Positions 1 to 64,000 of a DNA stretch of 64,000 nt are shown here, piece by piece (the stretch's first letter is position 1; each line of letters opens with the position of its first letter). The notes under the pieces are model-generated. The model was not told the DNA's origin. It was given only the letters and a program-made list of their open reading frames with translations, and searched no databases. The DNA lies in the NCBI GenBank assembly GCA_963727485.1, contig CAVSGM010000002.1, forward strand, positions 1,472,001 to 1,536,000, given 5' to 3'. Source of the DNA: an uncultured delta proteobacterium. Lineage in GTDB: Bacteria > Myxococcota > Myxococcia > SLRQ01. The translations under genes were made by a program, and so were the position numbers.

Positions 1-2
1 CC

Positions 3-776
3 GTGGCCGGCACCCGCAACGTCGCCCGGGCGAGCCTCGACGGCGGGGTCCGGCGCCTGGTCTACATCGGCACCACCGCCGTCTACGGGGTGCCCAAGGT
101 GTTCCCGGTCCCCGAGACCGAGCCCCTCGACCCCCTGGGCCCCTACGCGGTGGCCAAGGAGCAGGCCGAGGAGCTCCTCCGGGAGGCGCGGCGCGCCGGC
201 CTCCACGCCAGCATCATCCGCCCCAAGTCGTTCATCGGCACCGGGCGCCTGGGGGTGTTCCAGATCCTCTTCGACTGGGTGGAGGCGGGCAAGCGCCTCC
301 CGGTCCTGGGCGACGGCGAGAACCGCTACCAGCTCCTCGAGGTGACCGACCTCGCCGACGCGGTGTGGCGGATCGCCGAGTCGGGCGCCGAGGCCACCGA
401 GTACAACGTCGGCGCCACCCGCTTCGGCACGGTGAACGCCGACCTCACCGCCCTGTGCGCGCACGCGGGCACCGGGGCCCGCCTGCGCCACGTGCCCACC
501 GGCGCCGCCAAGCAGGCGCTGCGGGTGCTCCACCGCCTCCACCTCTCGCCCCTCTACCCCTGGGTCTACGAGACCTGCGATCACGACAGCGCCGTGGACA
601 CCCGGAAGATCGAGGCGGCGCTCGGCTTCGCCCCGCGGTACTCCAACGCCGAGATGCTCTGCGCCACCTACGACTGGTACCGCGCCGAGGGCCGGCACCT
701 GGCGCGGCGCACCGGCACCGGCCACCGCGCCGGGTGGGACCAGGGGGTGCTCCGGCTCCTCAAGGCCGTCTCCTAG
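3..776 (+). CDS. NAD-dependent epimerase/dehydratase (extended SDR, 3-beta-HSD-like), 5' end outside the window
   Basis: YxxxK catalytic motif (YAVAK), TTAVYG, IIRP; no N-terminal GxxGxxG, consistent with truncation at the window edge. Confidence 0.85.
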   Translation: MAGTRNVARASLDGGVRRLVYIGTTAVYGVPKVFPVPETEPLDPLGPYAVAKEQAEELLREARRAGLHASIIRPKSFIGTGRLGVFQILFDWVEAGKRLPVLGDGENRYQLLEVTDLADAVWRIAESGAEATEYNVGATRFGTVNADLTALCAHAGTGARLRHVPTGAAKQALRVLHRLHLSPLYPWVYETCDHDSAVDTRKIEAALGFAPRYSNAEMLCATYDWYRAEGRHLARRTGTGHRAGWDQGVLRLLKAVS

Positions 777-841
777 GTGCGCCGAGGAGAAAGCTGCGGT
801 AGAGGAGCGTTCCCCCGCCACCCTTTTGCCCAGAGGCCCGG

Positions 842-1672
842 ATGTCCGCCCCCAAGAAGCACCCGAAGCCGCGCGCCCCGAAGCTCACCGCCGCCACCGC
901 CGACCGCCACGTGCTCTACGAGAAGTCGGTGCAGTGCCCCGAGGCCGACGTCGACTTCCTCGACAAGGTCTACAAGAAGGCCTACGGGCGCAAGCCGCAC
1001 CGGCTCCGGGAGGACTTCTGCGGCACCGCGGCGCTGTGCGCCGAGTGGGTGCGCCGGGGCGGGAAGCGCGAGGCCCTGGGCGTGGACCTCCACCGGCCCA
1101 CCCTGAAGTGGGGCGAGCAGCACAACCTGGCGCCGCTGGGCGAGGCCGCCGAGCGGGTGACCCTCCTGGAGACCGACGTCCGCGACCCGGTGGGCGAGAA
1201 GGCCGAGGTGCGGGTGGCCTTCAACTTCTCCTACTTCGTGTTCAAGCGCCGCGCCGAGCTCCTCGAGTACTTCCGGGCGGCGCGGGTGGGCCTCGCCGAC
1301 GAGGGCCTCTTCGCCCTCGACCTCCTCGGGGGCCCCGACGCCCAGTCCCTCCTCGAGGAGAGCCGGGAGATCGACGGCTTCGACTACGTGTGGGATCAGG
1401 ACGCCTTCAACCCCATCGACCACGGCTACCGCTGCCACATCCACTTCGACTTCCCCGACGGGACGCGGATGGAGAAGGCGTTCACCTACGACTGGCGGCT
1501 GTGGCACCTGATGGAGCTGCGCGACGTCCTCGCCGACGCCGGGTTCTCGAAGACCGAGGTCTACTGGGAGGGCACCGAGCCCGGGACCGACGAGGGCAAC
1601 GGCGTGTTCAAGCGGCGCACCAAGGTGGAGAACGAGGCCTGCTGGGTGGCCTACATCGTCGCCTGGCCCTAG
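842..1672 (+). CDS. Class I SAM-dependent methyltransferase
   Basis: REDFCGTA motif I variant, GVDL motif II, AFNFSY; GC3-rich codon usage. Confidence 0.8.
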   Translation: MSAPKKHPKPRAPKLTAATADRHVLYEKSVQCPEADVDFLDKVYKKAYGRKPHRLREDFCGTAALCAEWVRRGGKREALGVDLHRPTLKWGEQHNLAPLGEAAERVTLLETDVRDPVGEKAEVRVAFNFSYFVFKRRAELLEYFRAARVGLADEGLFALDLLGGPDAQSLLEESREIDGFDYVWDQDAFNPIDHGYRCHIHFDFPDGTRMEKAFTYDWRLWHLMELRDVLADAGFSKTEVYWEGTEPGTDEGNGVFKRRTKVENEACWVAYIVAWP

Positions 1673-1795
1673 GGCGCCGATTGCCGGCTCCGCGGCGCCT
1701 CCTCGGGGCTTCTCCGTGGAAGGTGTCCGCCATTGATCGCGTCTGCTCCGGGATGCTCCAGTGGTGCCTGCTGGGGAGAAAGGGGTGGGCAACCC

Positions 1796-2317
1796 ATGAA
1801 AGGCGTGATCGTCAAGTGTCTCCAGGACCTGGTGGAGACGAAGTTCGGCAAGGAGAAGTGGCAGGAGATCCGCAAGGAGGCCGGGGTGCCCATGGGCACC
1901 CTGATCCTGGTGAGCTCGGACATGCCCGACGCGCAGGCGCTGGAGATCCTCGCCGCGGCGGAGCGGGTGCTGGGCATCAGCTCGGTGGAGGCGGCCGACG
2001 CCTTCGGTGAGCACTGGATGATGGTGTACGCACCGAAGATCTACGGCGCGGTGTTCCGCAACACCACCGGCGCCCGGGACTTCCTGCTGAAGATGAACGA
2101 CCTCCACAAGGTGGTGGTGGAGCGCTTCGAGAACGCGACGCCGCCGCGCTTCGACTACGCTTGGGAGGACGACGACACCCTGGTGATGACCTACCACTCC
2201 AAGCGCGGGCTGATGGACATCTTCGCCGGGCTCGCCAAGGGCGTGGGGCTCTACTTCAAGGAGCCGCTCACGGTCACCCGCCTGGGCAGCGATTGGCTGC
2301 GCATCCACTTCGGGTAG
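1796..2317 (+). CDS. Heme NO-binding (H-NOX/HNOB) domain protein
   Basis: N-terminus MKGVI...KFG...W, proximal His region NDLH, PPxF, YxSxR motif (YHSKR); ATG at 1796 preferred over 1733. Confidence 0.88.
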   Translation: MKGVIVKCLQDLVETKFGKEKWQEIRKEAGVPMGTLILVSSDMPDAQALEILAAAERVLGISSVEAADAFGEHWMMVYAPKIYGAVFRNTTGARDFLLKMNDLHKVVVERFENATPPRFDYAWEDDDTLVMTYHSKRGLMDIFAGLAKGVGLYFKEPLTVTRLGSDWLRIHFG

Positions 2318-2383
2318 CGCGCGTGCCAGGTGGCAGGGTCCGGAGGTGCCAGATGGCGTCCCCGGATCCGGCCGGCCCCCGGA

Positions 2384-3928
2384 TCACCGGGGCAGGCCCG
2401 CCGCCTGCTTCACCGCCTGGAGCAGGGGATCCCTCGGGCCAGTGGGGTCGCCGGGGTCCCCGTCCCGGAAGTACCCGGCGCCCAGCTCCCAGATCACCAC
2501 CCCCCCGAGGCCCTGGGCCCGGACGTAGTCGAGCTTCGCCCCTATCGCCTTCGGGCTCTCGTAGCTGACGAAGAGGTCCTCGGGGGTGCCGAGGGCGTTG
2601 CCCTCGTAGCCCCGCGCCGAGCCCAGGGTGAAGCCGTCCCAGGTGTCCCCGTCGCCGTCGAGGTCGAGGGCGATGACGGTCTGCTTCAGGCCCAGGTAGC
2701 TGGCCGCGGCGCCGGGGTCGTAGCTGGGGGTCCCCAGCGCCAGGTACCGGGCGAGGTTGTAGTAGGGCACCGCGCTCATCACCTGGGCGGTGGCCCGATC
2801 GGCGCAGTCGACCCGGTGGCCGCCGGCGTCGTGGTAGCTCCAGAAGGCCCCGGGGGCGGTGATGCCCTCGCCGGTGCAGCGCTGGTGCTCGACGTCCGCC
2901 TGGGCCACGTTCACCCACAGGGTCCCGGTGAAGGGGATGGCGACGCCCAGGTGGCGGCGGGGGATGCCGGCGGCGAGGTGGGCGCGGGCGAGCCCGCTCA
3001 CCGAGGGCACCGGGACCGGGAAGGCGTCGAGGGAGACCACCCCCGCCTGGTAGAGGGCGCTCCCGTGCCAGCTCGGCCACCCGCTCCACAGGCCCATGAG
3101 CTCGAAGGACAAGAGGTTGACCTGGTCGAAGGTGTCCTGGAGGCGGGCGAAGAGGGCCGGGCGGTTCACCACCGCCGAGGCGGTGAGCCGCATCCGGGTG
3201 CCCACGGCCGGGGTGAGGGTGTCGAGGCGCGCCCGCAGCTGCTCGGCGAAGGCCACGTAGGGCCCCTGGTCGGTGGCGGCGACCGGCTCGAGGTCGAGGT
3301 CCACTCCGTCGAAGCCCCAGGTGGTCACGAAGGTGGCGAGGTGGTCCACCAGCGCCGTCCGGGCGGTGTCGTCGTTCATCGCCTGGGCCAGCGCCGAGCC
3401 GCCGCCCAGGGAGATGAGGATGGGCCGGCCGTGGGCGTGGGCGGCGGGGACGATGTCGAGGAGCTTGTCGGGATCGAGGTTCTGGTCGCAGGCGACCTCG
3501 GGGAGCGTCCCGTCGGGGCGGGCGGTCAGGCCCAGGTAGACGAGGTGGGTGAAGGCGTCGAAGTCGAGCTCGGCGCTGGTGAGGTTCCCCCAGTTGCCGC
3601 AGAGCTTCCCGTCGCCGTCGGTGTCGCCGGCGTAGTGGTTCCAGCTCGCCAGCACCGCGGTGACCCAGGGGTCCACCGGGACGATGGGCCCGCCGATGAG
3701 GCCGCCGTCGGGCAGCGTGTCGCCGCCGTCCCAGCCGCCGGCGTCGGCGCCGGCGTTCGTGCCCCCGTCGGTCGCGCCCCCGTCGTCCCCGCCGGCATCG
3801 ACGGGGCCGGCGTCGGCGGTGGCGCCCGGGTCGCCGGTGTCGTTGGGGGCGGCGACCACCCCCCCGGTGCACCCGGCGGCGAGGAGCAGGATCGAGGCGA
3901 GGACGGACGGGCAGCGTGCAGCGCGCAT
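2384..3928 (-). CDS. Glycoside hydrolase family 18 (chitinase-like) lipoprotein
   Basis: Lipobox LAAGC, DAG-rich linker, ISLGG, catalytic DGVDLDLE, C-terminal GLGGVVIWELG. Confidence 0.88.
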   Translation of the reverse strand: MRAARCPSVLASILLLAAGCTGGVVAAPNDTGDPGATADAGPVDAGGDDGGATDGGTNAGADAGGWDGGDTLPDGGLIGGPIVPVDPWVTAVLASWNHYAGDTDGDGKLCGNWGNLTSAELDFDAFTHLVYLGLTARPDGTLPEVACDQNLDPDKLLDIVPAAHAHGRPILISLGGGSALAQAMNDDTARTALVDHLATFVTTWGFDGVDLDLEPVAATDQGPYVAFAEQLRARLDTLTPAVGTRMRLTASAVVNRPALFARLQDTFDQVNLLSFELMGLWSGWPSWHGSALYQAGVVSLDAFPVPVPSVSGLARAHLAAGIPRRHLGVAIPFTGTLWVNVAQADVEHQRCTGEGITAPGAFWSYHDAGGHRVDCADRATAQVMSAVPYYNLARYLALGTPSYDPGAAASYLGLKQTVIALDLDGDGDTWDGFTLGSARGYEGNALGTPEDLFVSYESPKAIGAKLDYVRAQGLGGVVIWELGAGYFRDGDPGDPTGPRDPLLQAVKQAAGLPR

Positions 3929-4071
3929 CGGACACCCCCCGGAATACGAGGCGCGGGTCGTTCACCTTTCGGTATAGGGCCCCAGGGCAATCGGGCACCT
4001 GGGTCTTTGTAAACCCCGGGCCGCGACCGACGGGATCGATCCGCGGCGGGTTGTCGCGCCGCGGCGGTCGG

Positions 4072-4308
4072 CTACCGAAGCCGATCGACGCGGGGCAGGT
4101 CGGACCCCTTCACCCCGAGCCCCGCGGTGCTCACGCCCAGCGCCATGTAGATCGGGCAGCGGCCGGAGATCCCGGTCATCAGCGGGATGATTCCCAGAAG
4201 GCCCCAGGCGAGGTGCGGGCCGACGAAGGTGAGGGTGATGAGGGTGGCGCCGAGGACGACGCGGAGCAGCCGGTCGAGGCGGTGCTCGTTCTTCGGGGGG
4301 CAGGTCAT
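4072..4308 (-). CDS. DUF2892/YgaP-like small membrane protein
   Basis: KNExxxDRxxR, two hydrophobic segments, G-x-CPIY-x-LG signature; start placed at ATG 4308. Confidence 0.8.
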   Translation of the reverse strand: MTCPPKNEHRLDRLLRVVLGATLITLTFVGPHLAWGLLGIIPLMTGISGRCPIYMALGVSTAGLGVKGSDLPRVDRLR

Positions 4309-4403
4309 GGGGAGTCTCCAAGGGCGCACGGGGGCGCGCGGTTGGAGATCCTGAGCCACGGCGCGGGGAAAAGGATTCCCCGGCGGCGGAAGCAGGAAGC
4401 GAA

Positions 4404-4898
4404 TCAGGCTGCCCTGTCGCGCCGCCAGCCGCCGCGGGCGTGCTTGAGCAGGAGAGGCCCGGTCTCCGGCTCCGTGACAGCGCGCTCCTTGAGCTGCGGG
4501 TAATCCTTCACCGGCTCACGGGACAGCACCAGCATCCGCAGGAGGCGCTCGGCGGTCCTGCCCATCGGTTGTGGCTTGTCGCCCCGCTCCCAGCGGGAGA
4601 CGGTCTCGGGCGTGACGCCGATCTCGCCGGCGAAGTCGACCCCGGCAAGACCGAGCCAGGTCCGAAGGAAGCGGATCTCCGCGGCAGACAGCCGGGGCAC
4701 CTTCGTCGCCAGGGTGTGGGCCAGAGCACGGTGCAGGTCCTCGACGGCGTGGACGACCACTTCCTCTTCCCCGCAGTTCGGGCAGCGGAGCACCTCGGCG
4801 CCGACCAGGGTGACGTTGGGTGGCCCGCACTCGTACCGGTGGTTCTCGCGGGACCGCTTCATCTGGGAACCGCAGATCACGCACTTGGAAGCTGCCAT
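4404..4898 (-). CDS. MqsA-family antitoxin (YgiT-type Zn finger plus XRE HTH)
   Basis: CVIC...CPNCGE zinc ribbon, EIRFLR...IGVTPETVSRWE HTH; ATG overlaps the stop of the upstream toxin remnant (TGATG). Confidence 0.85.
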   Translation of the reverse strand: MAASKCVICGSQMKRSRENHRYECGPPNVTLVGAEVLRCPNCGEEEVVVHAVEDLHRALAHTLATKVPRLSAAEIRFLRTWLGLAGVDFAGEIGVTPETVSRWERGDKPQPMGRTAERLLRMLVLSREPVKDYPQLKERAVTEPETGPLLLKHARGGWRRDRAA

Positions 4899-5092
4899 CA
4901 CTTCCTCCACGCCGTTCCGACGACCATGCGATCCGGCACCACGCGGTAGCGCCAGCTCTCATGCTCGAGTTCAGGCTCGTCCAGGATCTTGCCGCAGCGG
5001 AGCACGTTGATGACGTCGTTGACGATGAGATTGGGCTGCGCCATCTGCTCTTGCGCGTGCTTGCTGATGGAGAAGGACCCGCTCTTCAGGAT
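4898..5092 (-). pseudogene. DUF4258/RelE-like toxin remnant
   Basis: Manual translation ILKSGSFSISKHAQEQMAQPNLIVNDVINVLRCGKILDEPELEHESWRYRVVPDRMVVGTAWRK*; no start codon before the SKHA motif (in-frame TAG upstream) and the C-terminal strands look shortened. Confidence 0.7.
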
Positions 5093-5238
5093 GGGACCGG
5101 TCCTCCGGAAGCGACCACACCAGACAACCCCCGCGGTCTATCCCCCATTGGAAGCCCCGCCACAGCCCCGCCCAGACCTATTAGGATGATCCACCCAAGA
5201 CCCGCGGCCGGGGCGTCGGGTCGCCAAGAGGAGGGTGG

Positions 5239-5370
5239 ATGCCCAAGGCACGGAAGGCGAAGGCGGCCACGTCCGGAACCGCGCCGCTCGGCTTCGAGGC
5301 AAACCTCTGGCAGGCGGCCAACAGGCTGCGCAACAACATGCATGCGGCCGAGTGCAAGCAGGTCGCATGA
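5239..5370 (+). pseudogene. Type I restriction-modification HsdM N-terminal fragment
   Basis: [43 protein letters not shown] resembles the HsdM N-terminus (GFExxLWxAAxxLRxNMxAAEYK); GAGGAGG Shine-Dalgarno upstream. Confidence 0.75.
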
Positions 5371-5984
5371 CTGACTGCGAGGGTGGAGCCACGTCGAGCG
5401 GGAGCGAGTTCCTGGTCCATGCCGGGGAGGACGAAGCCGCCCGCGTCCCGGTGCGCCTCGACGATGGCGCCGTCTGGCTCACCCAGCGGCTCATGGCGGA
5501 CCTGTACGGCAAGGACGTGCGGACCATCAACGAGCACCTTCGGAACATCTACGACGAGGGCGAGCTGGACCACGCCATCCGCCAAATCGTCGCCGGCGCC
5601 GTGGTTTCCGATCAGGTCATCTCCATCCTTTCGGACCAGTTCCTCGCCGAGGTCCGGGGCCTGAAGCAGAAGAACCTCGCCGTGGAGCTGCTGCGCCGCC
5701 TCCTCAACGACGAGGTCAAGGGCCGGGCACGGCGCAACCTGGTCGAGGCCCGACGGTTCTCAGAGCGCCTCGAGAAGTCGATCCACCAGGAGCTGGTGAA
5801 GACCGTGCGCGGAAACCTGACCATCGACTGGGCCGTCCGCGAGAGCGTCCGCGCCAAGCTCCGGGCGATGGTCAAGCGCATCCTGCGCAAGTACGGCTAC
5901 CCCCCGGACAGGCAGGAGGCGGCCACCAACACCGTGCTCCAGCAGGCGGAGCTCTTCAGCGCCCGGTGGATGGCGGTGGCTTGA
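5367..5984 (+). pseudogene. Chimera of a RhuM-family N-terminus and the HsdR C-terminal (DUF3387-like) region
   Basis: [33 protein letters not shown] (RhuM-like) joined in frame to AIRQIV...KNLAVELL...[30 protein letters not shown] (HsdR C-terminus). Confidence 0.75.
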
Positions 5985-6023
5985 CCGGGTGAGCACCCCC
6001 GGCCCCTGGCGCAGCGCCCCAAG

Positions 6024-6533
6024 TCAAGTGCGAGCGTTGCCTGCCGCCAACAGCGCAGCCAGGAAGACATCCGCTTCCAACGAGCCCCGGATCCTCTCCC
6101 AGGCCGAAAATGCCGCTTGCGCCGACCTCACCAGATCGAGGCACTCCGACTTCCCAAAGGCATGGCTAAGATCGTAGTCGGCCTCGTGTCGAGCCTGCTG
6201 GAGGTCTACGAAAGTACCGGCCACTCGCTTCAGGTCGTCCGATATTCGGTGGCCGCCGAGAGCATCGAGCCACGGATCGGCGGGCGTTCCGCCATGAAAG
6301 CCCATTGCGGCCTTCTTCATCGTGCCATGAGAGAACGCTCGCCCAAGCGCATGTCGGAGCGCCGCACCGTCTGCTCGTCGGACCAGCCTCCTCGTGGCCT
6401 CGTCCACGAGCAGGTGGAACAATGCGTAGTAGGCAGCCGAGATGGCTCGCCGCAGACTCGCCTGCTTCGGTCGTCGAGGTTCCTTGTTGGCGAGGAGCTC
6501 CGCTTGGGCCAGGAGGTCAGTATGGAGGCTCAC
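6024..6533 (-). CDS. HEPN-domain protein
   Basis: RRAISAAYYALFH and RHEADY motifs typical of HEPN folds. Confidence 0.75.
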   Translation of the reverse strand: MSLHTDLLAQAELLANKEPRRPKQASLRRAISAAYYALFHLLVDEATRRLVRRADGAALRHALGRAFSHGTMKKAAMGFHGGTPADPWLDALGGHRISDDLKRVAGTFVDLQQARHEADYDLSHAFGKSECLDLVRSAQAAFSAWERIRGSLEADVFLAALLAAGNART

Positions 6534-6802
6534 CCGGCCGCCGCCTGCTCACTCTGGCTCCGGAAGCGGACGTACACCCAGGGCGGGTGGTCCTCCACCA
6601 ATCCCCGGACGGCCGTGTCGACGCGGTCCCGGATCTCGCCTCGGTTGAGATCGGTGAGGTCCTCGTCCTGAAGCGTCACCCAGACCCAGACGGCCTCGTC
6701 TCCGGTCGCGTCGGCGCCGCTCTTGACGTCCCAATCCAACACATGCGCCGGCAGGTCGAGGGCGCGCAGCGCCTGGTACACGTCATCGACTCGCATGATC
6801 AC
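6530..6802 (-). CDS. Small protein translationally coupled to the HEPN gene (possible antitoxin)
   Basis: About 90 aa, 4-nt GTGA overlap with the HEPN start; TAGGCT -10-like box upstream. Confidence 0.6.
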   Translation of the reverse strand: MIMRVDDVYQALRALDLPAHVLDWDVKSGADATGDEAVWVWVTLQDEDLTDLNRGEIRDRVDTAVRGLVEDHPPWVYVRFRSQSEQAAAG

Positions 6803-6854
6803 AGCCTAGCCAGCCCTGCAAAGGGCTGCAACGGACCGGTGCGGCGGCCGCCGC

Positions 6855-7655
6855 CTACGCCTCCTGCCCCTCGGGCAGGAAGAGGCCGATGGCCTGGAAC
6901 CCGGCGTCCACGTACACCGTCTCCCCGGTGACCCCGCCGCCGAGCTGGTCGCAGAGCAGCGCCAGCGCCATCCCCCCGACCTCCTCGTGGGTGATGTGGC
7001 GCCCCAGCATCGACATCGGCCCGGCCACCGAGTAGAGGCTGGAGAACCCGGGGATCGACCGGGCGGCCACCGTCTTCACCGGCCCGGCGCTGATAGCGTT
7101 GACCCGGATGCCCCTCGGGCCCAGGTCGTAGGCGCAAAACCGCATCGAGGCCTCGAGGGCCGCCTTGGCGACGCCCATGAGGTTGTAGTGGGGCACCACC
7201 CGCTCGGCGGCAAGATAGCTCAAGGTGACCATGCTGCCGCCGCCCGGCATCAGCTTCGCCGCCCGGTTGGCGACGGCGACCAGCGAGTAGGCCGAGACGT
7301 CCATGGCGGTCTGCCAGTCGGCGCGGCTGACCTCCACGAAGGGGTTCTGGAAGGTCGCAGGCGGCGCGAAGGCCAGGGCGTGGACCACGTAGTCGAGATG
7401 GCCCATCTCCTGCTCGACCTTGGCGAAGAGGGCGTCGAGCGCCTCGTCGCTGGTGACGTCGCACTCGGCGAGGACGGTGCCGTCCATCTCGGCCGTGAGC
7501 TTCTCCAGGGTCGGGCGCACCCGCTCGCCCTGGTAGCTGAAGGCGAGGCGCGCGCCGGCCTCCGCCAGCGGCTTCGCGATGGCCCACCCCAGCGACCGGT
7601 GATTGGTCACGCCCATCACCAGGCCGTTCTTCCCCTTCAGATCGATGGCGTACAT
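6855..7655 (-). CDS. fabI: Enoyl-ACP reductase
   Basis: GVTNHRSLGW, SAYSL, YNLMGVAKAALE, RVNAISAGPVKT, TGETVYVDAG. Confidence 0.95.
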   Translation of the reverse strand: MYAIDLKGKNGLVMGVTNHRSLGWAIAKPLAEAGARLAFSYQGERVRPTLEKLTAEMDGTVLAECDVTSDEALDALFAKVEQEMGHLDYVVHALAFAPPATFQNPFVEVSRADWQTAMDVSAYSLVAVANRAAKLMPGGGSMVTLSYLAAERVVPHYNLMGVAKAALEASMRFCAYDLGPRGIRVNAISAGPVKTVAARSIPGFSSLYSVAGPMSMLGRHITHEEVGGMALALLCDQLGGGVTGETVYVDAGFQAIGLFLPEGQEA

Positions 7656-7766
7656 GGCGGCGCAGCTTTGCCCAGGCCGGCGCCGAGGTAAAGGGGATTG
7701 CGCGCGATGGCCCGACCCCCGGCGCGGCGGCTCGACAGCCGGCGCCCCTGGCCCCACCCTGTCCCC

Positions 7767-7874
7767 ATGACCGGCTTCGAGTGGGTGGTGGTGGGCTTCC
7801 TGGTGAGCTGCCCGGCGATCGTGGGCGCGGGGTGGCTCCTGTCCAAGGTCCGCGAGCGGCGCCGGGGGTTCTAG
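7767..7874 (+). CDS. Putative 35-aa single-pass membrane microprotein
   Basis: MTGFEWVVVGFLVSCPAIVGAGWLLSKVRERRRGF*; every sense codon ends in G or C; hydrophobic helix followed by a basic tail. Confidence 0.5.
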   Translation: MTGFEWVVVGFLVSCPAIVGAGWLLSKVRERRRGF

Positions 7875-9191
7875 GCGCGTGGCTCGGCCGGCAGCGGCCG
7901 CACCCTTCTCACCCGCACCTGCCTGACCCGCCTATCGTTGCGCTTGACCACGGTGAGCTGCAGGCCGTCGTGGAAGAAGGTGTCCCCGGTCGCCGGGATT
8001 GCCCCGGCGAGGAGGTTGAGGAAGCCGGCGACGGTCTCGAAGTCCTCGTCCTCGGGGAGCTGTGCGGTGAACGCCCGGTTGAAGTCCTCGACGTCCATGG
8101 ACCCGCGCACCAAGAACGAGCCGTCGGCGAGCGCCTCCACGTCCTCGGCCTCGGGGCGGTCGAACTCGTCCTCGATCTCGCCGACGATCTCCTCGAGGAT
8201 GTCCTCGAGGGTGATGATGCCCATGAAGCCGCCGAACTCGTCGACCACCGCCGCCAGGTGGACATGGTTCTGCTGCATCTCGCGCATCAGCTCGCCGATG
8301 GGCTTGGACCAGGGCACGAACGGCGCCGGCCGCAGGACCTTCAAGAGCTCGATGGGCTCCCCGCGCTCCACCAGGGGGATGATGTCCTTGGCGTTGATGA
8401 GCCCCACGATGTTGTCGATCTCCTCGCGGTAGACCGGCACCCTCGTGTGGCCCTTGCCGGCGAGGAGCTCGAGGATGTCTCCGGAGGTGGCGCCGATCTC
8501 CAGGGCCACCACCTGGGTCCGCGGGACCATCACCTCCTTGGCGGTGGTCTCCCCGAACTCGAAGATTCTGGTGGATGAGCTCGGGGGTGGGGACCGCGAG
8601 GCCGCCCCGGGCGGCGTGGGTGGCGAGGTGGCGCTCGAGCTCGTCCAACGGCGGCACCGCCCGGAGCCGGGCGGTGTCGAGGCCGAAGGGCGCCAGCAGC
8701 CGGTCGGCGATCCACCGGGCCAGCGACACGAAGGGCCCGCCGAAGAACACCGTGATCCGCGCCGGCACCGCCAGGCGCCGGGCGACCTTGGGGGCGGCGT
8801 GGGTGGCGTAGGCCCGGGGCAAGAGGTCCCCGAGGAGGAACACCCCCCCGGCGGCGAGGAGGCCGGCGACCACCGCGCCGGCGAGGGCCCCCCCGGGGGT
8901 GCCCAAGAACCGGCTGAGCTGCGGCCCGAGGCGGTGGACCCCGAGGAGCGCCGCCAGGGCCCCGGCCAGGGCCAGGGCCGCCGCCTGGGCCGCCCGGAGC
9001 GTGGTGGAGGTGCGGTCCGCCCGGGCCTTGAGGGCGAGGACGCTCTTGGCCCCCCGGAGCTTCTCGGCGACCATCGCCTCGGCCTGGCGCCGGCCCACCG
9101 AGGCCAGCGCCGTCTCCGCCCCCGAGCAGATCGCCCGGAGCCACACCGCCAGGACCGCCCCCATGAGGGCGATGAGGTCCAGGGCGCCCAT
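7871..9191 (-). CDS. Hemolysin/CNNM family protein (CNNM-CBS-CBS-CorC_HlyC), +1 frameshift near 8566
   Basis: SGAETAL and GDLLPR N-terminal part in one frame; EVMVPRT, HTRVPVY, VVDEFGG, LEDILEEIVGEIEDEFD in another; deleting one base at GATTC 8564-8568 joins them. Confidence 0.88.
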
Positions 9192-9198
9192 CGCCGCG

Positions 9199-9921
9199 CT
9201 AGCTGCCGGTGATCCCGGTGACCCCGAGGGCCACGAAGACCGCCTGGGAGTCCACGTCGTAGTGCACGTCCACCTCCGGGAGCAGCCGCAGGCCCCGGCC
9301 GGTGGCGATCTCGGCGCCGACCACGATCCCCGGCTGGAACGAGAGCACCCCCACCGACTCGGTCTGCCCGCCCTGCTTGAGGAACGCCGAGGCCCTCCAG
9401 TTGGTCAGCAGGACCTTGGGCCCGAAGAAGAACAGGTGCCCGCCCTCGAGGGGCAGCCCGAAGAGCAGCGGGAGGTGGACGGTGTAGACGAAGCCCTTGA
9501 GGATCACCTGGTCCTTGGGGATGAGCGGCGAGAGGGCCTCGGCCAGCGGCCACACCAGGCTGGTCTCGATCCCCGGCGCCACCGCCACCTGGAGGTGCGG
9601 GAGGTCGAGGAAGCGGATCTTGAGGTCGGCCCCGACCCCGAGGTCGGCGGCGTGGACGTGGAGGCCCAGGTCCATGAACGAGGTGAGGCCGATGCGCGCC
9701 GAGGCCGAGACGTCGGGCTCCTGGGTGGCCGCGGGCAGCGGGGTGCCGGCGATGGTGCCCCCGAAGTGGAAGAGGTTCGAGGCCGAGGCGCTCACCTCCA
9801 CGTGCCCCGGGGCCACGGTCCGGGGGCTCTGGGCCACCAGGTAGCTGGGGCAGCCCGGGAGCGCGCCCAGGGCGAGGAGGGCGGCGAGGGCGGCGAGGCG
9901 TCGGGCTCCGGGGGCAGCCAT
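9199..9921 (-). CDS. Hypothetical lipoprotein, possibly beta-barrel-like
   Basis: Lipobox LPGC, QSPRTVAPG, alternating hydrophobic strands. Confidence 0.6.
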   Translation of the reverse strand: MAAPGARRLAALAALLALGALPGCPSYLVAQSPRTVAPGHVEVSASASNLFHFGGTIAGTPLPAATQEPDVSASARIGLTSFMDLGLHVHAADLGVGADLKIRFLDLPHLQVAVAPGIETSLVWPLAEALSPLIPKDQVILKGFVYTVHLPLLFGLPLEGGHLFFFGPKVLLTNWRASAFLKQGGQTESVGVLSFQPGIVVGAEIATGRGLRLLPEVDVHYDVDSQAVFVALGVTGITGS

Positions 9922-9993
9922 GGGAGGGATGCTGCCACACCCGGCGGCGCCCCGCACCTTCGCCGGGCCCACTCCGGGTAGAATGGCCGCGCC

Positions 9994-10857
9994 GTGTACG
10001 ACGCCAACGAGGACACCGACCCGGGCATCAGCCTCCACGCCGCCGGTCCCTTCCGCGCGCTCCGGGAGACCACCCGCTTCCTCGGGGCCCACCGGCGGCT
10101 CTTCGTGCCCCTGGGGGTCCTGGCCCTGGTGGCGCTGGGGGTCCACGCCGCCGCCGACCACCTCGACGACTGGGTCTTCCGCCTCCTCGACGCCGCCGAC
10201 CGGGGCACCGAGGCCCTCTACGGCCGCTACGCCGACGCCCTGCTCTCCGAGCCGGCGGCGCGCAAGCTCGCCTTCGACGCCCTGGTCACCCTCGCGGACA
10301 AGGAGCGGTGGGCCAAGTGGATCGCCCTGGGGGTGGAGCTGCTCATCGACCTGCGCCTGTTCATCGGGGTCCTCGGCGCCTTCCCCGAGGACGAGCTCGC
10401 CTACGTGGTCGGGGGCAGCTCGCTGCTCCACCGCCTCGCCGCGGTCTTCGGCCGGCCCCTGGCGCGCCTGAAGATCGTCGCCGGCCACCTCGCCCGGTAC
10501 CTCATGCGCCCCACCGTGGAGAAGCTCTACCTCCCGGTGGCGGTGACCCTCGCCGTCGCCGCCGGCTGCCTGGCCCTGGAGGTCGCCGCGGACAACGCCT
10601 TCTTCGCCCTGGGCCAGCTGCTCCCCGCCACCTGGCACGTCGCGGGCGTCTTCTCCCCCTGGCCGGCGCGCATCGCCGCGGTGGTCGTCGCCTGGCGCCT
10701 GGGGATCCCGGCGATCGCCGGGAGCTTCGCCCGGGGGGAGGCGGTCCTCGCCCGGGACCTCGAGGACGGCGAGCCCCTGCTCCGGCGCACCGTCCGGGGG
10801 TGGTTCGGGGCCCTCATCCTCCTCCCGCTGCTCGCCGCCGGCCTCTTCCTCCACTGA
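9994..10857 (+). CDS. Hypothetical membrane protein
   Basis: Several hydrophobic segments, GC3 bias, TGATG overlap with the downstream gene. Confidence 0.65.
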   Translation: MYDANEDTDPGISLHAAGPFRALRETTRFLGAHRRLFVPLGVLALVALGVHAAADHLDDWVFRLLDAADRGTEALYGRYADALLSEPAARKLAFDALVTLADKERWAKWIALGVELLIDLRLFIGVLGAFPEDELAYVVGGSSLLHRLAAVFGRPLARLKIVAGHLARYLMRPTVEKLYLPVAVTLAVAAGCLALEVAADNAFFALGQLLPATWHVAGVFSPWPARIAAVVVAWRLGIPAIAGSFARGEAVLARDLEDGEPLLRRTVRGWFGALILLPLLAAGLFLH

Positions 10858-11987
10858 TGTTCCACAAGCGACCCAGCGGCCTCCTCGACCTCCTCGCCAC
10901 CGTGGTGGCGGTGGTGGCGGTGTACACCGGGACCCCCCTGGGGGGCCTCGCCGACCGCCTGGTGGACCGGGCCTTCCACCTGGCGCCGCCGACCCGGCCC
11001 CTGCTCGCCTACTTCCACCTCCCGGACCCGAAGCTCGCCGAGGTGAAGCCCGGGGCGGCGCTGGTGAACCTGCCCCTCTCGGCCCCCCGGGCCCAGGACC
11101 GGAGCCTGGCGCGCCTGTCCACCGGCCTCGACCCCGACCTGGTCCGGGCCTTCGCCCAGGTGGCCGCCGGCGGCGTGGTCACCGCCGACACCTCGGGGAC
11201 CCTCTGGTACGACCTGCGCCCGCTCCCCCACCACGACGCCGATCGGGCGGCCCTGGGCCTGGCGAAGGTCGGGGAGACCGTGGGCCCGGACCTCGCCAAG
11301 GGGGTCCGGGCGCGCCTCGCCGACGCCCTGGAGATCCTCACGGCGGCCCGGCGGCAGCTCGGGGGCGACGACGCGGCGCTGGCCGCCTACGCCGTCGGCG
11401 ACCAGGTGGTCTTGCGGGCGGTGGCCCGGGCCCGGGCCCGCCACGCCGCCCACCCGGCGCGCCTCGATGGCTTCCGCCCGTTCCTCCTCCACCTCGCGGC
11501 GGTGCGCGCCGCCCACTTCGTGTCCGCGGTGGAGGACCTGCGCACCGCCTACACCATGCGCTGGCCGGTCCCCGCCACCGTCCCGGTCACCAGCCCCTAC
11601 GGGATGCGCGACCACCCGATCCTCCACGAGGACCTGATGCACGACGGGGTCGACCTCGGCGCCAGCCGGGGCACCCCCATCGACGCCACCGCCTCGGGGA
11701 AGGTGATCTACGCGGGCTTCGACGGCCTCAACGGCAACTACGTGAAGATCGACCACGGCTACGGCCTGGACACCGCCTACTGCCACGCGGAGAAGCTCCT
11801 GGTCCACACCGGCGACCACGTCTCCCGGGGCGAGCCCATCGCCCTGGTGGGGGCCACCGGCCGGGCCACCGGGCCGCATCTCCACTACGCGATCTTCGTC
11901 GGCGGCCGGCCGGTGGATCCCCTGGTGTTCCGGCCCGCGGATCTCACCCTGCGCTACGCCCCCAAGGACACCACCGCCGAGCCCTAA
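10857..11987 (+). CDS. M23 family metallopeptidase
   Basis: HxxxD (HDGVD) and HxH (GRATGPHLHY) motifs; N-terminal membrane anchor. Confidence 0.9.
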   Translation: MFHKRPSGLLDLLATVVAVVAVYTGTPLGGLADRLVDRAFHLAPPTRPLLAYFHLPDPKLAEVKPGAALVNLPLSAPRAQDRSLARLSTGLDPDLVRAFAQVAAGGVVTADTSGTLWYDLRPLPHHDADRAALGLAKVGETVGPDLAKGVRARLADALEILTAARRQLGGDDAALAAYAVGDQVVLRAVARARARHAAHPARLDGFRPFLLHLAAVRAAHFVSAVEDLRTAYTMRWPVPATVPVTSPYGMRDHPILHEDLMHDGVDLGASRGTPIDATASGKVIYAGFDGLNGNYVKIDHGYGLDTAYCHAEKLLVHTGDHVSRGEPIALVGATGRATGPHLHYAIFVGGRPVDPLVFRPADLTLRYAPKDTTAEP

Positions 11988-12040
11988 GCCCGCACGCCGG
12001 GGGTCGCCGGCCCGAGGTCGCCTGCGGCCGCGGGGTCCCT

Positions 12041-12853
12041 ATGATGGATTCGATGGTCTTCTGTCCCCGTTGCGGCCTCCACCTGGGTCGGGCCGCCCGC
12101 TGCCCGGAGTGCGGGGTCCCCGGTGTCGACGACGCCCACCGGGAGGCGGCCGGGGCCGGGCCCTTCGTGGCCGCCGCCACCCTCCTCGACCCCTTCGAGG
12201 GCCGGCACCTCGCCGAGCTCCTCGAGACCCGGCGGATCCCCACCCGGATCCGGCGCCGGTTCCACCGCGGCTGGCACCTCCACCTCCACGGGCCGAGGTG
12301 GGGGGAGCTGCTGGTCCCCGAGGCCCACCTCGCCGAGGCCCGGTCCCTGGTGGCCGCCCTGCGCGCCGACCTCGCCGCCTCGGACGCCCTCGCCGCGCAC
12401 CGGGCCCTCCTGGACCGCCCGGCCGCGGACGTGGAGCCGGTCCGCGGTCCCCTGCGTGCCTACACCGGCGGCGGGCCCCCGGTGGTGAGCCCCTTCGGGC
12501 GCTTCGGCTGGATCGAGGTCGCCGGCGGGCGCCTCGGCCCCGGCGGCCACCTCGAGGGGCGCCTGTCCACCGGGAGCCGGCTGGTGCGCTCGGTGGAGCT
12601 GGCCCTGGTCCCCGAGACCCCGGCGGCGCGCCCGGATCCCGCCGGCGCCCTGGCCCGTCAGCGCCTCGACCTCCCCGAGGCGGCCACCGTGGCCTTCACC
12701 CTCCGGATCCCCGGCGCCGACCCCCGGGCCGGGCACCACGGCTACCGCCTCGAGGCCCGGATCCTCGGCCGCAGCCACGTCCTGGCCACCGGCACCCTCC
12801 ACCTCCGGTGCCGGCCGACCCTCCTCGCCATGCCCGTCACAGGTAGGGCGTGA
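12041..12853 (+). CDS. Hypothetical protein with an N-terminal zinc ribbon
   Basis: CPRCG...CPECG followed by a DUF2007-like segment (LLETRRIP...LLVPE). Confidence 0.55.
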   Translation: MMDSMVFCPRCGLHLGRAARCPECGVPGVDDAHREAAGAGPFVAAATLLDPFEGRHLAELLETRRIPTRIRRRFHRGWHLHLHGPRWGELLVPEAHLAEARSLVAALRADLAASDALAAHRALLDRPAADVEPVRGPLRAYTGGGPPVVSPFGRFGWIEVAGGRLGPGGHLEGRLSTGSRLVRSVELALVPETPAARPDPAGALARQRLDLPEAATVAFTLRIPGADPRAGHHGYRLEARILGRSHVLATGTLHLRCRPTLLAMPVTGRA

Positions 12854-14276
12854 ACAGCCGCGCCACCCCGTCCCGGAGGCGCACCGGGAGGGGGCGGCCG
12901 TCGACCTCGGCGAGGGTCAGGGATCGGGCGGAGGCGATGCGCCCGGCGATGTAGTCGTCGAGGCGGCCGGCGACCTCGGGGTCGTAGCACTCGACGTTGA
13001 GCTCGAAGTTGAGGCGCAGGCTCCTGGGGTCCCAGTTCCCCGAGCCCATCAGGGTCCAGGTGCGGTCGACCACCAGGAGCTTGGAGTGGTCGAAGGGCGG
13101 CGGGGTCAGGTGCACCCGGCACCCGTGCTCCAGGACCTGCCAGAGCTGGGCGGTGGCGGCCCACTGGACCAGCGGCAGGTTGCCCTTGGCCGGGAGCACC
13201 AGATCCACCTCCACCCCCCGGAGGGCGGCCACGTTCAGGGAGGTGACCAGCGCCGGGTCCGGGAGGAAGTAGGGGGTCATCACCTTCACCGAGTGGCGGG
13301 CGCAGGCCAGCGCCCCGAGGATCGCCCAGCGCAGCTTCTCGAAGTCCTCGTCGGGGCCGTCGGCGATCCCCCGGGCCAGGGTGTGGCCCGCCGGGGCCAG
13401 CTTTGGGAAGAAGGCCTCGCCCTCGAGGCGCTCGCCGGTGGTGAAGGCCCAGTCCTCGGCGAAGACCTCCTGGAGGTGGGCGACCACCGGCCCCTCGACC
13501 CGGAAGTGGAGGTCCTGCACCGGGTGCTTCGGGTGCTCGGAGAGGGCGTGGCCCACCCGGAGGTTCATGCCCCCGGTGAACCCCAGCCTCCCGTCGGCGA
13601 CCAGGATCTTCCGGTGGTTGCGCAGGTTCATGTAGGGGATGCGCCAGGGCACCCGCGCCGGGAGGAAGCGCGCCACCTTCACCCCCCGCCGGCGCAGCAC
13701 CCGGTACATGGTGGGCAGCGAGTAGCGCAGGCCCACCGCGTCGGCGAGGACCCGCACCTCGACGCCCCGCCGGGCCGCCCGCTCCAAGGCGTCGGCGAAG
13801 CGCACGCCCACCGCGTCGTTGTCGAAGATGTAGGTGCACAGGGTGAGGCTCTTCTCGGCGCCGTCGATGGCCTCGAGCATCTGGGGGTAGGCGGCGTCGC
13901 CCCCGACCAGCAGGGCCACCCGGTTGCCCTCGGTCAGTGGCCGCCGGACCATCTGGTTCATCAGCTGGGCCAGGTGGTTCAGGTGGTGGCCCGCCGGCGA
14001 CAGGGCCCGGACCAGGGCCGGCTCGGGGAGGGCGTGGGGCGTTGGCGGCGCCGGGAGGGCGCGCTGGAGGGCGGCGGCCCGGCGCTTGATGCGGTTGACC
14101 CCGAGGAGCAGGTAGAGCACCGAGCCCACGAAGGGCACCAGCCAGATGAGGCCCACCCAGGCCACCGCGGCCCGGACGTCGCGCTTCTGGAGCACCGCGT
14201 GACCCGAGGCCAGCAGGGTCACCGCCAGGGTGAGGGCCGCGGCCAGGTTGGGCCAGATTGCCTCGAGGTGGCTCAC
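12837..14276 (-). CDS. cls: Cardiolipin synthase
   Basis: PLDc N-terminal TM hairpin, two HKD motifs (RNHRKILVAD, DHSKLLVVD), RSLRLNFE. Confidence 0.92.
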   Translation of the reverse strand: MSHLEAIWPNLAAALTLAVTLLASGHAVLQKRDVRAAVAWVGLIWLVPFVGSVLYLLLGVNRIKRRAAALQRALPAPPTPHALPEPALVRALSPAGHHLNHLAQLMNQMVRRPLTEGNRVALLVGGDAAYPQMLEAIDGAEKSLTLCTYIFDNDAVGVRFADALERAARRGVEVRVLADAVGLRYSLPTMYRVLRRRGVKVARFLPARVPWRIPYMNLRNHRKILVADGRLGFTGGMNLRVGHALSEHPKHPVQDLHFRVEGPVVAHLQEVFAEDWAFTTGERLEGEAFFPKLAPAGHTLARGIADGPDEDFEKLRWAILGALACARHSVKVMTPYFLPDPALVTSLNVAALRGVEVDLVLPAKGNLPLVQWAATAQLWQVLEHGCRVHLTPPPFDHSKLLVVDRTWTLMGSGNWDPRSLRLNFELNVECYDPEVAGRLDDYIAGRIASARSLTLAEVDGRPLPVRLRDGVARLFTPYL

Positions 14277-14410
14277 GGGAGTGCGAGGATGCCGGGGGGC
14301 TTCGGAGCGGTCAAGGAAGGTGCGGCCGGCGTCGGGTTTCGGGCGTGGGTGCGCCGGGTCGCCTATCATGGGCGCAGGTCCCCGCCCGGCTCCCGCAAGG
14401 AAGGCCCGCC

Positions 14411-15346
14411 ATGCTCCGTCGCTTCGCCCCGCTCCTCGTCCTCGTCCTCCTCGCCGCCGCCGGCCCCGCCGCGGCCCAGGGGCAGCCCCCCAACCTGGTG
14501 GAGCTGTCCACCGGCAGCACCGGGAGCGCCACCGCCCAGTACGTGGCCCTCCGGGCGACGGACCGCAGCCAGCTCGACGGGGCCCGGCTCACCGTGGAGG
14601 ACAGCCAGGGCAACCCCCTCGCCGACTTCGCCGACTTCACCAGCCCGGGCCCGGTCGACTCCAGCGGCTACGTGCTGGTGGCCTCCGCCGACGCGGTGAC
14701 CGTGTACGGGATCAACCCCCTGGTCCTCGCGGACCACGCCAGCCTCCCCGCCGCCGGCGGGCGCCTCTGCCTCTCGGTGGCGACCGCCAACCTGGGGGCG
14801 GACGGGGGCACCGGTGCCGACGCGGGCGTGGACGCGGGCGTGGACGCGGGCACCGGTGCCGACGCGGGCGTCGACGGCGGCGTCGACGGTGGCACGGTCC
14901 CGATGACGGACGTGGACTGCGTCGCCTGGGGCCAGTACACGGGGAGCAACGGCAGCTGGGGGTCGCCGGTCGTCGCCGGCGGCGTGCGGGGGACGGCCCT
15001 CCTCCGCATCGCCTTCACCGGCACCAACGTCAGCGACTGGCAGAACACCACCCCCAACCCCGCCCTCTACCAGCCCATCGGACCCGTCGACGGCGGGGTG
15101 GGCGACGGGGGCGCGGCCGACGCCGGGGCCGGGGACGGAGGGGTCGCCGACGCCGGCGGAGGGATCGGCACCCAACCCGGGCCGGTCCCCGGCGGCGACG
15201 GCAAGGTGCCCCTCGGCACCAGCGGCTGCAGCGCCACCGCCACCGGCTCCGGGGGGATGCTGGCCCTGGGGCTCCTCCTCGCGGGGCTGGGCCTGGTCGC
15301 CCTCCGGCGTCGCCGGGCCGTTGACCCGCCGGAGGGGCGGCGCTAG
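14411..15346 (+). CDS. Secreted surface protein with a MYXO-CTERM-like sorting tail
   Basis: Signal peptide, DAG/DGG repeats, C-terminal SGCS...hydrophobic helix...RRRR. Confidence 0.72.
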   Translation: MLRRFAPLLVLVLLAAAGPAAAQGQPPNLVELSTGSTGSATAQYVALRATDRSQLDGARLTVEDSQGNPLADFADFTSPGPVDSSGYVLVASADAVTVYGINPLVLADHASLPAAGGRLCLSVATANLGADGGTGADAGVDAGVDAGTGADAGVDGGVDGGTVPMTDVDCVAWGQYTGSNGSWGSPVVAGGVRGTALLRIAFTGTNVSDWQNTTPNPALYQPIGPVDGGVGDGGAADAGAGDGGVADAGGGIGTQPGPVPGGDGKVPLGTSGCSATATGSGGMLALGLLLAGLGLVALRRRRAVDPPEGRR

Positions 15347-15358
15347 GTTGCGCGCGCC

Positions 15359-15601
15359 ATGCGCGCCACCGTCTACGTGAGCCTCAAGCCCGGCGTCCTC
15401 GATCCCCAGGGCAAGGCCGTCCACCGCTCGCTGGCCACCCTCGGCTTCGAGGAGGTCAGCGGGGTGCGCATCGGCCGCGCCATCACCCTGGAGCTCGAGG
15501 GCACCGACCGCGAGCAGGCCCAGGCCCAGCTCGAGCAGATGTGCCAGAAGCTCCTCGCCAACCCGGTGATCGAGGACTACCGCATCGAGCTCGAGGGCTA
15601 G
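15359..15601 (+). CDS. purS: Phosphoribosylformylglycinamidine synthase subunit PurS
   Basis: [20 protein letters not shown]. Confidence 0.96.
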
Positions 15602-15605
15602 GGCC

Positions 15606-16277
15606 ATGGCGCGCGCGCCCGTCTTCGGCATCGTCGTCTTCCCCGGCTCCAACTGCGACCGGGACGTCCGCCACGTGGTGGAGTCGGTGGCGGGCGCCCG
15701 GAGCCGCTTCCTCTGGCACAAGGACACGGACCTCGGGGACGTGGACCTGGTGGTGCTCCCCGGCGGCTTCTCCTACGGCGACTACCTGCGCGCCGGCGCC
15801 ATCGCCCACCTCTCGCCGATCATGGCCGAGGTGAGGCGCTTCGCCGAAGCCGGCCGCCCGGTCCTCGGCATCTGCAACGGCTTCCAGGTGCTCTGCGAGT
15901 CGGGGATGCTCCCCGGCGCGCTCCTGCGCAACGCCTCGATGCACTTCGTCTGCCAGGACGCCACCTGCACCGTGGAGACCGGCCGCACCCCGTTCACCGC
16001 CGGCCTCGAGGGCGAGTCGATCCTCATGCCCGTGGCCCACGGCGACGGAAACTACTTCCTCGGCGCCGAGGACCTCGACCGCCTCGAGGGCCAGGGCCAG
16101 GTGGTCTTCCGCTACCGGGACAACCCCAACGGCTCGGTGAACGACATCGCCGGGGTGTGCAACGCCGCGGGGAACGTGGTGGGGCTGATGCCGCACCCGG
16201 AGCGCAGCGCCGAGCAGGTCCTGGGCACCGACGCCGGCAAGCGGATCTTCGAGGCGGCGATCGCGTCGGTGGCGTAG
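15606..16277 (+). CDS. purQ: Phosphoribosylformylglycinamidine synthase subunit PurQ
   Basis: [31 protein letters not shown]. Confidence 0.97.
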
Positions 16278-16279
16278 AG

Positions 16280-16471
16280 GTGACTGTGGAGCAGACGCAG
16301 ACCGAGGTTCTCCGGCGCATGACGCCGGGCCAACGCCTCGAGGCGGCGGTGCGCCTCTACTGGTCGGCGCGGGAGCTCAAGGCCGCGATGGTGCGATCCC
16401 AGCACCCCGAGTGGACCGAGGCCCAGGTCGCCGAGGCGGTGAAGAGGGCGTTCATGTATGCCCGCACCTGA
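16280..16471 (+). CDS. Small helical putative antitoxin (Rv0078B/MenA1-like)
   Basis: VTVEQTQTEVLRRMTPGQRL...VRSQHPEWTEAQV; overlaps the start of the NTase gene. Confidence 0.65.
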   Translation: MTVEQTQTEVLRRMTPGQRLEAAVRLYWSARELKAAMVRSQHPEWTEAQVAEAVKRAFMYART

Positions 16472-17027
16472 CCTCAACGTCTTCCTGCTCTTCACCGAAC
16501 CGCTCGAGCGCCTGGGGGTCGACTACGTGGTCACCGGGAGCGTGGCGGCGATGCTCTACGGCGAGCCGCGCCTCACCCATGACGTCGATCTCATCCTCGA
16601 GCTCGCTCGCGACTTCCCGCCGGAATCGCTGGAGGCGGCGTTCCCGCCCGAGGCCTTCTACTGCCCCCCGGCCGAGGTGATCGAGGTCGAGCGGGCGCGG
16701 CCGCGGCGCGGCCACTTCAACCTCATCCACCACGAGACGGGGTTCAAGGCCGACGTGTACCTCTCGGGTGAGGACCTGCTGAACCGCTGGGCCCTGGCCT
16801 CGAGCCGGCGTCTCGAGGTCGGCGGGAAGACGATCCGCGTGGCCTCGCCGGAGTACGTGATCGTCCGCAAGCTGCAGTTCTTCGCCGAGGGTGGCTCGGC
16901 GAAGCACGAGACCGACATCGCGGCGATGCTGCGCCTCACGCCGGTGGACGAGGCGGTGATCGCGGAGCGCGCCGCCGAGCTCGGGCTGCTGGAGCTCTGG
17001 CAGCGGATCCGCGACGCGGCTCGCTGA
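16458..17027 (+). CDS. Pol-beta-fold nucleotidyltransferase, putative toxin
   Basis: GSVAAMLYGEPRLTHDVD (GS...DxD), KADVY, IVRKL, KHETD. Confidence 0.8.
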   Translation: MPAPDLNVFLLFTEPLERLGVDYVVTGSVAAMLYGEPRLTHDVDLILELARDFPPESLEAAFPPEAFYCPPAEVIEVERARPRRGHFNLIHHETGFKADVYLSGEDLLNRWALASSRRLEVGGKTIRVASPEYVIVRKLQFFAEGGSAKHETDIAAMLRLTPVDEAVIAERAAELGLLELWQRIRDAAR

Positions 17028-17055
17028 GGGCAGGCCGGGGACCCGGTGGCGTCAG

Positions 17056-17400
17056 ATGTATTTTCTAGGGGCTCTCCTGAGCCACCGCCATGAGGACCCC
17101 GCGCACCCTCGGCTCGCGGGCCCCCTGGCACCGTGGCTCGGACGCCAGTACGGCGAGGCGACGGTGGCCCAGGCGAAGGCGGCCCTCGCGGCGGCGCTGG
17201 TCGGAACGCCGACGCCATCCCCCATCTCGAGCGCGCCCTGGCCCTCCAGCTCCCATCCTCGGGCGCGATGGTGCCGAGCTGCCTCGTCGACCTGGCCGAC
17301 GCCCGCTGGAAGACCGGCGACGACGCGGGCGCCGCCGACGCCTGGCGCCGCCGACGCCTGGCGCGCCCGGCACCCGCACTGGAAGCCGGACGTCGTGTCG
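17056..17400 (+). pseudogene. Possible degenerate TPR-like gene fragment
   Basis: DAIPHLERALAL...LADARWKTGDDAGAADAWRR resembles a TPR repeat but is out of frame with the upstream ATG. Confidence 0.25.
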
Positions 17401-17402
17401 CC

Positions 17403-17948
17403 CTAGCCGTTCTCCGGCGCCCTGAACTTCTCGTTGTACATCTGGATCCCCGCGCGCAGGATCCGCTGCGCCTCCACCGGCCCCTGGAAGTCCTCGACCA
17501 CGACCTCCTTGTTCTCCAGGACCTTGTAGTCCCGGAAGAAGCGCTGGATCTCCACCAGCACGTGGCGGGGGAGCTGGGTGTGGTGGGTGTACTCGGCGTA
17601 GGCCGGGTCCTCGAGGCTCACCGCCAGGATCTTGTCGTCGATGCCCTTCTCGTCGCGCATCCGGAAGGCGCCGATGGGCCTCGCCTCGACGATGGTCAGC
17701 GGGTAGACCGGCTCCTGGCCCAGGACCAGGATGTCCAGCGGGTCGCCGTCGTCGCAGTAGGTCTGGGGGATGAAGCCGTAGTCGGCCGGGTAGTGGACCG
17801 CGCTGTAGAGGGTCCGGTCCAGGCGCAGCATGCCCGTGGACTTGTCGAGCTCGTACTTGTTCTTCGAGCCCTTGGGGACCTCGATGACGGCGGGGACCCG
17901 CTCCATGGCGAGGTCGGGGTCCAGGGGAATGTCGTGCCAGGGATGCAT
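17403..17948 (-). CDS. ppa: Inorganic pyrophosphatase (family I)
   Basis: EVPKGSKNKYE, YGFIPQT, DGDPLD, DDK. Confidence 0.96.
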   Translation of the reverse strand: MHPWHDIPLDPDLAMERVPAVIEVPKGSKNKYELDKSTGMLRLDRTLYSAVHYPADYGFIPQTYCDDGDPLDILVLGQEPVYPLTIVEARPIGAFRMRDEKGIDDKILAVSLEDPAYAEYTHHTQLPRHVLVEIQRFFRDYKVLENKEVVVEDFQGPVEAQRILRAGIQMYNEKFRAPENG

Positions 17949-18071
17949 GGGCGCCTATATAGGCCGGGCCGCGGCCCGGGCGTAGCTTTTTTCCCGAACG
18001 GTTCGTCGGCGCCGGGGGCGCGGGGGCCGCGGGGTCGACGCCCGGCGGCGCCTCGTGGCACCCTGGGCCCC

Positions 18072-18740
18072 ATGGGACGGGGGATCACGGCGATGCTGGC
18101 GGCGGCGCTCGTCCTCGCCGGCTGCCCCGCCTTCTGCCCCAAGGGTGCCACCGAGCACGGCGCCGCGCCGCCCAAGGGCCAGGCGCGCTTCTGCACCGCG
18201 CCCGGACCCGGGGGCCAGCCGGTGAAGGTGGGCCCGCGCAAGGTGTGGTGGGACAACGGCAGGCTCAAGCTCGAGGAGCACTACCGCGCCGGCAAGCTCG
18301 ACGGGGTGCAGACCGTGTTCCACGAGAACGGCCGGCGCTTCACCGAGAGCCACTTCCGGGGCGGGGCGCAGAGCGGACCGTTCACCCAGTGGACCGAGCG
18401 GGGCCAGCTCTTGCGCCAGGGCGCCTACGCCAAGGGCAAGCGCACCGGGCACTGGACCACCTTCCACCTCGACGGCACCAAGGCCCAAGAGGGCGACTAC
18501 CGCGACGACCTCAAGGACGGCCGCTGGGTGGTCTACCGGGACGACGGGGTGCCCCTGGAGGCGATGATCTACCGGCGGGGCGTGCTCGAGGGGCCGTATG
18601 TGGTCTGGTACCGCAACGGCTCCAAGCAAGAGCAGGGCACCTACCACCGGGGCGTGAAGGACGGGGTGACGCAGACCTGGGATCGGCTGGGCAAGCCCAC
18701 CGGGAAGGTCACCTGGCGTCACGGGCACCGGGTGCGCTGA
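18072..18740 (+). CDS. MORN-variant repeat (YwqK-like) lipoprotein
   Basis: Lipobox LAGC and repeated Y/FxxGxxxGxxxxW/Y/FxxxG units. Confidence 0.8.
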   Translation: MGRGITAMLAAALVLAGCPAFCPKGATEHGAAPPKGQARFCTAPGPGGQPVKVGPRKVWWDNGRLKLEEHYRAGKLDGVQTVFHENGRRFTESHFRGGAQSGPFTQWTERGQLLRQGAYAKGKRTGHWTTFHLDGTKAQEGDYRDDLKDGRWVVYRDDGVPLEAMIYRRGVLEGPYVVWYRNGSKQEQGTYHRGVKDGVTQTWDRLGKPTGKVTWRHGHRVR

Positions 18741-18799
18741 GGCGCCTCGGCCTTCGGCTCCCGAGTCCTCGACGCTCGACACCGGCCGCGGCGGAAGAT

Positions 18800-18816
18800 A
18801 TATCGGATCACGATAT
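18800..18816. promoter_or_regulatory. Palindromic operator ATATCG-N5-CGATAT overlapping the ClC start codon
   Basis: Perfect 6-bp inverted repeat in a rare AT-rich patch ahead of an operon ending in a MarR gene. Confidence 0.6.
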
Positions 18817-20029
18817 GTTTCGTCGCGTCCTCCCGCTGGCTCCCGCGATCCTGGCCACCGGCGTCCTCGGCGGCGGGGTCGGGGCCGCCTTCGTGCTGGC
18901 GATGCGCCTGGGAATGCGACTGGTGGGGCCGACGCACCTCGCCTGGCCGGCGGAGGCGGCGATCCTGGTGGGGACGGGGCTCCTGGTCGCCGGCGGGACG
19001 CGGCTGCTGGGCCCGCCCGGGTCCGTGGAGCTTCTGGTCGACAACATCCACGTCCAAGGGGGGCCGGAGGGCCTGGCGCGGCTTCGCTCCCTGATCCCGC
19101 TCTCGCTGCTGTGCATCATGGCCGGGAGCCCCATCGGACCCGAGGCACCCCTGGTGCAGACATGCGGCACCCTCGGGGCCTGGGTGGGGCGGCGGCGGCG
19201 GCTCGGCGCCCGGGAGCTCCGGGTCCTCACCCTCACCGGCATGGCCGCGGCGTTCAGCGTGCTCTTCGGGTCCCCGGCGGGCGCGGCGGTCTTCGCCCTC
19301 GAGCTCCCGGACCAGGGCGGCCTTGGCTACGGGGAGGCTCTGCTCCCGGCGATGGTCGGCGCGCTGTGCGGCGAGGGAGTGTACGTGGCGCTCACGGGCC
19401 TGGGCCTGGCGCCGGTGTGGCGGCTGCCGGCGGCGGGACCCCGCAGCGCGATGGAGCTCCTCCTGGCCCTCGGCTGCGGGATCGTGGCCGCCGGCGGCGC
19501 CCTGGCCTTCGTGTCCCTCCACCGGCTCCTCGACGCCGGGCTCGGGCGGCTGCCATCGGCGGCGCGCCCGGCCCTGGCCGGCATGGCGGTAGCGGCCCTG
19601 GCTCTCCTGTCCCCGGCGGCGCTGACCTTCGGCGAGGGGCAGGTCGACGGGGTGACGGTGGGCAAGGTGGTCCTCTCGGCCCTGGCTTTGGCCGCCCTGG
19701 CCAAGCTCCTCGCCGCCGTCGTCGCCGTGGCGGGGCGGTGGCCCGGGGGCTTCATCATCCCCCTGTTGTTCATCGGCTTCGCCCTCGGCCGCCTCGCCCA
19801 CCAGGTGGCGCCGGGGGCCGACGCGGCGATGCTCATGGCGGCCCTCGCCGCCGCCCTCTGCGCCGCCGTCACCAAGACCCCCCTCGGCTCGACCCTGGTC
19901 GTCACCGGGATGACCGGCCTCGCCCTCCTGCCCACCACGCTCCTCGCGGCGGTGGTCGCGGTGCTCCTCTCCGCCCGGACGGTGATGATCCCCTCCCAGC
20001 GGCGGGTCCCGGCCTCGGAGGTCCCGTGA
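18815..20029 (+). CDS. Chloride channel (ClC) family protein
   Basis: Multi-TM protein, IGPEAPLVQ, GMAAAFSVLFGSP...FALE, GGFIIP. Confidence 0.85.
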   Translation: MFRRVLPLAPAILATGVLGGGVGAAFVLAMRLGMRLVGPTHLAWPAEAAILVGTGLLVAGGTRLLGPPGSVELLVDNIHVQGGPEGLARLRSLIPLSLLCIMAGSPIGPEAPLVQTCGTLGAWVGRRRRLGARELRVLTLTGMAAAFSVLFGSPAGAAVFALELPDQGGLGYGEALLPAMVGALCGEGVYVALTGLGLAPVWRLPAAGPRSAMELLLALGCGIVAAGGALAFVSLHRLLDAGLGRLPSAARPALAGMAVAALALLSPAALTFGEGQVDGVTVGKVVLSALALAALAKLLAAVVAVAGRWPGGFIIPLLFIGFALGRLAHQVAPGADAAMLMAALAAALCAAVTKTPLGSTLVVTGMTGLALLPTTLLAAVVAVLLSARTVMIPSQRRVPASEVP

Positions 20030-20457
20030 GCGCGGCCCCCGCCGACCGCCCCCTGGGGGACGCCGACTACCGGGCCCTCGCGGCGTTCCGCTACGCCCTC
20101 CGGCGGTTCCTGCGCTTCAGCGAGACCGCCGCCCGGGAGGCCGGCCTGACCCCGGCCCAGCACCAGCTCCTCCTCGCCGTCCGCGGGTTCCCCGGCGGCC
20201 GGGCGCCGACGGTCGCGGACTTGGCCGAGCGCCTCCAACTCCGCCACCACTCCGCGGGCGAGCGGGTGGCCCGGGCGGCGGAGGCAGGGCTCCTGCGCCT
20301 CGCCGTCGACCCCGACGACGCCCGGGTCCGGCGCCTCTCGCTCACCGGGCAGGGGAGCCGGGTGCTGGCCCGGCTGTCGCGGCTCCACCGGCGAGAGCTG
20401 GCCCGCTTCCGCCGGGAGCTCGCGCCCCTCCTCGGCGATCTGCCCCCGGCCGGGTGA
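20026..20457 (+). CDS. MarR family transcriptional regulator
   Basis: FRYALRRFLRFSE, LTPAQHQLLL, LAERLQLRHHS, DxR wing; GTGA overlap with the ClC stop. Confidence 0.88.
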   Translation: MSAAPADRPLGDADYRALAAFRYALRRFLRFSETAAREAGLTPAQHQLLLAVRGFPGGRAPTVADLAERLQLRHHSAGERVARAAEAGLLRLAVDPDDARVRRLSLTGQGSRVLARLSRLHRRELARFRRELAPLLGDLPPAG

Positions 20458-20484
20458 GCGCGCCGGAGGACCGGCCGGCCGGCG

Positions 20485-21844
20485 TCAGCGGGTGATCAGC
20501 CCGAAGGCCACGCCGACGATCGCGCCCACCACCACCAGTCCGATCACCAGGAGCAGGGGGAAGCGCCAGCCGGCGTCCTTCGTCGCGGTCGGCGCCGGGG
20601 TCGGTGTCCGCCTTGCCGGCGCGCGCGCCTCGGGCGTCGGCGGCGCCGGTGTCTGCACCACGGAGCTCTGTGCCTCGGGAGACGCGGCTGCGGGCGCCTT
20701 CGCCACCGGCGTCGACACCGCCGGCATGAAGTTCGTGGGCAGCTCGTGGAGATTGGCGCCGCCACCGGAAGCCGCGTCGCTCGGCACCTCGGCCTCCGCC
20801 TCGCCGCCATCGACCTCGTGTCCCGTCGCCACCGCGTAGGCCCGCAGGCTCTCCTCGGGCACCTCGTGGTCCCCCTCGGTCCCGGGCTTCGCCACGTCGG
20901 TGCGGGTCACCGGCAGGGCCGCGAGCCCGGCGAGGAAGTCGGCGAGGTGCCGCTCGGTCACCGCCTTGCGCCGGCTCGTCACCGAGGCGTCGAGGGCCTC
21001 GGCGAAGGCGGCGCAGTCGGGGTAGCGGTCGTCCCGGTCCTTGGACAGGGCCCGCATCAGCACCGCCTCGAGATTCGGCGGGCACGTCGGGGCGGTGCTC
21101 GGCCAGCGCCGGCGCCGGCTCGTCGGTGACCGCCAGCAGCGTCGCCTCGTCGCGTTCCTTGCGGAACGGGTTCTTGAAGGTCAGCAGCTCGTAGAGCAGG
21201 ATCCCCAGCGAGAACTGATCGGTGCGCGGATCGAGGGGCGTCCCCTTCACCTGCTCCGGGGACATGTAGGCGTACTTGCCCTTGATCACCCCGGCCTGGG
21301 TCCGGGTGTTGCGCCCGGCGGCCCGGGCGATGCCGAAGTCGACCACCTTCACCCCGCCGGCCTTCGTGAGCATCACGTTCTGGGGGCTCATGTCCCGGTG
21401 GATCACGTGGAGGGGCTCGCCGGACTCGGGATCGGCGAAGCCGTGGGCGTAGTGGAGGCCCCGGGCGGCGCCGGCGATGATCGCCGCGCAGATGTCCGGG
21501 GGCAGCCACTGGCCGCGGATGGAGGCGTCCCACATCAGGGCCCGGAGGTCGGGGCCGTCGAGGTGCTCCATCACCAGGTAGGGCACCGGCTCGCTCTCGA
21601 AGTCGAGGAGGCGGACGATGTTCGGGTGGTCGAAGTGGGCGGCGACCCGCGCCTCGTCCACGAACATGATGAGGAAGCCCGGGTCCGAGACGAAGACCGG
21701 CTTGATGCGCTTGACCGCGACCCGGCGCACCACCGGCGGCGCGGTCTTGGCGAGGAAGACCTCGGCCATGCCCCCCACGGCGATCCGGCGCTCGACCTGG
21801 TACTTCCCGAAGACCTCAGGGGCCCCGGCGATGCTGCCCTCCAT
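20485..21844 (-). CDS. Hanks-type Ser/Thr protein kinase with a C-terminal TM helix, +1 frameshift near 21074
   Basis: GGMAEVF, VAVK, HRDMSPQN, DFG, YMSPEQ; subdomain XI (RALSKDRDDRY) lies in another frame and is restored by one deletion at GATTC 21072-21076. Confidence 0.9.
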
Positions 21845-21894
21845 GGGCGCGCATCCTACATGGCCGAACCGCGGCGGCCAATGGCCCCAAGGGA

Positions 21895-23520
21895 TCAGCC
21901 CCCGGGGACGAGCCGGAGGGTCCCCTCGAGGGTGAGGGTCCCGGCGCCGGTGACGAGGCGGCGGACGGTGAGCCGCGCCGGGCCCCGCCCCGCCCGGTTG
22001 GAGGCGGTGAGGGTCAGGGGCCCCAGGTGCGCCAGGCGGTCGTCGAGCCCCTCGAGGAGCGCCGGGTAGCAGGGCTGGCGGCCGATGCCGCCGGCGATGG
22101 GCCACCCGCAGCTCGCCCGCACCGCGGTGGGCGCCAGGCCCACCTCCAGGGTCCCGTCGTCGACGGTGACCGTCACCTTCCCCTCGAGGGTCGCCGCCAG
22201 CCTCCGGGGCCGGGGGCCGGCGAGGTCCACCCGAAGCTCCCCCAGGGCCACCGAGATCCCCGCGGGCGAGAGCCGGGCCACCGGGGGCAGGGCCAGGGCC
22301 AGGCGCGCCACCTTCAGGTCGAGGCCCGCGGCGAGGCGCCGGTTGAGGTGGGCGAGGCGATCGGCGTCCCCGGCCCAGGCGGTGAGGGCCCCCGAGCGCC
22401 AGGCGGCGTCGAGGATCGCCGAGACCAGGTCCTCGGAGAGGGTGAGCCGCACCCCCCGAAGGCGCGGCAGCGGCCCCGCCGCCGGGACCTGGATCCCCCG
22501 GCGCACCGGCCCCGGGGTCGCCGGGTGCGCCAGCGCCGTCACCCCCCGGGCGGTCACCGAGGGCCGGGCGCCGTAGCGCAGGACCAGGGCCCGCCCGGGG
22601 ACCACCCGGGGATCGCCGCAGCGGGTCAGGGCCACCGTGAGCCGGGCCCCCAGGAGGCCCACCGAGAGGCGCTTCGGGAGGGCGGCGGCGAGGCGCCGGT
22701 TGACCTCCGGGAGCCAGGTCTGCGCGGCGGCGGCCACCAGCTTCCCGGTCTCCCGGCGCCCGGCGGCGCGGGCGGCTCGGAGGGCCCCCTCGAGGCCCTC
22801 CTGGGGCGCTGCGAACAGGTGCCCGAGGGCCGCGAGGACCCCGCCGCCCTTGAGGCTCGCCAGGACCCCCAGGCTCCCGGTGGCCACCGCCTTCACCGGC
22901 CCCCGGCGGCTCACCTGGAGCAGCCCCGGCCCGGCGGTGGACACCGCCAGGGGCAGGCGGGCGGTGAGGGTGGCGCCGCCGGCGAACCGGGCGGAGATCG
23001 AGGCGTCGAGGCCGCCGGTGACCAGGTGCAGGCCCACGGTCACCTGCCGCGCCGGGGGCAGGCCCTTCGCCGACGCCAGCCGGGTCTTCACCAGCGCCCC
23101 GAGGGTCGCCGCCAGGGTGTCCACCGTCCCCTGGGCCAGGCTCACCCGCACCGCGCAGGGCACCGTCCCCCCGGGCCGCCCGAAGGGCCCGGCGAGCCAG
23201 GTGAAGGCCACCTGCCGGGGGTGGCGCCCGAGGTAGCGCTGCCCTGCGGTGACCGTGTGGAGGCCCGGGCCGAGGCGGGCGGGATCCACCGTGAGCCGGC
23301 CCCCGGGCGCCGCCTGGACCGCGCCGTCCACCGCCAGGGTCACCTGCCCCGGCCCCCGGCGGCGCACCGAGAGGGTCACCGGCCCCTGGAGCGACGGCGG
23401 CGCCGGCCGGGCGTCGACCACCAGCCCCGCCCGGCGCGAGGCCACCATCCACGCCGCCAGCCCCGCCCCCGCCCCCGCCAGGACCGCGAGCGAGAGGACC
23501 ACGGCGAGGATCCGTCTCAC
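21895..23520 (-). CDS. Large membrane-anchored exported protein, possibly TULIP/BPI-like
   Basis: GTG start overlapping the stop of the ABC gene, N-terminal TM helix, beta-rich body with VRLTLSEDLVSAILDAAWRSGAL; fold call is tentative. Confidence 0.55.
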   Translation of the reverse strand: MRRILAVVLSLAVLAGAGAGLAAWMVASRRAGLVVDARPAPPSLQGPVTLSVRRRGPGQVTLAVDGAVQAAPGGRLTVDPARLGPGLHTVTAGQRYLGRHPRQVAFTWLAGPFGRPGGTVPCAVRVSLAQGTVDTLAATLGALVKTRLASAKGLPPARQVTVGLHLVTGGLDASISARFAGGATLTARLPLAVSTAGPGLLQVSRRGPVKAVATGSLGVLASLKGGGVLAALGHLFAAPQEGLEGALRAARAAGRRETGKLVAAAAQTWLPEVNRRLAAALPKRLSVGLLGARLTVALTRCGDPRVVPGRALVLRYGARPSVTARGVTALAHPATPGPVRRGIQVPAAGPLPRLRGVRLTLSEDLVSAILDAAWRSGALTAWAGDADRLAHLNRRLAAGLDLKVARLALALPPVARLSPAGISVALGELRVDLAGPRPRRLAATLEGKVTVTVDDGTLEVGLAPTAVRASCGWPIAGGIGRQPCYPALLEGLDDRLAHLGPLTLTASNRAGRGPARLTVRRLVTGAGTLTLEGTLRLVPGG

Positions 23521-25085
23521 CCCGCGCCCCGGGTGGCGAAGAGGATGAGCGCCGAGCCGAGCTCGAGGGCCACCACCCACAGGGTGCAGGCGATCACGCT
23601 GCCGGTCATCGCCCGGGTGACGTCGTCGGCCCGGCGCTTGAGGTCGGTGCCCCGGTGGACCACGTCGGCGGCGATCCCCGGGCCGTAGAGGAGGATGAGC
23701 CACAGGGCGCGGTTGCGCAGGGTCGCCCGCTCGGGGACCGGGTCGAGGAGGTCGCCGGCGAGGCGGGCGAGGACCGGGAGGAGGTGCCCCCCGGCCTGGA
23801 GGACGTGGACCACCGCGCCCCCGAGGAGCATCCCCGCGGCGATGACCAGCGCCGTGAGCCAGAAGGCCAGCGAGAGGGCGACCAGCCCCGGGAGCCAGAG
23901 GTAGGTCTCGGTGCGGATCCCCAGGGCCTTGAGCGCGGTGGTCTGGCGCCCGAGGGCGAGGCTCCCGAGCCAGGCGTTCACCGCCGAGCCGCTGGTGGCC
24001 ACGAAGAGCAGCGCCGACAGCGGCGGGGCCAGGGCGAGGACGTAGCTGCCGCCGACCATGTCCAGCAGGCGCGTCGCCGAGAAGCCCGCCGGGGCGGCGC
24101 GGACCAGGATGTAGAGGACGGTGAACCCGAGGAGCACCGAGACCACCGCGTAGAACGGCGCCGGGCGCAGGAGGCCCTGGCGCAGGACCCGGCGGGCGAC
24201 CCGGGTGAGCTCGGGGAGCTGGCGGCGGCGCACCCGGAAGGCCTCGGCCAGCGCCCGGCCCGGGACCTCCAGGGGCGCCAGGGTCCGGGCCCAGATCTCC
24301 GCGAGCCGGGGCCCCGCGCCCGGGCCCCGGGGCGCCTCCGGGGCGAGGGCCGCGTGGGGCCGGGCCAAGGCCTCCCGGAGGCGGGTCTCGAGGCCCACCC
24401 GGTCGCCGGGGTCGAGGGGCAGGGGCAAGAGGCGCCCGGTCCCCGGGTCGAGGCGCAGGCACCGGCTCGCCGCCTCGGCGGCCAGGAGCGTGTCGTGGGT
24501 GACCACCACGATGCCCACCCCCGCGCCCTTCGCCTCCTCCCGGAGCAGGCGCCCGAGGGCCGCCGAGGCCTCGGGGTCGAGGCCCGCCGAGGGCTCGTCG
24601 AGGAAGAGGAGCCGGCGCCCGGCGGCCAGCGCCCGGGCGACGGCGAGGCGCTGGGTCTGGCCCCCGGAGAGGCGGTCGGTGGACGTCCCCGGGCCCACGA
24701 CCGCCTCGGGGAGGCCCACCCGTTCGAGCCAGGTCGCCGCCGTCTCGCCGCCGCCGTCCGCCCGGAAGCGCAGGGCGAGGCGCACGTTCCCGGCGACGTC
24801 GAGGTGGTCGAGGGGGGCGCCGTGCTGGGGCACCAGCGCCGCCGGGGCCAGCTCCAGGCGCGTCGACGACACCTGGAAGCCCTCCCGGCGCAGGGTCGCC
24901 GGCTCGAAGAGCACCCGCCCCAGGGTCGACTTGCCGCTGCCGCTCCCCCCGAGGACCGCCACCACCTCGCCCGGGGCCACGGTGAGGTCGAGGTCGCGCA
25001 GGAGCGGCCGCCCCCCGGGGAGGGTGACCGAGAGCCCCTCGAGGCGGAGCAGGGCCGCCGGGGCGGGGTCGGGATCGGTCGCCAT
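23517..25085 (-). CDS. ABC ATPase fused to an MlaE-type permease
   Basis: GGSGSGKST, LSGGQ, FLDEP, VTHD; C-terminal half GSAVNAWLG...ALKALGI...YLWLP and DVTRAMTGSVI resembles MlaE. Confidence 0.82.
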   Translation of the reverse strand: MATDPDPAPAALLRLEGLSVTLPGGRPLLRDLDLTVAPGEVVAVLGGSGSGKSTLGRVLFEPATLRREGFQVSSTRLELAPAALVPQHGAPLDHLDVAGNVRLALRFRADGGGETAATWLERVGLPEAVVGPGTSTDRLSGGQTQRLAVARALAAGRRLLFLDEPSAGLDPEASAALGRLLREEAKGAGVGIVVVTHDTLLAAEAASRCLRLDPGTGRLLPLPLDPGDRVGLETRLREALARPHAALAPEAPRGPGAGPRLAEIWARTLAPLEVPGRALAEAFRVRRRQLPELTRVARRVLRQGLLRPAPFYAVVSVLLGFTVLYILVRAAPAGFSATRLLDMVGGSYVLALAPPLSALLFVATSGSAVNAWLGSLALGRQTTALKALGIRTETYLWLPGLVALSLAFWLTALVIAAGMLLGGAVVHVLQAGGHLLPVLARLAGDLLDPVPERATLRNRALWLILLYGPGIAADVVHRGTDLKRRADDVTRAMTGSVIACTLWVVALELGSALILFATRGAG

Positions 25086-25133
25086 GGCACGGCCATCCTA
25101 GCCACCGGCCGGGCCCTCGGATAGGAGTCGGGC

Positions 25134-26075
25134 ATGGCCGATCTGCCGCCCGCCGTGCCGCCGCCCGAGGCGCCGCCGTCGATGGGGCCGCCGCCGGAGA
25201 CACCGGAGACGCCGGCGCCGGCGGGCCCGAGGTGGCACCCGGCGGCGCGGGTGGCGCTCTACCTGGTCGCCTTCGTGATCCTCCAGGTGGTCGCCATCAT
25301 CCCGGTGGTCGTCGCCGCGCGCCTCCTGGGCCCGCACACCGCCGCCGCGCGGCAGGCGGTCGTGGTCCTGGGCTTCGTCCCCCTGGCCCCGCTCCTGCTC
25401 CTGGCCACCTGGGGCTTCGTCCGGGTCCTCGACCGGCGCCGCCTCGCCGACGTCGGGGTCCGCTGGCCGGTCCACGGGGTCGTCCGCGCGTCGCTCCGGG
25501 GCCTGGGCCTCGGCGCCGGCCTCGCCGCCCTCTGGGCGGGCATGGTCGCCCTCCCCGGCTACCTGGTGTTCCACGGCCACAGCGCCGCCTACGCCGCCGA
25601 CCCCGCCCGGGGCACCGCGATCCTCGTGGGCCTCGCCGTCCTCTTCGGGATCCAGGGGGCCACCGAGGAGCTCGCCTTCCGGGGCTACGTGTTCCACACC
25701 CTCCTGCCGCGGGTGTCCCCGAGCACGGCGGCCCTGGTCTCCAGCGTCCTCTTCGCCGCCGCCCACCTGCCCAACCCCGGCTACGGCCTCGCCGCCTTCG
25801 TGAACACCTTCCTCATCGGGATGGTGCTGGTGAGCCTGGTGCGCCGGAGCCGGAGCCTGCTCTCGGCCTCGCTCCTCCACGGGGCCTGGAACTTCACCAT
25901 CGCCTGCCTCCTCTCGGTGCCGGTGAGCGGCTTCAAGCTCTTCCACCTGCTCCGGGTCACCGTCCCCGGCCCGGTGGGCGCCACCGGCGGCGGCTACGGC
26001 CCCGAGGCGAGCTGGATGCTCACGGTGCCCCTCGCCCTGGTGGCGCTGTGGGCGATCCCCCGGGAGGGCCCCTGA
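25134..26075 (+). CDS. CPBP family intramembrane glutamic endopeptidase
   Basis: EExxFRG, FAAAH, HGAWN. Confidence 0.9.
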   Translation: MADLPPAVPPPEAPPSMGPPPETPETPAPAGPRWHPAARVALYLVAFVILQVVAIIPVVVAARLLGPHTAAARQAVVVLGFVPLAPLLLLATWGFVRVLDRRRLADVGVRWPVHGVVRASLRGLGLGAGLAALWAGMVALPGYLVFHGHSAAYAADPARGTAILVGLAVLFGIQGATEELAFRGYVFHTLLPRVSPSTAALVSSVLFAAAHLPNPGYGLAAFVNTFLIGMVLVSLVRRSRSLLSASLLHGAWNFTIACLLSVPVSGFKLFHLLRVTVPGPVGATGGGYGPEASWMLTVPLALVALWAIPREGP

Positions 26076-26077
26076 CC

Positions 26078-27089
26078 GTGCGCCTGCCCCTGCTCCCTGC
26101 CTGGCGCCAGGTCCTCCACCCGGCGGGCTACCACGGCCACCGGGTGAAGCCGCCCTTCTTCGAGGGCTGGTACTTCAAGCTGGTGGACGCCGCCGGCGTC
26201 GAGCGCCTCGCCCTCATCCCCGGGGTCTCGATCCCCGAGGGCGCCGGCGACGCCCACGCCTTCCTCCAGGTCCTCGACGGCGCCCGGCACACCGCGGCCT
26301 ATCTGCGCTACCCCCTCGACGCCTTCTCCGGGGACCGGGACCGGGTGGACCTGCGCCTCGGCGCGAGCCGGTTCACCGCCGAGGGGATCACCCTCGCCGT
26401 CGCCCGGCCCGAGCTGCGCCTCGAGGGCGAGGTGCGCTTCCGGGACCCGGTGCCCTGGCCGGTGCGCCCCTGGGCGCCGGGGATCATGGGCTGGTACGCC
26501 TGGGTCCCGGCGATGGAGTGCTACCACGGGGTCCCGAGCCTCGATCACCGCCTCGAGGGGCGCCTCACCCTCGACGGCCGGGCGCTCGGCCTCGACGGCG
26601 GCCGGGGCTACCTGGAGAAGGACTGGGGCCGGACCTTCCCGGCGGCCTGGGTGTGGCTCCAGACCAACCGCTTCGAGGGGGCCGAGGGGGTGAGCCTGAC
26701 CGCCTCCATCGCCCGGATCCCCTGGCTGGGTGCCAGCTTCCCCGGGTTCATCGTGGGCCTCCTGGTCGACGGGCGGCTCCATCGCTTCGCCACCTACACC
26801 GGGGCGCGCACCGAGGTCCTGGAGGTCGGCGGCACCGACCGGGTGCGCTGGGTGATGCGCGGCGACGGGCTGCGCCTGACCCTCGAGGCCGAGCAGGGTC
26901 CGCCCCTGACCATCGTCGGCCCGAGCCCGACGGGGATGGTGCGCCAGGTGGGCGAGTCGCTCTCGGGGACGGTGCGGGTCACCCTGGCCGACGCCCGGAC
27001 CGGGGCGGTGCGCTTCGAGGGCACCGGCACCGCCGCGGGGATGGAGATCCACGGCGACGTCGAGGGCCCTGGCCCCGAAGACGAGATGA
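26078..27089 (+). CDS. Tocopherol cyclase family protein; probable +1 error near 27064
   Basis: FFEGWYFK, GIMGW, ECYH, GYLEKDWGRTFP; deleting one G in GTCGAGGG gives a stop at 27087-27089, otherwise the frame runs through the antisense peptide gene. Confidence 0.78.
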
Positions 27090-27118
27090 CCGGCCCGGGT
27101 CGCCCCGGACCGGTCATC
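27085..27118. terminator. GC-rich hairpin between convergent genes
   Basis: GATGACCGG...CCGGTCATC inverted repeat; no U-tract. Confidence 0.4.
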
Positions 27119-27145
27119 CCTGCACCAGACACTGCTCGAGTGGGA

Positions 27146-27436
27146 TCAGCCGCAGCTCTTGGCGCCACCGCCGCAGCTCTTGGCCCCGCCGCTGCAGCTC
27201 GCGGTGGCGCCCTTGTCGCCCTTCTTGGCCTTGGCGTCGGCCTTGGCGTCCTTCTTCTTCATGTCCTTCTTGGCCTTGGCGCCGCAGCCGTTGGGGCCAC
27301 CGCAGGCCTTCTTGGAGGACTTCGCCTTGGTGTCGTGCCCGTCCCCGGCGTAGGCCGCCTGGGAGCCGAGGGTGAGGCCCCCCAGGCTGATGGCGAGAGC
27401 GAGGGTGCCGACCGACAGCTTCCGATTGAACTTCAT
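27146..27436 (-). CDS. Secreted Lys/Ala-rich peptide with Cys motifs (MNIO-RiPP precursor-like)
   Basis: AGGAG RBS, signal peptide ending AYA, ACGGPNGCG and a SCSGGAKSCGGGAKSCG tail encoded by a 21-nt tandem repeat. Confidence 0.72.
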   Translation of the reverse strand: MKFNRKLSVGTLALAISLGGLTLGSQAAYAGDGHDTKAKSSKKACGGPNGCGAKAKKDMKKKDAKADAKAKKGDKGATASCSGGAKSCGGGAKSCG

Positions 27437-27714
27437 GTGCGCTCCTGTGCGACTGGGTTGTGCGTCCAGGGGTGCCGTCCCCCCGGTGGGAAAGGGTATC
27501 GGAGAATCACTCTCCAATCACACCCCCCTCTTCGCCCGAAGCCGGCGTGTGGTCACGCCCCCGATCCGGGGAGGGGATCGTCCCTGCCCCTCCGGGGCGC
27601 GGATCCCTCCGATCGGCGGGGGGTTGGGCCCGGTCGGGGGGGCCGGCGGGGGGTTGCACCCGCGGCCCGGCGTCGTAAGGTGACCGCGGCCGGGGGGCCA
27701 GACCGGAGCGCACG

Positions 27715-28407
27715 ATGATCGACGTCTACACCTGGCCCACGCCCAACGGACACAAGGTCCACATCGCCCTCGAGGAGCTCGAGCTGCCCTACGAGGTGCA
27801 CCCGGTCAACATCGGCCGGGGCGAGCAGTTCGAGGCGGCGTTCCTGGAGAAGAGCCCCAACAACAAGATCCCGGCCCTCGTCGACCGGGACGGGCCCGGG
27901 GGCGCGCCGATGTCCCTCTTCGAGTCCGGGGCCATCCTCATCTACCTCGCCGAGAAGACCGGGCGCCTGCTCCCCGCGGACCCCCGGGGCCGCTACGAGA
28001 CCCTGGCGTGGCTGATGTTCCAGATGGGCAGCGTCGGGCCCATGCTCGGCCAGGCCCACCACTTCCGCCAGTACGCCCCCGAGACCATCGACTACGCGGT
28101 GGACCGCTACACGAACGAGGCGTCGCGGATCTACCGGGTCATCGATCACCGCCTCGACGGCCGCGAGTGGCTCGCCGGCGACGCCTACTCCATCGCCGAC
28201 ATCGCCGTGTTCCCCTGGCTGCGACCCTACAAGCGCCAGGGGCAGGACCTCGCCGACTACCCGAACCTCGCCGGGTGGATGGACCGGATCGCCGGGCGCC
28301 CGGCGGTGGAGCGGGGGCTTGCGGTCCTTTCGGACCAGGCGCACCGGAAGATGGACGAGAAGGCCAAGGAGACCCTCTTCGGCAAGGGGCAATGGGCCAA
28401 GCGGTAG
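27715..28407 (+). CDS. Glutathione S-transferase (YfcG/YghU-like)
   Basis: TPNGHK, PNNKIP, FESGAIL, GPMLGQAHHF, YSIADIA. Confidence 0.93.
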   Translation: MIDVYTWPTPNGHKVHIALEELELPYEVHPVNIGRGEQFEAAFLEKSPNNKIPALVDRDGPGGAPMSLFESGAILIYLAEKTGRLLPADPRGRYETLAWLMFQMGSVGPMLGQAHHFRQYAPETIDYAVDRYTNEASRIYRVIDHRLDGREWLAGDAYSIADIAVFPWLRPYKRQGQDLADYPNLAGWMDRIAGRPAVERGLAVLSDQAHRKMDEKAKETLFGKGQWAKR

Positions 28408-29258
28408 GCGCCCCGGCCTTCGAGGCCCGCTACGCCGAGCTCTTCGGTGACAGGTGGCCGGCCCTCCGGGCGGCGCTCATGGCTCCGGTGCGCCACGTGG
28501 CCTGGGTGAACCCGTTCGCCGCCGGCGCCGGGCGCCCCGCCGGCGCCGCGCCCCTCGACGCCGTCCCCGGGGTGCTGGCCGCCGACCGCTTCGAGCCCCC
28601 CGCGGGGACGCCCTCGCCCTACTACCTCCTCGACGCCGCCTCGGTCCTCGCCGCGAGGGCCCTGGGGGTCGAGGCGGGCCACGACGTCCTCGACCTCTGC
28701 GCCGCCCCCGGGGGCAAGACCCTGGTGCTGGCGGCGGCCCTCGAGGCCGGCGGGACCCTCACCGCCAACGACCGCTCGGCGGCGCGGCGGGCGCGGCTCG
28801 TTCGCGTCCTCGAGGGCCACCTCCCCGAGCCGCTGCGGGCGCGGGTGCGGGTCACCGGCCACGACGGGAGCCGGGCGGGCCTCAAGACCCCCGAGGCCTA
28901 CGACCGGGTGCTGGTCGACGCCCCCTGCTCCTCCGAGCGCCACCTCCTCGCCGATCCCAAGGCGCTGGCCGGGTGGTCGAAGGCCCGGAGCCGCCAGCTC
29001 ACCTTCCGCCAGCGGGCCCTCCTCGCCGCCGCCGTGGACGCCACCCGCCCCGGGGGCCGGGTGGTCTACGCGACCTGCGCCCTGGCCCCCGAGGAGAACG
29101 ACGCGGTGGTCGCCCGGATCCTCGCCCGCCGCGCCGGCCGGGTGCGGGCGGTGGCCCCGGCGCCGGTCCTCGGGGAGGCCACCGGGCTCGGGGTCCAGGT
29201 GCTCCCGGACGCCACCGGCTTCGGGCCCCTCTACTACGCGGTCCTCGAGCGGCCCTGA
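28392..29258 (+). CDS. RsmB/NOP (NSUN-like) RNA m5C methyltransferase
   Basis: DLCAAPGGKT, DAPCS, YATC, EEND. Confidence 0.88.
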   Translation: MGQAVGAPAFEARYAELFGDRWPALRAALMAPVRHVAWVNPFAAGAGRPAGAAPLDAVPGVLAADRFEPPAGTPSPYYLLDAASVLAARALGVEAGHDVLDLCAAPGGKTLVLAAALEAGGTLTANDRSAARRARLVRVLEGHLPEPLRARVRVTGHDGSRAGLKTPEAYDRVLVDAPCSSERHLLADPKALAGWSKARSRQLTFRQRALLAAAVDATRPGGRVVYATCALAPEENDAVVARILARRAGRVRAVAPAPVLGEATGLGVQVLPDATGFGPLYYAVLERP

Positions 29259-29295
29259 GGCCCGGCGGCGCCGGGACCGGGGCCGCGCCGGGCGG

Positions 29296-29844
29296 CTACC
29301 GGTGGTAGCCCTGGGCCTTGAGCTCGTCGATGGCCTCCTGGCTGATCTTCATCCCGAAGCGGCGGCCGGCGGCCTGGCTCTCGGCGGTGATCGCGGGCAT
29401 GGCCTTCACCAGCCGCCGGCCCACCGGGGAGCTGTAGAAGCGGATGAGGCCCTTCACCTCGGACCGGGTGAGGTGGTGCGCGTAGACCGGCACCATGAGG
29501 TTGACGAAGTCCTGGGGGTTCACCTTCTTCTCGAACTTCGCCCAGAAGGCCGCGGGGACGTTCGGCATCATCTTCTGGAAGGTCTCCACCATCTGGTGGG
29601 TGACCTGGACGGCCAGGGCCGGGGTCCCCGAGACCTCCAGGAGGTGGCGGATGTCCTTGGCCAGGGCCGGGTCGAGGGGGGCGGCCGCCTCCGCCGCCTT
29701 CGTCGCGTGGGACCGGTGGGCCGCCTTCGCCGCGTGGGACCGGTGGGCCGCCTTCGCCGCCGGGGCGGAGGCGTCGGCGAGGGCCGGGGCCGTGGGGACG
29801 AGGACGAGGGCGGCGGCGAGGGCGAGGGCGGCGGTGCGGCGCAT
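29296..29844 (-). CDS. DUF2059 domain secreted protein
   Basis: Signal peptide, Y...LTxxE...FYSSPVG motif, AAGGAG RBS. Confidence 0.8.
   Translation of the reverse strand: MRRTAALALAAALVLVPTAPALADASAPAAKAAHRSHAAKAAHRSHATKAAEAAAPLDPALAKDIRHLLEVSGTPALAVQVTHQMVETFQKMMPNVPAAFWAKFEKKVNPQDFVNLMVPVYAHHLTRSEVKGLIRFYSSPVGRRLVKAMPAITAESQAAGRRFGMKISQEAIDELKAQGYHR
29693..29760. repeat. 27-nt tandem repeat (about 2.5 copies) encoding AKAAHRSHA
   Basis: gccgccttcg(t/c)cgcgtgggaccggtgg repeated directly. Confidence 0.85.
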
Positions 29845-29948
29845 GGGAGCTCCTTCTGGGAAAGCGCGCATCCAACCGGCTCGGACCCGTCCCTGTCAAC
29901 GCACCGGGCGCCTTGGACGCACCCGGGGCGCCGTGCTACCTCTCGCCC

Positions 29949-30725
29949 ATGGCCCGCCGCCTGGTCGTGGGGCTCCTCGCCGCCGCCCTCAGCCTCCCCG
30001 CCCTCGCGGGTCCCTACGCCCGCGCCGTGAGCCTCTCCGCCGGGACCGACGACCACGTGGAGCCCCTCGGCGTCCCCTCCCGCCTCCAGATCGCCGACCC
30101 GGCGGTGCTCCACGCCGAGCGCCTCCCCACCGGCGAGGTCCTCCTCCAGGCCAAGGCCAAGGGGGCCACCGACCTCTTCCTGTTCGGGGACACCTGGGCC
30201 CAGGTGTGGCGGGTCCGGGTCGACACCCCGCCGCGCCCGGGGAAGGCCAAGGCCCTGGCGGCGGCCCGGAAGGCCTGCCCGGGCCTGAAGACCTCCGACG
30301 ACGGGGCGGTGGCGGCGACCGTGTCCACCGCCGCCTGCGTGGGCGCCCTCATGGCCCTGGCGCCCCACCTCCTGCGGTCCGAGCTCTCGCTCCAGTGGAC
30401 CCCCGAGGGCCTCGAGGCCCAGGTGGCCAGGATGCAGGCGGTCCTCACGAGAGCGGCGCCAAAGCTCGCGGCGAAGCTCACCCTCGGCTTCCTCGGGGTG
30501 AACCTCCACCTCGGCGGCACCCTGGCCTCGGTGGCCGAGCTCGACCGGGCCCTGCAGATCCTCTGGGGCGCCTCGGCGGGGCCGCTGCTCCTCGACCTCT
30601 CGGACCTGCAGATCGCCGGTGCCGACGGTCCCGAGCCCGTGGCCGAGGCGGTGGCCGGTCTCGACGCCCTGCCGCCGCCGCACCCGGCGGCCGCCCCCGA
30701 CGCGGGCCCGACCGCGCACCCCTAG
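29949..30725 (+). CDS. Exported protein with a CpaC/RcpA-like pilus-formation N-terminal domain
   Basis: Signal peptide; LQIADPAVL...VLLQAKAKGATDL; no secretin domain. Confidence 0.55.
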   Translation: MARRLVVGLLAAALSLPALAGPYARAVSLSAGTDDHVEPLGVPSRLQIADPAVLHAERLPTGEVLLQAKAKGATDLFLFGDTWAQVWRVRVDTPPRPGKAKALAAARKACPGLKTSDDGAVAATVSTAACVGALMALAPHLLRSELSLQWTPEGLEAQVARMQAVLTRAAPKLAAKLTLGFLGVNLHLGGTLASVAELDRALQILWGASAGPLLLDLSDLQIAGADGPEPVAEAVAGLDALPPPHPAAAPDAGPTAHP

Positions 30726-30732
30726 GGGGCCT

Positions 30733-32713
30733 CTAGGTCGTCGCCGGCGCCTGGGACGACCGGCGCCCGCGCTCGCCGATGAGCCGGGCGATGAGCCGGG
30801 AGAGCTGCTCGAGCTTGAAGGGCTTCTCCACCCGGGGGTTCTCGACCTTCTCCAGGAACGCCCGGGCCCCCTGGGTGAAGGCGCCGCCGGTCATCAGGAT
30901 CATCCGCGCGGCGAGGTCCGGGTCGCGCCCGGTGAGCCAGGCGTGGAGCTCCATCCCCGAGAGGTCGGCCATCATCAGGTCGCAGAGGATGACGTCGATG
31001 GCGTCGTCCTGCTCCAGGAACTTCACCGCCTCGGCGCCGGAGCGGGCGAGGTGGACCTCGTGCTCGACGCCCAGGAGGTTCTTGAGGGTGACCCCGATGT
31101 TGGGCTCGTCGTCGACGATGAGCAGGCGGCTGCGCACCGGCGGCGGGGTCGGGGTGCGCCCGGCGACGGTGGCGTCCTTGACCGCGTCCCGGGCGGCGGC
31201 GGGCAGGTGCACCCGGAAGGTGCTCCCCCGGCCCTCCTGGCTCTCCACCTCGATGCGCCCGCCGTAGGTGCGCACGATGTTCTGGCAGATCGACAGGCCC
31301 AGCCCCGAGCCCACCCCCGGCGGCTTGGTGGTGAAGAAGGGCTCGAAGAGCCGCGCCAGGTGCGCCTGGGGGATCCCGTGGCCGGTGTCGGCGACCTCCA
31401 CCACCACCTCGTCGCCGGCCTGCCAGGAGCGCACCGCCACCCGGTTCTCGGCCACCCGCCCCTCGTCGATGGCGTGGGCGGCGTTGACCAGCAGGTTGAG
31501 GAAGACCTGGGACAGTCGCCCCTCGCCGGCGACCACCAGGGGCACCGGGCCGAGCTCCTTGACCACCTGGGCCCGGTACTTGATCTCGTTGTGGGCCATG
31601 TTGAGCGCGGCCTCCACGGCCTGGTTCACGCTCACCGGCACCGCCCGCTCCTCGTCGACCCGGGAGAAGGTCTTCAGGTCGCGGACGATGGCCCGCACCC
31701 GGTTGGCCCCGTCCCCGGCCCGCCGCGCCCGCTCCACCAGCCCCCGGAGGAAGGTCAAAGGGTCCTGGCCCCCGAGGTCGGCGTCGCCTCCGCCCTCGAG
31801 GGCGGCGAGGAGGAGCGGGGAGATCCTCGGTGAGCCGGTCGAGGTTGTGGAGGGCGTAGGTCAGGGGGTTGGAGATCTCGTGGGCCACCCCGGCGGCGAG
31901 GGTCCCCACCGTGGCCATGCGGTCGGCGAGGGCGAGCTGGACCTCCATGCGCTTGCGGTCGGTGACGTCCTGGGCGAAGGCCACCAGGGAGGGCTGTCCG
32001 TCGAACTCGGCGAGGATGGAGAGGGCGTCGAGGACCCGCACCGAGCCGTCGCGGTGGAGGAAGCGGTCCTCGCGGGAGGGGAGGTCGGTGCGCCCGGCGG
32101 CGACCTGGACGATGCGCTCGGCGACCACCTCCCGGTCGTCGGGGTGGATGTGGTCGACCACCTGGGTGCCGACGAGCTCCTCGGGCCGCGCGTAGCCGAG
32201 GACCGAGCAGCCCTTGGCGTTCACGTAGACGAAGCGGCCCTGGCGGTGCACCGCCACCGCCACCGGCGCGTGCTCGATGAGGGTGCGGAAGTTCCCCTCG
32301 GAGCGGCGCAGGGCGGCCTCGGCCCGGTGCTTGTAGAGGGCCATCTCGATGGCGGTCTGGAGGGCCTGGGCCTCGAAGGGCTTGATCACGTAGCCAAAGG
32401 GCTGGGTGGCCTTGGCCCGGGCGAGGGTCTGCTCGTCGGCGTAGGCGGTGAGGTAGACCACCGGCACCTGGGTGGTCTCGCGGATGCGCTGGGCGGCGTC
32501 GATGCCGTCCATCTCCCCGGCGAGGCGCACGTCCATGAGCACCAGATCCGGGCGCACGGTGGCCGCCAGGCTCACCGCCTCCTCGCCGGTGGTCACCACC
32601 CGGGTGTCGGGGTAGCCGAGGGTCCCGAGCTGCCGGGCCACGTCCTGGGCGACGATCCGCTCGTCCTCGACGATGAGGATCCGGGTGCTGGCGGGGTCCG
32701 GGGCTTCGGTCAT
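30733..32713 (-). CDS. Hybrid sensor kinase REC-PAS-HisKA-HATPase-REC, +1 frameshift near 31818
   Basis: ILIVEDE receiver, PAS, AHEISNPL, then QVFLNLLVNA, FFTTK, GSGLGL and a second receiver in the adjacent frame; extra base next to a GATC. Confidence 0.9.
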
Positions 32714-34074
32714 CGGGGGGTCCGGAAGCGGATGGTGAACCGGGTGCCGGGGCGGGTCGACATCTCGATCCACCCGTGGAGCTGATCGGTGAGGGCGAGG
32801 ACGAGCTGGAAGCCGAGCCCCTCGCTGTGCTTGTAGTCGAGATTGGCGGGGAGCCCCACTCCGTCATCGGCGATCGTGAGCGCGACCTGACCCTCGCCCA
32901 CCGGGGCGAGGCGCACGGTGAGGGTGCCGGCCCGGCCCTCGGGGAAGGCGTACTTGAGGGCGTTGGAGGCCAGCTCGGTGACCAGCAGCCCGCAGGGGTG
33001 GGCGGCGTCGAGGTCGAGGTCCACCGCCTCCACGGCGAGCGCTGGGACCACCCGCCCCGGGTCGACGCCGTAGGCGCGGTAGAGGTGGCCGGTGAGCGCC
33101 TCGAGGTAGGCGGCGAGGTCGAGGCGGGTGCCGGCCTCCCCGTGGTGGAGGAGCTCGTGGAGCAGGGCCATGGACCGGATGCGCACCTGGCTCTCGGCGA
33201 AGACCTCGCGCACCGCCGGGTCCGGGTGGCGCCCGGCCTGGAGCGAGAGGAGGCTACTGACCACCTGGAGGTTGTTCTTCACCCGGTGGTGCACCTCCCG
33301 GAGCAGCACCCGGCCCTCGTCCACCGCGGAGGTCAGCCGGGCCTCGGCCTCGATCCGGTCGGTGATGTCGTGGAGGATTGAGTGGAGGTAGGTGTGGCCG
33401 TCGACGGTCACCGGGCCGGTGTAGACCTCCATGGTGCGCAGCTCCCCGGAGGCGAGGCGGTGGGGGAAGAGGAAGTAGGTGCGCTCCTCGCGCCGGGCCC
33501 GGGCCATCTCCTCGCGGACCAGGTGCCGGGGCAGGGCGTTGAGGTCGTGGACGGTGAGGGTGCGCAGCTGCTCGAGGTCGTAGCCGTAGAAGGCGGCGGC
33601 GGCGGGGCTGGCGTCGACGATCCGCCCGTCCTCGGGCTGGAGGAGGAGCTGCACCGCCCGGTTGTGGGCGAGGAGCTCCAGGAGGTGGTCGGCGGCGCGC
33701 TGCGGGCCCGAGGGGTGCGGGGCCGGGGCGAGGCGGAGGGTGAGGATCTCCGCGGCGGCGCCCCGCCAGGTGGCCGGGGCCAGGGTCGCCGAGAGGGGCA
33801 GGGCGTGGCCTTCGAGGTGGACGGACAGCGGCCCCGGGGCCCGCACCGCGAAGGCCTTGCGCCCGGCGTCGTCGAGGCGGTCGGCGAGGCGGGCGCCCAT
33901 CAGCCCCTCGGGGTCGGCGCAAAGGAGCCTCACGGCCGCGGGGTTGGCGAAGGCGACCCGGCCGTCGACCAGGACCAGGAGGCCGTCGGGGCAGGCGTCG
34001 ACCAGCACCGCGTCGTCCCGCACCGCGCTCTCCCGCTCGTCGGCCCTGGCCCGGATCTCGGCTCGGTCGGTCAC
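32710..34074 (-). CDS. PAS-PAS sensor histidine kinase (HisKA_2 type)
   Basis: EVHHRVKNNLQ, ELASNALKYAF, DDGVG. Confidence 0.92.
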   Translation of the reverse strand: MTDRAEIRARADERESAVRDDAVLVDACPDGLLVLVDGRVAFANPAAVRLLCADPEGLMGARLADRLDDAGRKAFAVRAPGPLSVHLEGHALPLSATLAPATWRGAAAEILTLRLAPAPHPSGPQRAADHLLELLAHNRAVQLLLQPEDGRIVDASPAAAAFYGYDLEQLRTLTVHDLNALPRHLVREEMARARREERTYFLFPHRLASGELRTMEVYTGPVTVDGHTYLHSILHDITDRIEAEARLTSAVDEGRVLLREVHHRVKNNLQVVSSLLSLQAGRHPDPAVREVFAESQVRIRSMALLHELLHHGEAGTRLDLAAYLEALTGHLYRAYGVDPGRVVPALAVEAVDLDLDAAHPCGLLVTELASNALKYAFPEGRAGTLTVRLAPVGEGQVALTIADDGVGLPANLDYKHSEGLGFQLVLALTDQLHGWIEMSTRPGTRFTIRFRTPR

Positions 34075-34198
34075 CCTGGAGGCGCTCCCTTCGCCGGGTC
34101 ATCCTAGCGCGTTCCCTCGCGGCGCGCGGCCCGACGACCGGCGAAGCCTGCCCCGGGCGGCCGGTCGCCGCAACCCCTCCGGGCGCCGGGGGCGGTGC

Positions 34199-34768
34199 CT
34201 ACTCGCCGGCGCCGCCGGGGCCGAAGCCGGCGGCGTCGAGGGCGGCGACCAGATCGCCGGGCGGCGGGTGGTCCCCGGCCTCGCCCGAGGCGAAGGCGTA
34301 GACCATCTCGCCCGGGGGCACGATGACGAACGCGCCCCCCTGCTGGTTGGGATCGCCGAGGACCCGGCCCTGGCGGAAGCCCTTCTTCAGGGCCCGGGCC
34401 GCGTGGGCCAGGCTCCTCGGCGAGAAGGTGGACAGGGCCCCGTGCTTCAGGGCCAGGGCCTGGTAGGCATGGCGCCCCGGGTCCACCAGCACCGGGAAGT
34501 CGACGTGGTGCTGCGCCACGAAGTCCGCGGCCATCAGCTCGGTGCCGCTGCCCACGGCGACGAGCTCGGCGCCGCGGCGGCGGATGTCCTCGAGGGCCTC
34601 GTCGCGCAACTGCGCGACCTGCTCGCGGCAGAACAGTCAGCCGAAGTGGCGGAGGAAGACCAGGACCACCGGCCGCGCGGCCCACAGGTCGCCGAGGCGC
34701 ACGGGGTTGCCGTCGGCGGCGTCGAGGGTGAGGTCGGCGAGGACGTCGGCGGTGCGGGGGTCGGGCAT
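34199..34768 (-). CDS. Selenocysteine-containing peroxiredoxin-like (AhpC/TSA, PRXL2-like) protein
   Basis: Continuous frame VVLVFLRHFG-TGA-LFCREQ giving a UxxC motif; QQGGAFV downstream; hairpin just 3' of the UGA. Confidence 0.88.
34601..34618 (-). promoter_or_regulatory. Bacterial SECIS-like hairpin
   Basis: GTCGCGC-AGTT-GCGCGAC stem-loop starting 18 nt after the in-frame UGA at 34637-34639, with G in the loop. Confidence 0.72.
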
Positions 34769-34861
34769 GTGCCGGATCATACCCCGGCCGGGGGCGCACG
34801 CCAGGGGCCCAGGCCCGGGGCGCGTCGTTGCCCTCGGGTTTCGGGCGGTTAGGATGCGCCC

Positions 34862-35650
34862 ATGGAGACCACCCGTCACCCGGCGGTGGCCGGGACCTTC
34901 TACCCCGCCGATCCCGCGACCCTCGCCACCCTGGTGGACGACCTCCTCGGAGCCGATCCGGCGCCGCCCGAGGCGCCCCCCAAGGCGATCATCGTCCCCC
35001 ACGCGGGCTACCGGTTCTCCGGGCCGGTGGCCGCCAAGGTCTACCGCCACCTCAAGCCCCTCCGGGGGCGGATCACCCGGGTGGTGCTCCTGGGGCCGGC
35101 CCACCGGGTGCCGGTGCCGGGGCTGGCGGCGCCCACGGTCCGCGCCTTCGAGACCCCCCTGGGCCTGGTGCCCCTCGACCGGGGCGCCCTGGAGCGGGCC
35201 AGCCACCTCCCCCAGGTGCACCTCACCGACACCCCCCACGACCTGGAGCACAGCCTCGAGGTCCAGCTCCCGTTCCTCCAGACCGTCCTCGGCCACTTCG
35301 AGCTGGTGCCCTTCGCGGTGGGCGAGGCCACCATGGACGAGGTGGCAGGGGTCCTCGACCTGCTCTGGGGCGGCGAGGAGACCCTGATCGTGGTCAGCTC
35401 CGACCTCTCCCACTACCTCGACTACGCCCGGGCCCGGGAGATTGACACCGCCACCACCGAGGCCATCGAGTCCCTGGCCCCCGAGCGCATCGGCCCCTGG
35501 CAGGCCTGCGGGCGGCTCCCGGTCCAGGGGCTGCTCCTGGAGGCGAAGCGCCGGGGGCTCTCGGTCCAGACCGTGGACCTGCGCAGCTCCGGGGACACCG
35601 GCGGCGACCGGAAGCGGGTGGTGGGCTACGGCGGCTGGGTGCTGGCCTGA
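34862..35650 (+). CDS. amrB: AmmeMemoRadiSam system protein B (MEMO1 family)
   Basis: AVAGTFYP, PHAGY, EHSLEVQLPFLQ, SSDLSHY, ACG, VVGY. Confidence 0.93.
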   Translation: METTRHPAVAGTFYPADPATLATLVDDLLGADPAPPEAPPKAIIVPHAGYRFSGPVAAKVYRHLKPLRGRITRVVLLGPAHRVPVPGLAAPTVRAFETPLGLVPLDRGALERASHLPQVHLTDTPHDLEHSLEVQLPFLQTVLGHFELVPFAVGEATMDEVAGVLDLLWGGEETLIVVSSDLSHYLDYARAREIDTATTEAIESLAPERIGPWQACGRLPVQGLLLEAKRRGLSVQTVDLRSSGDTGGDRKRVVGYGGWVLA

Positions 35651-35668
35651 GCTAGAGTCGCGGGCACC

Positions 35669-36619
35669 ATGGAGACCCGCACCCTGCCCGGCACCGAGCT
35701 CGCCCTCTCCGTCATCGGCCTGGGGGCGTGGGCCATGGGGGGGCTGTGGTGGGGCGACGACGTCCGGGACGCCGACTCGGTGGCCGCGGTGCAGGAGGCC
35801 CTCGACCGGGGGATCAACTGGGTCGACACCGCGCCCCTCTACGGCCAGGGCCACGCCGACGCCGTCCTCCGGGAGGCCCTCGGCGAGCGGCGCCACCAGG
35901 TGATCGTGGCCACCAAGGTCGGGCCCCGGTGGGACGGGCCCGGGGGCCACGCGGTCTGTGATCTCTCCCCGGCGCACGTCCGCGCCGACGTCGAGGGGAG
36001 CCTTTCGCGCCTCGGCCTCGACACCCTGCCCCTGGTGCAGCTCCACTGGCCCTGCGAGCAGGGGACGCCCCTGGCCGCGACCCTGGAGACCCTCTTCGCC
36101 CTGCGCGACGAGGGGAAGCTCCGGTACGTGGGCCTGTGCAACTACGGCCCCGACGAGGTCCGCGCCGCGCGGCGTCTGGGGCCGGTGGTGGCCCTCCAGA
36201 CGCCCCTGTCCATGGTCCGGCGGGAGTACGAGCAGGGCCTCGAGGGCGCCTGCGCCGAGACCGGGATGGGGGTGCTCGCCTACGAGCCGCTGGCCCGGGG
36301 GCTCCTGACCGGGAAGTTCAAGGCGGCGCCGCGCTTCCCCGACACCGACCTGCGGGCCCGGGACTACCGCTTCGCCGGGATCCCCTTCCAGAAGGCCGCG
36401 CGCCTCGTCGAGGGGCTCGGCCGGATCGCCGCCCACTTCGACCTGCCCCCGGCGGCGTTGGCCCTGGCCTGGGTCCTGCGCCGGCCCGGGGTCACCGCCG
36501 CCATCGCCGGGGCCAAGCGCCCGGCCCAGGTGGCGGCCAACGCCCGGGCCGCCGAGGCGCTGGCCGCCGGGATCCCCTGGGACGTCGTCGACCGGATGGT
36601 CGACGCCACCCGGCTCTAG
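35669..36619 (+). CDS. Aldo/keto reductase
   Basis: IGLGAW, DTAPLYG, ATK, LHWP, PLARGLLTGK. Confidence 0.93.
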   Translation: METRTLPGTELALSVIGLGAWAMGGLWWGDDVRDADSVAAVQEALDRGINWVDTAPLYGQGHADAVLREALGERRHQVIVATKVGPRWDGPGGHAVCDLSPAHVRADVEGSLSRLGLDTLPLVQLHWPCEQGTPLAATLETLFALRDEGKLRYVGLCNYGPDEVRAARRLGPVVALQTPLSMVRREYEQGLEGACAETGMGVLAYEPLARGLLTGKFKAAPRFPDTDLRARDYRFAGIPFQKAARLVEGLGRIAAHFDLPPAALALAWVLRRPGVTAAIAGAKRPAQVAANARAAEALAAGIPWDVVDRMVDATRL

Positions 36620-36651
36620 GCGCCCGCGGCGGGGGCGCCCCCGGCCCGCGC

Positions 36652-38346
36652 CTAGCCGGCCACGGGCATCAGCGACGCCAGCCGCGCCCGCACCGAGGGA
36701 TCGAGGCGGCGCACCACCGTCCCCGGGGCGGCGCCGTCGAGGACCTTGAGGGCCCGGGCCCGGTGGCTCGCCGCGGCCTTGGAGCGCCGGGCGAGGCCGG
36801 CGAGGACCGCGGTGAGGTACATGAGGGTCGGCACCGGGGTGGTGGCGGTGGTGGCCTCGGCGAGGTCGGCGAGGCCCTCGAGGAGCGTGTCCTCGCCGGA
36901 GAGGGACCGGGGGTCGACGAGGCCGTGGCCGGCGATGAGCGAGAGGAGCACCCCCTCCCGGGCCACCAGGTCGAGGGCGGCGAGGTCCTCGGGGACCTCG
37001 AGGGCCGAGAGGCCCGCCGGGCGGAGGTGGACGTCGCCCTCGGCCTCGAGGGCGGCGAGGACCTCGGCGTCGAGGCGGCGGGAGAGCGCCACCGGGTCGT
37101 CCTCGGCGTCGAGGACCAGGTGGGCGAAGCGCTGGCCGAGGCGGACCTTCACCAGGTCGACCTCCAGGACCACGCCCTCGTCCCGGCGGAAGAAGCCGCC
37201 GGTGACGATGACGTCCACCGGGGGCTCGTCGGGTGCGGCCTCGACCACCAGCGCCGGGTCCCAGGGGTCCGCGGGGGTGAGGGGGCCCTGGCCCTCGACC
37301 ACCGGGACCACGCAGCCCACCTCGGCGTCGGTGCCGAAGCGCAGGACCTCGGCGAGGCGCATGGGGAGGACCCGGGCCAGGCGCCCCCGGTCGGGGTGGC
37401 GGGTGGCGTCGCTGAAGGGGAAGGTGCGCAGGCGCTTGGTCGCCGCCGGGGTCGGGGGCAGGGCCTGCACCGCGCCGGGGAGCGCCACCGCCCACACCGG
37501 CACCGGCAGCGGGACCGCGGTCATCGGCGTCCCCTCGGCGGCGGCGGCGGACTCCGGGGCCTGGGCCCGGGCGATCTCCTGGTCGATGCGCGCCAGGTGC
37601 TCGGCCAGCCCCGGGGCCTCCAGGGTGCGCAGGCGCGCCACCAGGGTCTGGGCCGCCATCAGCTTGTCCTGGCCGAGGTAGACCCGGGCGAGGTTGAGGC
37701 CGGGGAACGGCCCGTGGCGCGCGGCGTCGTAGACCGGGGCCACGATGGCCTCGGCGTCCTGGAACCGCCCGGCGGCGCCGAGGTCGCCGCAGACGGCCAT
37801 GAGCATCTCGCCCCGGTCCCCGGCGGCCTGGGCCACCTCGCGGTAGAGGCCCAGGGCCGGGGTGGCGTCGCCGGTGTCGAGGAAGTGCTTGGCGAGGCGG
37901 AGCTTGGGCCACAGGCCCCCGTCGCGCTCGACCAGCTGGGCCATGGCCTCGGCGAAGGCGTCCTCGCCCCCGTGGCGCCGCGCCCGCTCGCCGTACCAGT
38001 CCACCGCCGCCGGGTGGTCCGGGTCGAGGGCCAGCGCCCAATCCAGGGCGGCGTCCACCGCCGAAGCGTCGTCCCGGGCGTCGGCGCACCGGGCCCGGAG
38101 CAGCGCCACCGTCGCGGTCTCGTCCCCCTCGAGGGCGCCGAGGGCCGCCTCGGCCTCGTCGACCTTCCCCAGCTTGAGGCACGCCGAGGCCAGGGCCACC
38201 GCGCTGCGCTGGCGGTCGGCGTCGATCTCGGCGAGGCGCCGGGCCCCGTCGAGGACACTGGCGGCGTCGCCGGCGCGCAGGCCCGCCATCACCAGGCGGT
38301 GGAGGGCGTCGGCGTCGTCCCAGGCCGCGGCCAGCGTGTCGGCCAC
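36652..38346 (-). CDS. TPR-containing hypothetical protein
   Basis: Helical repeats in the N-terminal half, GC3 bias, directly follows nfuA. Confidence 0.6.
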   Translation of the reverse strand: MADTLAAAWDDADALHRLVMAGLRAGDAASVLDGARRLAEIDADRQRSAVALASACLKLGKVDEAEAALGALEGDETATVALLRARCADARDDASAVDAALDWALALDPDHPAAVDWYGERARRHGGEDAFAEAMAQLVERDGGLWPKLRLAKHFLDTGDATPALGLYREVAQAAGDRGEMLMAVCGDLGAAGRFQDAEAIVAPVYDAARHGPFPGLNLARVYLGQDKLMAAQTLVARLRTLEAPGLAEHLARIDQEIARAQAPESAAAAEGTPMTAVPLPVPVWAVALPGAVQALPPTPAATKRLRTFPFSDATRHPDRGRLARVLPMRLAEVLRFGTDAEVGCVVPVVEGQGPLTPADPWDPALVVEAAPDEPPVDVIVTGGFFRRDEGVVLEVDLVKVRLGQRFAHLVLDAEDDPVALSRRLDAEVLAALEAEGDVHLRPAGLSALEVPEDLAALDLVAREGVLLSLIAGHGLVDPRSLSGEDTLLEGLADLAEATTATTPVPTLMYLTAVLAGLARRSKAAASHRARALKVLDGAAPGTVVRRLDPSVRARLASLMPVAG

Positions 38347-38347
38347 C

Positions 38348-38941
38348 CTACTTCCCCTGCTCGTAGTAGGGGTTGTCGCCGGCGGCGTGGTCGGTGGTGT
38401 CGATGACCCGGGTGACCTCGGGCACCAGCTCCTTGAGCTGCCCCTCGACCCCCTGGGTGAGGGTGACGCTGGCCAGCCCGCAGCCCTGGCAGCCGCCGCC
38501 CATGTGGACGAAGGCGGTGCCCTCCTTGAACTCCAGCAGCTCGATGACCCCGCCGTGGCTGGCGATCTGGGGGTTGATGCGCTCGTCGAGGAGCGCCTGG
38601 ATCCTCTGGGCCACCGGGTCGTCGAAGTGGGCCTGCTCCTGGGGGTTCTCGAACTTGAACCCGGCGCCGGCCAGGCCCCCCTGGTCGACGAAGTCCACGG
38701 TGGCGCCCTCGAGCCGGGCCGCCGACTCGGGGTCGACCCGGACCTCGACGCCGCGGACCTCGAGGTGGAGGTCCCCCTCGCGCCGATCGTCGCCCTCGAC
38801 GATGTCCATGGCGTAGTGGAACTTGCGGACGCCGGTCTGGGTGGCGACCACCCGGATGACGTAGTCGCCGGTGACCGCCTCGGCGAGCATGTCGGCGGCG
38901 GCGTCGGTGAACGAGAGGTTTACGGCCGGTGCGTCTGGCAT
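38348..38941 (-). CDS. nfuA: Fe-S cluster carrier NfuA (degenerate A-type domain plus NifU-C)
   Basis: GFKFENP, INPQIASHGG, GGGCQGC, DTTDHAAGDNPYY. Confidence 0.9.
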   Translation of the reverse strand: MPDAPAVNLSFTDAAADMLAEAVTGDYVIRVVATQTGVRKFHYAMDIVEGDDRREGDLHLEVRGVEVRVDPESAARLEGATVDFVDQGGLAGAGFKFENPQEQAHFDDPVAQRIQALLDERINPQIASHGGVIELLEFKEGTAFVHMGGGCQGCGLASVTLTQGVEGQLKELVPEVTRVIDTTDHAAGDNPYYEQGK

Positions 38942-38989
38942 GGGGGCGAGAGGTTAGTCCAAGGGGCCGGGGGCTGCCAGCGCCGGCCG

Positions 38990-40219
38990 TCAGGCCGGGT
39001 CGATCACCGGGACCAGGTGGGCCCAGGCGGCCCGGAGCGCCGCCTCCACCCCGGCGGGCGCGGTGCCCCGGGCGAAGACGAAGCCCAGGTAGCGCCGGCC
39101 CTCGGGGAGGGGGACGACCTCTGCCCCGAGGGTGGCCGTGATCTCAATCCCCTCGATCCCCGGGACCTTTCGGGCCGCCGGGACGCCGTCGACCCGCCGG
39201 AGGATCCCCCGCCTCGGCACCGGGAGCATCAGCACCCCGGCGGCGCCCGCGACGAGCGCCGGGGCCTCGAGGGGCAGGCCCGCCGCCTGGCGCAGGACGA
39301 GCGCCTCCAGGGAGGTGCCGGCGCCGAAGCGCAGGGTCCGGGCGCAGAGCCCCCCGATGGTCCGGGCGGCGATCTCCAGGATCCACGGCCGGCCGGCGGC
39401 GTCGACCCGGAGCTCGGCGTGGATGGGGCCGGTCTCGAGGCCCAGCGCCCGGCACCCGGCGGCGACCGCCGCGTCCACCCGGGCCAGGACCGCCTCCGGC
39501 TGCCGGGAGGGGGTGACGAAGAGGGTCTCCTCGAAGGTGGGGCCGGCCATGGGGTCGGGCTTGTCGAAGCGGGCGAGGACCTCGAGGGCGCCATGGTCGA
39601 GGAGGCCCTCGACGGTGAGCTCGGCGCCGTCGACGTAGCCCTCGACCAGGAGGCGCGCGGCGACGCCGTCGCCTTCGAGGATCGCCGCCACCCGGGCGGC
39701 GGCGGCGCGGAGGGCGACCGGGTCGTCGGCCCGGAGGACCCCCCGGCTCGCCGAGCCGGCGACGGGCTTGATCACGCAGGGGAAGGGCAGGGGCCAGCGG
39801 TCGCCGGCGAGGGCCCCCTCGAGGGCGGCGGGACCGTCGAAGGCGGCAAACGGCGGCACCGGCACCGCGGCGTCGGCGAGGCGCCGGCGCTGGGCGGCCT
39901 TGTCCCGGGTCGCCCGGGCGGCGCCGAGGGGGTGGTGGGGGCGGCCGAGGGCGGCGGCGACCGCGGCCCCGGCGACCACCGCCTGCTCGTCCACGGCGAC
40001 CACCGCGTCGACCGGGACCGTCGCCGCGAAGCGCCGGGCGGCCCGGGCGGCGGCCTCGGGATCGTCGAAGGGCAGGCGCAGGTAGGCCCCGGGGGCCAGG
40101 TCGATGGCGCCGCCCGCCGAGGGGGTGGCCACCGTGACCTCGAGGCGAAGGGCCCGCGCGGCGGCGAGGAAGTCCGAGGCCCGGTAGGTCTCCGGGGAGA
40201 TCAGGAGGAGCACGCGCAT
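38990..40219 (-). CDS. ATP-grasp domain protein
   Basis: DK, VIKP...ASRGV, VEGYVDG, HAE, LEIAAR. Confidence 0.88.
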   Translation of the reverse strand: MRVLLLISPETYRASDFLAAARALRLEVTVATPSAGGAIDLAPGAYLRLPFDDPEAAARAARRFAATVPVDAVVAVDEQAVVAGAAVAAALGRPHHPLGAARATRDKAAQRRRLADAAVPVPPFAAFDGPAALEGALAGDRWPLPFPCVIKPVAGSASRGVLRADDPVALRAAAARVAAILEGDGVAARLLVEGYVDGAELTVEGLLDHGALEVLARFDKPDPMAGPTFEETLFVTPSRQPEAVLARVDAAVAAGCRALGLETGPIHAELRVDAAGRPWILEIAARTIGGLCARTLRFGAGTSLEALVLRQAAGLPLEAPALVAGAAGVLMLPVPRRGILRRVDGVPAARKVPGIEGIEITATLGAEVVPLPEGRRYLGFVFARGTAPAGVEAALRAAWAHLVPVIDPA

Positions 40220-40320
40220 GGCCCGGGGGGAGCATAGCCCCCATCGGCGCCGGGGGCGCGGCGACCGTAAGGGGGGCGGGGGGTGACCTCTAGACCCACC
40301 TCGGGGTATACCGCCCGACC

Positions 40321-41913
40321 ATGCGCGCGACCACTGCCGTCCTCCTCGCCGGGCTCCTCGCCGGGCCCCCCCTCGCCGCCCGGGCGGCGACCCCCCAGCC
40401 CGGCGCCAAGCCGGCCGCCAAGGTCGCGCCCAAGAAGAAGTTCGTGATCCACACGGTGGACACCGGCGCCACCCACCACACGGTGCTGGCCAACGTCCAC
40501 TACCGCCTCAAGAACGGGCTGAAGGTCGTCCTCCTCGAGGACAAGCAGCGCCCCCAGGTGCGGGTGAGCGTCTGGTACCACTCGGGCTCGTGCAACGAGC
40601 AGCCCGGCCTCCACGGGATGGCCCACCTCTTCGAGCACCTGATGTTCGAGGGCTCGATGCACATGGGCCAGAGCGTGCTGTCCCAGGACACCGGCGGCTT
40701 CTACCACGTGAGCTTCGGCGTGTTCACCTACCTCTCCTACGCCGGCGCCACGGGGATGAACGGCCAGACCACCTACGAGAACACGCGCTACTTCGAGACC
40801 GTGCCCCCGGAGAACCTCGAGATCGCCCTGTGGCTGGAGAGCGACCGGATGGGCTTCCTCGACGCCTTCAAGCAGAAGCGCCTCGACAAGCAGCGCAAGA
40901 TTGTCGACAACGAGCTGCGCCAGCGGATCCAGACGGTGCCCTACGGCCAGGCGGACGTGAAGCTGTGGCGGTCGCTCTTCCCCAAGAGCCACCCCTGCCA
41001 CGACACCCCGGCCGGCTCCATCTCCGACCTCGAGCACGTCACCATCAAGGACATGCGGGCCTACTACAACCCCGCCTACGCGCCCGGTGACGCGGTCCTG
41101 GTCCTCGCCGGCAACCTCCCCAAGAACACCCGGGCGCTGGTGGCGAAGTACTTCGGGACCCTCCCGGCCCGCAAGCCGATGCCCCGCATCGACTACCCGA
41201 AGGTGCACCTCGACCACCCGGTGTCCCTCACGGTGAAGGACAAGCTGGCCCGGGTGCCCGAGGTGGTCCTGGCCTGGCACTCGCCGAAGGTCCTCTCCCA
41301 GGGCGCGGCGGTGGCCGACCTGGTGTCCCTCCTGCTCACCGGCAGCCCCCAGGCGCGGCTCACCCGGGCCCTCAAGGACCAGCACCTCGTCCTCGACGTC
41401 GGCGCCGGCACCGAGGACTACGGCTTCGGCGGCATCTTCGAGATCAACGCCCGCCCCCGGCCGGGGGTGAAGCCCGCGGCCATCGTCGCCGCCATCGACC
41501 AGGCGCTCGCCAAGCTGAAGACCCCGGTCTCGAAGGACGAGCTGGCCCGGGCCCGGATGCGCCTGGAGACCGAGCGCCTCACCGACCTCCAGGGCCTCTC
41601 CTCCAGGGCCCACCTGCTCCAGCTCTACGCCCAGTACACCGACAACCCCGACGGGTTCTACGCCGACCTCTCCCGCTACGAGAAGGTCACCCCCGCGGAC
41701 ATCGCCGCCTACGTGACCCAGCACCTCGACCCGCAGCACCGGGTGAAGATGATCGTCACCCCCACCCATCCCCTCAAGGTCCCGGCGACGGCCTCGGCTC
41801 CCAAGCCGGCCGCGCCGGCGCCGGCCACCGCCAAGGCCGCCGCCCCCAAGCAGGCCGCCGCCCCGGCGGCCGCCACCCCGGCGGCCGCCACCGCCGAGAA
41901 GGAGGCCCGGTGA
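40321..41913 (+). CDS. M16 (pitrilysin) family zinc peptidase, catalytic subunit
   Basis: Signal peptide, HLFEH (HxxEH), LESDRM, NE. Confidence 0.92.
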   Translation: MRATTAVLLAGLLAGPPLAARAATPQPGAKPAAKVAPKKKFVIHTVDTGATHHTVLANVHYRLKNGLKVVLLEDKQRPQVRVSVWYHSGSCNEQPGLHGMAHLFEHLMFEGSMHMGQSVLSQDTGGFYHVSFGVFTYLSYAGATGMNGQTTYENTRYFETVPPENLEIALWLESDRMGFLDAFKQKRLDKQRKIVDNELRQRIQTVPYGQADVKLWRSLFPKSHPCHDTPAGSISDLEHVTIKDMRAYYNPAYAPGDAVLVLAGNLPKNTRALVAKYFGTLPARKPMPRIDYPKVHLDHPVSLTVKDKLARVPEVVLAWHSPKVLSQGAAVADLVSLLLTGSPQARLTRALKDQHLVLDVGAGTEDYGFGGIFEINARPRPGVKPAAIVAAIDQALAKLKTPVSKDELARARMRLETERLTDLQGLSSRAHLLQLYAQYTDNPDGFYADLSRYEKVTPADIAAYVTQHLDPQHRVKMIVTPTHPLKVPATASAPKPAAPAPATAKAAAPKQAAAPAAATPAAATAEKEAR

Positions 41914-43441
41914 TGCGCCGCCTCGTCCCCGTCCTCGCCCTCGTCTCCCTCGCCGCCTGCGTGCCCCAGGCCTGGCGCGGCTTCGCCCCCAAGATGCGCC
42001 TGGGGACCAACGTCGCCGCCCCGACCTTCAAGCAGGTCAGCCTCCCCAACGGCCTCACCCTCCTGGTCCACGAGGATGGCCGGGCCCCGGTGACCACGGT
42101 CCTGGTGGCCCTGCGCGCCGGCGGCTCCACCGATCCGGCGGGCAAGGCCGGCCTCGCCACCCTCACCGAGCAGCTCGCCGGCCACGGCGCCGGCACCCGG
42201 GACGAGCAGGCCCTCCAGACCAGCTTCGACCGCCTCGGCAGCCCCCTGGGGAACCTGGTGAGCGCCGACCAGTCGGTCTACGGCGTCACGGTGATGCCCT
42301 TCGACACCGGCCCGGCCCTGGCGCTGCTCTCCGACGTGGTCCAGCGGCCGCGCTTCGAATCCTTCGGTGTTCGCCCAGGTGAAGTCCCAGGCCATCGCCG
42401 ACGCCGAGATCCCGGTCACCGACCCCCAGGCCCTGGGCATCCAGGCCCTGCGCCGGACCATCTTCGGCGCCACGAGCCCCTACGCCCGCAAGCTCGACGG
42501 CACCCCCAAGAGCCTCGAAGGCCATCACCCTCGACGACGTGAAGGCCTGGCACCACAAGTGGGTCGGGCCCAACACCACCGCGGTGATCGTCACCGGGCG
42601 GGTGAACTTCCGGCAGGTCATCGGCTGGGTGAACCAGACCTTCGGCAAGTGGCAGGGCAAGGCCGCCGAGCCCCCGGCCCCCGAGGCCCCGTCGGTCGAG
42701 AAGCGCACCACCATCGAGGTGGTCCCCGAGCCGGGCCTCTCCCAGACGGTGATGGTCCTCGGCCGGGTGGGGGTGCCCATCGAGAGCTCCGAGCGCTTCC
42801 CCCTGGCCATCGCCACCGGCTTCGTCGGCGGGCGGATGAACATCCAGCTCCGGGAGGAGCAGCACGTCTCCTACGGCGCCGGCGCCGGGAGCGCCGCCTA
42901 CCAGGGCACCGGGATGCTCGTCGCCGCCTCCAAGGTGAAGGCCAGCGCCACCGGCGAGGCCCTCCGCACCAGCCTCGGCGCCCTCGAGCACACCCACTCG
43001 GGGATCATCAGCGACCGGATGGTCGCCCCGGCGCGCCTCGGGGAGATCGAGGGCCAGGTCGCCGGCACCGACTCCACCATCGGCCTCGCCTACGCCGCCG
43101 CCAACATCTTCTGGCGCCACCGGCCGCTCAACGCCCTGGTCACCGACATGCGCCGCCTCGAGCACCTCAAGAGCGGCCCGGTGCAGCAGGCCGCCAGCAA
43201 GTACCTCGCCCCGGACACCTGGCAGATCGTGCTGGTCGGCGACCCCAAGGTCATCCGGAAGCAGGTCTCGGGGCTGGGGCTCGGCAAGCTGGTGATGGTG
43301 GCCCCGCCCAAGGCCGAGAAGGAGGCCCCGGCGAAGCCCGCGGCCCCGGCGCCGAAGAAGGCCGAGGCCACCGCCGGCGCCAGCAAGGCCGGGCCCGACG
43401 CGAGCAAGGCCACCCCGGCCACCGGCAAGGCCGGCGGCTGA
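41913..43441 (+). CDS. M16 family non-catalytic lipoprotein subunit, two +1 frameshifts (about 42359 and 42519)
   Basis: Lipobox LAAC, LPNGL, no HxxEH, R/Y pair (LREEQHVSY); three ORF pieces join after single-base deletions at GAATC and CTCGAAG. Confidence 0.85.
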
Positions 43442-43564
43442 TCCCGGCGCGGTCCGCTCCCCCGAACCGCGCCCACGGACCCAGGTTTCGCCGGGACCCT
43501 GATTTGGATCAGGGCACCGCACGGCCGCTTCGCCTCTAATCCCCCGGGTGGGGATCCCCTTCGG

Positions 43565-44374
43565 ATGACCGGTGACGCCCGGGCCGCCCGGCGGCGGACG
43601 CGGCTCGCCCTCCGGGCGACCTGGCAGCCGCTCCTCCAACGGTTCCGGGTCCACGAGGGGCTGCTCCTGGCGGCGCTGGCCTCCCTGGTGGTGGTCGCCC
43701 GCCCGGCGCCGGGGCGCGGCCTCGCCGAGCTGGTCCTCGGGGTCTGGCTCCTGGCCCTCCTCTACGCCTACAACGACGTCCACGACGCCCCCCGGGACAC
43801 CGGCAATCCCAAGAAGGACCCGGCCCTGGTGGCGCACCTCTACGCCGACCGGGCCTGGCTTCGGGGCTGGATCCTGGCCCAGACTGGGGCGGTGGCCCTC
43901 CTCGCCGGGACTCTCCTCGGGACCGGGGCCCTCGTGGCCACCGCCGCCGTCGCCGGCCTCAACGTCGCCTACTCCCATCGCCTCAAGGGCGTCCCGGTCC
44001 TCGACGTCCTCACCGTGGGCCTCTGGGGCGCGGCCTACGTGACCCTGGTCCAGCCGCCGGTGGCCCTCTGCGTGCTCATCGGCGCCATGACCGCCATCAG
44101 CCACGTGTTCCAGACCCTCCGGGACCGGCGGGCCGACGCCGACGGAGGCGTGCACACAGTGGGGCAGCTCACGGAGGGCGGGGTGGCGATGGTGCTCCTC
44201 GGCGCGTCGGCGGTGCTCTTCGCGGTCCTCCTCCCGCTGGGCTGGCCCCTGGCGGCGAGCGCCGCCTTCCCCCTGGTCGCCTGGTGGGCCATCCGGCGAC
44301 CGGTGCCCGCCTGGCTCGTGGTGAAGGCCTACTTCGCCGCCGTGTGGGTGGTGGCCCTGGTGGTCCACCCGTGA
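43565..44374 (+). CDS. UbiA family prenyltransferase
   Basis: YAYNDVHDAPRD, YS-x-x-LK, RDRRAD...G, multiple TM helices. Confidence 0.82.
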   Translation: MTGDARAARRRTRLALRATWQPLLQRFRVHEGLLLAALASLVVVARPAPGRGLAELVLGVWLLALLYAYNDVHDAPRDTGNPKKDPALVAHLYADRAWLRGWILAQTGAVALLAGTLLGTGALVATAAVAGLNVAYSHRLKGVPVLDVLTVGLWGAAYVTLVQPPVALCVLIGAMTAISHVFQTLRDRRADADGGVHTVGQLTEGGVAMVLLGASAVLFAVLLPLGWPLAASAAFPLVAWWAIRRPVPAWLVVKAYFAAVWVVALVVHP

Positions 44375-45378
44375 ACCTCCCCGACCGGGTCCGCCTCGCC
44401 TCGGCGTTCGGCCGCAGCCTGGTCGCCCACCGGCTGCACCTGCGCCCCCGGCCCTTCTCCGCCTCGGTGGCCGTCACCAACCGCTGCAACCTCCACTGCC
44501 GCTACTGCGACTTCCCCCGCCTCGACCGGCGACAGCTCGACACCGCCGACCTCACCACCGTCTTCGGCCGCCTCGCCCGGCTGGGGGTGCGGCGCCTGGG
44601 GCTGGTCGGCGGCGAGCCCCTGCTCCGGGCCGACCTCCCGGACCTCATCGCCGCCGCCCGGGACCTGGGCCTGTTCGTGAGCGTCAACACCAACCTCACC
44701 CTCCACGCGCGCCACCCCGAGCGCCTCCGGGGCGCCCAGCTGGTGTTCACCAGCCTCGACGGGGGCCCGGACGCCCACCGGGCCAACCGCGGTGACGAGG
44801 GGCCCGAGCCGGTCCTCGCCGCCATCCGCCGCCTCCGGGCCCGGGGGGTGCCGGTGATCGCCATCTTCGTGGTCACCGCCCACAACCTCGACGACGCCGG
44901 GGCCGTGCTCGACCTCGCCGCCGCCGAGGGCTTCCGGGTCCACTTCCAGCCCCGGTGCGAGGGGGCCCCGGTGGTGCGCGCCGACCCGGGCCTCGACGCG
45001 GACTCGGCGGCGCTCCGGGCGCTGTTCCGCGACCTCGCCGTCGCCCGGGCCCGGGGGGCGCCGGTGGCGAGCTCCGCCGGGTACCTCGCGTCCCTCGCCC
45101 GCTGGGAGGACTTCCGGGTGAGCGCCGTGGACGACCCCACCACCCGCTGCGCCGCCGGCACCGGCTTCCTCTTCGTGGATCCCCAGGGGCGGGCCTGGCC
45201 CTGCGCCTTCACCCAGGGCGTGGCCGAGCCCGTGGACCTCCTCCGCCAGGACTGGGCCCGGGCCTTCTCCGGTGACACCCCGTGCACCCGGTGCGCCGTG
45301 GGCCCCTACGTCGAGTTCAACGCCCTCTTCCGGCACCCGGCGGCCACCTCCCTGGCCCTCGCCCGCAGCTATGGCTAG
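44371..45378 (+). CDS. Radical SAM protein with a SPASM/twitch-like C-terminus
   Basis: CNLHCRYC, GGEPLLR, SLDG, CAAG...VDPQG...PC...CTRC. Confidence 0.9.
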   Translation: MNLPDRVRLASAFGRSLVAHRLHLRPRPFSASVAVTNRCNLHCRYCDFPRLDRRQLDTADLTTVFGRLARLGVRRLGLVGGEPLLRADLPDLIAAARDLGLFVSVNTNLTLHARHPERLRGAQLVFTSLDGGPDAHRANRGDEGPEPVLAAIRRLRARGVPVIAIFVVTAHNLDDAGAVLDLAAAEGFRVHFQPRCEGAPVVRADPGLDADSAALRALFRDLAVARARGAPVASSAGYLASLARWEDFRVSAVDDPTTRCAAGTGFLFVDPQGRAWPCAFTQGVAEPVDLLRQDWARAFSGDTPCTRCAVGPYVEFNALFRHPAATSLALARSYG

Positions 45379-47149
45379 CCGTCGGCGGTGGCCGGGTGCC
45401 GGGGAGATCGCGGTGGGGCTGGTGGCCGCCTCGGTGGTCGCCCTCGCCCTCGTGGTGTTCACCCGGGAGGCCGCCCGGCTCTCCCCGGCCCTGGCGAAGA
45501 TCCTGGTGCAGCAGCTCCAGGTGGCCCTGGGGGACGGGCACCTCTTCGCGCACCCCGGCGACCCCCTGCCCCTGCCCCGGGCCCTGCAGATGCTGTGGCT
45601 GGGTCCGGCGACCACCGCCGAGGCCCTCTTCACCCTGGCCCTCCGCCGCCTCACCGGGACGGTGGCGGCCCTCACCGCCCAGCGCGCCTTCCAGGTGGCG
45701 CTCTTCGAGACCGGGGCCCCGCTCCTCCTCGTCGCCGCCCGGCGCCGGGGGCTGCCCCGGGGCGAGGCCATGGCCCTGGCCCTGCTCTACGCCCTCCAGC
45801 CGGTGGTGCTCACCAAGCTCGCCTGGGACACGGTCCTCCCGGCGGCGCCGCTGGTGATCCTCGCCTACCTCGGGTGGCTGCAGCGGCGCTTCGGCCACTT
45901 CGCCGCCGGGCTCCTCCTCGCCGCCGCCACCCACCCCTTCGCCTTCGCCGGCGCCGCCCTGCTCACCGTTTGGCTGGGCCGGGGCGAGACCGATCCCCGG
46001 GCCCGCCGCGCCCTGGGGCGCACCCGCGTCGCCCTCCTCGCCCTGGGCACGGTCACCGTCTCGGGGGTGGTGCTCCCCGGCCTCCTCTGGCCCCACGGCC
46101 CGACCCTCGCCGGGGCCCTGACCCACGGCCGGACCCTCGTGGGCCTGGTCCGGGAGCCAGCGGGGCGCCTCCTGGGGATCCTCGGCACCAACGCCGCGGC
46201 CATCGGTCTGCTGGTCCTCGCCGCCGGCGGCGGGCTCCTGCGCCGGCCGGGGATGATCTGGGTGGTCGCCCTCGACCTCGGCTACGCCCTCTTCTCCTAC
46301 CAGGGACTCGACCACGGTCTGGTCGGCGCCACCTTCGGGCTGCTGGTGGTCCTGTGCGTCGAGGCCGCCGCCACCCGCCCGGGGCCCGGCGTCCGGTGGC
46401 TCCTCGGGGCCGGGGCGCTGGCGGTGGCGGTGGGCTGGGGCGTCGCCGGGCCCCGGAGCCTCCTCGCCCAGCTGGGCGATCCCGCGCCGCCCCCGGCGCT
46501 CGCCGAGCTCACCGCGGCGCCCCTGCCGGCGCTCGCCGGGCCCTGCGCCGTGGAGGCGACCCTGGTGCCCTACGTCCTCGATCGCTGCCCCGGCGCCCGG
46601 GCCTACGGGGACGGGGCTCAAGGCGATCGGCAAGCCCGGCCCCCGCCGGCGTTCGTCGTGCTGTCGCCGGCGCGCCTCACCGCCCCGGCGGCGGCCTGGC
46701 CCCGGGGGTACCAGGAGCTGCGCCGCCTGGACCGGGACCGCCGGGCGCTGGGGCGGATCCGCGCGGCGATCGCCGCCGGCCACCTGGGGCTGGTCCGGGT
46801 GGCCGGACCCCTGGTGGTCCTGGGCCGGGACCGGGGGCGGCCGGTGCCCCCCTGGATCCCCGCGGCCCTCGACCGGGTCCTCCAGACGGCGCCGGCAGAT
46901 CGGGCCGCCGGCCCACCTCCCGGGCGCGGGCCCGAGGTCACTCGCCGAACACCCGCTCCAGGCGCACCGCCGCGGGCAGGGTCCGCACCGCCTCCATCAG
47001 GGGCCCCCGCGCCCGGCGCCAGAACGCCGCCAGGGGCTCCCCGGGCTCGGTGTCCAGACGCCGTACCGCCGAGGCCAGCTGCCGCAGGGCCGGGGCCAGC
47101 TCCGGCACCGAGATCGGGTCGTTGTCGTAGCGCGGCGCCAGGCAGTTGA
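45371..47149 (+). CDS. Polytopic membrane protein (3' end uncertain)
   Basis: About ten hydrophobic segments; overlaps the rSAM stop; tail overlaps the convergent halogenase by about 210 nt. Confidence 0.55.
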   Translation: MASRRRWPGAGEIAVGLVAASVVALALVVFTREAARLSPALAKILVQQLQVALGDGHLFAHPGDPLPLPRALQMLWLGPATTAEALFTLALRRLTGTVAALTAQRAFQVALFETGAPLLLVAARRRGLPRGEAMALALLYALQPVVLTKLAWDTVLPAAPLVILAYLGWLQRRFGHFAAGLLLAAATHPFAFAGAALLTVWLGRGETDPRARRALGRTRVALLALGTVTVSGVVLPGLLWPHGPTLAGALTHGRTLVGLVREPAGRLLGILGTNAAAIGLLVLAAGGGLLRRPGMIWVVALDLGYALFSYQGLDHGLVGATFGLLVVLCVEAAATRPGPGVRWLLGAGALAVAVGWGVAGPRSLLAQLGDPAPPPALAELTAAPLPALAGPCAVEATLVPYVLDRCPGARAYGDGAQGDRQARPPPAFVVLSPARLTAPAAAWPRGYQELRRLDRDRRALGRIRAAIAAGHLGLVRVAGPLVVLGRDRGRPVPPWIPAALDRVLQTAPADRAAGPPPGRGPEVTRRTPAPGAPPRAGSAPPPSGAPAPGARTPPGAPRARCPDAVPPRPAAAGPGPAPAPRSGRCRSAAPGS

Positions 47150-48561
47150 GCTGCCAGTTCTCGGTCTGGAAGAGGCTGGGGGCGGCCGGGTCCCTCGGCT
47201 CCACCAGGAAGAAGAGGCTCGGGGGCCTCGGCCCGTCCTGGTGGCGCAGGTGGAGACAGAGGAAGCCCAGCTCGTCGGGGTCGGCGTCGTCGAGGGCCGG
47301 CCGATCGTCGCCGGTGGCCCGGGCCGCCCGGCTCCGGTGGTCGGCGGTGCGCCGCTCGTCGAGGGCGAGGTTGCGGACCAGGCCGCTGGTGAGCACCAGG
47401 AACGCCTTCTGGGGATCGAGGCGCGGGGCCGTCTCCACCAGGATCTCCTTGGACTCCCAGAAGTAGTCCTCCTTGGCGAGGTTCTGCTGGTAGAAGAACC
47501 GCACGATCCGGGTGAGGTCGTCGAAGAGCGCGCGGTGGGCGGTCTCGTACTCGGCCACCAGCGCCGCCTCCTCGGCCCCCTCGCGCACCAGCCGCACCGC
47601 CGCCCCGGCCACGTGCCAGCCGGCGTGCATCGCCAGGAACACCCCCTGGGAGAGGACCGGGTCGAGGAAGCCCGCCGCGTCACCGGCGAGGAAGTACCCG
47701 GGGCCGGCCACCTGGCGCATCCGGTAGCTCCAGTCCCGCTCGTGGCGGACCTCGGTGACCCGCTCGGCGCCGGGCCCCAGCACCGCCCGGATCTCCTCGC
47801 ACCCCGCCACCGCCGCCTCGAAGCGCCGGGTGCGCTCGGCCTTGTCGGCCTTGTCGTCCTCGTCGAGGCGGACCACGCCCACCGAGGCCGTCTCCGGGCC
47901 CAGGGGGAAGTGCCACAGCCAGTGGCTGCGATCGGCGGCGAAGAGGGCCTGGCGCGCCCGGGGATGGGGCTGGCGGCCGCGGCTGCGGTAGTGGGCCCAG
48001 GCGGCCTGGTGCTCGAGGCCGGGGATGGGCTCGCGGAGCTTCAGGTCCCGGGCCACCACCGCGGCCTGGCCGGTGGCGTCGAGGGTGACCCGCGCCGCCA
48101 CGGTGGTTTCGCCCCCGCCGGCGGGGTCGGCGATCCGGGCGCCCTGGAGGCGGGGGCCGTCCCAGAGCAGGCGGGTGGCCACCGCCCGCTCCCGGACCTC
48201 GGCGCCGGCCCGGCGGGCGGCCTCGAAGAGGATGGCGTCGAACCGCGACCGCTCCACGAACCAGGCGTGGTCGTAGGCCTCGGTCTCCTCGAACCACAGG
48301 TCCCACCGGGGGGTGCGCCCCCAGCGCAGGTGGGTGGAGCCCGACTTGCGCTCGAAGGCGGCCTCCACCTCGGCCAACACCCCCAGCTCGTCGAGGATCG
48401 GCACCACCCCGGGCAGGAGGCTCTCGCCCACGTGGGTGCGGGGGTGCCGCCGGGCCTCGACCAGCACCACCCGGAGGCCGGCGCGGGCGGCGAGGGTGGC
48501 GGCGGTGGACCCGGCGGGACCGCCGCCGAGGACCAGGAGAATCGACCGGGGCCCCGCTCAT
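46938..48561 (-). CDS. Flavin-dependent halogenase 1 with a C-terminal accessory domain, +1 frameshift near 48541
   Basis: Corrected N-terminus MSGAPVDLLVLGGGPAGS, HVGESLLP, candidate catalytic Lys (FERKSG), WLWHFP, GDAAGFLDPVLSQG. Confidence 0.85.
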
Positions 48562-50458
48562 CGCCGGGGGGCCCCGGCCGCGAGGAGGGCGGCCAGCGGC
48601 CCGGCCACCGAGGCGAGCAACCGGTCGAGGCGTCCCAGGTCCTCACCGTCGAGATGCTGGCCCTCGTAGGCCGCGGACATCCCCTCCACCTCCTGGTAGC
48701 AGGGGCGGCCGCCGCCGTCCCCGCGCCAGAGGACCACTGCCAAGCGTCCCTGGGGGGCCACCAGCTCGAGGCGGACCTCGGCGTCGTCCACCCGGCCGGC
48801 GGCGGCGAGGACCCAGGCCCCGCCGGTGGCCGTCTCGGTGGCCTCGGAGAGGCGATCCAGGGCGGGGGTGGAAAGCGGCGTCGAGGCCGGGGCCCCGGAG
48901 GTCGCGCCTCCCGGCGCCCCGGCGTCGTGGGCCGCGTCGGGGGCGGGGGCCTCGGGCGTGGGGGGCGGCGCCGGCCAGGGGCCCTGGACCCGGACCCGGG
49001 CCACGGCGTCGCCCGCGGGCACCACCGCCGGCGGCAGGGTCGCCACGGGCCCCCGGTACCGGGCGTAGAGCCGGCCCCATCCCTCGGGCCGGCGCACGGG
49101 GTGGGTGAAGAGCATCAGCTCAGTGTCCAGGTCCACCGAGAGCCGCGCCGGGGCCAGGTTCCACAGGCGCTTGCGCCCCAGGAAGAACACGTCCGGCCAC
49201 CCGGCGTCGAAGTCGAGGACCGAGAGGAGATCCCGGGCCCAGACCTCGAGTCCGCAGGCGAACGCCGTACGGGGATTGGGGGCGGGGGCCTCGGTGAAGG
49301 CGGCCCGGGTTGGGTCGTAGGCGAGGACCCGCGGCGGCAGGGAGGCGTGGTGGAGCACCAGGGCCGCCTGGGGGCGCACCCCCGGCGCCAGAATCCCGCC
49401 CGGCCTGGAGGGCGTGGAGCCCCTTGAAGGTGGTGCGGTTGAACAGGTCCCCGGCCCAGGCCTGGCACCCGGTCTCGAGGCGCGCCCACTCGTCCGCGGT
49501 GAGGGCCGCGTCGCCCGAGAGCGGCCGCGTCCCCATGGGGTTCGCCGGGCGCGGCGCCGGGGCGGCCGGCGACGCCGGCTCGGCGCGGAGGAACGGGGCC
49601 TGGTCCCGCACCGCCACCACCTCGCCCCCGGCCATCACCACCGTCAGCCCCGGGGCCGTCGCCCGCACCGGCTGGCGGAGCCGGGTCCCGACCCGGGTGG
49701 CCACCCGGCCGGGGTCGGCGACGAAGACCGCCTCGCCCAGGGGCCCGAGCGGGCCGGTGGGCCGCAGCCCCTCGCCATTGACCAGGAACTGCGCAGGCCG
49801 GCGCCCGGGGAAGGCCGCAAGGTACTCAGCGACCACCTGCTCGGCCACCGCCCCGTCGGGGTCCTCGTCCCGGGGCAGCCAGGGCCGGAACACCCCCTGG
49901 TCGAGGTCGGGCATCGGCCTCACCCAGACCCCGGGCACGGCAATCTCCCCCAGGACCTCGGCGGCCCAGGCCGGCGGCTGGTGGAGATCCACGGAGGTGA
50001 AGAAGCTGCCGTCGCCCCCGTGGGGCTCGACCACCAGCGGCGCGGTCGCCAGCTCGTTGCCCCCGGTGGGGAGCACCTCGACCGCGGGCGCCAGGGGCCG
50101 GAATCCGCGAATCGCCGAGGTGGCGATCCTCCCCTGGGCGCAGGGCCACCACCTGGAAGCCCAGCTCGGCAACCGCGGCCCGGGCCGCCGCGGAGCTGTG
50201 CGCCGGGAGGTGGATGGGCACCCGACGGTCGAGGAGGGCGAGGCTCGGCAGGTCGAGGTGATCCGGGTGCTCGTGGGAGATCACCACGCCGTCCACCGGC
50301 GGCATCGACGCCAGGTCCAGGTCCCGTCCGGGGTGGAGCGCCATCCGGGTCAGGGGCAGGTGGGCGAGGCCCGGTCGGAGCAGCGGATCGACGAGGAGCC
50401 GGGTGTCGCCGCTGTCGATGAGCCAGCCCTGGTGGCCCAGGGCGGTGACCGTAAACAC
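48558..50458 (-). CDS. Metallo-beta-lactamase-fold protein with a C-terminal accessory domain, two +1 frameshifts (about 50103 and 49393)
   Basis: LGHQG, LLVDP, SHEHPDHLD (HxHxDH); three ORF pieces join by GATTC to GATC corrections. Confidence 0.78.
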
Positions 50459-50574
50459 CGGCGCATCGTACCAGAGGCCCGGCGCCGGAAACAGGCGCGG
50501 CCGCCCAGTGGGGGCACGGACCCGCCCCGGGCGGGCCCTGGTCTGGCGGCGGCCCCCTCGGCTAGAGTCGGCGC

Positions 50575-52791
50575 ATGGCGGACACCACCGATCTCGTGGT
50601 CATCGGCGGCGGCCCCGCGGGTGGCCTGGTGGCGGCCCTGGTCCGGCAGCAGGACCCGGACCGCCGGGTGGTGCTCCTCGAGCGGGGACGGTTCCCCCGC
50701 CACCACGTCGGCGAGTCGTCGATCCCCTCGTGGCGGCCGATCCTCGAGCGGGCCGGGGTGCGGGAGAAGGTCGACGCCGCCATCCGCACCCGGAAGGTGG
50801 GCACCATCTTCTGGTGGGGCACCAGCGAGGATCGGACCTGGACCATCGACTTCCGCGACACCCGCACCGGCGGCGCGCCCCCGGCGAGCTACCAGCTCGA
50901 CCGCTCGGTCTTCGACCAGGTGCTCCTGGACCACGCCGCCGAGCTCGGGGCCGAGGTGCACCAGGAGGCCACGGTCACCGCGGTGACGCCCCTGGGCTCC
51001 GGGCGCCACCGGGTCACCTGGCAGGCCGGCGACGAGACCCACCACCTCGAAACCGACTACGTGGTCGACGCCTCGGGACAGGCGAGGCTCCTCGCCCGGC
51101 TCTTCCGCCTGCCCCTGGTGGGCTTCGACGACATGAACAACTTCGCCGTGGTCGGCTACTGGCGGGGGAGCAAGCTCGCCCAGTACGACTGGCCGGTGGC
51201 CGAGCACGAGCGCTGGACCTACATCGCCGCCTCCGACGACGGCTGGGTCTGGCACATCCCCCTCGACGGCGACCTCGTGAGCGTGGGGCTGGTAACCGAC
51301 GGAGACTCCCTGCCCAAGGGGGGCGCCTCCGAGCTCGAGGCCCACTACCTGCGCAACGTCCGCGCCTGCCCCCCGGTGGCGGCGCTCCTCGAGGACGCCA
51401 CCCTCGACCGCCACCCCCTGGCCCCCCAGGCCCTGACCACGGTGCGGGACTGGTCCTATCACTGCGAGGAGGCCTGCGGCCCCGGGTGGTTCGTCGCCGG
51501 CGACGCGGCGGTGTTCGTGGATCCGGTGCTCTCCAGCGGGATGCTACTGGCGGCCAACGGCGCGTCCATGGCCGCCAACGCCCTCCACACCCTGTGGCGC
51601 GACCCGGCGGTGGACCCGGCCCTGCTCCGCCGCAGCTACACCGATACCTACCGGGACATGGCCGGCAGCTACCACCGCCTGGCGCGCATCTGGTACGCCC
51701 GGAACTTCAAGGCCTCCACCTGGCACTGGGAGGCCAAGCGCCAGCGGCTGATGGCCGGGGGCCGCGCCGACGCCGAGACCGACGCCCGCGCGTTCCTCGC
51801 CCTCTGCCTCGGCTCGTTCACCAACCCCCTGGAGGCGGCGATCCGCGGGGATCGGGGAGACCTGCTCCGGCCCGACGCCCGGATCTACGCCGGCCACCTC
51901 TTCGCCGACGACGTCCGCGACAATCCCCTCTACGCCGTCCTCGACGACGCCACCGAGACCGGCGCCACCGAGACCGAGACCCGGGCGGCAATCCGGGCCG
52001 ACACCGCCCGGCAGTGGCAGCGGATGCTCCATGCCCGCCCCCGCCTCAATCACTGCACCTGGGAGACCCGGGAGAGCTACGTCACCGACGGGTACCTCAA
52101 TCACTGGGAGCGGGTGCGGCTCATCGAGGTCCGGGCCCGCGCCGAGGACGACGCCTTCGGGCGGGTGATCCTGCCCTCCCCCGAGGTCGCCCGGGACGGG
52201 GTGCTGCCCTTCCTCGACGGGCGGCGCACCCTCGCCGAGGCGCTGGAGGCGGCGGCCGCGGACACCCCGGTGGGCTCCCAGGCCTACGACGAGCTCCTCG
52301 AGGGCCTCCAGTACCAGATCTTCCAGCTCGACTTCCGCTGCTGGCTCGACGGGGTGGCCGAGGCCCCGCCGGCGCCGACCCCCGAGGCCCTGCCCGCGCC
52401 CCTCGAGGCGGTGCTCCGGGGCGAGACCGGCGGGCCGGCGGCGCGCTTGGAGATCGGGCTGCTGGGAGAGACGGCGACGGTGCGCTTCGAGGACGACTCG
52501 GCGCCCTGGACCCTCACCCGCCTCGACCGCTCGCCCGAGGGCTACCGCTACGCCGCCTCGGCGACCACCGCCTTCGCCTACCGGGGCCGTGACCTGGCCC
52601 CCGAGGCCCGGGCGCGCCTCGACGACCTGGTGGCGGCGCTCCGGCGCCTCGAGGCATCGGACCCGGAGGGCGCGGACGGCCTCTGGCCCCGGATCCTCGG
52701 GCCCCGGGCCGGGGAGGTGGTGGCGCCGGCCGCCGCTGCCGAGCTCCCCGACCTCACCGAGCCGCCCCCGGCCGTCGACGGGGTCGGGTGA
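50575..52791 (+). CDS. Flavin-dependent halogenase 2 with PqqD/RRE-like and accessory C-terminal domains
   Basis: GGGPAG, HVGES, RKVG Lys, GWVWHIP, GDAAVFVDPVLSSG; FLDGRRTLAE in the extension. Confidence 0.88.
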   Translation: MADTTDLVVIGGGPAGGLVAALVRQQDPDRRVVLLERGRFPRHHVGESSIPSWRPILERAGVREKVDAAIRTRKVGTIFWWGTSEDRTWTIDFRDTRTGGAPPASYQLDRSVFDQVLLDHAAELGAEVHQEATVTAVTPLGSGRHRVTWQAGDETHHLETDYVVDASGQARLLARLFRLPLVGFDDMNNFAVVGYWRGSKLAQYDWPVAEHERWTYIAASDDGWVWHIPLDGDLVSVGLVTDGDSLPKGGASELEAHYLRNVRACPPVAALLEDATLDRHPLAPQALTTVRDWSYHCEEACGPGWFVAGDAAVFVDPVLSSGMLLAANGASMAANALHTLWRDPAVDPALLRRSYTDTYRDMAGSYHRLARIWYARNFKASTWHWEAKRQRLMAGGRADAETDARAFLALCLGSFTNPLEAAIRGDRGDLLRPDARIYAGHLFADDVRDNPLYAVLDDATETGATETETRAAIRADTARQWQRMLHARPRLNHCTWETRESYVTDGYLNHWERVRLIEVRARAEDDAFGRVILPSPEVARDGVLPFLDGRRTLAEALEAAAADTPVGSQAYDELLEGLQYQIFQLDFRCWLDGVAEAPPAPTPEALPAPLEAVLRGETGGPAARLEIGLLGETATVRFEDDSAPWTLTRLDRSPEGYRYAASATTAFAYRGRDLAPEARARLDDLVAALRRLEASDPEGADGLWPRILGPRAGEVVAPAAAAELPDLTEPPPAVDGVG

Positions 52792-54647
52792 CGGCCATGC
52801 GGACCCAGCGCGTCGCCACCAACGAGACCTGCAACCAGAACTGCCCGTTCTGCAACGCCCGGCGTCCGGCCGAGGACCCGGCGTTCGTGGCCCGGTCCCG
52901 GGTCCTGGAGCGCATCGCAGGGGCCGCGGGCGCCGAGGAGCTGGTGCTCACCGGCGGCGAGCCCACCCTCCGCCGGGACCTCCCGGCGCTCATCGCCGCC
53001 GCCCGGGACGCCGGCGCCGGGTCGGTGGTCCTGGAGACCAACGCCACGGTGGTGGACGCCGCCCGGGCCCGGGGCCTCGCCGAGGCGGGCCTCACGCTGG
53101 CCCGGGTCCACCTGCCGGGCTGGGGCGACGCCTACGAGTCGGTGACCCGCAATCCCGGGAGCTTCGCGGCGGCCCTCGCCGGCGTCCGGGCCCTCGCCGG
53201 CGCCGGGGTGGCGGTGGAGCTTGCCGTGCCCCTGGTGGCGGGAACCCTGGACGCGGCCCCGACGATCCCGGCGGCGGTGCAGGAGGCCGGCCTCCCGGTG
53301 CGGGCCCTGGTCCTCGGCTGGCCCGTCGAGGGCCCCGATCCGGGTGCCCTCCTCGCCCCCGGGGACGCCGCCGCGGCGGTGGAGGCGGTGGAGGCCGAGG
53401 CCCGGCGGGTGGACCTGCCGGTGCGCCTCGCCGACGACGCGGCCCTGCCCCCGTGCCTCTTCGCCCACCCGGCCCGGGTGGCCCACCTCTTCAGCCTCAC
53501 CCGGGGCGGCAGCGCCCGGCCGGGGCTCGCCCACCTGCCCGCCTGCGACGGCTGCGCCGTCCGCGACCGGTGCCCGGGCCTCGCCGAGGCGACCCTCGCC
53601 CGGCACCCGGACCTCGAGGTCACACCCATCGTCGAGGACCGCCTCCGGCGCCGGCTCTCCACCATCGCCGACGTGGGCGCCCAGGTGGACCGGGAGCTCT
53701 ACCAGGACGACATGTACCGCCGGGAGACCGGCGAGGCGGTGCCCTCGCGGATCGTCCGGGTGAACTTCCGCTGCAACCAGGCGTGCACCTTCTGCTTCGT
53801 CTCCACCCACCTCCCCGCCGCCGACGACGCCGCGGTGGAGGCGGCAATCGTGGAGATGGCGCGCCAGGGCGGGGTGGTGGTCCTCTCGGGCGGCGAGCCC
53901 ACCCTCAACCGCCGGCTCCTCGACTACGTGCGCCTCGCCCGCCGGGAGGGCGCCCCGGAGGTGGAGCTGCAGACCAACGCCATCAACCTCGGGGACCGGG
54001 CGCGGGTCGACGCCCTGGTCGAAGCCGGGGTGACCCAGACCTTCATCTCCCTCCACGGGCCCACCGCCGCCATCTCCGACACGGTGACCCGGGCCCCGGG
54101 GACCTTCGAGAAGACCGTCGCCGGCATCGACCAGGTGGTGGCCGCCGGCCTCACCGCCCGGCTGAACTTCGTGTTCTGCCAGGCCAACCTCGAGAGCTTC
54201 CCCGACCACGTGGACCTGGTGGCCCGGCGCTGGCCCGGCGCCGAGCTCGCCGTGAGCTTCGTCGCCGCCTCCACCGACGTGGTCCCCCGGAGCCGCGAGC
54301 TGGTCCCCCGCTACGTCGAGGTCCTCCCGGCCCTCGCCGAGGGGATGCGCCGGGCCGAGGCCACGGGCCTCAGGGTCCTGGGCTTCGAGTCCATGTGTGG
54401 CATCCCCTTGTGCCTGGTGCCCCGGAGCCTCGAGAACTACCTCGACCTCGCCACCGTGCCCCCGGGCTTCGACCAGGGCGAGTTCCTCCACGCCGAGGCC
54501 TGCGAGGGCTGTGACCTCAAGGGCCGGTGCTTCGGGATCCGCCGGGGCTACGCCGAGCTCTACGGCACCAGCGAGTTCCAGGCGGTGCGGCTCAGCGACT
54601 CGGCGGCAGACGGTCCAGGTCCCGGGTCCCCGCCGCCAGGGGGCTGA
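52788..54647 (+). CDS. Tandem double radical SAM protein (HxsC-like domains)
   Basis: CNQNCPFC and CNQACTFC, two GGEPT, each domain followed by CxxCx5CxG. Confidence 0.9.
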   Translation: MTAMRTQRVATNETCNQNCPFCNARRPAEDPAFVARSRVLERIAGAAGAEELVLTGGEPTLRRDLPALIAAARDAGAGSVVLETNATVVDAARARGLAEAGLTLARVHLPGWGDAYESVTRNPGSFAAALAGVRALAGAGVAVELAVPLVAGTLDAAPTIPAAVQEAGLPVRALVLGWPVEGPDPGALLAPGDAAAAVEAVEAEARRVDLPVRLADDAALPPCLFAHPARVAHLFSLTRGGSARPGLAHLPACDGCAVRDRCPGLAEATLARHPDLEVTPIVEDRLRRRLSTIADVGAQVDRELYQDDMYRRETGEAVPSRIVRVNFRCNQACTFCFVSTHLPAADDAAVEAAIVEMARQGGVVVLSGGEPTLNRRLLDYVRLARREGAPEVELQTNAINLGDRARVDALVEAGVTQTFISLHGPTAAISDTVTRAPGTFEKTVAGIDQVVAAGLTARLNFVFCQANLESFPDHVDLVARRWPGAELAVSFVAASTDVVPRSRELVPRYVEVLPALAEGMRRAEATGLRVLGFESMCGIPLCLVPRSLENYLDLATVPPGFDQGEFLHAEACEGCDLKGRCFGIRRGYAELYGTSEFQAVRLSDSAADGPGPGSPPPGG

Positions 54648-56946
54648 CCTCCAGGGGCAGGCCCAGGGCCGCGCACCGGGCCGAGAGGCGATCCACCGCG
54701 GCGGCGGCGTCGGCGAGGCGGTCGAGGCCGACCGCGTCGAGGGCGACCTCCAGGCGCAGCTGGCCGGCCCCGAGCGTCCGGGCGAGGTCCGCGTAGTCGG
54801 CGACGGCGTCGAGGACACCGGCGGAGAGGGGTAGCCGCAGCTCCAGGCCTTCGAGCCCCGCCGCCGTCAGCGCCCGGATCCCCGCCACCGCCTGGTCGAA
54901 GCCCCCGGGGTCCCGGCTGCAGGCGTCGGCGAGGTCGGCCCGGGGGCCGAAAAGCTTGACGCTGGCCCCGGCGAGGCCCGCGCGCACCGCCGCCTCGGCG
55001 AAGCCGGGCACCGAGAACCGCCGGCCGTTGGTCACCACCGCCACCGTGCGTCGGTCCTCCCCCCGGGCGCGGCGTACCAGGGCCAGGAACCGCGGGTGGA
55101 CCGAGGGCTCGCGGCCGGCGAGGATCACCGGGCGCCCCGTGGTCCGGGCGGCGTCGACCCGGGCGGCGGCGGCGGCCTCGGCGTCGTCGAGCCAGCGGTC
55201 CCGGTGGGCGCAGGTGGGGCAGCCGTTGTTGCAGGCCCCGGCGAAGGCCACCAGGGCGCCGTGGTCGCTGGTGCCGCGGGGGGGTGCGCCTGCCGGGCGC
55301 GCCGGGGACAGGAGGGCGTCGAGGCGGGCCCCGAGGGCGTCGAGGCCGGCGACGACCCGGTCGGCGAGGGCGGGCACCGCCGCCTCGTCGCCGGCGTGCC
55401 GCCGGGCGAAGGCCACCGCGGCGGCGAGCTGCCCGGCCTCGGTCTCGTGGCCCAGGCGATCCCGGAGGCGTCGCGAGAGCCGTAGGCGAGCCGGGTCCCC
55501 GGCTCGAGGAAGCGCCAGGGGTGCTCGGGGTTGTAGCCCTTGCGCCGGCCAGCCCCGGCGTCGCCGTCGTCCCAGTGGTCGAGGAGGGCCCCGTCCCGGC
55601 GCGCGGCGTGGGTGATGGGCAGGTCGTGGTAGAGTCGCAGGCGGTTTCTGCCGAGCTCGTCGAAGAGCTCGCCGAGGCCGTGGCGGCGGAGGCGTCCCAG
55701 GCTCTCGTCGAGGTCGTCGAGGCTGGTCCAGGGGCTCCAGAGGATGAGGCTGTGGCCCCGGGCCCGGGCGTAATCGAAGGCGCCGGGGTGGTCCGCGGCG
55801 AGCTTGCGCATCGCCGCGATGGAGGCGACCAGGGCCTCGGCGTCGAGGCCCTTGTTGTAACGGACGAGCTCCCGATCGCTGAAGCTCTCGAAGCCGGTGA
55901 GGTAGAGCTCCACGGTCTGGCCGGTCTCCTCGGCGGCGGCGATGGCGGCCTCGGCGAGGCGGCGCTGGCGCCCGAAGGCGTCGGCCCGGGCGGCGAAGAG
56001 CCAGCGCACGGGCGGCACCCCCGCGGCCCGGGCCGCCCGGACCAGGTCGCCGAGGTAGCGCAGGGCCGCCTGGTCCCCGAGGACCAGCTCCTCGAGGTCG
56101 GGGGTCCGGTCGGCGAGGTAGCGCGCCTGGTCCACCAGCTCGGCGACCACCTCGGGGGCCGGGCGCTTCTGGTAGTCGCCGCCCATGGCGCAGAAGGCGC
56201 ACCCGAGCCGGGCGATGCCGGCGCCCTCCGGGAGCGCCACCCCGGCGTAGTGGGGGTTCGCCGCGGGGTCCTCGGCGTAGGGGCACCCCACGTCGCCGAA
56301 GAGGGTGCGCCGCACCACCTTCGGCGCCGGCTCGAGGCAGATGACGTCCTGGTCGAGGACCGGGGCGTAGGGCACCGCCGGTGCCGGGTCCGCCGGGGGC
56401 CCGGCCACCACCTCGCCGCCGGCACCCACCACCGTCACGCCCGGCGCCCCCCGGACCTCGGCGCCCCGGGAGAGGCGTTCGACCAGGGCGGCGAAGCCCG
56501 CCTGGAGCTCGGGGATCGTGGGCGTCCGGCGGGTGACGCCGCCCCGGGAGGTCCCCACCGCGAGGCCCACCGCGTAGCGGATCCCCTCGGAGACGTCGAA
56601 GGACTCGCCCCGGGACACCAGGACGCTGGCGGCGCCGGGTCGCCGGCGGAGGTGGGCGGCGATGGGCGCCGGGATCGAGGAGGCAATCGACGACCACGAG
56701 GTCCACCTGGTGGGCCTCGAGCCACTCCTCGAGGCGCCGGGCCACCTCCCGGTCCCGGCCCGGATCCCGGCCGTCGTAGTAGACGCGCACCACCCGGCCC
56801 CGGTGGCCGGCCCGGCGGGCGTCGGCGCACAGGAGGCCCAGCAGGGTGTCGGGGAAGAAGCCGTCGGCGGGCTCGCCGTAGGGGAGCACGAACCCCAGGG
56901 AGAGGGACCGGGTCTCGGCCGGCGTCTCGGTGGCTCGGTGGGTCAT
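54592..56946 (-). CDS. Two-domain radical SAM protein with a split CX27CX2C motif and a C-terminal canonical domain; frameshifts near 56660 and 55488
   Basis: GCPY...GCAFC, GFESFS, YNKG, ILWSPWT; then CNNGCPTC, GREP, VTNGR. Confidence 0.78.
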   Translation of the reverse strand: MTHRATETPAETRSLSLGFVLPYGEPADGFFPDTLLGLLCADARRAGHRGRVVRVYYDGRDPGRDREVARRLEEWLEAHQVDLVVVDCLLDPGAHRRPPPPATRRRQRPGVPGRVLRRLRGDPLRGGPRGGDLPGRRHPPDAHDPRAPGGLRRPGRTPLPGRRGPGGAGRDGGGCRRRGGGRAPGGPGTGGALRPGPRPGRHLPRAGAEGGAAHPLRRRGVPLRRGPRGEPPLRRGGAPGGRRHRPARVRLLRHGRRLPEAPGPRGGRRAGGPGALPRRPDPRPRGAGPRGPGGPALPRRPGPGGPGRGGAARALALRRPGRRLRAPAPPRRGRHRRRRGDRPDRGALPHRLRELQRSGARPLQQGPRRRGPGRLHRGDAQARRGPPRRLRLRPGPGPQPHPLEPLDQPRRPRREPGTPPPPRPRRALRRARQKPPATLPRPAHHPRRAPGRGPPRPLGRRRRRGWPAQGLQPRAPLALPRAGDPARLRLSRRLRDRLGHETEAGQLAAAVAFARRHAGDEAAVPALADRVVAGLDALGARLDALLSPARPAGAPPRGTSDHGALVAFAGACNNGCPTCAHRDRWLDDAEAAAAARVDAARTTGRPVILAGREPSVHPRFLALVRRARGEDRRTVAVVTNGRRFSVPGFAEAAVRAGLAGASVKLFGPRADLADACSRDPGGFDQAVAGIRALTAAGLEGLELRLPLSAGVLDAVADYADLARTLGAGQLRLEVALDAVGLDRLADAAAAVDRLSARCAALGLPLEVSPLAAGTRDLDRLPPSR

Positions 56947-57098
56947 GGGCGCGGCGGGGCCCGGGGACCGGGGCCGACGCGACGACCATAGCCCCGGGGG
57001 CGCGAGGCGAACAACGGGGCCCCGGGCCGCCCTGGCGACCGGTCGCGCGGCCATGCTAGCGTCTCCTCGCCGTCCGCGCCCGGTGGCAGCCGACCCCG

Positions 57099-60000
57099 AT
57101 GACGTCCCCTCCAACCAAGGTCGCGCCCCCCGAGACCGGGGCCGTGGTGGTCCTGGGGAGCACCGGGCGCCTGGGGCCCGCGGTGCTCCGCGCCCTGGCT
57201 CCCCGGCCGGTGCGGGGCCTCTCCCGTCGCCTCCCGGGCCCCGACGAGGCGAAGGCACCGGTCTTCGTCGAGGCCGACCGCCGGGATCCCGAGGCCCTCC
57301 GCCGGCTGGTGGACGGGGCGGCGGCGGTGGTGGACCTCCTCGCCTTCGACGCCGGGGACGCCGACGCCCTCCTGCAGGCGGTGGCCGCCGCCGACGCGCC
57401 GCCAGGCCACCTGGTCTTCGTCTCCTCGGTCGCCGAGCTCGACCGCCCCCGGCCCGGCGCCCCGGCGGGCCCCGACGGCGCCTACGGCCGGGGCAAGCGC
57501 GCCGCCCGGCGGCGCTACGAGGCCGGCTTCCCCGGGACCGTCCACACCCTGGTGCTCCCGCGCCTGGTCGCCGAGGTCGACCCGGGCCTGCGCGACCGGC
57601 CCTACCTGGAGAGCGCGGCCGGGGGACGGGTCCTGGTCGCCGGGGACGGGTCTCAGCGCCAGACCGTGGCCCCGGTGGTCGGGGTCGCCGAGGTCGTCCG
57701 CCGCCTGGTCGACGACCCGAACGCCCTGCCCCCGGGGCCGGTGGTGGTGGGCCCGCCGGCGCCGGTGACGGTGTCCGAGCTGGTCGAGGCCCTCCTCGCC
57801 GGCGCGGGCCTCGAGGTGCCCCTGGCCCGGCACCCGGACCGGGACTGGCGCGGCCCCCACGGCGGCGGCGACGAGAATCCACGACACCTCGGCCCTCGCC
57901 CGGGCCTTCCCCGACCTCGCCTGGCCCGATCCCCGGGCGGTGAGCCGGCGCCACGGCGCCTGGCTGTGCCGGCACCTCCCCGAGGAAGCGCGGCCCCGGG
58001 ACACGGTGCAACAGCGCCAGAAGGCCTTCCGGGGGCACCGGGTGGTCGACGTCCACGGCGTCCGGGAGCCGCCGGCGCTCGCCGAGCCCCGCCCCGAGCT
58101 CGCCGAGCTCGCCGGGTGGCTCTCGCCGGCCTTCTACGTCGACACCGGCCGCCCCTGCAACGCCGCCTGCCTCTACTGCGCGGTCTCCCCCCACGCGGAC
58201 ACCGAGGGGTTCACGCCGCTCTCACGCTTCGACGACATGATCGCCGCCGGAAAGGCCGCCGGGGCCACCCGGGCGATCCTCATCGGCGGCGAGCCCACCA
58301 TCCACCCCCAGCTCGACGCCCTCCTCGGCCTTCTCGCCGACGCCGGGCTCCCCCGGGGGCACGTGATCATGACCAACGGCCTGCGCCTCGCCGACCCGGC
58401 GCGGGTCGACGCCCTGGTGGCCGGGGGCGTCGAGACCTTCCACCTGTCCATCGACACCGCGGACCCGGCGGTCTACCGGCGCCTCGCTCGCGGTGCCGGG
58501 CGTCTTCAGACCCAGCACCAGGCCCTCGACGGCCTCCTCCGGCGCTCGGAGCTGAACGTCTACGTCTACACCTGCGTCTCCCGGATGAACGCCCCGGGGC
58601 TCGGCGACCTCCTCGCCGACGTCGCTCGCCGGGCCGGGGCCGCCGGCCGGGCCCCGCCCCCGGTGGTCCTGGGCTTCGCCAAGCCCATCGGCGACGGCCT
58701 CACCCACGCCGACGCCCTCATCCCGCCCCCGGCCAATCGGGCCCGCATCGCCCGAGCGGCGGTGGCCGAGGCCGACCGCCTCGGGGTCCCCCTCGGCCTG
58801 CGCAACCTCCAGTCGTGCCTCGCCCCGGAGCTGGTGCGCCGCTCGGTGGACTACTACCTCGAGGACTTCTCGGTGGACCTGGAGCGACGGTCCCGGGTCC
58901 CCTACGCCCACGCCGAGTACTGGCGCCAGGGGGCGCCCTGCCACGCCTGCGCCGACCGGGGGGTGTGCACGGGGATCTACGAGGATGACCTCTCGCGGTT
59001 CGGGGCCGACGCCTTCCGGGCCCTCGCCGAGGACCCGGCCCTGGCGTCGCCGGCGCCGGTGCCCCCCGACGCGCCGCGGGAGGCGCCCGCCCGGGAGGAC
59101 GACGCGCCGGCGGTGGGTGACGCGTGGGAGGCGGGTGACGGACCGGAGGTGGACGACGCGCCGGCGGTGGGGATCCTGCGCCTGGCGGCCGCCGGCCACC
59201 GGCGCTTCCTCCTGCTGACCGAGGACCCGGCCGGCGCGCGCCCCTGCCTTGCCCGGGCCGGGGGCTTCGGCCTCTCCTACGAGGGCACCCTCTCGCCCCC
59301 GGCGCTCCGGGACACGGTGGTGTCCCTGGGCCAGCGCTTCGCCGCCGGGCCCCAGGACCCGGGCCCCCTCGACCGGGCCGTCGACCTGCTCCGCCGGGCC
59401 GCCGGCCCGGGCGCCGACCTCACCGAGGTGCGCCGCCTCCCCCGGGGGCAGCGCCTGGCCCGGTGGTCGCCCCGCCGGCGCCACGCGCCCCCGGCGACGG
59501 GCCCAGCCCTCTGGCCCTTCAATCCCGAGGTCCTGGGCCTCGTGGCGGGGACCCGGCGCCTGCTCAAGCGCGAGGTGGCCCGGGGCGACGACGCCGACAC
59601 CGAGACCGCGCGCCTCGTCGCCCGGGGCCTGGCGGTGCGAGCGGTGGACACCGGGGAGGCGGTGGTGCTCCTCGCCGCGCGGGAGGCCGGGGAGGCCGCC
59701 GCCGCCGAGGACGCCGAGCGCGCCCTGGGCCGGGGCGACGACGCCGACGCGGTCCGGCACCTGGGCGAGGCGCTCGGCTACCCGGCCTGCTGCGTGGCGG
59801 CAATCCAGGACGTGGGCAGCCACGACGACCTCACCCTCCGGGCCACCTGCCTCCCGCCCGCGGGCACGGCCCCGGCGCCGCCCCAGACCCAGTGGCTCCT
59901 CCCCGCCCTGGCCCTGGTGTCCCACGTCCCCTGCGGCCTCGACTGCGCGGCCACCTCGGCCCTGGCCAATCGCCTCCTCGCCGCCCTCGACGCCGACTGC

Positions 60001-60279
60001 CCGGGCTTCGCCGACCGCTGGCGGGCCCTGGCCCGGCGCCTCCACCTGGTGGACCGCGAGGGCCGCGCCTTCTCCCTGGCCCTCGAGCCCGGGCCCCTCG
60101 ACGGCGGCCGGGTGGTGGACGCCCTGCACCTGGCCCTCGACCCCTCGGCCCCGGGCGGGGTCCGCCTGGTGCCCCGGGGCGACCTCGCCGGCGCCCGGGT
60201 GGCGCTCTCGGCGGCGGGCGTGGCCCTCCGGGGGGCCGGCGCCCTCGAGGCCGCCCTCGCCGCCGACCACCGGGGGTAG
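57099..60279 (+). CDS. Fusion of an SDR/epimerase-like domain, radical SAM, accessory domain and GYPxCC (DUF483-like) domain; +1 frameshift near 57877
   Basis: GSTGRLG and YGRGK; CNAACLYC, GGEPT, CHAC-x5-CTG; LGYPACC and HVPCGLDC. Confidence 0.82.
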
Positions 60280-60334
60280 GTCCGTCCCGGGGCCGCCTCG
60301 ACACGGGGACGAGCCCTCGGCGAGACTTGGGCCC

Positions 60335-62251
60335 GTGGACGCCCGACGCGTGGTCACCAACGAGACCTGCAACCAGAACTGCGGGTTCTGTGACGCCCGG
60401 CGTCCCACCGACGACCCGGTGCGCTTCGCCGGGCGCGCGGTGGCGACCCGGGTGGTGGCCGCGGCCCGGGACGGGGGCGAGGTGGTGCTCACCGGCGGCG
60501 AGCCCACCCGGCGCCGGGACCTGCCGTCGCTGGTGGCCCTCGCGCGGCGCGCCGGGGCCCGGCGGGTGATCCTGGAGACCAACGCCGCCCTGGTGGACGA
60601 CGCCCGGGCCTCCGCCCTCGCCGGCGCCGGCCTCGACCTCGCCCGGATCCACCTCCCGGCCACCGGCGCCGCCCTCGACGCCCTGACCCGGGACCCGGGA
60701 GGCTTCGAGGCCACCTGCCGGGGCGCCCGGGCCCTCGCCGACGCCGGGGTGGCCCTGGAGGCGGTGGCCCCCCTGGTGGCGGACAACGCCGCGACCCTCC
60801 CCGGGCTCCCGGCGGCCCTGGTGGACACGGGCCTGCCCTTCGGCGCCCTGCTCCTCCACTACCCCACCACCGGTGCCCCGGACCCGGCCACCCTCCTCGC
60901 CGCCGGCCGGGTCCCCGGGATCGTCGGCGCCGTCCTCGAGGCCGCCGCCGGGGTCGGCCTCCCGGTGCGCCTGGTCGGCGGCCTGGCGCGCCCGGGCCCG
61001 GAGGATCCCCGCCCCGGCGACGGCCCCTGGCAGGACGTCGCCCGGGCCCACCTCGCCGGCCACCCCGAGCGCCGCCTCGCCCTCGGGGCGCTCCTGCCCC
61101 CGGAGGCGCTCCCGGCCATCCGCTGCACCCTCCCCTGGCACCGCCTGGAGGTGAGCACCCGGCGCCTCGCCGGCCCCTGCTGCGCCGACTACCAGGCGCA
61201 CCCCCACCTCGCCCGGGCCCCGGACGTCGCCGCCCTCTGGAACGGCCCCGCCCAGCGCGCCTTCCGCCGGGCCCTCGCCGGCGAGGGCCACCCGGCCACC
61301 TGCCTCTCCACCTGCCCCATCCTCGCCGGCGGGAGCCACACCCCGGACCGCTTCGTCCTCCGGGGGGGCACCGCCGCCTTCGTGGACCACCAAATCGAGG
61401 TCGCCGAGGACCTCCTCGCCGGCCGGGAGACGGTCCGCGGCGGCCCCCTGGAGCTCGAGCTCCCGCCCACCACCTTCTGCAACTACGACTGCCTGATGTG
61501 CGAGTGGGGCGACGAGGGAACCCTCGAGGACGAGCTCCCCGCGGCCTTCTACGCCGGCCTCGCGCCGCTGCTCCCCGGGCTCTCGCGCCTCGAGGCCTCC
61601 GGGGGCGAGCCGCTGGCCTCCCCGGCGTTCCGCGCCTTCCTCGAGGGCCTCGACCGGGCCGCCCTCCCGGACCTGGAGGTGGGGCTGGTGACCAACGGCT
61701 CCTACCTGGCGCCGAAGGTCCTCGACGGGCTGGCCCACGTGCCCTTCTCCACCCTCACCGTGAGCCTCAACGCGGCCACCGCCGGGACCTACGAGACGGT
61801 GAACCGGGGCCTGCCCTTCGCCCGCGCCCGCGCGATCCTCGACGACCTCCTCTCCCGGCGCCGGGCGGGCACCCTCGCCTGCGGCATCACCTACAGCCTG
61901 GTGATCCTCGAGGCCAACCGGCACGAGATCCGCGCCTTCGCCGAGCTCGCCCACCGGGACGGGGTGGACGTGCGCTACATGCTCCCGATGTTCGACCGCA
62001 ACGGTCAGAGCATCATGACCCGGCCCGCGTCCATGGCCGCGGCCCTCGCCAATCTCGACGCGGTGGCCGCCGACCTCGAGGCCCGGGGGGACGCCCACGG
62101 CGCGGCCCTGGCCCGGGGCGAGGCGGACGTCCTTCGGGGGCGCCTCGAGGCGGGTCGGTTCACCCCCCTGCCCGACGGCCGCCACTTGGCCACCGAGCCG
62201 GCACCGGGTCCGACGCCGCGCCCGACCGGGGACGGTCCGTCGACGCCATAG
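60335..62251 (+). CDS. Double radical SAM protein with an internal SPASM-like segment
   Basis: CNQNCGFC; CTLPW...PCC...WNG...CLSTCP; CNYDCLMC, GGEPL, VTNG. Confidence 0.88.
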   Translation: MDARRVVTNETCNQNCGFCDARRPTDDPVRFAGRAVATRVVAAARDGGEVVLTGGEPTRRRDLPSLVALARRAGARRVILETNAALVDDARASALAGAGLDLARIHLPATGAALDALTRDPGGFEATCRGARALADAGVALEAVAPLVADNAATLPGLPAALVDTGLPFGALLLHYPTTGAPDPATLLAAGRVPGIVGAVLEAAAGVGLPVRLVGGLARPGPEDPRPGDGPWQDVARAHLAGHPERRLALGALLPPEALPAIRCTLPWHRLEVSTRRLAGPCCADYQAHPHLARAPDVAALWNGPAQRAFRRALAGEGHPATCLSTCPILAGGSHTPDRFVLRGGTAAFVDHQIEVAEDLLAGRETVRGGPLELELPPTTFCNYDCLMCEWGDEGTLEDELPAAFYAGLAPLLPGLSRLEASGGEPLASPAFRAFLEGLDRAALPDLEVGLVTNGSYLAPKVLDGLAHVPFSTLTVSLNAATAGTYETVNRGLPFARARAILDDLLSRRRAGTLACGITYSLVILEANRHEIRAFAELAHRDGVDVRYMLPMFDRNGQSIMTRPASMAAALANLDAVAADLEARGDAHGAALARGEADVLRGRLEAGRFTPLPDGRHLATEPAPGPTPRPTGDGPSTP

Positions 62252-62277
62252 GCGGCGGTGCGCTAGGCTGCCGGGCG

Positions 62278-63828
62278 ATGGAGCCGGACACCCAGGTCGA
62301 GATTCAGCTCGGCCACATGTGCAACAACCGCTGCGTGTTCTGCGTGAGCGGCCAGCGCACCCAGATGCGCATGGCCCGGCCCCTCGAGACCGCCCCCATC
62401 CTCGCGCGCATCGAGGCCGCCCGCGCCGAGGGCCACCGGAAGATCACGCTCCTCGGCGGCGAGCCCACCCTCCAGCCGGGCTTCCTCGAGGTGGTACGCC
62501 GCTGCGTGGCGCTGGGCTTCGAGGAGATCGTCATCTTCACCAACGGGGTGAAGATCGCCCGGGCGGCGTTCATCGACGAGGTGCGCGCCACCGGCGGGCG
62601 CTTCAACTGGCGCATCTCCATCCAGGGCGCCACCAAGGAGAGCCACGAGCGCACCACCGGGCGGCCGGGCTCCTTCGACCGCATCGTCGCCGCCATGGGC
62701 CACCTCGCCGAGCGCGGCGAGAAGCTCACGGTGAACATGTGCGTGGTCGGCTCCAACTACGAGAGCGTCGACCACTTCCCCGACCTCCTCGACCGCTTCG
62801 GGGCCCGGCAGCTCCACCTCGACCTGATGCGCCCCCTCGACGCCGGGGAGCGCACCGACGCCGAGCTCGAGGCGATGATGGTCCCCTACTCGCAGATGGT
62901 CGGGCCCCTGACCCGGATGATCGCGGGCTTCCCCGAAGGCTTCGACGTGAACCTGGGGAACCTGCCGTTCTGCATCGCCCCCGAGCTCGCGCCGTACATC
63001 CACCACGACGGCGAGACCACCTACACGGTGGCCATCGAGGGCGACGACCAGCTCTCGCAGCCCTGGGACAAGTACCAGACCAAGCGCCGGGACAAGTTCC
63101 AGCCGGAGACCTGCCGCCCCTGCCTGTTCCGGGAGAAGTGCAGCGGGGTGTTCGAGCACTACGCGCGCTTCCACGGCACCGCCGAGCTGGTCCCGGTGGA
63201 TGCCGCGCGCCTGCGCCGCGCCGACCCCGGCCTGCGCCTGCTGCCGCTCCATCTCAAGCCGGTGATCGCCGGGCTCAAGGGGTTCCGGCCGCCGCCGCCG
63301 TTCACCGGCCTCGCGGCGAAGGAGACCGCCGACGACGAGGTGACCCTCACCCTCACCGGCCCCGAGCCCCTGGAGGTGGCGCTCCGGCGCCCCGGGGAGG
63401 TTGGGATCTGCGCCTTCGAGGGGATGAGCCTCCACCTCCGGGCGGTCCCCGGCGACCTCGCGGTGGCCCGGGCGGGGCTCGAGGCGCTGGTGGCGGCCCT
63501 GGCGGCCACCTGCGGGGCGCCCGTCCACCCCCTGGGCGACGACGCCCTCGCCCCCCTGCCCCGGACGGTGGCGGCGCGGCTGGGCCGCCTCCGGGGCGCC
63601 GCGCCCTTCCCCGGCCTCGCCTGGACCTCGGTGGCCGCCGCCGGGGGCCGGGTGGAGCTTGGCCTCGCGGATGCCGGCGGCGCCGAGCTGGCCTTCTGGC
63701 TCGCCGAGGAGGCCGGGCGGCCCACCGGGGGCTACCGGGTGGTCTCCGGGGCGCCGGCGCCGGCGGCCATCGAGGGCCTCAAGGCGATGATGGCGGCCCT
63801 GCGGCGGCCCCGCGCCGCGGCCGCCTGA
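62278..63828 (+). CDS. Radical SAM protein (HxsC-like) with C-terminal accessory domains
   Basis: CNNRCVFC, GGEPT, FTNG, NLPFC, CRPC-x5-CSG...Y. Confidence 0.9.
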   Translation: MEPDTQVEIQLGHMCNNRCVFCVSGQRTQMRMARPLETAPILARIEAARAEGHRKITLLGGEPTLQPGFLEVVRRCVALGFEEIVIFTNGVKIARAAFIDEVRATGGRFNWRISIQGATKESHERTTGRPGSFDRIVAAMGHLAERGEKLTVNMCVVGSNYESVDHFPDLLDRFGARQLHLDLMRPLDAGERTDAELEAMMVPYSQMVGPLTRMIAGFPEGFDVNLGNLPFCIAPELAPYIHHDGETTYTVAIEGDDQLSQPWDKYQTKRRDKFQPETCRPCLFREKCSGVFEHYARFHGTAELVPVDAARLRRADPGLRLLPLHLKPVIAGLKGFRPPPPFTGLAAKETADDEVTLTLTGPEPLEVALRRPGEVGICAFEGMSLHLRAVPGDLAVARAGLEALVAALAATCGAPVHPLGDDALAPLPRTVAARLGRLRGAAPFPGLAWTSVAAAGGRVELGLADAGGAELAFWLAEEAGRPTGGYRVVSGAPAPAAIEGLKAMMAALRRPRAAAA

Positions 63829-64000
63829 CGGCGAAGAGCCAGAGGCCCACCAGGAGCGCCACGGCGAGCGCCACCTGGGCCAGCCAGAATCGCCCGCCGG
63901 GCCGCCGGCGAGAGGGACGCCGCCGAGGGGGACTCCCGCCCTCCGACGGGGTGACTGCCGACGGCCCGCTGCACCCAGAGGCCCTGCACGTCGAGGCGCA
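63779..64000 (-). CDS. 3' end of a gene with a C-terminal TM helix (5' part outside the window), probable frameshift near 63889
   Basis: GC3-rich frame joins IWLAQVALAVALLVGLWLFAVRRPRR after a GATTC to GATC correction. Confidence 0.4.
   Translation of the reverse strand, partial: CASTCRASGCSGPSAVTPSEGGSPPRRRPSRRRPGGRFWLAQVALAVALLVGLWLFAVRRPRRGAAAGPPSSP

Follow-up and report, generated by a model that had tools for sequence, protein, structure and literature searches.

The 20 kb between 43.5 and 64 kb of the window (the whole 64,000-nucleotide stretch of DNA analysed here) very likely encode the accessory, decorating arm of an HxsA4-type system. We assign the region in this way because a precursor and HxsB, HxsC4, HxsD, HxsD-like and HExxH hydroxylase proteins, all scoring above cut-offs, are encoded nearby. 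The cluster extends from 43.5 kb to ~29 kb beyond the window end on the same contig (loci L001 and L002), ~50 kb in total, and comprises 13 radical SAM (rSAM) genes with 17 radical-SAM domains, two halogenases and one prenyltransferase. An initial annotation had ended the cluster at position 63828; it instead crosses the window end (63829..64000), and hxsA4, hxsB, hxsC4, hxsD, an hxsD-like gene and genes for an HExxH hydroxylase and a Tat protein follow, together with seven further rSAM genes. The overall explanation that we favor, and judge to be probable, is that the arm serves an expanded maturation of an HxsA4-type peptide, with lineage-specific enzymes decorating the scaffold.

The same annotation had predicted a heavily tailored peptide substrate encoded beyond 64 kb, and we located such a gene ~20 kb past the window end. 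Its product matches the HxsA4 model (NF038313) at 120.5 bits (cut-off 55) and has 105 residues: a leader, one His-Val-Ser, 18 His-Gly-Ser and a Trp, giving 19 His-x-Ser repeats in all. Pfam matches were limited to the collagen repeat, with no peptidoglycan-binding domain. His and the terminal Trp are the sole aromatic residues of the core, and every precursor from the genomes selected by HMM (19 of 19) ends in His-Gly-Ser-Trp-stop. The core genes are ordered hxsD, hxsD-like, hxsB, hxsA4. HxsC4 (NF038332, 546.6 bits vs 500), HxsD (TIGR03976, 60.8 vs 50) and the HxsD-like protein (NF038315, 58.4 vs 41) exceed their NCBIfam cut-offs, as does the αKG-HExxH hydroxylase beside HxsA4. The hxsB gene is frameshifted, and its N-terminal piece scores 378.9 against a TIGR03978 cut-off of 370; outside this locus the genome encodes another HxsB, which is intact and scores 529.9. 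Triceptides are three-residue cyclophanes with an aromatic-x-x cross-link installed by an rSAM enzyme, and the His-x-Ser motif with its HExxH partner would fit this RiPP type. PADLOC, run on 38 cluster and flank proteins, returned only partial, generic matches to viperin, methyltransferase and PDC-M51A models.

The gene content described earlier for the window (nine rSAM cluster motifs, two flavin halogenases, an MBL-fold protein, a UbiA protein and a membrane protein) is all present. Each motif occurs once, in a coding frame, at 43.5–64 kb: CNLHCRYC (44485), CNQNCPFC (52830), CNQACTFC (53772), CNAACLYC (58156), CNQNCGFC (60368), CNYDCLMC (61478) and CNNRCVFC (62320) on the plus strand, CNNGCPTC (55233) and CX27CX2C (56285) on the minus strand. 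With double proteins counted as two domains each, eight pieces exceed the Pfam Radical_SAM cut-off. The CX27CX2C piece, at 17.3 bits, does not reach this cut-off (29.5 bits). A CX24-25CX2C motif is conserved in its orthologs, and its neighbours in the Atlas are radical SAM clusters. The density of rSAM genes is above chance, with 15 of the 33 matches to a stricter motif among coding-like ORFs of the whole genome lying in the two 50-kb bins that hold the cluster. The suggested resemblance to HxsC-type maturases stands as far as four CxxCx5CxG tails in the window and HxsC4 past its end are concerned. It does not extend to family membership: the best window scores against HxsC (TIGR03977) and HxsC4 (NF038332) were 108.9 (cut-off 267.9) and 142.7 (cut-off 500), and the window rSAM proteins are, judged by sequence, distant paralogs of both.

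Other HxsA4 loci contain orthologs of four of the rSAM genes in the window; absence of such co-occurrence had been named as grounds for rejecting the proposal. For rSAM1 (CNLHCRYC; 44371..45378, plus strand), orthologs in four other HxsA4 loci are neighbours of a UbiA gene, and in genome G417 hxsA4, rSAM1 and a UbiA gene form a single same-strand run. A double HxsC-like rSAM (52788..54647, plus strand) has orthologs of 50–51% identity in the HxsA4 loci of G348, G229, G436 and G412. The double rSAM with an internal twitch-like domain (60332..62251, plus strand) has homologs in those of G229, G332 and G436, and rS6, an HxsC-like rSAM (CNNRCVFC; 62278..63828, plus strand) that carries the shared domain described below, has orthologs of 50–54% identity in G332, G416 and G414. 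The remaining two rSAM genes are the atypical CX27CX2C rSAM, apparently fused to an HxsC-like rSAM (CNNGCPTC; 54592..56946, minus strand, two frameshifts), and a gene that combines an NAD-epimerase-like domain, an rSAM domain (CNAACLYC) and a DUF483-like C-terminus (57099..60279, plus strand, frameshift at 57876); the fusion of the epimerase-like domain to the rSAM is a correction to the earlier gene reading. By eye, the N-terminus of the 54592..56946 protein resembles a B12-binding domain.

Hal1 (46938..48561, minus strand, with a frameshift right behind the start) and Hal2 (50575..52791, plus strand) are flavin-dependent halogenases by the motif set that defines this class (PMC8407142), and the two flavoproteins match PF04820 at 97 and 103 bits (cut-off 21). 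Hal2 has the flavin-binding motif, the Lys (K74), WVWHIP and FVDPVLSSG exactly, followed by a winged-helix-like domain and a C-terminal shared domain. Hal1 likewise has the Lys, FLDPVLSQG and a C-terminal shared domain. The WxWxIP mark attributed to both halogenases is thus exact in Hal2 only, Hal1 reading WLWHFP, and the attributed Lys is found in both. This conserved Lys has a catalytic role in flavin halogenases. The Hal2 family comprises ~75 full-length proteins; in an alignment of 52 rows, the Lys aligns with that of FasV, CmlS and CndH in 51 and Fx[DE]PxxxxG is found in all 52. Hal1 and Hal2 are nearest to FasV (8ZOP), CmlS, CndH and PltA (25–33% identity; Foldseek E 6e-32 to 1e-26). The genome search yielded no PF01613 flavin reductase, and a literature search for 8ZOP returned nothing relevant.

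Linkage of a halogenase to HxsA4 (distance up to 50 kb) was seen in 2 of 30 and 3 of 50 genomes (expected ~0.11 and ~0.50), or, pooled, in 5 of ~78 other genomes against ~0.6 expected. The gene sets of G412 and G348 and those of G436 and G229 are near-identical, so the five co-locations represent about three lineages. In most HxsA4 genomes the precursor gene has no halogenase nearby, and 25 of the 30 and 26 of the 50 gave no PF04820 match at the thresholds used. For the cultured carriers Nannocystis exedens DSM 71 and Chondromyces apiculatus DSM 436, the retrieved regions contained no halogenase. The HxsA4-linked halogenases fall into five separate clades in a quick tree with SH-aLRT support only. 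The best phylum-wide match to Hal2 (G348, 40%) is encoded 33 kb away from HxsA4, in a neighbourhood that also contains genes for MBL, rSAM1, UbiA and two WelO5-type proteins. Protein P0103 of Polyangium jinanense falls into one group with this G348 halogenase. A metagenome scan recovered mostly generic halogenases; 4 of 78 loci held Hal2-family members, two with useful flanks. One of these (L224) encodes a full-length Hal2 ortholog 8 kb from HxsC4 (533 vs 500) and an HExxH gene. The other (L225) lies among rSAM genes, with neither HxsC4 nor HxsA4 in its 12 kb, and no HxsC4 match was found in the other 74 metagenome loci.

A ~100-residue, Pfam-less domain is apparently common to Hal1, Hal2 (residues 600-720), rS6 (its tail) and the Tat-exported protein. 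A profile of Hxs-linked proteins matches the C-terminal domain of both halogenases; when the Hal2 family was compared directly, profile to profile, with the alignment of the shared domain, the match was weak (probability 15%, E 0.0017). Of 401 genomes, 20 encode the domain; 19 of these are HxsA4-positive, among them five of the six that contributed no seed. The domain forms 1,224 clusters at 50% identity. No Pfam family is common to 44 of its members. Foldseek gave no match at E ≤ 0.001 and the Atlas only low-score unnamed clusters, from which novelty of the fold does not follow; the best PDB match, VIA, has Z 5.9 (rmsd 4.0, 89 aligned), a level usual for common arrangements. A Hal2 profile, for which 10 of 25 segments were searched, also gave weak matches to two ORFs from outside the cluster (E 6e-4 and 8e-3), neither of which the pooled profile hit. 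We had also expected the domain in the MBL C-terminus, in a second rS6 tail and in a small ORF past the window end, where the profile found no match.

The UbiA-family prenyltransferase, of a divergent subfamily (43565..44374, plus strand; PF01040, 39.6 vs 34.2 bits), is the first gene of a coupled three-gene run. We found six homologs of it, and no orthology to other HxsA4-linked UbiAs was detectable. It matches decaprenyl-phosphate phosphoribosyltransferase models weakly and below cut-off (E 2e-4; 6e-8 for homolog P0125). A polytopic membrane protein with weak similarity to DUF2079 (GT-C glycosyltransferase-like; PF09852, E 3e-5, below cut-off) is encoded at 45371..46930 (plus strand, 3' end uncertain) and has no homolog in the comparison loci. 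GT-C-like membrane genes flank the arm and are present in the G229 and G283 loci as well; a large secreted protein adjoins many HxsA4 loci. The MBL-fold protein (HEHPDH; 48558..50458, minus strand) is one gene in three pieces with two frameshifts, a further correction to the gene reading (50458 to 48558); its N-terminus passes the PF12706 cut-off and all three pieces align to a single G412 ortholog. A domain search of the window found no NRPS, PKS or carrier protein, in keeping with the initial annotation. Carrier-protein and ketosynthase domains are absent from window and cluster alike, with the nearest ~100 kb beyond the end of the window; a search of the whole genome (93% complete) gave no NRPS condensation domain.

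Alternatively, the Hxs genes could share their location with a second pathway, in which the halogenases, UbiA and MBL proteins produce a halogenated, prenylated small molecule or lipid that does not derive from HxsA4. The kinship to FasV, CmlS, CndH and PltA is consistent with this, and lipid genes (fatty-acid desaturases, polyprenyl synthase, squalene cyclase, acyltransferases) recur near linked halogenases. Halogenase modules also exist detached from HxsA4 in G228 (2.9 Mb apart) and G430 (on another contig), and three satellite rSAM genes in the same genome adjoin an iterative PKS and an ACP (C2:393-417 kb). However, the satellite PKS proteins match 0 of 170 HxsA4-selected loci (3.0 Mb), so that the PKS link is not conserved; the cluster itself is without carrier or ketosynthase domain, and both halogenases carry the C-terminal domain matched by the Hxs-linked profile. 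We regard a separate small molecule as rather unlikely. That Hal1 and Hal2 are QhpG/GoxB-like flavin monooxygenases hydroxylating the terminal Trp of a radical-SAM-modified peptide appears less likely again. According to PMC7876137, QhpG acts on a cross-linked polypeptide, dihydroxylating one of its Trp residues; the enzyme is structurally most like CmlS and has Trp181/Trp183 and a winged-helix domain. An invariant Trp closes HxsA4, and QhpG is the second-best NCBIfam match (148–150 bits). This score is nevertheless under the QhpG cut-off (240) and lower than that for CmlS (183–204, itself short of a cut-off of 900), and LodB (75–90 vs 400) and GoxB (80–86 vs 400) also fall below theirs. The near-invariant Lys and tunnel motif of the Hal2 family, fold matches consisting, among those listed, of halogenases and one uncharacterised flavoprotein, and the occurrence in other HxsA4 loci of either WelO5-type proteins or a Trp halogenase of the classical kind (385 bits) all argue against a monooxygenase.

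A further reading has the arm decorate a glycoconjugate or a protein of the cell surface, such as the large secreted one, while UbiA supplies the GT-C proteins with a lipid-linked sugar donor. It would draw on the flanking GT-C-like genes here and in G229 and G283, the phosphoribosyltransferase similarity of UbiA, the epimerase-like domain and the secreted protein beside many HxsA4 loci. The phosphoribosyltransferase and DUF2079 matches are below cut-off, however, and the halogenases and HxsC-like rSAMs are left unexplained; we consider this reading improbable. It could hold for the UbiA sub-operon alone, compatibly with the HxsA4 explanation. Lastly, six frameshifts in 20 kb might suggest a decaying chance pile of paralogs. 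Yet intact orthologs exist in other HxsA4 loci, the neighbouring M16-like peptidase gene is broken twice as well, and the extra base at 57876 is absent from one short-read contig (depth 4); the short-read contigs cover short pieces, with one of the six frameshifts among the matches listed. The frameshifts look like assembly errors, and decay is very improbable.

Under the favored HxsA4 explanation, and by analogy with known families, leader-bearing HxsA4 would be acted on by HxsB together with HxsD and the HxsC-like enzymes, its His-Gly-Ser repeats being modified by radical cross-links or by desaturation plus methylation, and the HExxH enzyme would then add β-hydroxyls. Lineage-specific enzymes would next decorate the scaffold or fragments cut from it: Hal1 and Hal2 may place chlorine or bromine on His rings or on the invariant Trp at the terminus, and the UbiA/rSAM1 pair may add a polyprenyl unit or provide a lipid-linked donor for GT-C proteins. 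The shared domain may recruit enzymes to the substrate or to one another, and the product could be exported by a Tat or ABC route and act at the cell envelope, possibly in defence. We lean, by a small margin of confidence, toward HxsA4-derived material as the substrate of Hal1 and Hal2; an anti-phage role of the system is possible but doubtful. More tentatively, HxsA4 systems may be very large mix-and-match ribosomal assembly lines, in which up to 17 radical SAM domains work on poly-(His-Gly-Ser)-Trp before repeatedly recruited enzymes (five flavin-halogenase clades, WelO5-type proteins, nitrogenase-like reductases) halogenate, prenylate, carbamoylate or reduce it, many of them docking via the undescribed 100-residue domain, with Hal1 and Hal2 as CmlS-type halogenases on peptidyl histidine. 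We know of no precedent for a CmlS-type halogenase acting on peptidyl histidine. The locus is an Hxs branch in which a very simple repeat peptide is surrounded by 13 rSAM genes and two halogenases. It makes Hxs enzyme function directly testable, since it supplies a substrate, candidate sites (19 His and one terminal Trp) and an isotope read-out, and it could be a source of new peptide halogenases and of a new recruitment domain.

All five NCBIfam families (HxsA4, HxsC4, HxsD-like, HxsB and HxsD) pass their cut-offs in the locus. The core is therefore a catalogued system, and 'undescribed', as the cluster had been called, applies to the accessory arm and its chemistry; these families leave out the eleven other rSAM genes, the halogenases, UbiA, the MBL protein and the shared domain. 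The open-access main texts searched contained no HxsA4, HxsC4 or halogenated Hxs peptides and no description of the halogenase/prenyltransferase add-on chemistry; PMC13445942 mentions neither Hxs nor rSAM, and 'halogen' is absent from the main text of PMC13128918. Hal1 and Hal2 share fold, aligned Lys and tunnel motif with FasV, CmlS, CndH and PltA, but differ in having no carrier protein or PKS nearby and in their additional C-terminal domain; CmlS, CndH and PltA substrates are small or carrier-bound (PMC8407142). HExxH enzymes hydroxylate His or Asp on cyclophane peptides (PMC12636437). Cyclophane RiPPs with an αKG-HExxH hydroxylase (ChlBH, as described in that paper) and repeat-core rSAM RiPPs such as TvgA/TvgB (PMC9062424) resemble the locus in their repeated short precursor motif, rSAM/SPASM enzyme and HExxH hydroxylase; the tvg cluster has five genes, far fewer than here. 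The E. coli HXS system, the one studied His-Xaa-Ser system that we found, is described in the main text of PMC13128918 as a four-gene anti-phage module that modifies the His-x-Ser motif by +C/-4H (+8 Da); blocking of phage DNA entry is a defining trait of the canonical system. The canonical HXS order hxsD-hxsB-hxsC-hxsA with a TIGR03977 HxsC does not occur here, and no TIGR03977 member was present among the proteins scanned. Both systems, as far as that text describes the E. coli one, combine HxsB, HxsD and HxsC-like rSAMs with a His-x-Ser repeat substrate, and export is plausible here; the E. coli effector has a peptidoglycan-binding domain, whereas the present locus has halogenases, 13 rSAM genes and a 105-residue (His-Gly-Ser)n-Trp peptide made up of leader and repeats only.

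The cluster extends ~29 kb past the window end on the same contig, and the substrate gene, which the initial annotation had suggested might lie outside the 64 kb, was found there. This HxsA4 precursor [L002:3486-3803 (-); loci L001, L002 and L309 lie on the source-genome (G000) contig, and the window count is continued by L001 position + 60000 and L002 position + 80000] has 105 residues, comprising a 47-residue leader, His-Val-Ser, 18 His-Gly-Ser, Trp and the stop. It scores 120.5 versus a cut-off of 55 and is the single HxsA4-type copy found in G000. Also above their own cut-offs are HxsB [frameshifted; L002:3829-5350 (-)], HxsC4 [L309:405-1469 (-); 546.6 versus 500], HxsD [L002:5578-6105 (-)], an HxsD-like protein [L002:5353-5574 (-)] and an aKG-HExxH hydroxylase [frameshifted; L001:18235-19435 (+); 92.6 versus 40]. 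The plus strand further encodes a PMT_2 membrane protein (L001:4435-6213), a large secreted protein (L001:6403-9537), a radical SAM (rSAM)-methyltransferase (L001:9548-11359), an HxsC-like rSAM (L001:11356-13023), a protein with a Tat-like signal (L002:599-1180), two HxsC-like rSAMs (L002:1235-3401), an ABC exporter (L002:6226-8028) and a small ORF carrying a shared domain discussed below (near L002:12570); the minus strand encodes an IS91-like remnant (L002:8789-9559) and a double rSAM (L002:10224-12530). The whole locus contains 13 rSAM genes with 16 canonical rSAM motifs and one atypical motif. Inserted in the cluster are genes for a Ser/Thr kinase, a PEGA protein and two products without assignment (L001:13136-18174); two same-family relatives have related genes at the equivalent position.

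Within the window, the annotated inventory was borne out by listing ORFs, by gene calling from codon usage and by scanning for protein families. It comprises six rSAM genes (nine cluster motifs), a pair of PF04820 flavoproteins [Hal1, 46938..48561 (-); Hal2, 50575..52791 (+)], one UbiA gene, one gene for an MBL-fold protein and a membrane gene with weak similarity to GT-C glycosyltransferases. The cluster DNA has a GC content of 74-79%, like most of the window. Its six frameshifts, across four genes, are likely assembly errors, since a peptidase-like gene nearby is likewise broken and the extra base at 57876 is absent from one short-read contig. Just upstream (38990-43441) are an ATP-grasp ligase (PF13535 with LAL_C2) and, by eye, two M16-like peptidase subunits; for the one subunit tested, no ortholog was seen in other HxsA4 loci. 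Positions 27146-27436 encode a short exported protein whose Cys-Gly motif is, by eye, reminiscent of metal-binding precursor peptides.

Paralogs of cluster genes occupy four other places in G000. A second, intact hxsB (L304:10825-13229, contig C1; 529.9 bits) is accompanied by an HxsC-like gene, but no precursor is close to it. Satellite rSAM genes (L302:10407-19743 and L303; C2:395-417 kb), 53-62% identical to HxsA4-locus genes of genomes G348 and G412, adjoin an iterative PKS, an ACP, hydrolases and a probable glycosyltransferase.

HxsA4 exceeded its cut-off in 31 of 401 genomes of the phylum (part of the matches checked by eye), and its surroundings were fetched for 17 of the 30 other than G000. 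Across these 17 genomes and G000, each of the 19 precursors terminates in His-Gly-Ser-Trp-stop; a tally of 77/77 with this ending comes mostly from sequences selected for it and is not independent. Named relatives with this precursor suggest that G000 belongs to the Myxococcota. Orthologs of window genes lie within these loci: of the double rSAM [52788..54647 (+)] in G348 and G229 (50-51% identity), of the HxsC-like rSAM rS6 [62278..63828 (+)] in G332 (54%), of the twitch double rSAM [60332..62251 (+); 36-37%] and, in three genomes, of the atypical rSAM [54592..56946 (-); 30-35%], with its unusual motif retained. A UbiA gene adjoins the ortholog of rSAM1 [44371..45378 (+)] in G348, G412, G228 and G417, in the last within the same run as hxsA4; none of these UbiAs is a detectable ortholog of the one in the window.

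Nitrogenase-like genes (NifH-like, 252 bits; NifD/K-like), below every named cut-off, occur within HxsA4 loci in 6/18 genomes (L008:4763-8803 in G332; also loci of G002, G013, G046, G052, G082 and L072) and may specify a reductase, so far unstudied, that acts on the peptide product. Carbamoyltransferases recur in HxsA4 loci (L033:3110-4924 in G229; G002, G046, G228, G269, G416, G413, G425), some with GDSL esterases, and G416 has a carbamoyltransferase-rSAM fusion. In one family (L049, L053, L056, L058; G046, G052, G082, G031) the precursor bears a twin-arginine-like signal of its own, unlike the G000 precursor. G421 has six precursor-type endings in 156 kb (C7:1155333-1311622), four identical in DNA across 33 matched bases.

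Hal2 matched 15 of the 401 genomes (E <= 1e-40, G000 counted). The top match, in G348, is at a distance of 33 kb from HxsA4; its neighbors include MBL, rSAM1 and UbiA genes as well as two WelO5-type proteins. A pair of WelO5-family Fe/2OG proteins shares the HxsA4 locus in G348 (L023:10158-10976, L024:6462-7280) and in G412. A PF04820 gene lay within 50 kb of the precursor in 2/30 genomes of a first set (any PF04820: 5/30) and 3/50 of a second (any: 24/50; the 50 longest contigs among 80 loci that were retrieved out of at least 121 matches), versus 0.11 and 0.50 expected by rough uniform placement. At least two genomes belong to both sets, and the positives include two closely related pairs; the count thus corresponds to ~3 lineages besides G000. 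Metagenome locus L224 has a Hal2 ortholog near HxsC4 and HExxH; another flavoprotein there, a weak halogenase match, lies between DUF483 and HxsC4 (L224:16894-18483). In G413 a halogenase is 15 kb from HxsC4 (at its cut-off) and 0.5 Mb from HxsA4, and in G430 tandem Hal1 and Hal2 orthologs are on a contig other than that of HxsA4. A quick tree placed system-linked halogenases in five clades. Counting against linkage, the majority of HxsA4 genomes have no nearby halogenase, and the related halogenase of G228 is 2.9 Mb from HxsA4.

The Hal2 AlphaFold model (pLDDT 90) has two extra domains, the last of four strands then helices. Iterated profiles, running via intermediate rSAM proteins from other HxsA4 loci, connect this domain with the Hal1 tail, one rS6 tail and the Tat-signal protein, whose copy, modeled separately (pLDDT 94.5), has the same element order. 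At E <= 0.001, this domain family comprises 1,224 representatives. A pooled profile matched 6 of 7,018 coding-like G000 ORFs; five were seeds (one upstream of an rSAM motif on a different contig), and the sole new match is within the cluster. Among the 401 genomes (11 candidates scored per genome), the alignment matched 20, of which 19 are HxsA4-positive, as are five of the six giving no seed. Comparing profiles directly gave a weak match to the Hal2 family (probability 15%, E 0.0017); the presence of this domain in the halogenases is therefore probable rather than certain. The domain may have a recruitment role.

The best sequence and fold matches of Hal1 and Hal2 are FasV, CmlS, CndH and PltA, and the Lys and halogenase motifs listed in PMC8407142 are conserved across the Hal2 family. 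A QhpG-like function is a real rival for Hal1 and Hal2, but QhpG scores below the halogenase matches; QhpG resembles CmlS and is a monooxygenase whose substrate is a Trp within a cross-linked polypeptide (PMC7876137). Hal1 and Hal2 are treated here as putative halogenases.

The core families of the HxsA4 system are already catalogued; our searches of the open literature turned up no work on HxsA4 or HxsC4. Gene content and linkage are observed here, and the modification steps are proposed by analogy. In E. coli, according to PMC13128918, HxsA is matured by HxsB, HxsC and HxsD and acquires +8 Da (+C/-4H) on a His-x-Ser motif; the Hxs core of G000 would likewise modify the His-Gly-Ser repeats. 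The HExxH enzyme would hydroxylate the repeats (compare PMC12636437), and the window enzymes might add halogen, prenyl and perhaps sugar. An anti-phage role for the G000 system, unsupported beyond homology, would parallel that of E. coli HxsA, which blocks phage DNA entry (PMC13128918).
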